Source: Ginglymostoma cirratum (taxonomy: Eukaryota). Taken from it: DNA of 64,000 nucleotides. Numbering within the stretch: the first letter of the stretch is position 1; the number at the start of each line of letters is the position of its first letter. Of this stretch, positions 1 through 64,000 are shown piece by piece. A program made the translations under genes and the position numbers. The notes below the pieces were generated by a model. The model searched no databases and was not told the DNA's origin. It worked only from the letters and a program-made list of their open reading frames with translations. Location of the stretch: assembly GCA_024137785.1 (NCBI GenBank), contig JAHRHZ010000263.1, forward strand, positions 23,581,254 through 23,645,253, given 5' to 3'.

Positions 1-149
1 CCCTTCATCAGAAATGCATTTCTGATGAAGGGTTTAGGCCCGAAACGTCAAGTTTTCCTGCTCCTATGATGCTGCTTGACCTGCTGTGTTCATCCAGCCC
101 CATGCTTGTTATCTCGGATTCTCCAGCATCTGCAGTACCTTTTATCTCT
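1..149 (+). mobile_element. Short palindromic Penelope-derived (pLTR-like) non-autonomous element, cut by the window edge
   Basis: Bases 1-32 are a perfect palindrome (cccttcatcagaaatg|catttctgatgaaggg). The right arm is nearly identical to 35638-35762 and related to 38708-38785 and to the 3' end of the PLE at 8069-8195. Confidence 0.75.
18..53 (+). ncRNA. Minimal type I hammerhead ribozyme motif with intact core
   Basis: Stem I ATTT(18-21)/AAGT(50-53); CTGATGA 22-28; extra A29; stem II GGGT/GCCC 30-41; GAAA 42-45; palindromic ACGT as minimal stem III; predicted cleavage after GTC (C49). Confidence 0.65.
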
Positions 150-2010
150 AATGCTCTGGGTACATGGCTTCAAATCACACCGTTGCAGCTACAGGAATTT
201 AATTTCAATTAACGCATTTGGAATTTTAAGAAGTGTTGATAGTTGTTAAAAAAAAATCCATCTGGTTCAGTAATGTTCTTTACAGAAGGAAATCCTCCAT
301 CCTTATTTGGTCTGCTTCGTTTGCGTTCCTAGTTCCACAGCAATGTGGTTAACTCTGCTATGGCCTAGTGTCACTTGTATCAAATTGCTACAGAGTCTTC
401 AAAGGTTGAAACCAGATAGCATTGCCTTAGAGACCAGAAACAACAGCAAAACTAGTCCTATTGAACTCGTAAAGCTGTCCTTGCTAACATCTGGAGCTTG
501 TATCAAATTTGGGAGAACTATCCCACAGATTAATCAAGAAGCAGTCTGATGTAGTCATATTCACCAAATCACACTTTTCAGACAATATCTCAGATACCAC
601 TATCATTATCCCTGGGAATATCCTATCCTACTGGCAGAACAGATGTCACAGAGATGGTGATACAGTAGTATACAGTGTAGGGAAATTGTCCTGAAAGTTA
701 TCAACCTTGATGCTAGACTCCATGAAGTCTCATGGAATCAGGTCAAACATGGGCAAGGAAACTTCCTGTTGATGACCACCTACCACCCTTCTGGATGATT
801 CCTCTATTTTTAACATCAAATAGAATAAACACTGAGGGTGGTAATGGTACAGAATATACTCTGGCCAGGAGATTTCAATGTCTAACACCTAAGAGTGATT
901 CAGTGCCACCACTGCTGACCAAGCTGGCTGAATGCTGAAAGACATCGTTACAAGACTGGATCTATGGCAGGTTGTAAGAAAATCTAACTTAATCTAGCCC
1001 TCACCAATCTACCTGTTGCAGATGAATTCTGTCCAGGACCATATTGATAGCAGTGACCACTGCCCGGTCCTTGTGAAAATGAAGTCCTGTCTTCACATTG
1101 AGGATATTCTCAATCAGGTTGTGTGGCACTGCTATTTTGCTCGGTGGGATTGATTTCAAACAGATCTAGCAATATTAGAATGGGAATCCATGAGACTCCA
1201 TGGGCAATCAGCAGCAGAATTGGATCCAAACACAATCTGTAAACTCATGACCCAGCTAATTATCCAATCTTCCGCTAGCAGCCAGGGATCAACACTTGTT
1301 CAATGAACACTCCAGGAAGGTATACCTGGAGCTGCACTAGGTATACCTAAAAATGAGGTGACAATTTGATGAAGGTCCAATTTAGGATTACTTGCATCCC
1401 AAACAGCAGATGCACCATGCTAGTCAATCACACAGCTGTGAGGTCTAAGCTCTGCAATCCTGCTACATTCGCCCATGAATGGTTGTGGGCAGTTAAGCAA
1501 CTAACAGGAGGAGGAAGCTCCAGCCTTACTGATGGAGGGACCCAGCACATCAGTGCAAAAGCAAAACTGAAGTATTTTCAACCATCTTCAACCCAAAGTA
1601 CCAAGTGGATTATACATTTTAGACTGTTCTTGAAGTTCCCAACATTATAGATAGAAGTGTTCAGCCTATTCAATTTACACTGTCATATTAAAAAAAAAAT
1701 TGGCTGAAGGCACTCTAAGTTTGTGAGCCCTGACAAAATTTCACAGTACTTGTGCTCCAGAATTAATAGTGCCCCTAAATAAGCTCTTCTAGTTGAGTTA
1801 TGATGCTAGCATCTACCCGATAATGTGGAAAATTGCCTGGATATGTCTAGTGTATATAAAGCTCAACAAATCCATCTGGCCAATTACCACTTCATCAGTT
1901 GACTCTCAATCATCAGAAAGAGCAGGCTGGGAATTCAATGGTGTGTAAGTTTCCCTAATTCATCGAAGCCTGCTCACCATCCACTAGGCATAAGTGTGAT
2001 GGAATACTCT
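150..2010 (+). mobile_element. Decayed L2/CR1-group LINE (tRNA-like head, APE endonuclease, start of RT)
   Basis: Remnants include LLTNIWxLVSNLGELSHRLIKKQSDVVIFT (APE start, about 480-570), SDHCPVL (about 1050) and NYHFISxLSII (about 1880). Many stops and frameshifts. Confidence 0.7.
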
Positions 2011-2011
2011 T

Positions 2012-2985
2012 TAAGAACATAAGAACTAGGAGCAGGAATAGGCCGTCCGGCCCTTCGAGCCTGCTCCGCCATTCAATAAGATCATGGCTGATCTTTTTGT
2101 GGACTCAGATCTACTTACCCGCGCTCTCACCGTATCCCTTAATTCCTTCATTGTTCAAAAAAAAATCTACCTTAGCTTTAAAAATGTTTACTGAACTAGC
2201 GTCAACTACTTCACTGAGCAAGGAATTCCATAGATTAACTACCTTCTGGGTGGAGAAGTTCCTCCTCAATTCAGTCCTAAATCTGCTCCCTCTAATCTTG
2301 AGGCTATGCCCTCTTGTCCTAGCTTCACCTGCCAATGGGAACATCCTCTCTACTTCTATCTTATCTATTCCCTTCATAATTTTATATGTTTTTACAAGAT
2401 CCCCCCTCAATCTTCTCAATTCCAATGAATAAATCCCAATCTACTCAGTCTCTCCTCATAAGTCAACCCCCTCAACTCTGGAATCAACCTAGTGAACCTC
2501 CTCTGCATCCCCTCCAGTGCCAGTACATCCTTTCTCAAGTAAGGAGACCAAAACTGCACACAGTACTCCAGGTGTGGCCTCACCAGCACCTTGTACAGCT
2601 GCAACATAACCTCTCTGCTTTTAAACTCAATCCCTTTAGCAATGAAGGACAAAATTCCATTTGCCTTCCTAATTACTTGTTGTACCTGCAGACCAACCTT
2701 CTGTGATTCATGCACAAGGACACGCAGGTCCCTCTGCATAGCAGCATACTGCAACTTTTTACCATTCAAGTAATAGTTCTTTCTACTATTACTCCTACCA
2801 AACTGTACGACTTCACATTTATTTACATTGTATTCCATTCCCCAGACCTTTGCCCACTCACTCAATGTATCTATGTTCCTCTGCAAAGTTTCACAGTCCT
2901 CTGCACACTTTGCTCTGCCACTCATTTTAGTGTCATCTGCAAACTTTGACACCCTACACGTGGTCCCCAACTCCAAATCATCTGT
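2012..2985 (-). mobile_element. 5'-truncated CR1 LINE (relatively young)
   Basis: ORFs 2416-2976 and 2111-2425 give SKFADDTK...LVRPHLEYCVQFWSPY...RRLRGDL...RTRGHSLKI (CR1 RT C-terminus). TTCTTATG-type 3' tail at 2012-2027. Possible TSD atactctt/atactatt. Confidence 0.92.
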
Positions 2986-3015
2986 ATACTATTTACTTGC
3001 ATGAATAAGTACAGC

Positions 3016-4775
3016 ACTTTTGTCCATGGTTGGACCAAGGCTATAATGAGGCCAGGAGCTGACTGGTCTATTAGAATTTAAACTGATTTCAGTGAGCAAG
3101 GTTATTGGTAAATAAATGCTATTGTTAGCACTATTGATGACACCTTCCTTCACTTTACTGTTAATAAAAGTAGATTCATGAAGTGCCAATTGGACATGTT
3201 GAATTTATCCTGCTATTTGTGTACAGGACATACCTGGACAACTTTCTGCATTGCCTGGTAATGCCACTTTTGTAACTGTACTGGAACAGTTTGGTTAGGG
3301 GCGTGGCAAGTACTGGAGCATGCATCTTTTCTCCTGTTGCTAGAATGTTGTCAGGGCCCATTGCCTTTGCAGTATCCAGAAACTTCAGCCTTTTCTTGAT
3401 AACATGTGCAGTGAATGGAATTGGTTAAAGACTAGTATCTGTGATGCAGTGAACCTCCAGAGGCTGCCAAAACAAATCATCCATTAGGCACTTCTGGCTG
3501 AAGATTTCTCCAAGCGATTAAGCCTTAACTTTGGCACCAATGTGCTAGGCACCCCCATTATTAAGCTTGGGAATATTTGTGGAATATCCACCTCTAGTGA
3601 GTTGTTTAATTACCCACTATCCATTCACAGCGAATGTAGCAGGACTGCAGAACTTTGATTTATTCCATTGGATATTAAATTCCTTAGTCCCGTGCTGTTG
3701 GCACACAAGTAGTCCTGTGGTGTAGCTTTACCAGGTTGACACCTCATTTTCAGGTATGCCTGATACTGCTCCTGGCATACTTTCCTACCTGCTTAATTGA
3801 ACTAGGCTTGATGTTAATGGAAGTGTGAAGGATATCCAAGGTTATGAAGTTGCTGCTGTTGATGGCCCATATCACCTATGGATGACCAGTTTTGAATTGC
3901 TAGATCTATTCAAAGTTAAGATGCCTCCGTTTTGAAATCCATTTGGCATGGTCATAGTGCCACTCATGGAGGGTATCCTCAGTGTGAAGACGGGACTTTG
4001 CCTCCAGAAGGACTATGCAGTGGTCATTCTTACTGATGCCTGCACAACCCTCAGTGCTTCCTCTAAATGGATTTCAAAATGGAGGTGTCTTGATTCAGCA
4101 GTTGATGAGAGTGGTGGGAGGCTTGTGGAACAATGTATTCAGCAGGAACTTCCTTGTCCATGCTTGGCATCTGAAATCAATATTGAGGATTCCTAGAACA
4201 ACTACTTCTCTCCTGTATACCTCTTCTTGATAACTTGCTGGTGGACTAGAAAGTTCTGAGATTTGGTGATGGTGTTGTCTGGGACATTGAAAAGTACAAT
4301 TCTATTGAGAATTACTGTCAGGTGTTGCTTGATTGTGAGGCAGGTCTCCCAAGTTTGACAATAACTCATAGATAATAGTAAGGAGGGTTTTACAGAATCA
4401 ACAAGGCTGAGTTTGCCACTGTTAATTCTGGTGCCTAGATCTATGTCAGATGGTTTATCCTGTTTCACACCGTTTTGAGACTGATTAGCAGTTTGATATA
4501 ACTGAATGGCTTGCTAGATTATTTCATAGGGTAGTTGAGAGTCAATCATATTGTTGTGTGTCTGGAATAGGTCAGACCAGGTAAAGATGATAAGATTTCT
4601 GTCCCTAAAAGGTATCAGTGAACCAGATGTTTTTTATGATAAGCAGCAATAGTTTCACGATCAACATTTGACTTTTAACTCAAATCCCACAACTGGGAAT
4701 CAAACCTAGGTTCCCAGCATATTATCTGGGTCTCCACATTACTAATACAGCAACAATGTCACCACACCATCCCAT
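3016..4775 (-). mobile_element. Decayed L2/CR1-group LINE, same family as 150-2010, opposite orientation
   Basis: Reverse complement aligns by eye to 150-1950 (GPDNI motif near 3355, APE start near 4340-4390, same 5' head at 4490-4775). Confidence 0.7.
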
Positions 4776-6989
4776 CCTCATGTCCTTTTAGGCAGGAAAG
4801 TATGTGTGTAATCACAGTTGTTAGGGCCAGGTGAAGACAGTAAAATCAACCCTCCTCTTTTCAACATCTCCACATTGGCCACACAAAGAATTACTTTTCT
4901 TTTCAGCACGAGACCTTGTAGTTAACTGACTTCTACTATTTAGCAAGGAGCCAATTACACAGTTTGTTGAATGAAAGAAAAAACAATTTTATTCTCTGCT
5001 AACCCTAAGAAAAATAATGAAGTTGTGACATACAACATACACACAGGTACAAAGTTGAAAAGAAATATTGTCCAATGTGAAAGTATAAAAGAATATATTG
5101 TTTAAAGTCATTCGGGTGTCCTTGAACTGTAAGGTTTTAACCTAGGACCATAATTGTTCAATTGATATCTTAAATCACCAGCAGTTGCAAAAATTGCAAA
5201 TACACTTCTTAATTTTTTGATGCTCTGATGTCTGTCTTCAATCTGTTCTGTTAATAGTTTCCTCGAGAGCAGACAGTACGTACAATGCAGCTGGATCCAT
5301 GTCAGTTCTGCAGTCAAAAATCCATCCCATTGATCTGTCAAAAGCAATTGCTTTAAAAATAAGCTGGTTTATGTATTTCCATATCTAGTTTCATTGTCTT
5401 CAAGCTTGATAATTGCAGATGATGTTTGTCATATCAATATGTGAAATTTCTTATATTGGTTAAATCAAAATAGGAGTAGAGTCTTTTCAAACTTGACTGA
5501 CATGACTAGTTTCAGTGTCTTTTGATAAAATATCGGTTTCAGTTTAGAGTTGTGTTTATTCCACATTGGTTTCATGAAGCATGGCTAATTTGTGTGGTCA
5601 GTAGATTGTTTTGGCCATTTTAAGTATATTAATTATTCCTTTTATTCAAAGAATATCTATCCATGAAAATTCCAAATATTAAATCAAATCCAAATACCAA
5701 ACATTCATATTTCATATCATCATAATGAGTCTAATAAAATGAATATCCATAAGGATAAGAGTGGCCAACTCAAAATTCAGGCAAAAGTGCTCCAGAATTT
5801 ACAGAGAATCAAATCGTTAAAATGATTAAATGATAATGTTGCCAGTCATGTCAACTATGCACTCCAGAACTCTGGTGCCCATTGCATATAGAAGGCCTCA
5901 GGCATACCAGCAGACACATCATGCTCCTTCTCCAGGCCACATGGGAGTGGAAAATCTATAGAAGAGAGGCAAACAGCCAGTGTAACCAACAATATGAGCC
6001 TACTTCAACATCTATCTGTGAATACCATTTTTTTTTGGTCATGGCAAGGAGATTCATGAAAGGTTCCTCCAACATGTCCACCCTCCCTTACAGAGTAGTC
6101 AAAGATCAGCCTCGTCGTAATTAAGTATCAAACAATGAGGAGCATCCTTCAAGTAATGGAATATGGGCTGCAACACTTCAGTCTATTAATACATAATACA
6201 TAGACTAATTCAGGCGACAAAAGCTACAGGCTGTCTGGGAATCAATGATGACACTTAAAGTTTAGTAGACGGAACCATGTATAACTTTTTAGCTTGCTCG
6301 CAAAGGTGCTGTGGAAGAGTGAAATGGAGAGAGCCCTGCATGCCAGATATAATTTGTTGATAAGCAGTGTTTTTGCATCATACATGTTTTTGGAAAATAC
6401 AATCAATGTCTGTATCTGAAGAAGTTCATATTTACTATGCATTCTTGGGTCCCCTGAGAAGGGACGGTGACCAACTTTTGCTAATTCTGGAGCCTTTTTA
6501 GTGATTGTAGGCCCAGTGGCCATCCTGCTGGCATGTTTGAAACCAAGTATGCTCATTAAATAAACATGTGCCCTTCATACCACCGTCCTGCCACCCCTAA
6601 CCTGTCTCCCATATTGTAGGCCACACATCCAAATAATGGCTGCCCAAGAACCTCATTTCACACACATCTTTATTTTATGTGCAGCACATGAAGGCAAGAA
6701 TGTACGCCAGAAGCTTTCACTGCTGGGCTACTATGAGCAGAAAGGCAGGTACTCCCTTTGTGTGGGTTCCTTGTATTTATTGGGGTCAATCTTGCTGAAA
6801 GTTTTGCCTCCCTTTAACATTCAATTCTAGAGTCAGCCAGGCTCATACAAAATCTCAGACTTACTTTTAAGTCCAAACTCTTATCAGTTTCCCCTTCAGG
6901 GTTTGTCGGTATTCTCAACAGTCACTGGCTGTTCCTGGCATTGTTGTGACTAACAGCTAGTCGTCAATTGTGTTGACATGCAGCTTTAT

Positions 6990-7962
6990 AGGGACGGATG
7001 TCCTCTTGCTCGGGATCAGAAGTACAATTGTGAAAAGGTATGGTTGCTTCCAATGTAATATCACTGCTGAGCAGCCAGGTTTCAGCTGGGTCGACTACCA
7101 AACAACCTTTTGGTTGAGGGGATATGGGATATACAGCATTCCTAAACGAGAATGCCACTACCATTACAAAATTCATTGGTAAGTATGTAAACTAAGTAAA
7201 TCTGAATGTTCCCCAACCGGAAACCATGGATGAACAGGGAGATCTGCTCCCTACTAAGTCTAGGTCTGAGGAATGCAAGTCAAGCAACCCTGAATTCTAC
7301 AGAAAATCCAGGTACGACCTTCATGAGGCCATTAGAGATGCCAAGAGGCAATACCAAACTAAGCTTGAGACCTAGAACAACCATACAGACATCCACCATT
7401 TGTGGGAAAGCTTACATGACATAACAGGCTACAAAATGAAGTCAAACAGAATTGCAGGCAACAGAACACCCGTACCGATGAGGAAAATACATTCTAGGCT
7501 CGCTTTGGACAGAAGGTCAGTGAAATGCTGTCACCTATCCCAACAGTCACGGATGCACTTGTTGTCACAGTCACTGACACAGACATTAGATTGGCCTTCT
7601 TGACAGTGAACCCACAGAAAGCAACTGGCTTGGATAGAGAGCAGACCAGCTAGCAGGAGCATTTGCAGACGACTGTACCCTCTCCTTACTACAATCTGAC
7701 GTCACCACCTGTTTCAAGAAGACCACCATCATTCCTGTGCCAAAGAAAAGTCATGTTGTAAGGATCAATGACTATCACCTGGTGGCTCTGATCTCAATAA
7801 TTATGAAGTGCTTCAAGAAGTCAGTCATAGCTCACGTCAACCCCAGCCTACCAAATTGCCATTACTCCTTTACAATTCACCTACTGGTACAACAGGTCCA
7901 CAGCAGGTGTCATTTCCTTAGTCCCACATTCATCCGTGGAACATCTGGATCAAGGATACCTA
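6990..7962 (+). mobile_element. Rex1/Babar-type LINE fragment
   Basis: FPNRKPWMN, CFKKTTIIPVPKK and NDYHLVALISIIMKCF motifs; interrupted at 7963 by a PLE terminus. Confidence 0.8.
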
Positions 7963-8062
7963 CGATGTGGAGGTGCCGGTATTGGACTGGGGTGGACAAG
8001 GTCAGAAATCACCCGACACCAGGTTATTGTCCAACAGGTTTATTTGAGAAAAGCTTTTGGAG
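7963..8062 (-). mobile_element. PLE family A terminus; the element resumes at about 9557-9786 and 11778-12138
   Basis: gatgtggaggtgccggtattggactggggtg...aagcttttggag, repeated at 12591-12693. Joined to 9557-9575, the - strand reads CTGAAGAA-GGAG..CTCC-AAAAGCTT, a hammerhead-like core. Confidence 0.6.
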
Positions 8063-8068
8063 TCTGAC

Positions 8069-9556
8069 AGAGATAGCAACAAGTAGTTGGAGTCAGAGAT
8101 GGCACAGTGTGGAGCTGAAGGAACACAGCAGGCCAGGCAGCATCAGTGGAAAAGGAAAATTGACATTTCGGGTCAGGACTCTTCTGCAGAAATGGGGAGG
8201 GGAAGGAAGCTGGGAAATAAATAGAGAGGAGGAGTGGGGCTGGGGAAGGTAGGTGGGATGGTGATAAGTAAGTGCAGGTAGGCAGTGGTGTGGATTGGTC
8301 AGTGAGGTGGGACGGGCGGACAGGTGGGAGACAAGATGGACACATTGTGTCAAGTCAAGGAGACGGGGACGAGAGGGAGGGGAGATTTTAAAACTGGTAA
8401 AATCCATGTTTAGGCCATTGGGCTGTTGGCTCCCAAGGTGGAATATGAAGTGTTACTCCTCCAGATTGCGGGTGGCATCATTGTGACACTGGAGGAGGCC
8501 CAGGATGGACATGTCACCCAGGGAGTGGGAGGGGGAGTTAAGATCGTTCGGGACGGGCAGGTGTTGTCGTTTGTTGCGAACAGAGCGCAGATGCTCTACA
8601 AAACAGTCTCGGAGTCTCTGCTTCGTCTCATCGATGTAGAAGTGGCCACATCAGGAGCAGCAGATGCAATAGACCAAGTTGATGGATGTGCAGGTGAACC
8701 CCTGTCTAATGTGGAAGGTTTATTTTGTACCTTGAATGGAAGCGAGGGGGGAGGTGTAGGGGCAGGTGTAGCACTTCCTGTGGTTGCAGGGAAAGGTGCC
8801 GGGAGTGGTGGGATGAGTGGGGAGTGTGGCGTGGATGAGGAAGTCGCGGAGAGAGCGGTCCCTACAAAAGGCAAGTGGGATTGGGAGGGAAATAAATCTT
8901 TGGTTGTGGGGTCAGATTGTAGGTGGCGGAAGTGGCAGAGAATGATACATTGGATGCGGAGATTGGTGGGGTGATATGTGGGGACAAGAGGGATTCTGTC
9001 TTTATTTTTGTTGGGGGGAGAAGATGTGAAGGCAGAACAGTGAGAAATGCAAGAGATGTGGTTGAGGGCATTTTCGATCATCAGAGGGGGAAGTTACAGT
9101 CCTTGAAATAGGAGGACATCTGTGATGTGTGGGAGTGGAGCACCCCATCTTGGGAGCAGACATGGCGGAAGCAAGGAATTAGGAGTAGGGGATCGCATTC
9201 TTGCAGGAAGGTGGGTGAGAGGAGGTATAGTCTAGGTAGCTATGGGAATCGGTTGGCTTGAATTAGATGTCGGTTTTGAGGTCGTCAGCAAAGATGGAGT
9301 CAGAGAGGTCCAGGAAGGAGAGGGTGGTATCGAAGATGGTCCAGGTGAATTTAAGATTGAGGTAGAAGGTATTAGTAAAGTTGATGAACTGTTCAAGCTC
9401 CTTGAGGGAGCACAAGGCAGCGCCGATACAGTGATCAATGTAGCAGAGGAAGAGGTGGGGGATAGTGCCTGTGTAGCAGCAGAAGAGACTCTGTTCCGTG
9501 TCTCCTACAAAGAGGCAGGCATAGCTTGGGCCCATGCGGGTGCCCATGGCCACCCC
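8069..9556 (-). mobile_element. 5'-truncated Penelope-like element (Neptune-type RT plus GIY-YIG) with 3' hammerhead-like terminus
   Basis: RT: AMGTRMGPSYACLFVG...CYIDHCIG...LKFTW...LSFLDL (9263-9553). Linker RIPLVPTYHP. GIY-YIG remnant SNLVYCICCS*CGHFYIDETKQRLRDCFVEHL (about 8580-8682). Core CTGCAGAAGAGTCCTGACCCGAAATGTC at 8162-8189. Confidence 0.88.
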
Positions 9557-9786
9557 CTTACTCCTTCTTCAGATGTTAGTGAGAGAGGTAGTATCAGACA
9601 CAGAATTTATAAGTAAAAGATCAAAGGGTCACACCACTGTTGAGGATGTACTAAACAAATCTAAGATGCTGTTAAATCTTTAATCATTTAGAATGTTTTA
9701 ATTGATTAATATGTATATGTAAATCCCTAAATTCCTTTGAAGTCACTGTCCTAAGAGAACAAAAGGTTTTAGCAGTGTAAAGAAGA

Positions 9787-11777
9787 TCCTTGAGGCAAGG
9801 AAGGGATGGGAAGGTGAAGGAACCTTGGGTGACAAGTCACGTGGGACATCTAGTCAAGAGGAAGAAGGAAGCTTACTTAAGGTTGAGGAAGCAAGGATCG
9901 GACAGGGCTCTAGAGGGTTACAAGGTAGCCAGGAAGGAACTGAAGAATGGACTTAGGAGAGCTCAAAGGGGGTATGAAAAAGCCTTGGCGAGTAAGATTA
10001 AGGAAAAACCTAAGGTGTCTATACTTATGTGAGGAACAAGAGGATAGCCACAGTGAGGTTAGGGCCGATCAGGGATAGTGGAGGGAACTTGTGTATGGAG
10101 TCGGAGGAGGTAGGGGAGGTCCTTAATGAATACTTTGCTTCAGTATTCACCAGTGAGAGGGACCTTGTAGTTTGTGACGACAGCATGAAACAGGCTGATA
10201 TGCTTGAACAGGTTGATATTAGGAAGGAGGATGTGCTAGAAATTTTGAAAAACATGAGGACAGATAGTCCCCTGGGCCAGATGGTCTCTATGGGAAGTGA
10301 GGGAAGAGGTTACTGCGCCTTTGACAATGATCTTTGCATCCTCACTGTCTACTGGAGTAGTACCAGATGATTGGAGGGTGACAGATGTTATTCCAATGTT
10401 CAAGGAAGGGAATAGGGATAATCCTGGGAATTACAGACCAGTCAGTCTTACTTCTGTGGTGGGCAAATTATTGGAGAGGATTCTAAGAGATAGTATTTAC
10501 GATTATTTGGAAAAGCACAGTTTGATTAGAAATAGCATGGCTTTGTGAGGGGCAGGTCATGCCTCACAAGCCTTATTGAATTCTTTGAAGATGTGACAAA
10601 ACACAGTGATGAAGGTTGAGCAGCGGATGTGGTGTATATGGACTTTAGCAAGGCATTTTATAAGATTCCCCATGGTAGGCTCATTCAGAAAGTAAGCAGA
10701 CATGGGATCCAGGGAAATTTGGCTGTTTGGATGCAGAATCGGCTGTCCAATAGAAGACAGAGGATGGCAGTAGAAGGAAAGTATTCAGCCTAGTACTCAG
10801 TGAACATAGGTGTTCTGCAGGGATCTGTTCTGGGACCTCTGCACTTTGTGCTTTTCATGAAAGACTTGGACGAGGAAGTGGAAGGATGGTTAGTAAGTTT
10901 GTCGATGACACAAAGGTTGGTGGAGTTCTGGATAGTGTGGAGGTATGTTGTAGATTGCAGCGGGACATCGACAGGGTGCAGAGCTGGGCAAGGAAGTGGC
11001 AGATGGAATTCAACCCAGAAAAGTGTGAAGTGATTCAGTTTGGAAGGTCAAATTTGAATGCAGGGTTAATGGCAGGATTCTTGGCAGTGTGGAGGAACAG
11101 TGGGATCTTGGGGTCTACATCCATAGATCCTTCAAAATTGCCACCCGAGTTGATAGAGTTGTTAAGAAGGCGTATGGTGTGTTGGCTTTCATTGGCAGGG
11201 GAATTGAGTTTAAGAGCCATGAGGTTATGCTGCAGCTCTATAAAACCCTGGTTAGACCACACTTGGAATATTGTGTTCAGTTCTGGTCGCCTCATTATAG
11301 GAAGGATGTGGAAGCTTTAGAGAGGGTGCAGAGGAGATTTACCAGGATGCTGCCTGGACTGGAAGGCAGGTCTTATGAGGAAAGGTTGAGGTAGCTAGGG
11401 CTTTTCTCATTGGAGCGAAGAAGGATAAGAGGTGACTTTGATAGAGGTGTACAAGATGATCACAAGCATAGATAAGAGTGGATAGCCAGAGGTTTTTTTC
11501 CCAGGGCAGCAATGACTATTACGAGGGGGCATAATTTTAATGTGATGGGAGGAATGTATAGGGGAGATGTCAGAGGTAGGTTCTTTGCACAGAGTGGTGA
11601 AATGCGCTGCCAGTGGTGGTAGTAGAGTGAGTTACATTAGGGACATTTAAGTGACTCTTGGATAGGCACATGGATGATCGTAAAACATTGGGTATGCAGC
11701 GTAGTTTGATCTTAGAGTAGGCTAATAGATTGGTACAACATCGTGGGCCCAAGGGCCTGTGCTGCACTGTTCTATGT
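9787..11777 (+). mobile_element. 5'-truncated CR1 LINE with target-site duplication
   Basis: ORF2 pieces LNEYFASVFT, GNYRPVSLTSVVGKLLE, QGSVLGP, SKFVDDTK, LVRPHLEYCVQFWSPHY. 3' tail ctgttctatgt. TSD taaagaaga at 9778-9786 and 11778-11786. Confidence 0.93.
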
Positions 11778-11779
11778 TA

Positions 11780-12575
11780 AAGAAGAGGTGACATTCCAGG
11801 TTAGACAATGCATGTTAGGTGTGAGGCCTTGTTTAGAATCTGTTTGTGTTTTGGTTTGGAGTCAGACTAGTTTTATTTTTAAATTAACTGACTGTCTATA
11901 AATTGAGTGCTTTTTGAACAAAATAGAACGTATCTGCAAATACAGATTCACCCTATAGATTTCATGTGTGTGTGTGAGAGAGAGAATGTGTGTGTGTGTA
12001 TGTGTGAGGGAGACAGAAACATACGCGCGTGCTTGAGAGACTGTGTGTGTGTATGAGAGAGGGTCTGTGTAAGAATGTATGTGTGTGAGAGAGACTGTGT
12101 GCATGAGAGGATCTGTGTGAGTGTGTGTGTATCTGTATNNNNNNNNNNNNNNNNNNNNNNNNNNNNNNNNNNNNNNNNNNNNNNNNNNNNNNNNNNNNNN
12201 NNNNNNNNNNNNNNNNNNNNNNNNNNNNNNNNNNNNNNNNNNNNNNNNNNNNNNNNNNNNNNNNNNNNNNNNNNNNNNNNNNNNNNNNNNNNNNNNNNNN
12301 NNNNNNNNNNNNNNNCCCATGCCCCCCTCCACACACACACTCTGTCTCTCTCTCTCTCACACACACATGAATCTATGCAGTGAATTTGTATTTGCAGATA
12401 CATTCTATGTTGCTGAAAAAACGCACAATTTATAGACAGTCAGTCAATGTGGTGTTTTATAAATTCCTACTTTAGAAATAAAACCAGTCAGACTCCAAAC
12501 CAAACCACAAGCAGATTCTCATCAAGGCCTCACACCTGACATGCACCGTCTGACCTAAAACATTACCTCTTCTTT
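11780..12575. repeat. Imperfect inverted repeat (PLE family A internal sequence with TG/CA microsatellite) around an assembly gap
   Basis: 11780-11975 is the diverged reverse complement of about 12350-12575. (TG)n/(GA)n on the left and (CA)n/(CT)n on the right of the N run 12139-12315. Confidence 0.8.
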
Positions 12576-12590
12576 ATTCTGATAAACATT

Positions 12591-12693
12591 GATGTGGAGG
12601 TGCCAGTGTTGGACTGGGGTGAACAAAGTCAGAAATCACATGACACCCAGGTCATACTCCAACAGGTTATTTGAAAACACAAGTCTTTGGAGC
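12591..12693 (-). mobile_element. PLE family A terminus, second copy
   Basis: Direct repeat of 7963-8062. Confidence 0.65.
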
Positions 12694-12696
12694 CTC

Positions 12697-13558
12697 AATC
12701 TGATAATGGCCGGAAAGAAGCTGTTGCTGAACCTGCTTGTGTGTGTGTTCAGGTTTTGGTATCTCCTGCCTGACGGAAGAGGTTATAGGAGGTCATTACC
12801 AGGGTGCGATGGGTCTTTGCCTTTCTGGGGCAGCGTGCTGTGCAAGTAGAGTTCATGGATGGAAGGTTGGCTTCCATGATGGTCTGGGCTGTGCACACCA
12901 CCTTCTGCAGCTCCTTATGGTCCTGGGCAGAGCAGTTGACATACCTGGCAGTTATGCATCCCGACAATATGCTTTCAATGGTGCATCTGTAGAAGTTGGT
13001 AAAGGACCTTTATGGACATGCCAAATTTCCTGAGCTGTCTAAGAATAAGAGGCATTATTGTGCCTCTGTCAGTGTTGCATTTATGTGGGAAGTCCAGGAC
13101 AGGTCATCACTGTCACTCCACGAAACTTGATGCTCTTCACTCTCTCAGCCTCAGTTCCGATGATGTAGATGGGGGCATGTTCTACTCCTTTCTTTCTGAA
13201 GTTAATCATCAGTTCTTTAGTTTTGATGATGTTGAGAGACAGATTGTTTTCATTGCACCACATCACCAAGCCCTCTATCTCCCTTCTGTATTTTGACATG
13301 TCATTGTTAGATATCCATCCCACTATGGTGGTGCCATCAGTGAACTTGTAGATGGCGTTCGTTTGGAATTTGGCAACACAGTCGCAGGTGTACAGGGAGC
13401 ACAGTAGGACACATCCTTGGGGGGGGCTCCAGTGTTGAGTGTTATTGTGGAGGAGGTGCAATTACCTATCGTCACTGATTGCAGCCTATGGGTCAGAAAG
13501 CTGAGGATCCAGTTGCAGAGAGCAGAGCTGAGACGAAGGTCACACAGTTTTGAGAGCA
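12697..13558 (-). mobile_element. Rex1/Babar-type LINE RT fragment
   Basis: [16 protein letters not shown]...[25 protein letters not shown]...WCNENNLSLNIIKTKELMINFRK. Confidence 0.85.
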
Positions 13559-13559
13559 T

Positions 13560-14030
13560 AGTGTAAAGAAAACAATCTCTCCATTAATGTCAGCAAAACA
13601 AGCTGCTTGTTGACTTCACAAGGCAGAGTTGAAGGCTCGACCCTGTCTGTGCTGAGGTGGAGATGGTCGAAAACGTCAAGTTCCTAGAGTGATAATCACC
13701 AGCAATCTCTCCTGGTCCATCCATGTCAATGCGATGGTCAAGGAAGCACAACAACATCTCTACTTCCTAAGGAAATTCGGCATATCCATAAGGACTCTGA
13801 GCAATTTTTATAGATGCACCATAGAAAGCATCCTATCTGATGCATCACAGCATAGTATGGTGACTGCTATTCCCAAGACCGCAAGAGACTATTGAGTCGT
13901 GAACACAGTCCAGCCCATCATGCAAATCAGCCTTCCAACCATTGACTCCATCTATACTTCCTGATGCCTCAGGAAAGCAGCCAACCTTGTCTAAAACCTC
14001 TCTCACTCAGTTATACTCTCTTCCATTGGG
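13560..14030 (+). mobile_element. Rex1/Babar-type LINE 3' fragment
   Basis: NLSWSIHVNAMVKEAQQHLYFLRK...LSNFYRCTIESIL. Confidence 0.8.
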
Positions 14031-14059
14031 CAGAACATATAAAAGTCAAATCTATATAT

Positions 14060-14930
14060 TTGACAGAGGAAGGAACTTTACGATGTGAAATCTTTAAAAT
14101 TGTGTTATGTGTAAAGAGCCTGGCTTTATCAATTTTATTTTCATTTCTTTTTACATGATAAACCAAATTTTTAGCATTGTATGCTTGTGTTTCCATGAAA
14201 GACAGCCTCTTTGAATACAAAATCTATCAAGCCAGCTTTCCGTCTGGGATCTGACTTGTCCTGTAGTAATATCAGCAGGGATCATAACAAGTGCATGCTC
14301 ATCTGGGCATTGAATTTACTTGATCTGTGTTCTTTTAAAAGTAAGGGGTACATGACAGTTTTGGACCTAAAATGGCTGTGTGTGGTAAAGTTTATTGCAT
14401 GGAATTTGAAGATGGCTTTGAATGTTGCTTAGAATTTTCTGGAAATGGAGATATAAATGGATTATTTGAATCTTTGACTAGAGCTTTGTTGTGTTCAGTC
14501 TTTTACAATGAAACCTTGTTATTTTCTTTATACACGTTTTGTTCTAGCCATTCATTTTTACTATTCTGGGTAATAGTCACAGATCTCTCTTAAATTCAGT
14601 GAACTCAGATCCCACAATAGCCCCCATTTGTTGTGATCACAACTAATGCTACTACTGGACAAGTCAGATCCTAGAATGAAATCTGACTTAATGGATCATA
14701 TTTTGCACTCTTTCCAATTTAATGTGGCAAATGTTCACTAAAGTGTAAACATGCCAGGCTACAATTTGGTTTTAACAATTAAACACAAGTTTATTATGCA
14801 GTGGAAAGAAAAATAAATGAGCAGCTTTTTTTTGACTCTCAGTAGTTTATTCCTTAGCTGCTCTGATCAAGTTCCTTTTTCTAGGAGAATCTGTTCTCAT
14901 GTCTGACTTCAGTAAGGTCTCCCTCAAACT
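14060..14930. mobile_element. Two LTR-like fragments in opposite orientation (about 14060-14289 +, about 14629-14930 -)
   Basis: Share the terminus gggatctgacttgtcc...gggatcataACA with 50500-50558. Confidence 0.45.
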
Positions 14931-15019
14931 AAACTTGGAAGCTTTTAACTAAATTAAGAAAAACCTGTTCATCCCAGCTCCTGATAAGCCATGGCTTCGT
15001 TTTTTTCCCTGTTGTAATC

Positions 15020-15200
15020 AGAGAATCCCTACAGCATGGAAGCAAGCCACTGGGCCCATCAAGTCCACACCAACCCTCCAAACCCACCCACCCCCAATCT
15101 CTGTAACCCTGCATTTCCCATGGATAATCTACCTAATTTGCATATCTTTAGAGTGTGGGATGAAACCCATGGGGATAACATGCAAACTCCACAGACAGAT
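15020..15200 (-). mobile_element. HE1-like SINE fragment
   Basis: Homologous to the body and tail of the SINE at 20651-20955. Confidence 0.75.
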
Positions 15201-17158
15201 TTGACTTTCAAACTATTTAATTTCTGAAGATTGTAATTTGTTTTGGATGCCATGAAAGTAACAGAAGTTCCTCTCACCATACAAGCTACCTGTTGGGGCT
15301 CAAGTGAAAGCTTTAGAATCTTGAATGCATCATAAAAGTATTTAAATAGTTGAAAGGAGATTAACTGCAAGAAGCACCAGTAACATATTTAATGTATTTT
15401 ATTGTGTTTACTTTTTGCAACCTTGAATTTTCCTTCAATACCATAGTATTTATTATTCTTGAAGTTGGTGGTAGCATAAATAATGCAAAAGTTATGTTCA
15501 TGAACTTAAAATGTAGTTCAGTGTTAGGTGAACATGTTTAGAAATAACATTGAAGGATCATTTTAGCAGCAGAACTGTTAAGATTGAAGTTTCACTGTCA
15601 TTTTTAGGGTACATTTAAAAGAAAATTGAAATAATTGCAGTCTTGCTCAGATTATATTAATTTGATGAAAATATTAACTTATTTTACTAAAATAGTCGCT
15701 CATTGGGTCAAATCATAATCTGTGCCTATATAATGGCTTTATACAGTTTGTGCATTTAACAAAGTGTAACATTACATTTTTACAAAAACAGAAGAGCCTA
15801 CTGTAATTAATAAATACGTTTGAGCATTTGCTTCTTGATCTTTGAAAGTGTCTGCATTTCCTTCTTTCCCACTGGATTTTTGTTTCATTGCTCACCAGTC
15901 ATGACATCAAAAAATTTCCCTACAACAAATTTGAGAATAATTCTGTCTAATCACAATACTACAGCAAAACAAAATTCAGAATATTGCTGCTGTCTTACCT
16001 GGAGAGAAACATCAGATAAGTATTCCTTTAAATATAAATTTTGAGTCTTACACATCCTCAGGAATAGAATGGCAGAAGGATCACAAAATGAAAGATCCAA
16101 CTCTGTTTCCAGCAGTGCAAATATAGAGGTACCTAGGTCTTTAAAGCATATCACTCAGATTAAATAATCTGACAATATTCTTGGCAAAAGTGGACCAGAA
16201 ACAACTATTAGAAAATGAATTAGTGTTAGAAAACTGGGAGTTACTCAAGGAGGAGATAGAGAAGGTTAAGAATAAATATGCTCCTAGAAAGCAAAAAAGT
16301 GAAACTTCTAAAATTAGACACATCTGTTAAGAGATCATACAGTAGGATAAGCCAAGAAAGTAAAGAATGTGTTAAAACTCCTGATTTTCTTGACGTATAT
16401 TAATTACCTAGACTTTGTGGTGTACACAGCGTGATTTCAAAATCTGCAGATGAGATTGTATAATTGAGTTTTTTTTGAACAATTTTTGTACTTTATATGC
16501 AAGAAAGGTTATATTAGAGATCTACAGAACAGAGAAAGTTCCTTTGGACCATTGTTTAGATATTATGGTGATTAATTGTGGTCAATATAAGGCCAGAGTC
16601 TTATACTTTTGTATGCAGCAATATGCTTCTGGGTAAGATTTAGCCTGAGACAAACGGAGTGCCATTTTTTTAAGGCTTGCTGTGAATGTACTTTGAAACA
16701 AAACAGCTGTAGATTTCAATACACAGTTATTACTTAGCTTTGTAACTTTAAAGTGCCTTAAACAGAAACAGTCACTTTGTTTAAAGTATGTAATATGCAT
16801 GGAATAGGGGAATATGGACCTCACAAGAGGCAAAAAGTGTTTAGTTTAGAAAGGCATCATCATACAGAATTGGTGAGCTGAGGTTTAATTCTTGGCAACA
16901 TAACCCTAATCCTCTGAAGAACAAAGGGAGATGGTACTGTCCTTTCAAAGTGACATTTGTGTTAACTTGTTCCAAGAACCAGCAGTCACTGTGAAGTTAC
17001 TTATTAACAAATGGCTCCTGAACTTTCCAGACACTTAGGTGTACTAATTAGACATTTCAGATGATGATCCTGTGATATGTTATTGTATGAGAGCTATAAA
17101 TTCAATAACCTATTGGGGAAAGGATGTCATTGAAAGGATGCTGCTAACTAACACAGAA

Positions 17159-17470
17159 TTATAGAATCCTTACAGTGCAGAAAGAAGCCATTTGGCCCAT
17201 CCAGTCTGCACTGACCCTCTGAACAGCATCCCACCCAGACTGTGTGACCTTGCATTTACCATGACCAATCCTCATCTCTGGACACTGTGGGCAATTTAGC
17301 ATAGTCAATCCACCTGACCTACACATTTTTGGACTGTGGGAGAAAACCAGATCACCTGGAAGAAACTCATGCAGACACAGGTAGAATGTGTAAACTCCAT
17401 ACAGATGAAGATGGAATTGAACCCAGGTCCCTGGCACTGTGTGGCAGCAGTGCTGACCTCTGATCCACCA
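17159..17470 (-). mobile_element. HE1-like tRNA-derived SINE (older copy)
   Basis: tRNA-like head at 17410-17470, same body as 20651-20955, tail gattctat. Confidence 0.8.
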
Positions 17471-17542
17471 TATATAGACATCTTCAGGAAACAGTCAGGA
17501 GATAACAGGAGGTGATATCAGTAACAATGACTATCACTGTTA

Positions 17543-17745
17543 AGAATAAAACAAAGAACTGCAGATCAGAAACAAACAAAAACAGAAGTCGCTGCAGAAA
17601 TTCAGCCGGTCTCTGATATTACAAGGAATGAGGATTTTAGTTAAGAGAAAAGGGTATAAATATTGGAACAAAAACAGAGAACATTGGAAATAGTCAGCAG
17701 ATTTGGCAGCAGTTGTGGAAAGAAAAACAGTTAATTCTTCAGGTA
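17543..17745 (-). mobile_element. Two decayed PLE-terminus fragments
   Basis: aaaacaaagaactgcagat...aaacaaaaacagaagtcgctgcagaaattcagc and aacaaaaacagagaacattggaaatagtcagcag...; homologous to 21759-21859 and 22260-22400. Confidence 0.55.
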
Positions 17746-19073
17746 AAAGCTAGGGTTACTTTCTTTGGATCAGAGGTGGCTAAGAAGTTATTTAGTTGAG
17801 GTATATAAAATTATAAAGTGTGTGGACAGAATGATAAAGAGCTTTTTCTGTTAACAGAATTTCAATAAGCACGTGGAATACATTTTAAGTAAATAGTAGA
17901 AGGTGTAGGTGGGGTGTTGAGAAATTTTTTCACTTTGAGTATGGTGCAGATTGACAACTTTGAAAAGGTGACACTCAGCAATTCTCATCTGGTTTAATAA
18001 TAATCGGAAATGCACTTTAAGAGCTACAGACTAAGAGCTGGAAAATGAGATTAGGTGGATAGCTGTCTTTGGCTATTTCTATCTTTCTTCTTACTATTGT
18101 AGGATGCTTATTTCAAGATGCAGCAACATTTCATTCATAGACTTAGGTTTTTAATTTGATTTTTCTCATATTTAAATTAACCTACTTTCCTATGTACCCA
18201 TAGTTGCACTGTGATCTTTTTAAAACCAGAAATACTTTCTTCACCATTCGCTAGACTTCGGGAATAACCTTTTATTGTACCTAAATTTTGTAAAGGCTAA
18301 CCTTTATACTCATTCTTAAGCAATTGTTTAAGAAGCAGGAGCATGCATCTACCATAATGTAATTGATTTTTGAGTTGAAATGAATAACACCAATAAGCCT
18401 TCAAGTGAAGGATTTCACACTTTAGTTGCAAATACTAGTACAGTAATTATAATGGAGTCATAACATGGTTACTGCATCGTAGGTCATTTGGCCTGTTTGG
18501 TTCCGGTCCTTCCTGGAATAGCAATTCACCTACCCTGCATCCTCGGTCTTTTCCCCACAGTCCTGCTATTATTTTTTCCCTTTCAGATTATTGCCCAATT
18601 ATCTTTCGAAAGCCACGAATCTCTCTCCACCTCTGGCAATGCATTCCAGGCCCTAACCACTTGCTGGATTAACCGAAAAAAGGTTAATTTTGCCAATCAT
18701 CCGGAATTGGTGCCCTCTGATTCTCCATCCTTCCGTTAACTGTAAAAGCTTGTCTCTATCTGGTCTGTCCTGGTCCCCGAACAACTGCTGGGCTTCAAAC
18801 GCCTCCATTTTACATCGTGCTCTTCTTTGTTTGCATACGAGGTGGTGGTGGTGGGGGTGGGGCGGGTAGGGAGAAACATAGCAGTGATAACAATAATCGA
18901 TCGAGATGGGGACGGAAAACACCGTTAAGGATATGATCAGCAGGTGCACACATTAACCTTGGCGGTGTGGAGGGAAGAAAAAGTGAAAGAAGCAGCAGCA
19001 GCAGCAGCTGATAGCAACGCCCCCTCCCTCTTCACCATTTGTTTTGATTCCTTGGGTGCGAATGCGCCAAGGC

Positions 19074-19085
19074 TGCGCATGCGCA
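19074..19085. promoter_or_regulatory. NRF1 binding site
   Basis: Perfect palindrome TGCGCATGCGCA, with a related TGCGAATGCGCC just upstream (19057-19068). Typical of TATA-less housekeeping promoters. Confidence 0.7.
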
Positions 19086-19537
19086 CTAAGGCGCCAGCTG
19101 GCTGCTCGGCGGAGGCCGCTTCCAGCCGAAAAAAAACAAGGGGAGAGTTGGGGGGGAGGGAGGAGAGAGAAAAACTTGTAGCTGCGGTCAAAGCAGCTCC
19201 CGCCATCGGCAGAAATAAATATCACCGCTGGGGAGCCTGAGCCTAATCCGATTTAGCCATCCTCCGTCTTTTTTTTTCACTCCGATCGAGTGACGGAGGC
19301 CAGTGCATTGGAGCCTGTGTGTGTGTTTTTTTTCCGCACCCACCCGCCCGCTCCTTTTCCTTCCAATGTTGTTGTTCTTCTCCGCCTCGGCTCACGGATT
19401 TGAATTGTGGGAGAAGCAGGGAGGCCGGAGCCGGATCTGGACGCGCGGCGCCTCCGCCTGCTGGCCGGCCGTGCGTGCGGTGGCCGCCGCCGTTTGAAAA
19501 GGTGGCTTACTCCAGCCTTTTCCCGTCTCCGCCTGCC

Positions 19538-19898
19538 ATGAACGGGGGTGGCGGCGGCGGCGGCGGCGGTGGGCCACTGCCGGGCGGAGGCTCCAAGGTG
19601 AAGTACTGCCGTTACTACGCTAAGGACAAGACCTGTTTCTACGGCGACGAGTGTCAGTTCCTGCACGAGGATCCCAACAATGGCGCCGCTTCCGCGAGCC
19701 TCGGTCTTGTCGTCAATAAAAACCACCCGGGACTGGCAGTCGGGACGGCCGCGGCTGCGCCGGGAGCCGGGGGAGCCGGAGGAGGAGCTGCTGGCGGAGG
19801 AGGGAGCGGCGGCGGTGCCGCCGGGGGAGGATACCCACACGGAGGGCCCAAGAAAAACGAGCTCGGCAGCCTGGTGGAGCCTGGGCAGCTGCTCACCA
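19538..19898 (+). CDS. PAN3: PAN3 coding exon 1 (Gly-rich N-terminus and CCCH zinc finger)
   Basis: ATG in Kozak-like context gcctgccATGa. Translates MNGGGGGGGGGGPLPGGGSKVKYCRYYAKDKTCFYGDECQFLHED..., the C-x8-C-x5-C-x3-H finger of vertebrate PAN3. Donor ACCA|gtgagt at 19898/19899, phase 1. Confidence 0.95.
19549..19569 (+). repeat. (GGC)n trinucleotide repeat encoding poly-Gly
   Basis: ggcggcggcggcggcggcgg run just after the start codon. Confidence 0.9.
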
Positions 19899-20650
19899 GT
19901 GAGTGTGATGTTGGATATGTTTCAGTCCCGTATATTAAACTAGTCCCGAAGGTGCCGCGTATCGAAGGAGACGCTGTTGCGCGATGCAAATATATTCAGT
20001 GTCTATTTTTTTAAACACACGCACACTCCTGCAGAGGAAACGGCGGTTTGCTTGTCAAGTGCACCCGGAAGAGTAGGGTAGACATGCCTCTGTTATCTTT
20101 GATCGATCTTTACCATTAAATATGTCCTGGAAAAGAGTGACTTGTCATAGGATATACATGCTTTCTAAAGTGAAAAATCTGTAATGGTAGCTTTGGGGGA
20201 CTTGGAGAACACGCCTTGTTGATCCACATGAGGCAGACCTACCAAGTAAACAACAGATGTAGGTTTTTCATTGGTGTAGTTGATTCACAATTGTCCTCTT
20301 GTTTATTCTGAAGTTTAATGGATTGAGGTATAGGTTCTAAATATGCTGAATAGCTTTGATACTTTAAAAGTTAAGAGACTTCAAAGAATAAGTATCTCAA
20401 CCCACACTTATTTGGTCACTCTTTAATGAAAAGTAAAACCCTACGGCACTTCAGTGAAGTGCGACTGAACAGACGTTCTCCCAATAAGGGAGATTGGCTG
20501 AGATTACCAAAGGCCAAGTCAGATATGGATTTGGGGGACACATAGCTGTAGGATAACCATCAATCATGGAACAAAAGTAAATTGGGAGTGTATGGTAAAC
20601 ATAAATGGTTGGAATCAGTTTGGCAATTTTCTTTTAGCTCATTTGTTTAA

Positions 20651-20955
20651 TAGAATTAGAATTAGAATCCCTACAGTGTGGAGACAGGTCCTTCGGCCCA
20701 ACAAGTCCACACTGACCCTTGGAACATCCCATCCAGACCCGTCCCCCTATAACCCACACACCCCTGAACACTATGGGCAATTTTAGCATGGCCAATCCAT
20801 CTAGCCTGTACATCTTTGGACTGTGGGAGAAAACCCACACGTACATGGGGAGAATGTGCAAACTCCACACAGACAGTCACCTGGGGCTGGAATCAAACCC
20901 GGGACCCTGGCGCTGTGAGGCTGCAGTGCTAACCACTGAGCCACCGTGCTGCCCC
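20651..20955 (-). mobile_element. Near full-length HE1-like tRNA-derived SINE
   Basis: 5' GGGGCAGCACGGTGGCTCAGTGGTTAGCAC; A box 20933-20943; B-box-like GTTTGATTCC 20889-20898; CR1-like 3' end with (TTCTAA)n tail. Confidence 0.9.
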
Positions 20956-21758
20956 TAGATTATCCCTGATTATGTTTGCTTTCAGGAAGGTAGGCGTAAC
21001 CTGAAAAGTTTAAAAGTTAACTTTATTTAATCTAATCTCAACGCTGTAGTGTGCTGCACATGATATGGTGCTATCGTGTTATATTTTTGCTTGGATAAAT
21101 CTGGTATTTTTCTGATGAATTAGATTTCAATTAGTTGAATTGATTCTGTGAACATTAGGAAATTGTAACAAATACACGTATGCCTTAAACGAAATTAAGG
21201 TAATAGCTGATCAAAGAAATAAGGTACAGTAAGCTTAGTGATAAAGTTACTGATTATGTCAATTTAATTTAAAAGTATTTTAGACAGATGAAAGATCAGA
21301 ACAGGAGTTTTCTATTCATTCCTCAAGTTTGTCCCATTATCCAATTCAGTCATGTTGACTATGTGTCACAATTCCAATAACATGTAGCTGACCCATGTAC
21401 ACCATACCCTTGCTAATAAAAACCTGTTGACCTCAATCTTAACTTTTAATTTAGTCAAGAATCCACAAGCTTTTGATGGAGAAGATTCCACATTTCTGGG
21501 ATACTTTGCATGGAAGAACAGTTTCCTTGTTTTGTTCTTAATGATGCAGCTCTAATTTTATGAAGGTGCCCACTTTTCTGGGTTCTTTGCCAGTGGAACT
21601 AGCTTCTCTGTACTCTATCGAATAACGTATTATTTTAAATACCATAGTTTGATCACCCCTCAACCGTCTACCATAGGTAGTGGTTGAAGCAAACAGTACA
21701 GATACGTTTAAGGGGAAATTTGTCAAGATTCTAAAGGAGAAGAGTGTTATGGTAGACT

Positions 21759-22400
21759 CAAAAACAAAGTTGCTGGAAAAGCTCAGCAGGTCTGGCAGCA
21801 CCTGTGAAGGAAAAAGACAGTGAACGTTTCTGGTCCGATGACCCTTTCTCGGACCTGCTNNNNNNNNNNNNNNNNNNNNNNNNNNNNNNNNNNNNNNNNN
21901 NNNNNNNNNNNNNNNNNNNNNNNNNNNNNNNNNNNNNNNNNNNNNNNNNNNNNNNNNNNNNNNNNNNNNNNNNNNNNNNNNNNNNNNNNNNNNNNNNNNN
22001 NNNNNNNNNNNNNNNNNNNNNNNNNNNNNNNNNNNNNNNNNNNNNNNNNNNNNNNNNNNNNNNNNNNNNNNNNNNNNNNNNNNNNNNNNNNNNNNNNNNN
22101 NNNNNNNNNNNNNNNNNNNNNNNNNNNNNNNNNNNNNNNNNNNNNNNNNNNNNNNNNNNNNNNNNNNNNNNNNNNNNNNNNNNNNNNNNNNNNNNNNNNN
22201 NNNNNNNNNNNNNNNNNNNNNNNNNNNNNNNNNNNNNNNNNNNNNNNNNNNNNNNNNNNAGCAGGTCCGAGAAAGGGTCATCGGACCAGAAACGTTCACT
22301 GTCTTTTTCCTTCACAGGTGCTGCCAGACCTGCTGAGCTTTTCCAGCAACTTTGTTTTTGTTCCTGATTTACAGCATCCGCAGTTATTTTGATTTTTATT
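21759..22400. mobile_element. Palindromic short PLE-derived element spanning an assembly gap
   Basis: 21759-21859 is the exact reverse complement of 22260-22360. The right arm has about 40 extra nt. Degenerate hammerhead core CCGAGAA-A-GGGTC..GACCA-GAAA-CGTT at 22267-22296. Confidence 0.75.
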
Positions 22401-22929
22401 TGTTATGATAGTAGATCTGGATAAGAAAAGATTGGAGGGGACTGAAACAGTGTTTAAACGTTGACATGGACTTGTGGAATGAATGACATGTTTCAGTGCT
22501 TATTTCTGCATTTCTTCTATTCCCTATTTTGAAGTTAGGTTAAGCTATAGTTGTGCAGCTGTGCAAGTTTAATTCTTTTGACAACATCATGGTAAATTTG
22601 GTGCTTTCCAAAGTTGTCATGTTTCCTAAGGTGTACTGCCCACACTGAATAGAGTATTCAAGAAAGGGTATGACCATTTCTATATAAATGAAACAACTTT
22701 TTTCTCAACTCCTTGAAATATGGGTCTGCACACTTTACAGGAGGCTTCTGTCAGTGTTCACTATTACTGTTACAGTGGGGGACCTGGGAGCACCTTCAGG
22801 AAATTATAGGTGATATAGTTCTAGAGAGATGAGATTGAAAGCAGAGAATTTGTTAAACCTGTAGTATTTTAATCAAAGATGATGAGAGGCTATTGAACCT
22901 TTAAGCTGTGTTCGTTAAGGTAGATGCTC

Positions 22930-23315
22930 CACAAGTGTTCACTCCTTCCATCACTGATGCTTAGAAGCAGCTGTGTGTATGATCTATAAGATGCACTGCA
23001 GAGTTTCACCAAAGGTCCTGGGACAGCATCTTCTTAAACGACCACTTTCATCTGAAGGATGAAGGCAGCAGATATATGGGAACAACACCACCTTCAATTT
23101 CCCCTCCAACCCACTCACCATCCTGACAGAATATATCACCATTCCTTCACTGTTGCTGGCTCAAAATCTTGGAATTCCTTGCCTAATGGCATTGTAGGTG
23201 AAAAGAAGCAGGTGGACTGGAGTGGATCAAGAAAGCAGTTAACCACTACCTTCGAGGGCAACTAGTAAATGCTGGCCAGCCAATGATGCCCTCGTCCCAC
23301 AAAATGAATTAAAAA
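22930..23315 (+). mobile_element. L2/CR1-group LINE 3' end
   Basis: Tail ...gagggcaactagtaaatgctggccagccaatgatgccctcgtcccac followed by an A-rich end; same as about 34800-35030 and the reverse complement of 30690-31000. Confidence 0.7.
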
Positions 23316-24574
23316 AAGTAAGAATACCTAATTTAAAAGGGGATAGTATTTTCCTGTACATGGAGAGGGTACTGATGAGTTGACAAGTGGATCCTGAGTG
23401 GTTAGGGCATTACCATGGTGAATGCAAGAGGAAATGTCTTCTAAGCCTAAGCCTTAATTTAGTTAGAAACTGAAATATAAATGAAAATCTTAACAGTTAA
23501 TTATTCTTTGGTGCATTCTCCATAGCAACACCTCAACTGATCATCACCCTTTTCTCATGCAGTATAAATTGTTCTTACCTTGTGAGATTTTGATATTCTT
23601 ATTATTTTGTCCTGCATGTGAGATGGAAAGCTTCAATGGCATACTTTTTCTTTTCAACAGCATTTTAGTTATGTACTATCAAGTAACCATTTATATAAAG
23701 TCTTTGTTAGATCACTGTAGAAATAATGTTGTTTGTTCTGTTTGTCATAATGCAAGAATATATATCCTAGAGAGGATAAGGATTAATTTAGTAGAAAGGT
23801 TGAACAGACTTCATTTTACTAGAAAAGAGAAGACCAAGCGTTCGCCAGAAGACACTTTCAAGATTATGAAAGGATTTGGTGAAAGAAACGTAGAGAAAAT
23901 GTTGTCACTGTAGATGTTATGAAGTTTTCCATAATTTATTATTTGAGTACCTGGGCTCTAAAGTGGAGGGAAAATGGATTTTAGTTTTCAGTTGTGTAAA
24001 GATCTCACCATTCTTTGCGTTCAAAGCAGCATTTAGAAGGAGTTGTATAATTTCAATGAAGTGGCCAGCTTGACATTTGGGGGAATAATTACTGTAGATG
24101 TTTGAGTTTTACAACTCCCGGAGAGAGGGACCACAAATAGGCTTGTGCAGGGGTAGAGAGGGAAAGAGGCTCATAACAGAACAGTTGCAGTTATTTGCAG
24201 TCTCCAAGCAGTCAAGTTTGTGTGAAGTCCTGTGGTACTTTGGAGTCAGTGAGAAGAAAGCTGTAGAAGCAGAAGGGTGCACTGGGCCTGTTCGAGAGTA
24301 AGACATCCTGCAAGATTGTTGAAGACATGAGTTTAGAGAATCCGTTGCTACGTAGCAGTGAACCGAATCAGACAGACATTAACTTAAGAAAATAACATCT
24401 GCTGAATGCGCAGAAATTTGTCAGAAGGAAACCAATTACAGCCATGATGGATGAACAGAAAGCTTTCACGTGACGATGGGGTGACTCTTAACTGAGATTG
24501 GAATGTCTGTTTGGATAAATGGAATGAAACTTTATGATGTTTGTAGTGAGATCTTTCAAATTATTCTTGATTAT

Positions 24575-25545
24575 AGGGCCATTAGACATTGGAGCAGAAG
24601 TAGACCATTCTGCACTTTGAGTCTGCTCTGCCATTCTTTTGAGATCATGGCTGATCAGATTCTCAACTCAACTTCTGTCTTCTCCCCATAACCCTTGCTT
24701 CTCTTACTGAGTTAAAAATCTGTAAGTCTTAACCTCAAATGTATTTGACAGGCTTCTGAGATAAAGAATTCTGTAGACCTACCAGTGCCTGGGAAAGAAA
24801 AAGATTTCCTCATCTCTTTCTAAAATGGGTTATGGCTCACTCGGATTATGTCCTTTGGTTCTAGATGTTCCCAGAAGAGGAAACACCTTCTCCACATCTA
24901 CCATGTCAAGCCCTCCAAGAATTGTATGTTTCAGTAAGGTGTCCTCTCATTTTGCTAAACTCCAGTATACAAGCCTAACCTACTATACTTGTCCACATTT
25001 TAAGAAAAAATCACTGTACTCAGGATCAACCTAGTGAACCTGAGAACTGTCTTTAATCTTTTCTTTGATAAAGGGGCCAAAACTGTTCACAGTATTCCAG
25101 CTGCGATCTGTGTCATCCACACTACCTGCCTTTCCACCTATTTGTGTTGCCTGCAAACTTTGTGATAGTACATCCACTTCTGTCATTTGGGTCATTAATA
25201 CATATTGTAAACGGTTATGGCCCCAGCCTTCATGCCTTTGGCACTCCACTAGTTACAGTTTGCCATCCTGAAAATGGCCCCCTTATCCCAACTTTTGTCT
25301 TATTTTTGTTAGCTGGTCCCCGCTCCGTGCAAATATATTGCCTGCAACACCATGGACTTGTTTCTCATTAACTGTATGTGCAGGACCTTATCAAATACAT
25401 TTGGATTTCCGATAGATATTACATTTACTGGTTCCTCTTTATCTACCCTGCTTATTACCTCAAAGAATTGTAATAAATTTGTCAGGCATGATTTCCCTTC
25501 CTTAGTGAAACCATGCTGACTCTGCTTGATTATATTAAGTTTCTA
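24575..25545 (-). mobile_element. Decayed CR1 LINE with internal deletions
   Basis: CR1 3' UTR (ggagcagaagtagaccattc...gagatcatggctgat) and RT remnants (catgatttccc...aaaccatgctgact). Confidence 0.75.
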
Positions 25546-26459
25546 AATGCTAAATAGTATGACAAAGAACTAGGTGTCAGAAATATAAAATAGTCCACAT
25601 AAAAATCCAACTGTGAATTCAGAAGATGTTTCTTTACCTACAAAATTTTGAATATGTAACATAACTCCAGGAAGCAATGGGTTGGTGATGCAAAAAGTGT
25701 AGACGAGCCTTAAGAGATGTTTTGAAAGGATGAGATGAACTAAAGTGGAAGGAGACTCGTAAAGAGCATGGATACGAGAATTGAGTTCTTCATTCAACAC
25801 GTTTAAGCATTGCAAATACAATATAATGTTATGTAATTCCATGATCTCTTTAGCTTGGCTTTTGTACCTGTGCACTAACATTTTCTGATTAATGTAATTC
25901 ATTACAAGAATATCTTTGCTTCTTAGTTTCTGAGCAAAAAATGTAATTTAAAAAAGCAACGTATAAGCAAAATGATCTAGCATAAATATTGGCAATGTAC
26001 TCCAACAACTTTGAATTTCAACAGAATGTATCTGCTAAGTGAGTGTTGTCCTGTCTAGATAGGTTTAATAGTTACTGGTAAGTATGATTTTGAATTCAGT
26101 AAACCTAGCCCTTAAGGGCTGGAACCAGGTTTGGGAAAAAATAAAGTAATTTACTTAATTTCCTTCATTGTAAGAAATTTGTATTTCAATCCCACTCCGA
26201 TCTACAACCTTGCGGCAAAAAATTGCCTGTTATTACATTCTGAAGTAGCTTATCAAGGTACTAATTTGTAAAATTCTATTGGAAGAAAGCAGACTTATGC
26301 TGAGAGTGGGCAACGAAATGCCAGTGTTTTCCCCCCCATAATTAGCATCAGCATGCTAAATTAATAATTGTCAGATTGCTTTCTTGACTTTCTATTGTTT
26401 TTATCATTCAGCTGAAAATGATTCAAAGATCTTTTTAATTAAGTTTCTTTATTTTTCAG

Positions 26460-26578
26460 TTCCAGGGATGGATGCAACGTTACCAGACAGCCTCACCAAC
26501 TCATACTTCAGCAGCAGCTTTATTGGTGTAAATGGCTTTGGAGGAGGCCCTGCTGAACCAAAGTACCCTTTGATTCAG
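26460..26578 (+). CDS. PAN3: PAN3 coding exon 2
   Basis: Acceptor tttctttatttttcag|, donor CAG|gtattg. 119 nt, phase 1 to 0. Encodes (I)PGMDATLPDSLTNSYFSSSFIGVNGFGGGPAEPKYPLIQ, matching the vertebrate PAN3 segment recalled as IPGMD...SYFSTSFIGVNGFG...KYPLMQ. Confidence 0.95.
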
Positions 26579-26699
26579 GTATTGGAAATTAATTGCCTCT
26601 AACTGAATCTGTTGCAGATTCCAAAAAAAAAAGACAGTTAAGTTTCTATTTCTATTTTACAAAAGAAATGAACAGTTGTTTAGAGGGATTGGGTCTTGG

Positions 26700-28215
26700 G
26701 AATTAATAATGGCAGGTGAATTGAACAGGTATTTTGCCTCAGTCTTCAGTTTCGAGGGCACACGTAATATTTCAGAAATTGCTGCAAACCAGGAAATAGA
26801 AGGAAGGGAGGGGCTCAAAAAATCTCCAAAGAAGTGATATGGAGCATATTGCTTAAGCTGGGGGTTACAGTTTCTTGGGTCTTGATGGACCCAGTTGTCG
26901 GGTTGTACAAGAAAAGGTTATTGAGATAGTTGATGCATTGGTTTTAATTTTCCATTATGACCTTGAGTCAGGGAACGTTCTGTTAGGTCGGAAGATGGCA
27001 AATTCGAAGGGGAGAGAGAGAAGGCAGGAAACAACAGCCTAGTTATTTGAATATCTCTCATATGGGCAATGTTAGAAGTTTTTAATAGAAACCATAGAGC
27101 AGGATGTATAGTGAAGTTCAGGTTAATCAAGCAGAGTTCTATGAAAAGGAAATATGTTCTTGACCATTTTATTGACGTTCTTTGGGGAAGTAACATGCGA
27201 TGAATAAATGTCTTTTTCTGATTTGCAAGATGTAAGATGTGTGTTGCAGACATCAGTGCTGAGGTCTCAATTTATTACAATCACTAAGTTACTTGGACAA
27301 ATGGGCCAAATATGTGGTTGCTAAATTTATTGATGATAGAAAGATGCATAGGAAAGTAAGTTGTGAAGAGGACATGAGGAAGGAAGCTACACAGTGATTT
27401 AGGTGGATTATGTGATGGGCAAAGATCTGGAAAATAGAGCATGATGTGGTAAAATGTGAAATTGTCTATTTAGACAGGAAGAATAAAAAATAAACTTACT
27501 ATCTTAATGGTGAGAGCTGTGAGATGCTGAGGGATCTGGGCATGTTAATGCATGAATTGCAAATGTTTGGTGTACAGGTACAGCAAATTCTTTTAAAAGC
27601 TAATAGAACATTATCATTTATTGAGGGGTATTGAGTACAAAAGTATGGAGGTTTTGCGACAATTAGACAGGATATTGGTGCCATTGCATTTGAAAGTACT
27701 GTGCGCAATATTAGTCACATCATTTAAAGAAGAACTGGAGGCAGTTCATGGAAGGTTTATTAGACTAATACCTGGAATGAGAAGGTGCCTTATGAAGAAA
27801 AGTTGGATAGGTAGGCTAGGTATGGATCTGCTGGAATTTAGAAGAGTAAGCAGCATTTCATTCAAATATAACATCCTGAGGGTTCTCGATAGAGGGACAT
27901 GGAGAGATGTTTCCTGTTTTGGGAAATTCCAAAACAAGGAATCACTGTACTCCTTTCTAAACAAAAAGGCATTGTCCATTTAAGACAAATAAGAGGAAAC
28001 CTTTTCCCACATAGGCTGTGTGTCTTTGAAAACTTCTTTCTCCAAAAGGTGGTGGAAACAGTGTCTTTGAGTGTTTTTAGGCAGAGGTGATTGATAAGGT
28101 GAAAGATTATTTTGAACAGTTGGGATTTTGGAGTAATCAGATCAACTGTGATCTGACTGAAAGGCAGAGCAGGTCTGAGGGCCCAAGTGGCCTATTTCTG
28201 CTCCTACAGTAGTTT
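26700..28215 (+). mobile_element. Decayed CR1 LINE
   Basis: LNRYFASVF-, RGIEYKS- and RFIRLIPGMR-like remnants; CR1 3' UTR ending cctatttctgctcct. Confidence 0.8.
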
Positions 28216-29079
28216 GTAAACAATGTACTGCTTCATTATTAAACTAACAATCCAAATATTATGTTGAATGTGGAGGATGATGGGTTGTTTTACACTTGAA
28301 TGTAATGTCATTTATATGTGGTTGTAAGGACAATGCTGAAAGTCCTTTGAAGAATTGGGCTGTACTTCAGTATAGTTTCAGGTAGGATTTCCACTTTTCC
28401 CACAAAATATTCTATCACTTGACATCATCTGGCACTGTAATGGACCATTAGTAAGTCTTTTTTGACAGTTCTTAAGACTGTTAACCTTGTGTAGTTTTAT
28501 TAATAGAGTTGAAAATTATTTTTTGTTTTTTGGATATGAGAACTGCTGGCAAGACCAGCATTTATTGCTCATCCCTAACTGATGGAAAAACTCCCCTTCC
28601 CCACCTACTTCTATATTCCTTGATTCCCAGGGGGAGACCGAAAATCTGCCTGTCTTAGCCTTGAATATCATCAATGATGAAGCATCCACAAACTGCTAGA
28701 GAATTTCTAAGTTTCACAAGCTTTTGAATAAATTTTTCCTCATCTGATTAGCCCATTGTCCTAAGATACTACTCCCCTGCTCGAGATTCCCTTGCCAGTA
28801 GAAACATCCCTGTTTTCAAGGAAAAAGGATCAGCATAGCGTCAATAGGTTGAAGAGACCAAGGTTGTTATCTTTGGAATAGCAAAGGCTGAGGAAATTGG
28901 ATAAAAATGTTTAAAATCGTGAAAGATGCAGATAGACTAAATTAAGAGGAACTGTTTCCAGTGGCTGAAAGGTGATTTAATGCCATTGGCAACAGCAGCC
29001 AGTAGGCCATGAGGCATTAGATAAATTATTGATGCTGTGAAGACTGCAGGAACATACAGAAGAAGCAGCACAAATGCAA

Positions 29080-29880
29080 CAGGCCAATTACCACCCCACC
29101 AGTCTACTTTTGACCATCAATAAAGTGACAGAAGATGTCTTCAACAGTGTTCAAACAGCACCTACTCAGCAATAATTTGCTCACTGATGCCCAGTTTAAG
29201 TCTGCCAGGGCTATTCAGCTCCTGACCTCATTACAGTCCTGGTTCAAAAATGGTCAGAAGAGGTGAAGTGAGAGTGACAGTCCTTGACATCAAGGTTGCA
29301 GTCAACTGAGTGTAACCTTAAGGAGCCCTAGCAAAATTGGAATCAATGGGAATCAGGAGGCAAATCTGTTGCTTGTTGGTGTCCTACCTGGCATGCAGTA
29401 AGATGGTCTTGGTTGTAGGAGGTCAGTCATCTCAGCTTCAGAATATCTCTGCAGGAGTTTCTTAGAGTATTGTCCTAGCCCAAACATCTTCAGCTGCTTC
29501 ATCAGTGACCTTCCCTGCATCATAAGGTCAGAAGTGGGGATGTTCACCAATAATTGCACAGTATTCAACACTATTTGTGGCTCCTCAGATACTGAAGCAG
29601 TCCATGTTCAAATGCAGCAAGATCTGGACAATATCCAAGCTTGGGCAGACAAATGACTGGTAATGTTTGTGCCACACAAATGCCAGGCAATGGCCATCCC
29701 CAGTGAGAGACAGTCTAAGCGTTGCCTTTAACAGTCATTGGTCTTACCATCACTGAATTCCCTCACTATCAGCATCCTGGGGTTACCATTGACCGGAAAG
29801 TCAATTGGATTCGACATATAGAAACAGCGGCTCCAAAAGCTGGTTAAAGGTTGGGAAAGCTCTCCAAAGCCTGTCTACCT
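29080..29880 (+). mobile_element. L2/CR1-group LINE RT fragment
   Basis: HSAPDLIT-, LDIK-, FSCFISDLP- and MQQDLDNIQAWADK-like remnants. Confidence 0.8.
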
Positions 29881-30349
29881 GAAACTCTTTCAGTTGTAGG
29901 GTTCCACCGGGAAGATAAATCCATCTTTCTCTTTTACACCAGACCTTTTATGCATTTCTAGCCATACCGTTTTCTTTCTGTTAACTCTTTGGTCACCCAA
30001 AGCTTAATTAGCTTGATGTCCTAAATAAATGAGGATTCTTGCAGATCTTGTTATTACTTCTCCAAACTGTGGTTGATTTTTGTCTTTTGTCCCTGGGACA
30101 TGGTTGACACAAGCACTTATTTCCTTCCCCCAGTTGTTTTGAACGCATTGTGCCCAAACATATAATTTGGGAGCAGAGATGCCCATATCCTAGATCAGGA
30201 CTACTATAACAGTCAGTAAAAGCACTTTGTTTACCATACTATTAGGCATTGTGCACCTTACAGACCTACCTTACAAATTCCAAAAATAATCAGTTTGAAA
30301 GTAAAGGTTTTTATCTGACATCAGGGTGTTTTCTCTCTCTGCTGTCTCA

Positions 30350-30465
30350 GAACTGCTCTCAAAGACCTTCACATCCAATTAAGTACTTTTGAAGGCTTGT
30401 AATGGGGAAAATGTCAGCCAATTTGTGGACAGCAAGTTCCTATAGATAGCAATATGATAAATGTT
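30350..30465 (-). mobile_element. DeuSINE-like (Deu-domain) fragment
   Basis: ccaattaagtacttttgaag...cagccaatttgtggacagcaagttcctatagatagcaatatgataa resembles the AmnSINE/SacSINE Deu domain as recalled. A further possible piece lies at about 53730-53830. Confidence 0.5.
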
Positions 30466-30689
30466 GTCTAGGTTTTATCTAGGCCAATCTTATTCCTGTA
30501 ACAGAAGACTTAACTAATTTAATAGTAAGGATCAACAATTGAAGTTGCATTCAATAGTAGGAACGGAAACTTAAGGCAGAACGGCGTCAAGCTCAAAGAT
30601 TAAGTGTTATTAATGAAGCAGGATTGATCATTTTCTCAAAAGTGCTTAAATGACCCTGGTATTTTTGTTGTGAAGATAAACTTTTATAA

Positions 30690-31160
30690 CTTATGGGAAG
30701 TAGGCATCACTCACTGGTCCAACATTTATTGCCCACTCCAATTTGCCTTTGAGAAAGTGTGGTGAGCTGTTGCTTTGAACCACAACAGTCCAGTTGACAT
30801 AAGTAGACCTACAATAATACTAGGGAAGATGTTCCAGGATTTTGACTGAGTCACAATGAAAGAATGGCAATATATTTCCAAGTCAGGATGGCAAGTGGCT
30901 TGGAGGGGAACTTGCAGGTGGTGGTGTTCCCATGCATCTGCTGCCCCTGTCCATTTAGATGATAGTAGTCATGAGTTTGGAAAGTGCTATCTCAGGTGCC
31001 ATGGTAAATTATAGTAGTGCATCTTGTAGATGGTACGCACTGCTGCTGAGCATTGATGGTGGAGAATGTGATTTTTTTTTTGATGTGGTGCTCATCAAGT
31101 AGATTGCATTTTCCTGGATGTGTCAAGCTCATTGAATCTTCGTAGAATTGCATTCATCCA
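30690..31160 (-). mobile_element. L2/CR1-group LINE 3' end
   Basis: Reverse complement of the tail seen at 22930-23315. Confidence 0.75.
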
Positions 31161-32899
31161 GGCAAACGGTAAGGAAATAATGTGGATAAATAGAAGTGAA
31201 GATAAACTGCAAGAAAAAAACACATTCAAACTAATGAAGATGCTAAAAGGGATTACGAACCTAGGAAACAGGATAAATAGAAATAACAATAATTCAAAGT
31301 AAGTAATGAAATTAAAATATTAAATGTATAAAAACAAAGTGAAATATTTGATAGTCACTTGTGTAACAAAATAGAATAACACCATAGACAAGGCCACTGA
31401 GAGATGTGCAAGATAAATTCACGACGTTAGGATGACAGGATTGCTGATGAGATACTTTGACTTAGCTTTCCTTGAATGGGCTTTCAAACAAAAATAAATT
31501 CAGCAGTAGAAGAGAAGTATCCAAGTGCCATTTTACCAATTCCTTGATAATGGGTTCCAACATTTTCACAATGACCATCAGGCTACGTAGCCTGTAGTTT
31601 CTCTCCATCTGTTTTTGAATAGCAGTCCACTGGGACTTTTCCATCAACTTGGGAGTTTTAGAAGGTCATAACCAATGCTTGCATGTCTTTTTTAAGAACT
31701 CTTGAGTGTGGGCTATTAGGTTCAAAGAATTTGCCAGATTATAGTTTTATTAATTTCTGCAGTACTTTTTCTTTATTGATGTTAATTATTTTTAGTTCCT
31801 CACTATCTCCTTGTCTCCCCATTAATTCTGTTTTTGTTTTCTACTGTGAAGACAAGATGCAATGTATCTCTTTAACATTTCGGTTTCCTTTCTACTGTCT
31901 CAGGGCTTTAATGCATCCATGTTTACTGTTGCTTTTGGGGCACCCGTTTTAGTAATCATGCTTTAAATGAAAAGGGATGGATTTTGGTTTAAAAAGAACA
32001 TAAGTGAGAAGAAAGGTGACCCAGAAGTTGCTGTGTTTGATCAGGGAAGTCTGCTCAGGTGCAAAGAGTTTGTGCATGCCTGGTGGGTTGTGATGTATGA
32101 CTTCCAGCAATATTTACAATTGCATCAGTAGTTATTTGTATGGATCTACCATAGCTGTGACCTCTGACCCAAAATAACACTGAACACCTTCCAGCATATG
32201 AGTATGTTGAAAAGCTTATTGGAGTGAAGGCCACAGTAAAATGTGTTAAATTTGTTGGATTCAATTTAAAGTAAAGCTTATATTGTTTAGAATCGTTACC
32301 TTTCTTGTTCAGTGTACCTATTTAGTCACTATTGCTCATGTATGTTCTGTTCGGATTTGTAAGTAAAGATTGTTTAGGTGTTTCAATTTAATCCTGCTGT
32401 TTTATTTTCTTATCTTTGGTTCTTCCATGCACTTTGTTTTTCAAATGAGTATGATCCATCAAGCCAAATCCAAACAAATGTCCATCTTGTCCACTTGTCT
32501 CATAATGGGTGTCATAACATCATGCTTCAAAACAATCAGTCAGAAGGCATCCCAGCATGAGAGATTTTGCAGAGGGATCTCCGGATGTTGTCATTATTGG
32601 TCTTTGAAGAAATTGCTGTGTTTTGTTTTTGTTCTTGCAGCAGATATCTGCCTTGAATGTGACAGGTGTCTGACCGCGGGAGAAATGAACTGTCGGCAGC
32701 GTTCCCTTATTTGTGACATTGAACATATTTGTCAGAATGCGCTACAGTAATGTGGCCTCCTTTTGACTCTAGTTAAATGTTTTTAAAGCATACAAATAAG
32801 TGAGGAGCTACTAAATTGTACAGTGGACGTGATTTCCTTCTCTGTTTGGTTATATGTAAAAATGAAGTGTCATCCTGGTGAACCAACACACAGGTTTAG

Positions 32900-35030
32900 T
32901 TGTGTGCCACCAGTGAAAGCAATGTGCAATAGACAGTTAAAGTATCACATGACCAAAGTATCAAATCTGAGCTCTGCAGTCCTATCACAAATAGTCATGA
33001 ATGATTGTTGACAATCAAGCAGCTAAAAGGAAACTCCCCATTGTCAATGAAGTGGGAACTCAGTATATCAGTACAAAAGAAAAGGCTGAAATATTTGCAA
33101 CCTATCTTGAGCCTGAAAGTGCTGAGTGTTTGACCCATCTCTGCCTCTTCTTGAGGTCCCCAGCGTTACAGATGACATTCTTGAACCGATTTGATAGACA
33201 CCGCATGATATCAAGAAAAGTGTGAAGGCATTAGATATTGCAAAAGCTATGGGCCCTGACAACATTGCAACAGGTATTATAGACTGGTGCCATGCATTCC
33301 AGTTCAGCAACGACACTGACGTATACCCGACTTTGTGACCCATAACACAGATATGTCCTGAATACGGACAAATTCACCCTGGTCAATTACTGCCTATCAG
33401 TCTATTCTCTGTCCTTTGCAAAGTAATGGAAAGGATTGCTGACATGCTATCAAGTGGCACTTGGAAAGGAACAGCTGGCTCACTGATGTTGAGTTGGCAT
33501 TTGGCATGGCCACTTGGCTCCTGCAAGACAGAAGTCATTACAGGCTTAATCCAGACATGGGACAAAGGAGCTGGATTCCAGAGATGAGGTGAGATCTTTG
33601 CCTTTGACTGAGAAAGGCATTAAGGAATCCTAGCAAAACTAGAGCCACTGGGAATCAGGGAGAGCTCTGCTGATTGGAAGATGGTTGTGGTTGTTAGAGG
33701 TCAGTCCTCTCAGGTCTAGGATATCCCTGTAGGCGTCCCTCAGGGTACATATTTTCTAATCATTCTGTTTGCTGATGTTAATACAAATGGGATGAATGTG
33801 GGCCTCATGGCTTAGATTTAAAGACACTACTACTGTGTCGTAAGAGCTCGCAAGAGTGTGATGTTGTGTGGTTGGTAAATCAGGTCGGTATGCATTGTAA
33901 ACCTTTCTAATTAGCATATTAAGAGATATTATGATACCTCAAACAGGTGGAACTTGACCCTTTTGGTTCTGAGGTAGGGATACCACAACGGCACTGCACA
34001 AGCCCTGAGTAGATATTCTGTAAGGAAATGCCTTGAAAATACCTCTGGAGTAGATATGGGTTGAAGGCTAGCTGAGAGGTAGTGACACTAATGTTCTAGG
34101 CACAATCATCTTCAGCTGCTTCATGAATGACCTTCTCTCCACCACAAGGTGAGAAGTGGGGATGTTTGCTGATGACTGCACAATGTTCAGCACCATTCCC
34201 AAATCTTCAGAGGCTGAAGCACCTGTGCATATATGCAACAAGATCTGGACAATATCCAGGTTTCGGGCTGATATGTTGTGAATAACATACACACTATGCA
34301 TAGTTCCAAACAGTGATTATCTCCAGAAGAGAAAATCTACCATCGCTCCATGATGCTCAATGGCATTATCCTTTGCTGAATCTGCCTCTTTTTCTAATAT
34401 CCTGGGGGTTACCATTCACAAGAAATTGAACTGGACTTGTACATAATATGTACGCAAGTGTAGGTCATAGGTTAGGAATTCTGCAGGAAGTAACTCTTCA
34501 GTTTCCACTTGCCTGTACGTCATGTGCAAGGCACAAGTCAAGAATTTGTCGTTCTACTCATGATGTGGAATACTTTCTATTTGTCTCATGAGTACAGCTT
34601 CAGCCACACTCAAGAAGTTTGGCACGGTCTAGGATAAAGCCCATGTGATTGGCACCCTACCTATCATTTTCAGCACTCTTTCCCTTCACCACTGTGAAGG
34701 TTATAATGCGGTAACTCACCAAGGCTTCTGTAATGACACTTTCCAAACTCACAATCTCTACTACCAAGAAGGACCAGGAGTACCACCAGCTGCAGGTTGC
34801 CTTCCAAGTCTCTCAACGTGCTGACCTGGAAACGCATGGTCATTCCTTCACCATCACTGGATGAAAATTCTTGGAACTTGGAACTTCTACCTTCCCCTCA
34901 GCGCTGTGGTGAGACTGAGCGAAGCAGTTTAAGAAGGCAGCTCACCATCACCACCTTCAGGACAGTCAGGGATGGGTTAAAAAGTGCTGGCCTGGCCTAG
35001 CCAGCACCACACTCGTCATTGGAACAAATT
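32900..35030 (+). mobile_element. Decayed L2/CR1-group LINE, interrupted at about 33750-34090
   Basis: KAMGPDNI, NYxPISLFSVLCKVME, GVPQG and FSCFMNDL..MFADDCT motifs, then the 3' tail. The RT resumes after the interruption. Confidence 0.8.
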
Positions 35031-35637
35031 TTAAAACCAAATACTTCTGTTGCTTTTGTTCTAGCTAATCACTCTGTTGCTGACAGGTCTGTAGGTCTCA
35101 AATCTGGCTTCTAAAACACTGTCACAGCCCCAAAGCAAGAGTGCCCTGTCATGATTCGCTTCTGATTTTTGTTCCTCTCCCTGTTTCCTCCCCATTCATG
35201 TTGACTGAAGGAAGATATTTAATTTTCCACCAATTAACATAGATTGAGAAATCAGAATGTGTGAGGCTGTGGGCTCAAAGCTGAATCTGTCTACATGCTT
35301 TTTAACACTCTTGTTCAAGTCAAGGAAACTAACATTTCTGTGAGTTCATCTTGTAGAGCAGATATGCCCTAGCACACAACTGATTTGATCTTGATTAGAG
35401 TGTGTGAGGCACATCGAGCTGTCACTGCTGGCAGCAACAGGGTTTGGAGGGGTTGTTGAGGGGGAAAATGACAAGAGGTAAAGGCTGTCTAGCAGCAAAA
35501 GTACCCTGATTCTTGGCTGGAGGGATTGCAGAGGGTCACATCTTGGGGACCGCTTGGATGCCATAGGATCTAGAGTGCAGAATGGAATGGGGGAAATGCA
35601 TGGAAGGTATCGAATGAGGGACAAGGGTGGCAAATGA

Positions 35638-35762
35638 TGAAGGGTCTAGGCCCGAAACGTCAAGTTTTCCTGCTCCTATGATGCTGCTTGGCCTGCTGTT
35701 GTTGATCCAGCCCCACGCCCTGTTATCTCGGATTCTCCAGCATCTACAGTACCTTTTATCTC
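35638..35762 (+). mobile_element. 125-bp PLE-terminus-only insertion with TSD
   Basis: tgaagggtctaggcccgaaacgtcaag...gtaccttttatctc flanked by the direct repeat tggcaaatga (35628-35637 and 35763-35772). Near-identical to 26-149. Confidence 0.85.
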
Positions 35763-38250
35763 TGGCAAATGAAGGGGATGTGATGAAAAAATTAATTGCC
35801 CGTGAAGGAAAGGATGAATATGTTGGAATGGGTATGGAACAGAACAGAGGGATGCTTTGGGTAGGATGAGGATATAAAGAAGTACTGTTGCAACAAAGAT
35901 TTGTATTTCACTGTAAATGTTTGAAGCATCTGCTAGTAACAATATTATAAACCTTATTTGCTTGATATTTGCAAATTCAAAGTTTTCTTAAATTACAGAA
36001 GTTTGTTGTGATCAAGGTTATTTTATTTACAACACAGTCAAACATTGTTAGTGCATGTTCTTGTATACTATATTTCATTAAAATGAAAAAAATTGTCACC
36101 TTGAGTATTTTTTTTCTCTTGATAAGTTGGAGTATTGTAATTTGGTACAGCATGGAATTGTATGACCTCATTCATTTGGCTCTACCAGTTGTTGGGAATT
36201 AGAAACAGGAATGTTTTGCTGGTTACCACCAGACCATTTTATTTCCCCTAGTGTAATGTTGTTCAAGCAGTACTGGCTCAGCAGATTATTCACATTTTAT
36301 TGCACTTGTGAAAGTAGAGGATACTTGTGTCAGATTTGGAATTTTTGTTGAACCAATATTTATTTCTATGCATCAAGAAAATAACTTGAGGCATTGGAAC
36401 AAATCTAACATTATACAAAGTAATGGCTTTATCGTCGTGACTTTCAAATGGACTGACATGTATGGAATTGAAGGGGCAGTGGCAGGATGGATATGAATTT
36501 ACCTAAGAGTTAGAAATTGGGGAGTAGTAAGTAGTAAATGGTTGATTTTTTAAAAAAAAATTGGGGAGGACGCTGTGTTACTCGGGGATCGTTATTTAGG
36601 GTGCTGACTTGAATTTGTGTACAAGGAGGATAATATCAAAATGTAGTTAAACATTAGGACCATCGTAATCCACTTCAGAAGGACATAGAAAATCTGTGGC
36701 TGGGGCTATTTTTGTGCTGTATGAAGGGAGTAAATCTGATTCATGTAGGGAATTCTCAGATAATCTGAGGGGTAACCACACTTCATGCTTGTGGTTGAAA
36801 ATCCAATCAGTTCTAAGGGAACTGCAATTGTGGTGGTGGACTAACAAATGAGAAAGTGGGAAAGATACTTTACCTGGATTACTAGATGTATTACTGTTTG
36901 TTAGCATTTATTGTGAGGTATTAATATAAAAATCTTTTTACAAACATGAAAAATCTTGTCATATAATTGACAACACGTAGCATCAAGTGTTATGATAAAG
37001 TAACAGTTCTTGTCTGAGTAATACTCTAATTCTAAATTTGTAAGAAGAGACATCTGATTTTGACTATCAGTTTAAAAGAAACAGATTTTTCTGTTAGTAA
37101 AATAGATGAGTAGACATTAGCAATATTTATTTGTGCGTTCTCCTATACAAACAGCTTATATGTAACTTAAACAATCTTAATTCTAATTATTTATGGCTGG
37201 GTATCATTTTTAATTGAAAAGCCAGGAACAGACTTCCTAATCTATTAAAATGTTTAAAGTTTAACCATCACAGTGGAGGAATTATTCAGACATTTCTTTG
37301 GCATTTTCTTCAAGGTATACATTGTTATAAGTTTGATTATGGAAAGACTTTGCTGCAGCCTCCTAACAACATAGTGTTGTATCATAAAGGAGAACAAGCA
37401 TAAATTGTTTAAACTTCATTATATGTAAGCCTGATTTTCCAAAATTGTATGGAGTTATGAAGTTAGGACTGCACAGAAAACAGGAATTCGGTCTGTTTGA
37501 GTCCTTGCTGCCTTTCTGTAGAACAGTCTAGTCAGTCCAATTTCCCCACTCTATTCTTATACCATGAATGTTGTAGAAAGTGCGTTCTAAAGAAATGCCA
37601 TTCGCTTTGTAAAAATAGTTCTTTCTCCCGTCACATCTTTTTGCTCAAATCCGTCCTGGTCCTTCACCACATCAGCTAATAAGAACAGCTTGTCGTCTTC
37701 TACCTTTTTACGTAAATCTGTGTAAATAAAAATCTTCGCACCTTTAACAGATCGTCACTTAATTTCTTCTGTTCCAAGAAGAGAGAGTCCAGCATTTTTG
37801 TTTTTTTTTAAGCTAAATTCCCTAAGCCCTGAAACCATTCAGATAAGTCTCCTGTGCACTCTTTGAAGGACTTCCACTTCTTTCCTAAACTGTAGTGACA
37901 AAAATTTGATTCAGTACTCTGGTTTTGAGCTTTTAAAAGTTCAACCTGTCATCTTTTTGACTTGATAGATCTATTGATGGAACTTTAAGATTCTTTTATG
38001 CTTTGTTAACCACTCTCTCTGTGTCCTTCCACCTTCAAAAATTGATGTAAATGATCTCTCAGGTCCTTCCACTCCTGCAAATTCTTAGAACTGAGCTATG
38101 GAGGCCATGTTCCTCCGTTGCCATCCCTTCTACAAAAAGGCATCATCTTGCACCTCTCTATTGAGTTACATCTGCCACATGTCTGCTTGTTCTGTTGCCT
38201 ATATATGTATCTATTGTGGTTGATTGAAAACATCGTCACAGTTATCACAC

Positions 38251-38785
38251 ATAACAAGGCATAGAGCTGGATGAACACAGCAGGCCAAGCAGCAGCAGAG
38301 GAGCAGGNNNNNNNNNNNNNNNNNNNNNNNNNNNNNNNNNNNNNNNNNNNNNNNNNNNNNNNNNNNNNNNNNNNNNNNNNNNNNNNNNNNNNNNNNNNNN
38401 NNNNNNNNNNNNNNNNNNNNNNNNNNNNNNNNNNNNNNNNNNNNNNNNNNNNNNNNNNNNNNNNNNNNNNNNNNNNNNNNNNNNNNNNNNNNNNNNNNNN
38501 NNNNNNNNNNNNNNNNNNNNNNNNNNNNNNNNNNNNNNNNNNNNNNNNNNNNNNNNNNNNNNNNNNNNNNNNNNNNNNNNNNNNNNNNNNNNNNNNNNNN
38601 NNNNNNNNNNNNNNNNNNNNNNNNNNNNNNNNNNNNNNNNNNNNNNNNNNNNNNNNNNNNNNNNNNNNNNNNNNNNNNNNNNNNNNNNNNNNNNNNNNNN
38701 NNNNNNNTGCTTGGCCTGCTGTGTTCATCCAGCTCTACACCTCGTCATCTCAGATTCTCCAGCATCTGCAGTTCCTACTATCTCT
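38251..38785. mobile_element. Palindromic short PLE-derived element with 16-bp TSD spanning an assembly gap
   Basis: Left arm 38251-38307 is inverted relative to right arm 38708-38785. TSD gtcac(a/g)gttatcacac at 38235-38250 and 38786-38801. Confidence 0.85.
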
Positions 38786-38814
38786 GTCACGGTTATCACA
38801 CCTCCGGTAAAGTT

Positions 38815-40560
38815 TTTTTGAAATCCTGATTCCATCTCATACCTCCTTGATAGCTTTTAAAATCTAAAGAAATTGTATCTTTTTTTCTTGAATATATGCA
38901 GTATCTTGGCCTCCACAGCTTTCTGTAGTAGAGAATTACACAGTTTCACTACCCATTTCAGCGAAGGAACGTTTCCTCATCTCAGTCCTATATAGTGTAC
39001 TCTGTATGCTCAGACTGTGACTCCAGTTCTAGACTCTCCAACATCCTCCCTGCATCTATTATGTTGAGCTCTCTCTTGAATTTTAGTTTCAATCAGATCT
39101 TCTCTCATCCTTCTATACTTCAGTAAATACAGGGCCAATTTAACTAATCTCTCCTCAGATGACCGTTCTGCTGCCCCTGGCATTAACCTGGCAAACCCCT
39201 GCACTCCCTTTATAGAAAGATTAACCTTTCTTGGGTAGGGAGATGAAAACTGCATGCAGTACTCTCGGTATGATCTCATCGAGGCCCTATATAACTCTAG
39301 TAAGAAATATGTATTTCTGAGCTCAAAACCTCTTGTGATGAAGGCCATTGTGCCAATTACCTTCCTAATTCCCTTTTGCACTTGCCTATGTACTTTCATT
39401 AACTATACAAGGACACCCATATTCCTTTGTACATTCTCATTTCCCAAAACACTGCCATTTAAATAATTCTCTACCTTTGTTTTTTGCTGCATAACTTCAC
39501 ATTTAGCCATGGTGTACTACATCACCCATGTGTTTCCCCACACACTCAGCTTGTCTTGTCTAAATCACCTTGCATCCTTCTCGTCACTCAAATCCATCCA
39601 GCTTTGTTGCCAGCAAACTTGGAAATATTCCATATGGTTCCTTTATATAGGTTATTTATATCTGTTATGAATAGCTGCTGCCTAAGCACTAATCCTTGTG
39701 ATAACTCACTTGGAAAAAGGCCCATTTATTCCTACTTTGTGTTTCTTGTCTGTCAACCAATTCTCAGTCCCTACCAGTATGTTATTCGCTATTTAATTTG
39801 CCCACTGATCTCTTATTGGGGAATTTCCTCACAGTTTTTGAAAAACCAGTGCACCTGGTGCATTTGGATTTCTCCTTCTGTCATAATTACATCTTCAAAA
39901 AATGCTGTTAATGATTTTTCAAAAAAATTCTGTCATCACATCTTTTATAGTAGACTGTAGCATTTTCCCCCACTAGCGATGTTAGGCTAACAGGTCAGTA
40001 ATTTTGTTTTGTATCTCCCATTTTAAAATAATGGGTTATGTTTGCCACAATCTAACCTGGTAGGTCCTGCTTCAGAGTCTATCGAATTTTGAAAGATGAT
40101 CACCAATGCATTGCCAGGGTCACTTCCTCTATGTCTGGAATGGAAATTCAGGCATTGGTGATTTTTGTCAGCCTTTAACCCCATTAATTTCCCGAGCATG
40201 AATTTCTTACTAATGCTGATTACCTTCAATTCTGCCTTCTCACTAGACCCTTGAGTCCTAGCATTTCTGGGAAGTTATTTGTGCCCTCTTTCGTGAAGAG
40301 ACAACTGAAGTATGTGTGCAACTCTTCTGCCATTTCTTTGTTCCCCATTATAATTTCTCTGGCTTCTGACTGTAAGGGACCTACAACTATATTTACTAAT
40401 CTTTATCTCTTCACATATTTAAAAAGCTTTTGCGTTCAGTTTTTATGATTCCTGCAATTTTACTTTTGTACTTTTTTTTTCCTGTCATGATCAAACTTTC
40501 TGACCTCTTTTGCTGAGTTCTAAAGTATTCCCAATCCTCAAGCTTACTGCTGTTCTCTGG
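38815..40560 (-). mobile_element. Decayed CR1 LINE
   Basis: ORFs 39010-39399 (AFITRGFE..EYCMQFSSPY..RMREDLIE) and 40023-40229 (GLKADK..LVIIFQNSIDS). Confidence 0.85.
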
Positions 40561-42574
40561 ATCTGTCTTATCACTTATTTATTTTGTAATTGATTTCTTT
40601 CTTGCCCCGTTCCTTTTTCACATTTACAAAACATTGAATATGTTGGAAGCATGGTGCTGGACTTCCAGACCTGAACTTGCTTACAATTTCAAAGAACTCT
40701 GGCAATGGCCGGACTGCAAAAAAACCCTCTGCACTATTTCGATTATGTAACCAGTCATCAGAATTATGGCCAGAGCTTATGTATTCAGTTGTTTACCTTT
40801 TATTCTGTATTTCATTTTCTCCCTTACTTTTAGAATCACTTGTGAATTTTCCTTGTAATCTTTACAACTAGATTGTAGTCTACCTGCATTCAAATTTACA
40901 AGGCAGATTTTATTAAAACAAAAATAAAATACACTGGATGCCGGAAATCTAAAATAAAATCTTTCTATTCACGTAACAGATTTTTCTAAAGTTCCCATCC
41001 ATTTTACTACTTTGACACTATATCCTGTGTAAAACCTGGACAAAAAGACATGCACCCATATACTGAAGGAGATCATATTTTTCTGTTTCGTATCAGGTTA
41101 CCTAGATACAAACAGTAATCCACAATATTAAAACATGTAAGCTTTTTCCAAAAATCAGAAGAAAACTCTGCAAATCTTTTTTCAGTTTTGTCAGGCACCA
41201 GACCTTGTTTCTTGAAGCAGGGTAATTGACCTGGTGATTATTGTTTTACATGCTGTCAGCATCACCTTTTTGTCCAGTTCAGAAATATGTGACATAGGAT
41301 AACATTTCCAATCCTTTTGCTTTACAATTTTATGTAGCTGGAAAAGAAAATCTTTGTTTCATAGATGGAAGTGAAAGTATGTAATTGTAAAATTACATAA
41401 AATTGTAAAAAGTAAAAGTATGTAAAGTTGATTTGAAATTCAACTTTCACAGACACTTAGAGTTGAGAAGACATTTTGTTGAAGTTTTCAGTCTTGCAAG
41501 AAGTACTAATGTAAAAAGTAAGCAGTCTTTTTATATTGTGTGAGAAGAGAGTGCTGCTGATTATGCCAATACTTGCCAAGTATTGGCATAGAGAATGCAC
41601 CATTTAGTTGATGATTCCTTTCAATTCAAAATCAGTATCCTAGTAATTTAGTCCTACTGTGGCATTGGAAGGCTGGCAGACTTGATTACACATTAATTTG
41701 TTTCTGTATTAAATCTGCTTCAGCCCTACTATGGCCCCCACACGTCCACAGATGTTGGCTAATTGTAATATTGCAGTCACCTAATTTCTGAAGTTTGAAA
41801 GTAAAGTCATCTTAAAAATGGATTCTCTTTTTTTAACATGTTATGTTGTACAGTGTTAACTATATGGAGTGTGGTAGAATAAGCTTACTTTCACGCAATA
41901 ACAGTTCAAACCACAAGTTACAGCAAGGTTATTGGTAGCAATGGAACCAATTCATATGTGTACCAACTCATTTAGAACAAATGTGGTGTGAATGTATGAA
42001 TCTTTGTTTCCTATGGTATGAAAATGCACGTGATACCACTTCTGGCAAACTGGATAATTTGGCGGGCTAGTCTCTGGTAATTTTTTCCCCAGTGTCAGCC
42101 TACAGATGCTAAGTATGCTAGCACTTAATTGCATGTTCTGTGCCTCAATCTGCATATTTCACTTATCTGCCTTAATTCTGGTATTATGTGAACTGTTAAG
42201 TGGTTCTCTAAACTGAGTCTGCTGAGTTTCTTAAACTCCATCCAACTCAAAACTCCATGCAGAGTTAACCTGACGGGTCAATGACATGAGAAGCGTTCAG
42301 GGTCATCAGAAGGGGTAGCCAACCGCAGCACAGGTCTGGGCAACTGGAGCAGCAATGATCCAAATCAGGGCTGTCAGACTCAGAACTAGACCTTCCTGAT
42401 TTCGTTCTTGCCCCAATGACATTGGATCAGGGCATTCCTCCAAGGGAGGAACAGGACAGTTACCTCGGTGCTGTGAGTGTCCTACAGTCCACACACATCA
42501 CAGGGATTCAGAGTGCACAATACCAAGACCGCAAGTGGACGGATATTGGGTCTATGGATGATTCTATAAACACT

Positions 42575-44345
42575 CAATGGGTTTCAAAATTGCCAATAAT
42601 AGTGCGCATAGCATTAAATCTACATTGCGATGTGTTTCTACATTGATTGATCTGGCCACTATCAAAGCTGACCTCCTGTTTCTGCAGGAGTGCAGGGTGC
42701 CACATCTCAGAGAAGCTAAAGGAAATGGTCAAGCTTATGGGCCAATGGGCCTCTGATTTGGTTGGAGGGAAATATTTGCTGTTTCTCCGGCCTGGGTATT
42801 CTGCTGCGAGGAGGCAACTTCACCATCTCTGAAGTTAAGGAAGTGGTGGGCAGGTGCCTCTTCATAGCAGACGTTATGTACAGAAGTGCTACCCTAAGTC
42901 TAATTAATGTGTGCACCCCCAGTGGTTAAAAATTAGTGCCTAGCCATCCTGCAGCAGCCCCTACTGCTGCTGACATCTAGGCCAATCATTCTGGCTGGAG
43001 ACTTCAGCTAGATTATCGATGCGGATGAATGATCCACAGGGGCTGACAGCAGCCCAGACACCATTTCCAGATTCTTGACAGAAACAGTTAAAGTCGCCAA
43101 ACTGCACAATGTCTTCAGCCCCCCTCCAGACAGAGTACAGCGTAGATACCCTGGGCTGCTGCCAAATGGTTCTGTCAGGTCAAGGATAGATTTTCTATTT
43201 GCGTCCCACGTGTTCTCAGTTAGATCCGCAGATGCCAAGCAGGTGTTCTTCGCTGACCACTGCCTTCTGCTGGCTAACTGTCACCCACAGGATGTCCAGT
43301 GGACTGATAAGGGAACATGGAAACTGAACGTGAAACTGCTGCCCTCAGAAAACATAGAGGAGCTCAAAAGGGATTACACAGTTTGGAGAGCCATGAAGCC
43401 CCTCTTTGTTTCCCAGCAGTCCACTCGCGATTCAGTCAAAAGGAACGTCAAAAAGTTTTTTAACCTCCAAAGGTGTTCAGATGAGAGAGATGGGGGAAAA
43501 ACTTTCCAAACTCCAGAAAAGCATGCTGAATCTTCTCCTGCAGACGATGGGGGTTGATATCACTGAAGATCTCCAGGAGATAAGGAGTCAGCAAGCCTCG
43601 TTATTTGCCTCGGAGACTTCCAAGATAATCTGCTCCAGGGTTTGCACCAGCAATGGCTTAATGGCTGAGTTGTATTCAGCTCTGTGGGACTTGATTTACC
43701 AAGACCTGCTGGAAGTATGTGACAGTATGCTTTGGTAGGTAGCATGTCAAAATTCATGAGGACCGATGGGTAAGTGGTAGAGATTGTCCCACATCTCCTT
43801 CTGGAATATGCTTTTGCAAATGAAGTCTGGAGAGAGATACAGTGGTTTTTGTTGAGGATCGTCCTGAACAGCTCCGTGTTGCAGGCCTCGGCGTGTATCC
43901 TGGGGAACAGACTATAGACCACACAAAGACTAACATTGACAATGTCTGCAGGGCCATCAACTCAGTGAAAGAAGCTGTTTGGTCTACTTAAAACTTGTTG
44001 GCCTTCCAGAGGAAGGAGTTGACCTCGACTGAGTGTTGTGGGCTAGAACATTCTAAGGTCTATGACTATGTGGAGAGGGACGCACTAAAGCTTGGGACAA
44101 TCCCCTCCAAGGCACAGTGGGGAAAGCCCACCATCTAAGGTCTTTTCTATCGAAGTTAACTGGGAGTCTGTCCAATGTATGTAAATGTAGTCTTTTGTCT
44201 AAGTAAGAAATGCCTGTTTTGTTGGATAGAGTCAAACTCCAATATCAGTTTGTTTTGCCAAATGCTACTGTACAGAACAGAACTGCTTCAGTGATTGTAT
44301 GTAAAGATATCTTTATGAATTAAAGACTCTTTGAAATAAAGAATG
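42575..44345 (+). mobile_element. Internally deleted L1/Tx1-type LINE
   Basis: APE: LLFLQEC, ILAGDFS, GSVRSRIDFLF..ADHCLL..GTWKLNVKLL. Short RT piece NGLMAELY. C-terminal EIVPHLLLEY. A-rich end. Confidence 0.8.
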
Positions 44346-45194
44346 GGAAGCACTTGGTGCAGTAGTCAAGAGTGAACAGTTGATGACTGGTGTACTCTGC
44401 TCCTAATGTTCTACTGTCTCCTTATCCTCTGGATCTCTATCCATGCTCTGCTGTACTCTTCCTTCCTTACCTCCGTAACAGTAATGGCATCGTAATTGAA
44501 TTTTGCTTCAGTTTTGGGAACATAGGTGCATGTAGGAACAGGAGTAAGGGAGGCCATTCAAACTCCTGAGTTTGCAACTTGTTTTGCATTCAATGAGATC
44601 ACGGCTATCTGTGGTCTAACTCTGTATAGTTACCTTTGACCTGTGTCCCTTAATACCCTTAATGGAAAGTTATTGATCTCGGATTTAAAACAAACAACAG
44701 ATCTAGCGTTAACTGCTGTTTTATGGAAGAGAGTTCCAAACTTCTATCATCTCTTGTATGTTGAAATATTGGGGAGAAAGAGTTAGATTAGTATTGCAAA
44801 ATTAAGTGAGAACAGTAATGAAGGTATGAAGACAGAATTGGCTGAACCTGGGAATTAAGTTAAGAGATAGGCCAGCAGTGATTCAGTTGTAGACATTTAA
44901 GGAAATACTTCATAACACTAAGCAAAAGTAGATACATTCCAGTGAGAGTGAAAGCCTTCAGGGGAATGACATTCCATGTATGGATTAACTCCTGGCTGAC
45001 GATCCTCTGGAATCCAACTAAAATATAGGTAAATATATGAGCAACTGAAATGGTACAACTTACCTGTACAAATGAGTATTTTGCTTCTAAGAGTGCACAA
45101 TTCTTGTGACCTGTGATCTCCAAACCCAGCTGCACTTTTATTACCAAATTTTTTTTTGTTTTTTTGTTTTTTTTTTGTGTTCAGTTATTCATTA

Positions 45195-45660
45195 TAGAGT
45201 CATAGTGTTGTACAGCATGGAAACAGACCTTTCAGTCCAGCTTGTCTGTGCCAGCCACATATCCCACATGAATCTGGTCCCGTTGGCCCATATCTCTTTA
45301 TTTTCCTATTCATATACCGGTAAAGATGCCTTTAAAAATGTTGAAATTGTACCAGCCTCCTCCACTTCCTCTGGCAGCTCATTCCATACACACTTCGGCC
45401 TTTGTGAAAAAAGTTGTCCCATAGGATCCTTTTATATCTTTCCCCCTCACCTTTAAACCTATGCCTTGTAGTTTTGGCCACCCTACCCTGGGAAGAAAGA
45501 TCTTGGCTATTCCCTCTCTCCACCCCCACCCCCCCATCTATGCTCTTTGTGATTTTATAAACCTCTATAAGGTCACCCCTCAATCTCTGTAGGGAAAATA
45601 GCCCAGCCTATTCAGCTTTTCCCTATAGCTCAAGCCCTCCAACCCTGGCAATATCCTTTT
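45195..45660 (-). mobile_element. CR1 3' fragment
   Basis: RGDLIEVYKI...TTRHRFK; tail actctat. Confidence 0.85.
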
Positions 45661-46089
45661 AAACTTGAAAGGGTGCAGAAAAGATTTATCTTCTTCAAAA
45701 AAGCAAAGTTGTATTTTATATAATGCATAGATATAAGCAGGTTCTCTTTATATTGTGGGAGTCAAATCCAGCACTGAATTTTTGGCAGCCTGTTTAGAAA
45801 GCAGACCTGTGTTTTCTGTTTTTTTTTAAAATATGTGCAACAGGCAAATTGATTATTGAGGCAGGTTTATAATGCATTATCACTGCTTCCCTAATTCTAG
45901 CATCTGTTTTTACATTTCAAATTCATATTTATATAATCTTGTATTCTAAATATATGAAACGTCATGCTTTGACAGACTTGCTTGTTTCGTATGTTGAGAA
46001 GAATCCAGCACACAAAACAAGTAAGTGAAAATGAAAATCAGTTAAAGAAAAAAAGTTAAAGATGGTATCAAATTGAAAGAAAATGTGGA

Positions 46090-48950
46090 CAATTTCGTGA
46101 AGCTTGGTAACAGATCAGAAGATTGGATAGAATATGAAAACAACAAAGAATAATTTTTAGGAACTGACTAAGAAATCAGTGAGAAAAGCTAGCTAGAAAT
46201 AAAAATACTTATAGTTTCTTCAGGTTTTTAACGTGGAAAATATTGAGGAGAGCAATCAGTGTGGGGAAACTAATTTCCTTGATAAATAAGTAAATGGTAG
46301 GTGAATTAAATAGATACTTTGCATCTGTTTTCACCTTTGAAAGATTCAGATACCATCTCATAATTATAAATCAAGTCTGAAAGTGAGGGAGGAACCTGCA
46401 GCAATTACAGTCATAAGGCAAAAGGTGCTTTTCTTTTCTGTTGAAAAATAAGTAAAGCCTGACGGGTGCGCGGGTCCTGATGGACTTTGCATCATACAGC
46501 ATAGAAACAGACCCTACGGTCCAACTCCTCTATGCCGACCGGACATCCCAATCTGATCTGGTCCCTTTTGCCAGCATTTGGCCCATATCCCTGTAAAGTC
46601 TTCCTATTCATGTACCCATCCAGATGCCTTTTAAATGTTGACATTGTACCTGTATTCAACACTTCCTCTGGCAGCTTGTTCCATACATGCGCCACCATAT
46701 CTGTGAAAAAGTTACCCCCTCTGGTCCTTTTTTTAAAATCTTTTCCCCTTAATCCTGAAATAATTGGCTGCTGAGACAGTGAATGTATTGGTATTAATTT
46801 TCCAAAATTCCCTATTTCTGGAAAGATTGGAAAACAGTGAATCTAACTCCTGTTTTCAAGAAAGAAGAAAGCTGATAAGCCAGAGGTTACGAGTCAGCTT
46901 AAAATCTGTTGTAAGGTTAAAAACTGGAATTTATCATTAAGCTTACAGCAGGGCACAGAAAATCTCAATGCAATCAGACAGAACTAAATTGGTTTTGTGA
47001 AAGGGAAGTCACCTTTGACTGAGTTCTTTGAGAAAGTGACGAGCATGGCAGATAATGCAAAACTAGTAGATGTGATGTATTTGGATTTCCAAAAGGCATT
47101 TGATAAGGGATCACATAAAAATTAGTTGTTAGGATAAGAGCGCACCATATTCTGTGGAACATTGTGTAATAGTGGCTCGGTCAACTAAAAGAAAGGAGGA
47201 TAATTGGGTCATTTTTGGGTTTGCAAACATTGCTAGCAGAGCACCACAGGGATCAGTGCTAGGACCTCAACTTTCAAAACAAGGAGATAAAAACTAGACG
47301 TAGAAGTAGACAATTCACCCCCTATAGCTTGCTCCACCTTTTCAATAGAGTCATGGCTGGTCTCATCTCCGCGTCCACTCCACTTTCCTGTCTGCTCTCT
47401 CTGACCCCTCAACCCAGTAGTAATTAAAAATGATCTATTTCCACTTTAAATTTACTCAATATCCCAGCATCTACTGTACTCTGAGGTAGTGATTCCACAG
47501 ATTCATAACCCTTTTGAGAGAAGTAAGTCTTTTCCTCATCTTTGTTTTCGGAGAGGATGTAGCAGATTTAAAACAATGACCTTTTGTTCTAGATTGCTCC
47601 ACAAGAGGAAACATCCTCTCTGTCTATTTTGTCAGCCACTTTTAGCCTCTGTATATCTCAATTATATCTCCTTTCGTTCTATTTTTAATTACAGCCTCTC
47701 ATTTTTCTAAACTCAAGACTATAGGCCTAAACTATTCAATTTCTCTTCGTATGACAAACCTGTCATCTCTGGACTCAATCTAGTGAACCTCCTCCTGAAT
47801 TGTCTCCATTTTAACTACATCCCTCCTTGAATAAGAGGACCAAAACTGTGCACAGTACTCCAGGTGTGATCTCACTAATGTTTTGTACAGTTGCAGCAGT
47901 ACTTCTCTACTTTTAGCAACAAGGAAGGCAAATGGAATTTTGGCACTTATTACTTGCGGTACCTGCATACTAGTTTTGTGATTCATGCAGAGATTCCATT
48001 GCAGTGAAGCATTCTGAAGTTTCTGTTGGTTTAGAGGAAAAAGTTGCCTTCCAATTCTCCTGACCGAAATGGATTACCTCACACGCATCCGCATTAAACT
48101 CCATCTGCCAAACTTTGACCCATTCACCTAACTTATCGATATCTCTTTGTAAATTTTTTACTTGTTAGTTGGAATTTACTTTCCCACCTATCATAGTGTC
48201 ATCTTTAAATTATATCAGTGATCTGGATGAAGGCAGTGAATGTATATTTCCAAAATGTGCTGATAACAGAAATATAGTTAGTACAATAAATTGCGAAAAA
48301 GATAATCTATATGCCGTTGCAGACCTTATGTGAGTGAAAAAAAGTGTAACAGAATATAATGCAGGATCATAAGCATTTGTCTGCTTTGAAAGGAAGAATT
48401 AAAAAGCAGCATGTGATACCAGTGGAAAGAGATTGCAGAACATTGCTGTAGAGAGAGATCTGATCTGTCCTGCTACGTAAATTTCACAAAGCTAATATGC
48501 AGCTACAGCAAGTGATTAGGAAGGCAAGTGGAATGTTGGCATTTATTGCAAGGGACTATAAAAGTAGAAATTTTGCGACAGTTGTTGAGGGTGTTGGGGG
48601 GACCACACAGGGTCACATGGGATAGAAACACATCCTTCAACCTCTTGTGTCTATGCCAGCCAACAAGCACCAAAGCTACACTAATTCCATTTACCTGAAT
48701 TTGTTTTGTAGCCTATGGCTTGGCATTTGAAGTGCTCATCCAGCTGCTTGTTAAAATACATCTAGACTTCTGTCTACAACATTTATCTCCTTGTTTAATA
48801 AACAGCATCTTTTTATTTGAGGTAATGCAGAAAAAGTTCACCTACTAATGCCTGGATGAAGGAGTTATTTTATGTTAAAACGTTGGACAGGTGGTCCTGT
48901 ATTCATTGAAATATGGAAGAGTTGAGAAGTGATCATGTTGAAACGTACGC
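46090..48950 (+). mobile_element. Old CR1 (+) with nested younger CR1 3' pieces (-) at about 46490-46755, 47285-48210 and 48610-48760
   Basis: The + strand RT breaks after PQGSVLGPQL (about 47275) and resumes at YISDLDEG (about 48212). The inserts carry CR1 3' ends. Confidence 0.75.
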
Positions 48951-49424
48951 TTTCCTTAAATTTTGACCATTTAAAAATCAAAACTTAAATTTTTTTTGGA
49001 GCAACTAACATTTTTTAGTGTATAATGAAATACTTGTGTGTTCCATTTACAATATGCAGTTACTTTAGGTGGGAGCTGCTTGGCTCATAGTGAAATTTAC
49101 CCAGTTATTCACATTAAGTAGCCAGCGGAAAAGTATGCACCTCCATGCATTTTCATTTAGAACATAGTGAATGTTTGTTTCGTAGGTATTTTTAATAACA
49201 GCATTATTGATAGAACATTTAATTGCATAAATACTTCCATTGAAACAAAATGTTCTGAAATGGTTTACGCTTAATTGTCTTTGTTGAAATTTAGCCACTA
49301 ATTTAGAGGTCAGTGACTGTGAAACTGGGGTCCATGGGATAATTTGATTGTGACCTGTTGCTGTATTTACTTAGATTGGATACAGGGTGTTGTTTCAGTT
49401 TCCTTTATCATGACCAAGTGATCT

Positions 49425-51415
49425 AAGAATATAAGAAATATGAACCTGAGAAGACTCTTAAGTCCAATGGAGTCTGCTCTGTCGTTCATTATGAAGTTGG
49501 TTGGGCTTGAGTTGCAACTTCATTTCTCCACCTCCACTCCATATCCCTTGATTCCCTCAAAGGCCAAAAAACAATCTCAACCTTAAATATATTCAATAAT
49601 GGTTCATCCACAGCCCTCTAGGGTAGACAGTTCTGCAGACTTACAGCCCCTTGTACGAAGAATTTTCTTCTCCTCCCAATCATAAACGAAAGGCCTGTTA
49701 TTCTGAAACTGTTTCTCTTTGTTTGAGATTCCCCAGTCAGAGGAAAGCATGTCTTAGTATCTTCCCTTGTGATATAAACTGTCTGAGTTATAGATTTAAT
49801 ATCGTTTATTTTAAATTTACGTTTTGAATTTTGAAAATTGAGGTTTTTTTTTGTGGGTCAGGAATTAAGTTGTAAGTATTTCGGTAGCCATGGCAATTTC
49901 TTTAAACACAAATTGTGAGGGCTACTTTGGAACCTAATGGATGATTGTTTACTTGAGGACTTTGCAACCTAGCAAGATAGACTAAAGGCACTTGTTAGAA
50001 ATATCTAGACTGGATATTATTTATTAAAGAAAGTTCAAGGAGAGGGCCCATTGTGGAGGGAGTGGCTTTTGTTTCAGTTTTACTATGTTTTTGGCAATTC
50101 TGTGAAGCCATTGCATGGAGATAGAGCAGTGCTCCTGACAAGGGAGCATATAATAAACTAGATTACTTGACAGAGGTTTCAGACTGGGAATCGAATTAAC
50201 AGTTACCTTAAGGCTGTTGAAGTGTTAGAGAAACAGTTTCTGGTGTGTGTTCTGTACAAGGGATATTTTTTCTTTGAAACTTGAAAAGGACTTCTTTGGG
50301 ATTGATGGGATTATACTTGTACTGTGTGTTTTTAATAACTATAAATTTATGTTGTAAATAAATCAGTCTACTTTACCTTCATTTCTTTTGCTTAACAAAC
50401 TACTGTTTTATTGTTAAAACAAAATTTAGAATGTTACATGCTTTTGTCACAGAGGTAACCTTGTTAAAAGCAAAAGCAAAACAAACTATGATCTATCAAT
50501 TTAGGTCTCAATCGATGATCTGACTTGTCTAGCAATATCGTCAACTGGGATAATAACATCTTTCTAGTCCATCATAATCTTGAATGTTTCATCCTCTCAT
50601 TCTTCTAACCTCAAGAGAATACGGATAATTTATTCAGCCTGTTTTAGGAAAACTCCCTTGCTTCAGGTCCTGCCCTCAATGCAAATATATCTTTTTAAAA
50701 ATACAGATACAGAACTTTGTTCCAGGTGTGGTCTTACCAATGCCCTGCATTTGTAGCAAGATCTCTCTTATTCTTGTACTCCAATCCCCTTACAAGAAAG
50801 AATAACATGACATATATGCTTTTCTAATTGTTGTACCTGCGTACTGATTTGCTGTGTTCCTTGTACAGATTCACCCAAGCCTGTTTGAACATCAACATTT
50901 ACGTGCTTCACAACTTTTTAAAAAAATTCTGCTTTTTATGCTTATGATCATAGTAACTAATCTCTCACTTCTTCATATTACACATGATCTGCCATCTTGA
51001 CACCCATAAAATTAATCTGTCTGTATCACTTTGCAGCCTTTTGTGCCCTTCTTGCAGCTTGCATTCCTACCTGGCAGTAGTAAACTTAAATATCTTACTT
51101 TTTGTTTTCTTGTCTAAGTCATTAATATAGATATAAATGGTTGTATTCTCTGCACTGAATCTTGTGGTATTCCACAGCTTGTCAACTTAAAGTCCACCAT
51201 TTATCCTGACTCTTTGCTTTCTGCCTGTTAACCAATCTCTACCCATGCTAATTTGTCTTCCCCAATTCATGAGCCCTCGTTTTGACTATTATCATTTTGT
51301 GTGGCACTGTAATTGGATGTATTTTGGCAATCCACATTCGCTACCTTCTGGTTCTCCCACATCTACCCTACTAATTGCATCCTCATAAGCTCTAATAGAT
51401 TTGTTCTGATCATGT
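49425..51415 (-). mobile_element. Decayed CR1 LINE interrupted by an LTR-like insert
   Basis: Tail taagaatataagaa at 49423-49437; ccaggtgtggtcttacc (LVRPHLE, reverse strand) near 50720. Confidence 0.7.
49768..50558 (+). mobile_element. Putative solo LTR (about 790 bp)
   Basis: TG...CA termini (TGTGAT...ATAACA); interrupts a CR1; 3' end shared with 14220-14289. No clean TSD. Confidence 0.5.
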
Positions 51416-51469
51416 TTTTTTTTTTTTAAAGTGCATTCTTAGGGCTGTGTATTTCTAATACTTTCCAAA

Positions 51470-53062
51470 TGAGAGACTATTTTCCATGCACAGAGCCATG
51501 TTGACACTCTAATCAGTCCTTGCCTTTCCAAATACATGTAAATCCTGTCCCTCAGAATTCGCTCCAACAACTTGCCCACCACCAATGTCACCGGTCTGTA
51601 GTAACCTGGCTTTCCCTTACCACATTTCATAAATAGTGGCACCATGTTAGCCAACCTCCAGTCTTCCAGCAGCTTGCTTATGGCTATCAATGATGCAGAT
51701 ATCTTGGCAAACGGCCCAGCAATCATTTCCCTAGCTTCCCACAGGATTCTAGGGTACGCCTGATCAGGTCCTGGGGATTTATCCACCTCTGTTTTTAAAC
51801 CGCCCAGCATCACCACCTCTGTATTTTGGACACTTTTCTCATTAACTTAATTGAGTTTTTTCAAGAAGTAACAAAGAGGACTGATGAGGGCAGAGCAGTG
51901 GACATGATCTATATGGACTTAAGTAAAGTGTTCATCAAGGTTCCTAATAGTAGACTGGTTAGCAAAGTTAAATCATATGGAACATAGGGAGAACTAGCCA
52001 ATTGGATACAGAACCGGCTTGAAGGTAGAGAACAGAGGGTGATGGTGGAGGGTTGCTTTTCAGACTGGAGGCCTATGACCAGCAGTGTGCCACAAGGATT
52101 GGTGCAGGGTTCACTGCTTTTTGTCATTTTAGGTGAATGTAGGAGATATGGTTCGTAAGTTTGCAGATGACTCCAAAATTAGAGTGTAGTGGACAGTGAA
52201 GAAGATAACCTCAGTACAATGGGATCTTGATCAGATGGGCCAATGGATTAAGGAGTGGCAGATGGAGTTTAATTTAGATAAATATGAGGTGCTGCGTTAT
52301 GGAAAGGCAAATCGGGGCAGGACTTGTACACTTAATGGAGTGTGGCTGAAGAAAGAGATCTTGGAATGCAGGTTCATAGTTCCTTGAAAGTAGAGCCGCA
52401 GGTAGATGGGACAGTGAAGGTGGTGTTAGGTATGCTTATCTTTATTGTTCAGTGCATTGAGTATAGGAGTTGGGAGGCTATGTTGCGGCTGTACAGGACA
52501 TTGGTCGGGCCACTACTGGAAAACTGTGTGTAATTCTGGTCTCCCTGCTATAGGAAGGATTTTGTGAAACTTGAAAAGGTTTAAAAAAAATTTACAAGGA
52601 TTTTGCCAGGGTTGGAGGGTTTGAGCTACAGGGAGAGGCTGAGTAGGCTGGGGCTGTTTTCCCTGGAGCATCAGAGGCTCAGCAGTGGCCTTATCGAAGT
52701 TTATAAAATCATGAGGGGCATAGATAAGGTGAACAGCTAATGTCTTTTCCCCAGAGGAGTCCAAAACTAGAGGGTATAGATTTAAGGTGAGAGGGGAAAG
52801 ATTTAAAAGGGACCTAAGGGGCAACTTTTTCATGCAGAGGGTGGTGCACGTATGGAATGAGCTGCCAGAGGAAGTGGTGGAGGCTGATATAATTCCATCA
52901 TTTAAAAGGCATCTGAATGGGTATATGAATAGGAAGGGTTTAGAGGGATATGGGCTAAATGCTGGCAAATGGGACTAGATTTATTTAGGATATCTGGTCA
53001 GCATGGATGAGTTGGACCAAAAGGGTCTGTGTCCATGCTGTACATCTCTATGATTCTGTGAC
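51470..53062 (+). mobile_element. CR1 LINE with inverted 5' segment
   Basis: 51470-51837 (-) encodes VDKSPGPD...YRPVTLVVGKLLERI...HGxVHGK. 51838-53062 (+) continues NLIEFFQEVTK through to the 3' tail ctctatgattct. Confidence 0.88.
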
Positions 53063-54246
53063 TGATGTGAGGCTCGTGCACCCAGGGAGTTTGGTATCTA
53101 GATCATGGAAGTTGTGTTTGGGAGATGGAGGAAATTGTGTAGACCTACTGGTACTTGATTACTGGGTGGGGACAGGAAACAGATAACCAGATTAATGGAG
53201 CCTTGGACTGACTGAGACAGTTAAAAGAATTAAGTTCCCAAAGACGTCTAGATGGATATGGAGAGCAGGGACTGAGTAATCAATAGGGTAGAATTATTTC
53301 TTCAGCCTTCTCCAGGGATCTGAAATTGCAAATTGAGTGAGATTTATTCTGAGAGTATGGCAGCCTGCCGTACTGACTGGACCCAGACTGAAGCCATGTT
53401 AACATTTATGGCCAGGTGTCCAGATGGCAGAAATGCACCAGGCAACCAGCATGCAGGTGAAATGGCAGAGAAGGAAGGAAATCCTTAACACTAGGCTGCT
53501 GAATAGTGAATAGGTGAGAAGTGGATGGTTATGCTGAACTGGAAGTAGATTTGTAATCCATTTGAAAAGGGGTTTTCCAACCAAATTAATTTGGGAAACA
53601 CAATAAGGTTCGTGCAGATGACAATTTGTGCATAGCTAGACTCCACAAGCATCATCAAAATAACTGATCAAATAAGCTGGTTTGATGTTATCAGTAGATA
53701 GTTATCGGCTGGAAATAGGTGAACTTTATCGCTGCTCTGTGTTATCAAGAGATCCATAATGCCAGTCTGAACAGACAGTGAAGGCCTTAGTCTCAGGCTT
53801 CAATTGAAAAGCAAATCTCATTCAATTCTGCACAAAGCTGGGAAAATCTCTATGCATTCGCAGAGTTGAAGGTCAACTCCCCTATTGTTAGATCCAATGT
53901 GCTTATCTGAGTCTACAGCCTTTTACCTTAGAGAGTGGTAGTAAGCAGCCATTCAAAGTGCATAGTGAAATTCTCTCTCCCTAAAGAAGCTATCAGTGAC
54001 ACTGGCCCATAGTTGACTCTGGTATTCCTGCTGGTGCAAGCAAACTTGTAAAATGAATGAAGCATCAATAGGTAAACATACAACATATAAGAAAGCCTGT
54101 GATAATGAAGAAGTCTGTTGGTAACCTGATATATTTAAACAAAGGATGAAAGGCAGGTGAAAGTTTGCAAAGAGGCATGTAGATTGACGTGTGAGAACGT
54201 GGATATCATAAAAGACAGTTATAATAATACTTGTTTTTGCTTACAG

Positions 54247-54319
54247 AGGCAAGCTAACAGCAGCAGCTCACCCAGCCTGTTGAGTGATTGTGCCAAAGCA
54301 TATGCTTGTGCAGGACATG
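54247..54319 (+). CDS. PAN3: PAN3 coding exon 3
   Basis: Acceptor ttgtttttgcttacag|, donor CATG|gtaaag. 73 nt, phase 0 to 1. Encodes RQANSSSSPSLLSDCAKAYACAGH, similar to recalled mammalian RMTNSSSSPSLLNDSAKPY. Confidence 0.93.
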
Positions 54320-55424
54320 GTAAAGTATTTTACTGTAATTCAGTTGTGTATATTTTAGAAAAATGTAGTATATTATAGGTACTTTCTGTGATTTAGTTTG
54401 CTAAATGTGGGCACTGGGAGGGGGAGAGTGTGTTGGTAGGGTTATGATTTTTGACATTCTTTGTTTTGAGAAACTCATGTTCCTGATGTTTACCTAACTC
54501 ATTCTTTTTAACATTACTGTGCTCTGAAGCAAGTTCGATGTATCCAACTCAGTTTGCTTGTAATGCAGTAAATATCCAATGTAAATTTTAAAATTACATG
54601 ATTGTCCTTATTTGATTTGGTTCTGGCTCTGGCTCTGATTTGAGAAATCAAACCTTGCATTTTGATAAAATACAAATTTTAATTTGACACGTTATAGAAG
54701 GCATATTTTGGAAACAGATTATTTAAATATGGTTTTTGTGTATCATTTAAGGATTATGTATTTTCTACCTTTTTACTCAATTAATGTGTATTGGCAGTCC
54801 TGTGGAATGCTGGGACATTCCTTTTTGTAAGTAATACCTTCCCTCTTTCTGCACCTTATCATCTTTTATACCACAGAAATAATAATTAGTCAGTCCACTC
54901 AATTTCCACTTTACAAATTGATTCAGTAATTTCAAGGATGGCAGAGACTTGGGAAGTAACTGTGTTCTGGAATCAAGAAGTAGGAGAAAATAATTTGTAA
55001 TGTAAAATATCTGAGAAAATGTATAGGAGTGTAGAATATGCTGGAGCAAAAGCTTTGCTAATCAATAATAATGGAGCAATACACTTTAAAAGAATAATTT
55101 GCTGTGTAGAAACAATTAACTGATGTCTGTGAATTGAACATCATTTTTAAAAGAAAACTAATTTGTGATGCAGATATGGGTGCATTTCTTATTGATTCTA
55201 AAATGTCATTTAGAAAATAAAGGATTTGTCCTTGTGCATGTCATGCTATGTAGGAAATTCCAAGATTAGGAACTCCTTATGGAGAAGGAATGGAAGTATA
55301 TGTCTAAATTGAAAAAGTTGGTAATTTTAGGGAATTCAGAGATGGTGTTTCCATTGATCTTATTATTCTAGTTCTTTGTGGTGGAGGTCACGGGTTGAAC
55401 GGTGCTATTAAAGCAAATAAGGTG

Positions 55425-56570
55425 TTATTAAATCAACAGAATACCAATGGATTCCCAATATCAGGACTGATTGCAGAAGCAGTAATACAGAATTTAGAAT
55501 GGACAGCCCTCCCCACTATACAACCCAAACTTTGGGTCCAATATGTAGACAACACCTTCATGATTATTAAACACATGAAACTAGAAGAAACTCACCGACA
55601 TATATACAACATCCTTACTGGGATAAAATTCACGAAAGAAGAAAACAACAACCGATTACCCTTCCTGGACATGATAGTCGAACTCAAAAACGATGGGAAC
55701 ACCAGACTAGCGTACATAGCAATACCGCACAAACAACCAGATACTGAATTACACTAGCAACGACCCCAATGCCCACAAACAGAGATGCATCAGGACACTA
55801 TTTAAACAAGCCACAATACATTGCAGCAACCTGGAACTAAGCAAAGCAGAGCAGGAGCATTTACATGGAGTCTTCGAAAGGAATGGATACCTGAGAAGCA
55901 CAATCCGCCGTTACCTCCAAAACAGATTGCAACAGGAAGACGCAACCTGATCAGGCTCATTAATCACCCTACAATACATCAAGGACACTTCAGAGATGAC
56001 CACAAGACTACTGAGACCCCTAGGTATCAGAGTAGCTCTCAAACCAGCAGCCCCCTACGACAGCTACTGACAAGCGTAATGGATCCTATACCCAAAACCA
56101 GCAAAATGGTATAACATACAAAATACCATGCAAGGACTGTGAGAAACACTACCTAGGCTAAATGGGAAGAAAACTGGCAATAAGGTTACATGAACACCAA
56201 CTAGCCACCAAGAGACACGACCAATTCTCACTTGTCTCACTACACACCGGCAATGAGGGACACTAATTCGACTGGGACCACACTTCTGTTATCGCACAAG
56301 TCAGACAGACATGCCAGGGAATTCTTTGAGGCCCAGTATGCCAACTGGAGCTCCATCAACAAATGCATTGGATGAGAACCTGTGTATAAACCACTGAGAA
56401 ACAGAATCTGAAGTAATACCAACCACCCCAGCAAACTGAGGCATATAAATAACAAGCAGGACAGAACACCGACGTTTCACCGGAGGTGCCCTGCCGATGT
56501 TACCTAGCAGGGTGACGAAACATTTGCATCCAAACCCACTGGCTTAGCAAGCATGTCTATGACGTCCAGT
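55425..56570 (+). mobile_element. 5'-truncated Penelope-like element (Poseidon-type RT plus GIY-YIG) with 3' hammerhead-like terminus
   Basis: RT: GFPISGLIAEAVIQNLE...KLWVQYVDNTF...IKFTKEENNNRLPFLD. GIY-YIG: ITYKIPCKDCEKHYLG*MGRKLAIRLHEH (about 56110-56197). Core CTGCCGA-T-GTTACC..GGTGAC-GAAA-CATT at 56491-56524. Confidence 0.88.
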
Positions 56571-58809
56571 ATAACTATTTCAGTGCACTTCTGATTTGGT
56601 ATCTTTACAACTGACAAAACTTGTAAGGTCTGAAGAGATGGGCTCATTCAATGCAATATTATTAAGTCTCTGCCCTGGTTTTGTAGCTGCGGTGTTATTG
56701 AGACTGGTCCAAATAAGCTTTTGGTAATTGGTGATCTATGTAGTATTGTCGTAGGGAGCTTGCTAGCTGTGCTGAAGTTACGGGGGAAGGCAGCCAGATA
56801 TAATCAATAACTGGCTTAAATGTTAACTATCAGTAGTTAGCCAAAACCTAGATGTTGCCCAGGTTTTGTAAGAAGGTATGGGCTACATTATTAGTGTTGT
56901 GAATGGAACCAACACTGAGGAATCATTAGCAAACAAACCAGTACTAGTGTTACGACAGAGTCTTTGAAGAAGCTGAAGTTGCTTAGGAAAAGGAAACTTC
57001 ACTATTGCGGTGTTCTGGGTACGCAATTGTAAGTGCCTAGCAACCATAGTGCATCAACTGCCAAACCTTTCCCTTCCACCCCCAAAAAAGGTCCAGAATG
57101 GCCAGTATTTTGTGAAAGAGGAAACCTGTTAAAGTGAGGAGGTGCTGAGCATACTTTGCCAGTAGCAGGGACCTTTTGGTTTTCCACACCAGTTTTCCCC
57201 ATGGTGTCGCTCTTGTCACAGCCAAACCTGGCATTAAATTCCCAGAAGGATGATATTTTCTTTTGCGATGGCTGTTTGGGGGTTCAACATCAGAACATCT
57301 CATTGAGTTGAGTCTTGGGGCATAAGCTCTGATGATTGTGTCATGTTGTTCAGTTGTAGGGGAAATCTCATTTGTGTTTCATTGATTATAAATAACAGTG
57401 CATGCAAGATCCTATTTCAGAGGGTAAAACCAACTCATTAAAATTGAAGGTTGCTGTCTCCCTTTCAATTTCAGTAAGTGTATCCCCTGCTTCTTCCATT
57501 TAACTGTTCTTACCTATGAATGAGAGTGTCATTGAGAATGGCAATATCAATTTGGTGTTTTTATAGCTCATGTAAGAATGCATGTCTTCTTGCTGGATGG
57601 TTGCTGTTGAGATTTATTCTCAAGTATTTTTATTCCAAGTTACACATTTTTAAAATTTTACTTTTTATCGAGCACAAAGATAACAAACCAACAGGGTGTC
57701 ATCCCCTAGCCAGGAGAAAGTAGAATACCCAATTTTCAAGACAATTTTTCTTCTTACTAAACCCTTCTCTTTCCCCACTCACCCCAAAAAAGATGAACCA
57801 ACCAACATTTGGAGAGCAGCTGTTAGCCTGAAGAAGACCACTGAGTCATAGATGCTGCTGTCCAAAAAACAGCTCTGGCCAATAAAAATGTACAACCACC
57901 TTCATGCATCCGACGTTTGTTTACAGATTCTTGACTAGGGACTTTCTGGTTCCCAGCCCTGACCCATGCCAAATCTCTTAATGCCACAGAGTTTGACAAA
58001 TGAACTCTGGCAGAAAACTGCAGAGGGCTTTCTTTTAAGTAGGGACTTATAGGGTGCCATCACTAACTGCATCATCCTAATGGATTGGTGGTCAGATTAC
58101 ATGGTCACAGATGTCAAGTTATAACGTCCAGGACTGCTTGCCGCTGTAACCACCTTCCACCTTTGCAACTGGTGAGATGCATGTTTTTCATTCAGTATTA
58201 TGCCACTGAGGAATTTTTGGACTCCTCTTTGGTACTTCTCCCAATTATGTCACCATGGATGGCACCAACCTTTGGAGCAAGGAGCTTTCAACAGCATCAC
58301 TGAAGGGATTGTTGGAACATGTGACCCTCTCAACCACATCAGGGTCAGTGTGACAATTCACATAGAGCTCTTAATTAATTTTGTATAAAGCAAGTGTTTG
58401 GAGGAAAAAAATAGCTGCAGCATGATCATTAAGAATATTGCACCTGTCTTTTTTTAAAGGTTGTATTAGATATGCATTTGACTTTGCATATTATACCATA
58501 GTTTCCTAGCATTTCTGTATTATAATCATGGACTTTGTGGAATAAGTCTTTGTAAAAAATAAAAAAAAAATAAAAATTTTACAACATGTAAGGAGGTCAT
58601 TTGATCCACTGTGCATGGTAGCATTTGGGAAGAGCTGTCCACTTAATCTCATTAATCATTTAAAAATTTTTTTTTATAAATGTGAAAATTAAAATATTAA
58701 CCACTTAAAGAGAATATTATTAACAGCTGGAGAAGATATCATAATTTAAATACCTTATGGAGTAATCACCTACTGCATTACATCTAAAGAAATTGGAGCT
58801 AGTTTAGAA

Positions 58810-59327
58810 TTGGCATAGATGTCTTCCAGTGGTCAGTGTATACCCATGGATGGTGATATCTCGTATTTTGTAAGGCGTGATTTTGAGAGCGTAATTATGT
58901 AATACTGTTGCTTAACTATTTTATGAGACCGGTCTCCCAGCTTTGGCACTAGCTTCCAGATGTTAGTAAAGTGGATTTTGTGGGTCAGTAGGACTGGATT
59001 TGCTGCTGCTGTTTCCTAACTTAAGTTGAATTCATTCCCTGGAGTTTTAGCAGTTCGATGCAACTGCGTGCTCAGCTATGTTAGAGGGCACTTAAGAGTC
59101 TACCACATGGATGTGATTCTGAAGTCACATGTTAGCCAGACCAGGCAACAACAGATTTCCTTCCGTAAAGAATATTGGTGAACCAGATGAGTTTTTAGAA
59201 CAATTGACTTTCTAAATTCTAGAATTTATAAGTTAAATATTAAATTTTGCCAGCTGCCATGTTGGAATTTATGCTCCCAGAGTATTGGCCTGGACATCTG
59301 GATGAGCAGATCATACCACTACACCCC
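58810..59327 (-). mobile_element. 5' end of the L2/CR1-group LINE family (tRNA-like head plus APE start)
   Basis: The - strand begins GGTGTAGTGGT..., passes through the same 5' block as 150-420, then reads TNIWKLVPKLGDRSHKIVKQQ. Confidence 0.7.
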
Positions 59328-59984
59328 AATCTCTCTCCTCTCTGATCCGCTTCTTGTAACCAATTTTGCTATTTATAAGTCCAAGATTCCACTTTCTAAT
59401 CATGTTCTGCCACCTTCCATGATGTACATACCTTCCCTCTCCAGTTTCTCTAACCTCGTGTGTTGTTTAGAACTGTATCGTTAAGTTTATTTGCCTCTCC
59501 CTCAACCTTGTTTGCAAATGCATCACTTCACACTTCTTTGCATAAATTCCACCTTCCACTTGTCTGCTTGTTCTGCTAACCAATCTGTGTCCTGTAGCAG
59601 TATATTTGTATCATTTTTAATGTTTGTCACACTTGCCAAGTTTGTATTGCTGGCACAGTTTGAAGTTTTACTCTATATTCCAATATCTAAGTCCTTTACA
59701 TGTACTCAATCAAAGCAGGAGCCACAGCACTGAGTGGGGAATATCTGTGTCTACTATCCTTCAGTCTGAAAAATCTTTACCATGATTCATTATTTTCTGT
59801 CTGTCATGCGTGTTTTTAATCCATGCTGGCACTGACTCATCCATTCTTGTGAGCACCAATTTTGTTTGCTGGCATTTTGTGATCCTTTGTCGAGTACTTT
59901 AAAATCTAGACAATATTAACTCCGTTTCCTTCAACAGTCTTGTTTAGTACTTCATCAGAAACTTCAACTAGATTAATGAAGTGT

Positions 59985-60122
59985 GAAAATAAGACAAAGA
60001 ACTCTGGACAGTAGAAATCTGAAACAAAAATCGAAAGTGCTTGAGAAACTCAGCAGGTCTGGCATCATCTTTAGAGGGAAAAACAGTTAATATTTTGAGT
60101 CCTGTGACCCTTTGTCAGAAAG
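59985..60122 (-). mobile_element. Decayed PLE-terminus insertion
   Basis: The - strand reads ttctgacaaagggtcacaggactcaaaatattaactg...ccagacctgctgagtttctc; family of 22260-22400. Confidence 0.7.
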
Positions 60123-60763
60123 AAGAAACCTCTCAATTCTCCTATTTATTATTTTAAAAATCTTTCATCCCAGAGATGTTAAACTGACAGATACTTAGAC
60201 TGCCTTTATATCTATCCTTGAAATAAAGATAACACACTTGCCACTCACGAATCTCCCCAATATCAGGGAAACATTAGAAGATTGTGACAAGCTCTTCTGC
60301 TATTTCTCCACCACTTCATTTAGTAACATGCGATGTTAGCTTCCTTTTAAGCTTTTCCAGTATGTCCTGTTTCAGTTTTTATTCCATCCATTACCTTTGC
60401 CATCTCAATTTTTGCCAATGTTTTGTCAGCATTGTTTAAGGATACCCTGATAAAGTACTTAAGTATTTTAACTTTGCCCTTCATGCAAAACATCCTAATA
60501 GTACCACCTGCTTTACTATTTAGGTGCCTGAGAACTTTTGGATTCCCTTTTATTTTGAATGTCGTTCTGTTCTCCCATTCTTTCTTTTTTTTTAAGTCTT
60601 ATTTTCCTTTACAGTCTTCTCCATCCCATCCTGCCTTCCCCCCACCCCCCCCTTTACCTGAGTCTTGCTTGAAGAATTTGCATGCTGTGCAAATTGCATT
60701 TTATTCTGCTTCATCACTTTTTTTCTTTTGTTCAATATCCAAAAGGCTCCTCTTGATTTCAAA

Positions 60764-60861
60764 TGTGGGTTATAGGGGGATGGGTCTGGGTGGAACGCTC
60801 TGAGGTTCAGTGTGGACTTGTTGGGCCGAAGGACCTGTTTCCACACTGTAGGGATTCTAAT
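60764..60861 (+). mobile_element. HE1-like SINE 3' fragment
   Basis: Reverse complement of 20661-20758 with about 9 mismatches in 98 nt. Confidence 0.85.
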
Positions 60862-61044
60862 ATACTTGGAGAAATTAGCCTGCACTGAAAGTCTCCTGCT
60901 TTTTAAAAAAGAAACCATTGTTCTGTTCCAATTGTTACTGTCAATCTTTGTTGTAGTTAAACCTAAATATTGGAGTGGTTGATTGGCAGTGATGAAATTA
61001 TGATGTCAAAAGAATACTTGTGTTCGCATGACACACACAGGAGC

Positions 61045-61470
61045 TTCTGGGCTTGTTTCCACTGGAGTTTAGAAAAATGAGGGGTGACTTGAATGAGGGT
61101 AATATATCCTGAACAGCTGTGACAAGGTGCACATGTAAAGGCTGCATCCTCCTGTGGGTGAAACCAGAACCTTTTGGAACTGGGAGTACCGTTTTTAAAA
61201 TTAATGGTCTCCCTAATGAGTTTATTTTGTGGATGGCTTGTGTGACTTTGGAACTGCCTGCCTAAGGCAGCAGTGGAGGCATGGTCACTGGAATACTTTT
61301 TGGTGGGGGTAGATGGTTTCTTGTTAGGCTTAACAATCAAAGCTTGTTGGGGGTCGATTGGAATGCGGGATTCAAAACACAATCAGCCCAGTTGTGATCT
61401 TACTGAACGATGATTCAGGCTTGAAGCACTGAATGGCCCATTTCTGCTACTAATTCATATGTTCATATCA
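61045..61470 (+). mobile_element. Decayed CR1 3' fragment
   Basis: ctgggcttgtttccactggagtttagaaaaatgaggggtgactt (LEFRKMRGDL); tail ttcatatgttcata. Confidence 0.7.
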
Positions 61471-61729
61471 TGTAGTGCCCTTAAGTATTTGAGGCAGACA
61501 ACGATATGGTTTTTGCAAATGTAGTAATAGAAAAATAAAGCTCTGCATCTTTTGGACATTCGCATTTAACTGTGCATCTGTCATAATAAGAAATTGCTAC
61601 ACCATTTTCACACAATGGTGAATGCCATTGGCCTCATTATTAGCCTCGTTCAATTCTGGCTCAATATAACTGAGTATATGTAGGGAATACTAATTGGTTT
61701 GTAACTGAAGATTCAAACTTATTTTGCAG

Positions 61730-61797
61730 ATCAACTAAATTTACCTGCCTCATTGTTCAGTGATTTCTCTGGCCTCAGCATTTGTCAACGGAGAAAG
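61730..61797 (+). CDS. PAN3: PAN3 coding exon 4
   Basis: Acceptor cttattttgcag|, donor AAG|gtaggt. 68 nt, phase 1 to 0. Encodes (D)QLNLPASLFSDFSGLSICQRRK, similar to recalled mammalian DPLTSPASSLFNDFGALNISQRRK. Too short for the ORF track; found by reading the sequence. Confidence 0.9.
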
Positions 61798-63179
61798 GTA
61801 GGTAGTTTGACTACATTTTTAATTGCAAAGTGACTTAATTATTTTCTTTTCTTTGTATTTCTGTTCCTCAGTCAACTCAAAAGATCCATTCTCCTGCGCC
61901 TTTATCATGGAGGGAGAGGAAAATTATGAAAAATGAACCCTTTCAACCAAAAAGATGAAATTAAATGACATTTGTATCTCTTATATTTACAGACACTACT
62001 GCATAGTTCTGTTCAAACCTTAAAATAACTGTTCACTGGAGGGGCAATGGAAAGTTAAATACTGAACAAAGTTCTAAAACAGAACAAATCCGGAATCCAG
62101 TTCAAATGATGCCATAAGCCATGCTGCCAAAAAAGTGCAGGCATTATTCTGAACTGTGATGCCAAGTGAAAGTTTTGTACCATGTGGTATCTCTTTAGTA
62201 GGTAATCATTATTTTCTTTGCGGTGGTACTTAGAAAATACACTGGTAATTTCTCTCTTGAATATATTTCGCAGCAATGATTGTCATTTCTTGTACTCAAA
62301 GTGCTCTTGCCTAACTGATCCTCTTACAATGTGGACATCCCCAGTGCTTTGCTTCATTCAAACTGAAACAGTTAGAATTGAATGAAGCTACTTAATGCAG
62401 TTCAAAAAATGTACGATCTTGACATTGAAATAGCTAGTTATTATAGCTTAACTTTTGGAATGTGATGCTGTCTGATCAATTCATTGATCGGTTTGCTGTA
62501 TTGCTTTGTAAACTCTTCTTTATTAAATCAATGCATATACCTTTCGCTGATGCATATATTCTGATAGATACTGATAAAATTTATTCTGATATTTCTGGTG
62601 TGGTGCAAGTGAACAAATTTTTTTTTTTTTAATTGCACTTCTAAATAACTTGAAAAATTCACAACAAACATCAGTCTTGTACTTGGACATTTGAATCAAT
62701 TAGATTTTCTCAGCTAGTTTGCCAAATGTGAATGGCTGGTCAAATTAGTTTAGTTGTAAGGTAAGCTTTCATTTTTGCCCAACTAACTTGGAAAATAACT
62801 TTAAATGTCTTAATTTTCTTTTAAATGTGAAGGAGCACTTGGCTTCTCAGTGTAAACTCAAAACTTGGTTGCAGTTTTGCCTCTCTAAAAGTTGAGAGTT
62901 TAAATTGTCCTCCAGGACAAAACTCTGCCATACAAAAAGATCCTTTCTCGTTTTATTTTCTGCTTAATTTGTCCTATGTGCCTGTCTATCTATCATCTTT
63001 TGTTTTATTTCCACTCCAACCAAGACTTTGCACTGTAATATGAATAGGCAGAGTAAATCAAAGCTGCCTATCCTTGTCTGAGGAATACTGCATGCTGATA
63101 AACAAAGTATTTCAGTGGAAGGGAAAATACTAGAATACTTTGAATGGTATGACCATAGTGTTTTTAGACTTCACTGATG

Positions 63180-64000
63180 AATTACCCAGACTTAATACAT
63201 TCACTGTCCAAGCATGGACAAAAAGCTGAATTCCAGAGATGAGCTCAGAGACTGGCCTCGACATCAAGACAGCACTTTTTTGTGTGTGGCATTAAGAAGT
63301 CCTGGCAAAACTAAGGTCAATGGGAAACAGCGGAGCAAAGACTTAATTGGTTGGCATCATACCTAAAATCAAAAAGGAAGATTTCTTGGAGGCAGGTCAT
63401 TGCTACAGGACTTTTCTAGGTGTTGTCCATAGCTCACTATCTCAGCTACAACATCAATGACTTTCCCTCTAACATAATGTTAGAAGTCAGGATGCTCGTC
63501 AATCATTGTACAGTGTTCAATACCATTTCCAATTCCTCACATTCTGAAGGAGTCTATGTCTGATTGCAGTGGAATCCCTAGAACATTTAGTTCTGACTGA
63601 AAACTAACAAGTAATGTTTGCACTGCACAAGATCTATGCAATGATGTCCACAAAATAAAAAAAAATCTCTCCTTGATGTTAAATGGCATCGTCGTTGCTG
63701 AACCACAACCTTCAGCATCCTGCGGGTTACCATTTCCAGAAACTTTACAGGACAGGCCATATAAATACTGTGGAAATAAAAGGTCAGTTGGTCACAGGCT
63801 GGCAGTTCTGTAGTGAATAACTTCTGATTTGCCAGCTGCTTGGATGCGTCCACTTTAACATCACTCAAGAAGCTCAATACCAACCAAGACTAGGCAGCCT
63901 CTTTAATTGGGACCCTGCCCACCATATTCTCTGCCAGTAGTAGAGTAAGTGAATACTTAATGTTAGCAGTGTACCACCTTTAAGATACTCTGCAGCATTT
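63180..64000 (+). mobile_element. Decayed L2/CR1-group LINE RT fragment
   Basis: WTKxLNSRDE, LDIKTA and INDFPS remnants, colinear with 29200-29880 and 34100-34700. Confidence 0.7.

Follow-up and report, generated by a model that had tools for sequence, protein, structure and literature searches.

Penelope-like elements (PLEs) with an endonuclease (EN+ PLEs; Neptune, Penelope/Poseidon) combine a reverse transcriptase (RT) with a C-terminal GIY-YIG domain and carry a hammerhead in their pseudo-LTRs (pLTRs) (PMC11167929, PMC8557442, PMC3846280). In these accounts, insertions are 5'-truncated, can bear an inverted 5' copy with a palindromic junction, have a 30-40 bp tail on one end and TSDs of variable length, occur also as solo pLTRs, and break short-read assemblies. 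Transcription is reported to start within the upstream pLTR (PMC6765202), and an internal promoter is described (PMC2377424). For a lizard PLE studied in vitro, the tail reflects two RT start sites, both target strands are cleaved and extended, truncation of the RNA at its 5' end shortens the product, and the first 172 nt of the ORF are required, the hammerhead being dispensable (PMC11167929).

Minimal type I hammerheads of metazoan PLEs have CUGAnGA and GAAA boxes, an extra nucleotide after A9, a G10.1-C11.1 pair, palindromic positions 15.2-16.2 and a short stem I. Each genome has numerous single motifs, which fall into several consensus families, and most PLE hammerheads are such single motifs of truncated PLEs (PMC4209133). 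Animal non-LTR retrozymes are non-coding, pLTR-related and equipped with type I hammerheads as well; they form head-to-tail repeats with at least two complete hammerheads and yield monomeric linear and circular RNA. Their solo "monomer" copies are regarded as offspring unable to transpose, and they are reported in one chondrichthyan genome (PMC7229834; bioRxiv 10.64898/2026.07.22.740005). In plant LTR retrozymes, a type III hammerhead lies in two direct LTRs with a 4-bp TSD (bioRxiv 10.64898/2026.07.22.740005).

We analysed 64,000 nt of Ginglymostoma cirratum (JAHRHZ010000263.1), termed the window, to which all coordinates refer. The short hammerhead-bearing units in it (Table 1) are probably the 3' ends of four PLE families, likely dead-end insertion products of autonomous elements elsewhere in the genome. 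These 3' ends are pLTRs that contain a minimal type I hammerhead; a tail of 37-40 nt is present in some. This reading is based on fixed common 3' ends, two ends per family, head-to-head arms in TSDs, RT/GIY-YIG bodies on the same termini, and six decayed cores out of seven. The sequence-only reading was correct in tracing the units to PLE termini that bear minimal type I hammerheads; the alternative it mentioned, 5'-shortened PLE insertions, proved to be the better one. The locus shares the domain and insertion features of EN+ PLEs listed above, from the RT with GIY-YIG to the assembly breaks, and the sequence features of their hammerheads. It departs from EN+ PLEs in that most copies comprise just a single pLTR or two paired ones, their 5' ends clustering at the hammerhead, and in that the window is without an intact ORF. 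These particular shark families were not described in the literature searched.

Table 1 PLE-derived pieces mapped in the window
Feature	Position	Strand	Details
Inverted arm of family A insertion at window start	1..16	-	Perfect 32-bp palindrome 1-32, 100% self-inverted; remainder beyond window
Family A pLTR with tail; sole intact minimal hammerhead 22-49	17..149	+	
Family C pLTR, 3' part	7964..8068	-	Fixed family 3' end at 7964
5'-truncated Neptune-type PLE (linker-based assignment)	8069..9556	-	C-terminal half of the RT, linker (CX4CxxC), GIY-YIG, UTR rich in pyrimidines, decayed hammerhead at 8162-8189 and tail
5' half of the family C hammerhead (9557-9575) together with upstream sequence	9557..9795	-	5' limit approximate
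Family C solo stub, 113 nt, 5' end in hammerhead loop II	12586..12698	-	8-bp TSD 12578-12585/12699-12706
Old, degraded family B remnant(s), apparently two incomplete 3' ends arranged in tandem	17545..17744	-	
Tail-less inverted arm of family B on the left side of the 400-N gap	21756..21859	-	TSD 21745-21755
Tailed direct arm of family B containing the decayed hammerhead 22267-22296	22260..22400	+	TSD 22401-22411
Family A solo stub, 5' end within core (C3 lost)	35635..35763	+	9-bp TSD 35629-35637/35764-35772
Tail-less inverted arm of family A on the left side of the 400-N gap	38251..38307	-	TSD 38235-38250
Family A direct arm, 37-nt tail	38708..38785	+	TSD 38786-38801
5'-truncated Poseidon-type PLE (linker-based assignment): RT, GIY-YIG, decayed hammerhead 56491-56524	55425..56570	+	Limits approximate
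Tailed solo stub of family B containing the decayed hammerhead 60089-60118	59985..60122	-	TSD: none found

The map includes items absent from the sequence-only reading, namely the 11-bp TSD around the mirror pair at 21756-22400 and the copies at 12586-12698(-) and 17545-17744(-). A tblastn match at 61106-61330 (E 0.002) was dismissed as chance.

Seven motifs of the form CTGAnGA...GAAA-CGTY had been listed. Hammerhead-like segments are present at all seven places, but the plain pattern matches one, the others being changed or cut. The motif at 22-49 had been called intact, and it is the single match of a strict descriptor in the window (0 in 40 dinucleotide shuffles); it has the core, an extra A after A9, a 4-bp stem II, palindromic ACGU and C49, after which cleavage is predicted. 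An Rfam scan of the window gave two chance matches and no hammerhead. The remaining cores are broken: 35635 lacks C3, 8162-8189 carries A6>C and C15.2>U, 22267 carries U4>C and G8>A, 56491 carries A6>C, 60085-60120 carries G8>A and G12>A, and the split copy is interrupted by 1.5 kb. Stem II of these putative ribozymes has 4-6 bp versus 7-8 bp in Schistosoma (PMC4209133). A further pattern match at 59925-59958 is due to chance, and an initiator-like match just 5' of the core, seen by eye, was dropped as too degenerate.

In public runs, A6 of the core is conserved at 8186 in 94-99% of the family's reads or contig depth, and the stems covary over the seven aligned motifs (76% of cells paired versus 3-46% when slid; covariation 0.35). 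Hence, the ribozyme is under selection in the source elements. The monomer folds preferentially into a non-hammerhead structure (-9.3 versus -4.0 kcal/mol), the computed ACGU self-duplex reaches merely -1.7 kcal/mol, and no unit was more stable than its shuffles (z -0.08 to -1.44). Changes common to 17-149 and 35635-35763 pair both unit ends over 10 bp, with a z of about -1 that is not significant.

The 3' ends at 149, 35763 and 38785 are in register and fall in the same column as the end of the RT-bearing copy at 8069, so that the short units and the RT/GIY-YIG remnant have the same 3' end. Each family has two alternative 3' ends, tailed and tail-less, and the corresponding difference in arm length is 37 nt at 38k and 37-40 nt at 22k. 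TSDs are 8, 9, 11 and 16 bp long; the two proposed earlier, around the 35635 stub and the 38k pair, are real. Two mirror pairs consist of head-to-head arms inside the 11- and 16-bp TSDs. One of them, 38251-38785, had been taken for a 125-150 nt unit and is instead composed of two inverted arms (57 + 78 nt visible) around 400 N, with the core not visible. In total, three insertions are cut by gaps or by the window edge. The copies 26-149 and 35638-35762 had been described as almost identical and the whole system as recently mobile; in the alignment of 17-149 with 35635-35763, 121 of 129 columns are the same (6 substitutions and 2 gaps), which amounts to about 6% difference, and the 4.7% substitutions between these two best copies are not recent at shark rates.

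The PLE bodies noted before at 8069-9556(-) and about 55425-56570(+) were borne out by protein matches. The segment 8330-9556 is similar to 51 long proteins, the best at E 3e-65, of which most contain PF00078 and 14 contain PF01541, and to shark and ray protein models at up to E 7e-131; 55449-56405 matches proteins P0053 and P0055. A direct Pfam scan of six broken frames yielded 0 families. In both bodies, the ORF remnant is followed downstream by the hammerhead, 8162-8189(-) and 56491-56524(+), respectively. The body at 8069-9556 contains CNHRKCYTC in frame, a CX2-5CxxC linker between RT and EN, which defines Neptune (PMC8557442) and is common to Nematis. A motif of this type occurs in 49 of its 51 relatives, although the regular expression can also catch EN cysteines. 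The linker was absent from the three examined of the seven relatives of 55425-56570 (P0052, P0053, P0055) and from the frames of the remnant itself. Judged by the linker, the labels Neptune for 8069-9556 and, with the zinc-finger linker missing, Penelope/Poseidon for 55425-56570 were therefore right. The Neptune-type body sits in loop II of a family C hammerhead; the split copy proposed there is real, as reads and contigs in three of four runs join 8047-8051 to 9557-9562.

Both bodies had been considered autonomous partners of the short units. They are 5'-truncated and full of stops and frameshifts, and the Neptune remnant and the 22-149 unit have only 76-78% identity. The supposed "partners" in the window are dead fragments of sister families. 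No DNA of an intact autonomous copy with the exact 17-149 sequence was seen. The zebra shark RT-EN model P0060 ends with LMKGLRPKRQ, of which 9 of 10 residues equal the frame of 22-51; this is one of 178 proteins, a predicted model of a sister type, with E 0.007 on an 11-residue match. Pairwise BLASTP of P0060 against one 8150-8760 frame, mostly non-coding, gave no match. There is weak evidence that the UTRs of the P0060 type and the Neptune remnant differ, the better sign being length (about 130 codons versus about 170 nt).

Dead-end insertion could proceed as follows, with the steps from target nicking to stub decay modelled on the lizard Poseidon element in vitro rather than on a shark Neptune. 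A tandem PLE would be transcribed from a start within the upstream pLTR, and the RT-endonuclease would nick both target strands in a staggered manner, giving the 8-16 bp TSDs. cDNA would be primed at one of two internal RNA sites, resulting in tailed or tail-less ends. Priming behind the downstream pLTR would produce long, variably truncated copies (340-1490 nt here), and priming behind the upstream pLTR would lead to run-off at the RNA 5' end near the hammerhead, or to RT stalling at stem II, and thus to stubs of 113-135 nt. Priming on both nicked strands would create a head-to-head pair with one tailed and one tail-less arm. As the cDNA would run past the scissile bond, the template RNA would have been uncleaved. 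The stubs would be without the stretch of RNA beyond the start sites, on their downstream side, on which the lizard PLE protein depends; hence, they are predicted to be immobile and to decay neutrally.

Public runs gave additional views of copy number. Loose ends with heterogeneous AT-rich flanks stack at the family ends (1203 contigs in X11 and 279 in X1 at 7964; 500 and 132 at 8103). In the DNA run X11, the pLTR has 2.6x the depth of the UTR and 0.4x that of the highest ORF bin, and in three runs the family C pLTR has merely 2.2-3.4x the depth of its upstream sequence. In the organism A runs (X1, X22), pLTR bins are 23-28x as deep as the adjacent UTR and 9-15x as deep as the mean ORF bin. 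This excess is confounded, since most reads belong to the 17-149-type subfamily, whose body may be less than 80% alike to the reference; an expansion of mini-elements would also fit. Depth in X22 drops from 1897 to 488 between 8192 and 8200, but we rejected the step at 8198 as proof of a mini-element because the loose ends reveal sister-subfamily reads. First-mate counts in X22 are equal on both strands. Run X23, whose 1152 reads trace to at most about 22 start positions, was left out.

Relative to C3, short-unit 5' ends lie at about -5, +1 to +4, about -1 and +11 to +16, i.e., four of the seven measurable 5' ends fall in a 30-nt interval at the hammerhead. Under memoryless truncation, such clustering has P 0.007 at the most favourable mean and 0.0003 at the fitted mean, for a small n of 7 and an interval picked after viewing the data. 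We therefore regard it as very unlikely that the short copies are the short end of a smooth, random 5' truncation from the downstream pLTR with no favoured stop. The three long copies of unlike lengths (about 340, 1146 and 1488 nt), the high 5' truncation general in PLEs (PMC8557442) and the missing depth step in X11 would suit that explanation, but blastn and nhmmer found no 40-105 nt stubs of families A or C in the window. The cluster is likely caused by run-off from the upstream pLTR of the mRNA or by RT stalling. A sharp modal length, suggested earlier as a test of an independent element, is not decisive because run-off from a normal PLE mRNA also gives one. That the units are hammerhead-excised monomers, linear or circular, which were then reverse-transcribed, as proposed for non-LTR retrozymes, is extremely improbable. 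The intact core, the retained A6 and the covarying stems agree with it; however, such monomers should start after C49, and every measurable 5' end is found 12-32 nt upstream of the predicted cut, which largely refutes the idea, with 3' ends about 60-100 nt downstream of it, no tandem to give two cuts and the unfavourable monomer fold.

The sequence-only reading had favoured a retrozyme-like independent family. At 113-141 nt, with no ORF of note and homology to a PLE terminus, the units are indeed non-coding and pLTR-related. In the window, though, TRF found no head-to-tail array of the unit and self-BLAST no direct tandem, copies being solo or inverted, and no measurable unit end lies at the ribozyme cleavage site; membership in non-LTR retrozymes thus fails. 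The ends of the units match PLE RT start sites rather than ribozyme cuts. A plant LTR retrozyme was rejected as well, given the type I topology, the solo or inverted arms and the TSDs of 8-16 bp. We consider it unlikely that the 17-149/35635-35763 type is an independent SINE- or retrozyme-like mini-element with its own internal promoter, mobilised in trans by a PLE RT-endonuclease. The 5'-end cluster, the pLTR excess in the organism A runs and the common diagnostic changes with 10-bp end-to-end pairing in both copies speak for it, as do non-autonomous PLE derivatives (bioRxiv 10.64898/2026.07.22.740005; PMC8557442) and a rotifer case in which pLTRs were enough in cis for one trans-mobilisation (PMC3846280). 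Against it stand the missing tandem, the ends at RT start sites, the hammerhead frame recurring at the end of P0060, run X11 without pLTR excess, the six broken cores, and the finding that the PAc template must include sequence past the tail (PMC11167929). As to a tRNA-like head such as that of tRNA-derived SINEs, ARAGORN, which covers intact genes, found 0 tRNA genes in the window. Similarly doubtful is the extended proposal that the 125-135 nt 17-149-type unit is a self-propagating PLE parasite in this shark lineage, with its own internal promoter fixing the 5' end at the hammerhead, a terminal stem built from subfamily changes and hairpin transcripts that the host would oppose by ADAR editing of the ribozyme core. 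If a mini-element did exist, it would be a very small non-tandem PLE parasite, among the smallest retroelements, and a link between solo pLTRs and animal retrozymes. It is also hardly probable that misassembly, instead of real head-to-head insertion, produced the mirror pairs at the gaps and at the start of the window. Inverted flanks occur at all three gaps and at none of 150 random positions, two of the gaps measure exactly 400 N, and the 22k arms are 100% identical over 101 nt, two core mutations included, which may be due to assembler collapse or arm-to-arm conversion. Yet the arms differ at 4 of 41 aligned letters at 38k and at 32 of 221 at 11.8-12.6k, have unlike family ends (tail/no tail) and lie within TSDs; the inverted repeats explain where the assembly breaks.

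Dead-end insertion makes the window a clear, ordinary illustration of how PLE insertions are built in a shark. Two aspects are of modest use to specialists. The cluster of 5' ends among the stubs would be a genomic read-out of the transcription start or an RT stop and would also show the copying of uncleaved RNA. The tailed/tail-less arm pairs are consistent with priming on each of the two nicked strands.

With regard to RNA, no pile-up of ends occurred at the predicted cut, and no unit-length go-back joint was among the 15 joints listed of 383; the polyA fragmented library is ill-suited to both, and the former is not evidence against cleavage. Hammerhead pattern scans gave 0 hits in viral contigs, 0 in genome contigs, and 0 and then 1 in metagenome contigs; the latter (L001) has only the 34-nt hammerhead in common and no PLE ORF match in 5895 nt. 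ADAR hyper-editing of repeat dsRNA is documented for lizard Penelope and palindromic frog Harbinger, among others (PMC5625713). Unlike there, we have one candidate cluster of polyA reads, without matched DNA; it has only A>G changes with adenosines after a 5' G spared, as in those examples, and looks ADAR-edited.

The hammerhead units of the window are real and are ordinary termini of Penelope-like elements (PLEs). Window self-comparison together with sensitive searches gave four families, A–D, which make up ~4.1 kb or 6.5% of the called bases (GC of the window ~0.39).

Copies of the four PLE families in the window
Family	Position	Remark
A	17-149	mirror at 1-16
A	35635-35763	
A	38251-38307 and 38708-38785	arms
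A	8069-9556	RT-bearing
B	21756-21859 and 22260-22400	arms
B	59985-60122	
B	17545-17744	decayed
C	7964-8068 plus 9557-about 9795	
C	12586-12698	
D	about 55425-56570	

Cleavage by hammerheads follows the NUH rule, and hammerhead numbering is used throughout. All seven hammerhead sites listed in the sequence-only reading exist, but their description was idealised, as a single core (22-49) is perfect. Site 35635 has lost C3, A6 is changed to C at 8186 and at 56494, site 22267 carries U4>C and G8>A, site 60085-60120 carries G8>A and G12>A, and the hammerhead of the split copy is interrupted. The pattern CTGANGA-N5-30-GAAA has 13 matches (6.4 expected), which include only 22-45 from these sites. A minimal-hammerhead descriptor without mismatch matches once (22-49; 0 in 40 shuffles), with up to one core mismatch twice (mean 0.25 in 20 shuffles), and with up to two mismatches four times, once outside any repeat. 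The motifs of the window escape Rfam detection. At the family level, the motif is conserved: the core A at 8186 is carried by 99% of the depth in X11, a DNA run of organism B, and by 97% and 94% in X1 and X22, public runs of organism A. In an alignment of seven motifs (one row misaligned, structure taken from one of the rows), 76% of cells pair versus 9-46% in slid controls, and both sides are changed in 4 of 8 pairs. A lone hammerhead, 88% identical to 17-50, also lies in a contig from a metagenome collection (L001, 3797-3830, minus strand); its flanks are unrelated, and the contig does not match any PLE ORF.

Encoded in 8069-9556 are a PLE RT reduced to its C-terminal half, a GIY-YIG domain, and a CX4CxxC linker. 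As such a linker is described as a mark of Neptune or Nematis (PMC8557442), the copy is assigned to one of these. Family D lacks the linker, as do the three relatives checked of seven, and is therefore of the Poseidon type. Both remnants are 5'-truncated with stops and frameshifts; thus, neither is the autonomous partner proposed for this window. The 3' end of 8069-9556 is 76-78% identical to 17-149, and this Neptune remnant belongs to a sister subfamily. It sits in loop II of the hammerhead of another PLE family, with a possible 5-bp target-site duplication (TSD; 8064-8068/9557-9561, one mismatch); the target of the short solo copy (stub) 12586-12698 likewise contains CTGATAA. Alignments of two ray gene models, P0061 ("divergent protein kinase domain 1C isoform X2") and P0115 ("chitinase domain-containing protein 1 isoform X1"), cover 75-97% of the PLE query; both models are exonised or mis-annotated PLE sequence.

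The units end as PLEs do. In family A, four copies share a common 3' column, and the RT-bearing copy is one of them. Public runs were aligned to 7874-9823 (65449 and 15008 contigs, 48619 and 1152 reads), and the results given here draw on 24 of the 4446 loose ends, 15 of the 383 joints, and 40 of the 954 variant rows. Among the ends listed, those of family C accumulate at 7964 (1203 and 279 contigs) and those of family A at 8103 (500 and 132 contigs), with AT-rich flanks of low agreement, and a further accumulation at 8088 includes the tail. The 38k insertion consists of a tail-less inverted arm and a direct arm 37 nt longer inside a 16-bp TSD; the 22k insertion has the same layout (arm difference 37-40 nt, 11-bp TSD). 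Both show the pattern published for PLEs, namely 5' truncation, an inverted copy at the 5' end, junction palindromes, and a 30-40 bp tail on one end (PMC8557442, PMC3846280); the same sources describe PLE insertions as hard for short-read assembly. Inverted flanks occur at 3/3 N-gaps (12139-12315, 21860-22259, 38308-38707) versus 0/150 random positions, and position 1 also lies within an inverted repeat. Adjoining the family C stub, a microsatellite-bearing inverted pair (11778-12138/12316-12576, 76% over 247 nt) flanks the 177-N gap. The lizard element PAc has two RT start sites, and its tail spans the stretch from one to the other; both strands of the target are cut and extended, a shorter RNA 5' end gives a shorter product, and the process requires 172 nt at the start of the ORF but no hammerhead cleavage (PMC11167929). 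Our proposed origin for the pairs of a tailed and a tail-less arm is priming at two such sites on both nicked strands. Among the joints listed for X11, low-depth contigs join 8144-8150 back to 8096-8103, giving ~50-nt direct duplications inside the pseudo-LTR (pLTR), without the hammerhead.

The 5' ends could be measured in seven insertions: four fall between about -5 and +16 relative to the first base of the core, whereas the other three insertions are 340-1490 nt long. Sensitive search of the window found no shorter stubs of family A or C. Memoryless truncation gives P 0.007 at best for this cluster, with small n and an interval chosen after looking. In PLEs, the upstream pLTR is where transcription begins (PMC6765202, PMC2377424), and RT is able to initiate right behind a pLTR (PMC11167929); hence, synthesis primed behind the upstream pLTR would reach the RNA 5' end and, by run-off, leave a fixed-length solo pLTR. 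We give this origin of the cluster about an even chance, and consider RT stalling or fold-back at stem II a somewhat less likely alternative. Because either would yield a sharp length, the proposed test, by which a sharp modal length indicates an independent element, is weakened.

That the 17-149 type is itself an independent mini-element is improbable. By definition, a non-LTR retrozyme has two or more complete units arranged in tandem (bioRxiv 10.64898/2026.07.22.740005; PMC7229834), whereas the window holds no tandem unit, and those 5' ends that could be measured are 12-32 nt upstream of the predicted scissile bond and are thus not ribozyme cuts. Moreover, the zebra shark RT-EN model P0060 (1 of 178 fetched proteins) continues through a pyrimidine-rich UTR for ~130 codons, and its last residues, LMKGLRPKRQ, match the frame of 22-51 at 9/10 positions (E 0.007, meaningful mainly by position). 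Therefore, hammerheads of this type do occur on an RT-EN body, one whose UTR exceeds that of 8069-9556 in length. Depth, which for contigs is no copy number, points both ways. In organism A, the family A pLTR reaches 23-28x the UTR and 9-15x the mean ORF bin, and X22 falls from 1897 to 488 between 8192 and 8200. This step is confounded because most pLTR reads there are of the 17-149 type (9396 loose ends at 8107 and 5182 at 8158, among the ends listed), whose own UTR would not align. In X11, the pLTR has only 2.6x the UTR, 2.0x the mean ORF bin, and 0.4x the highest ORF bin, and the family C ratio is just 2.2-3.4x in three runs. Changes shared by the two best copies pair the unit ends over 10 bp, G-U pairs included (23-33 with 137-147; 35635-35645 with 35751-35761), which favors a unit, but the fold is no better than shuffles.

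The claim of recent mobility finds no support. Between 23-149 and 35635-35763, there are 6 substitutions and 2 gaps over 129 columns. At a shark rate of 7e-10 per site per generation (CI 1.4-14.1e-10; PMC10587355), 4.7% divergence corresponds to ~34 million generations per lineage (17-170 million by our arithmetic), an upper bound because source differences, RT errors, and CpG sites are included. The 38k arms differ at 4/41 letters, three resembling CpG decay. Over 101 nt, the 22k arms show no difference, which may reflect assembler collapse or conversion between the arms.

We saw no accumulation of molecule ends in the RNA reads, from a library ill-suited to showing one; lizard data likewise report none (PMC11167929). 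A cluster of 1845 polyA reads (X22 loose ends at 8159), selected by alignment break-off among the ends listed and compared by hand with 23-52, has just six differences, all A>G (A29, A36, A44, A45, A50, A51). Three adenosines remain unchanged, precisely the ones that follow a G (chance 1 in 84). Depletion of 5' G is an ADAR signature, and lizard Penelope is heavily edited (PMC5625713). As a lead, the cluster looks like ADAR hyper-editing, which would strike the GAAA box; X22 overall has no excess of A>G or T>C. Strong duplexes would be expected from the arm pairs, with computed energies of -208 and -67 kcal/mol.

Single minimal hammerheads from truncated PLEs, thousands per genome, were described in 2014 (PMC4209133), and a 2026 preprint links pLTRs with animal retrozymes, one chondrichthyan included (bioRxiv 10.64898/2026.07.22.740005). 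Our search of the published literature found no description of these shark families. In the whale shark, introns show an expansion of PLEs (10.1101/443036). Here, PAN3 exon 1 lies at ~19538-19897 (+; E 3e-11 to a PAN3 chain), and the PLE copies from 21756 onward are probably within PAN3 introns. If so, the 22k pair would give the pre-mRNA a hairpin of at least 100 bp. The exon encodes a CCCH zinc finger. The window is vertebrate genomic DNA, and since its repeat-derived protein remnants have their nearest matches in gene models of sharks and rays (Rhincodon, Stegostoma, Chiloscyllium, Hypanus), the source is probably a shark. Many LINE-like RT fragments, putatively CR1-type, are mutually similar (65-80%; 1288-3812, 10456-11504, 45196-48608, 51508-53057, and others). 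A 29-bp near-perfect palindrome (41562-41590) and a 72-bp inverted repeat (78%; 14222-14293 with 14625-14696) are unrelated to families A–D.
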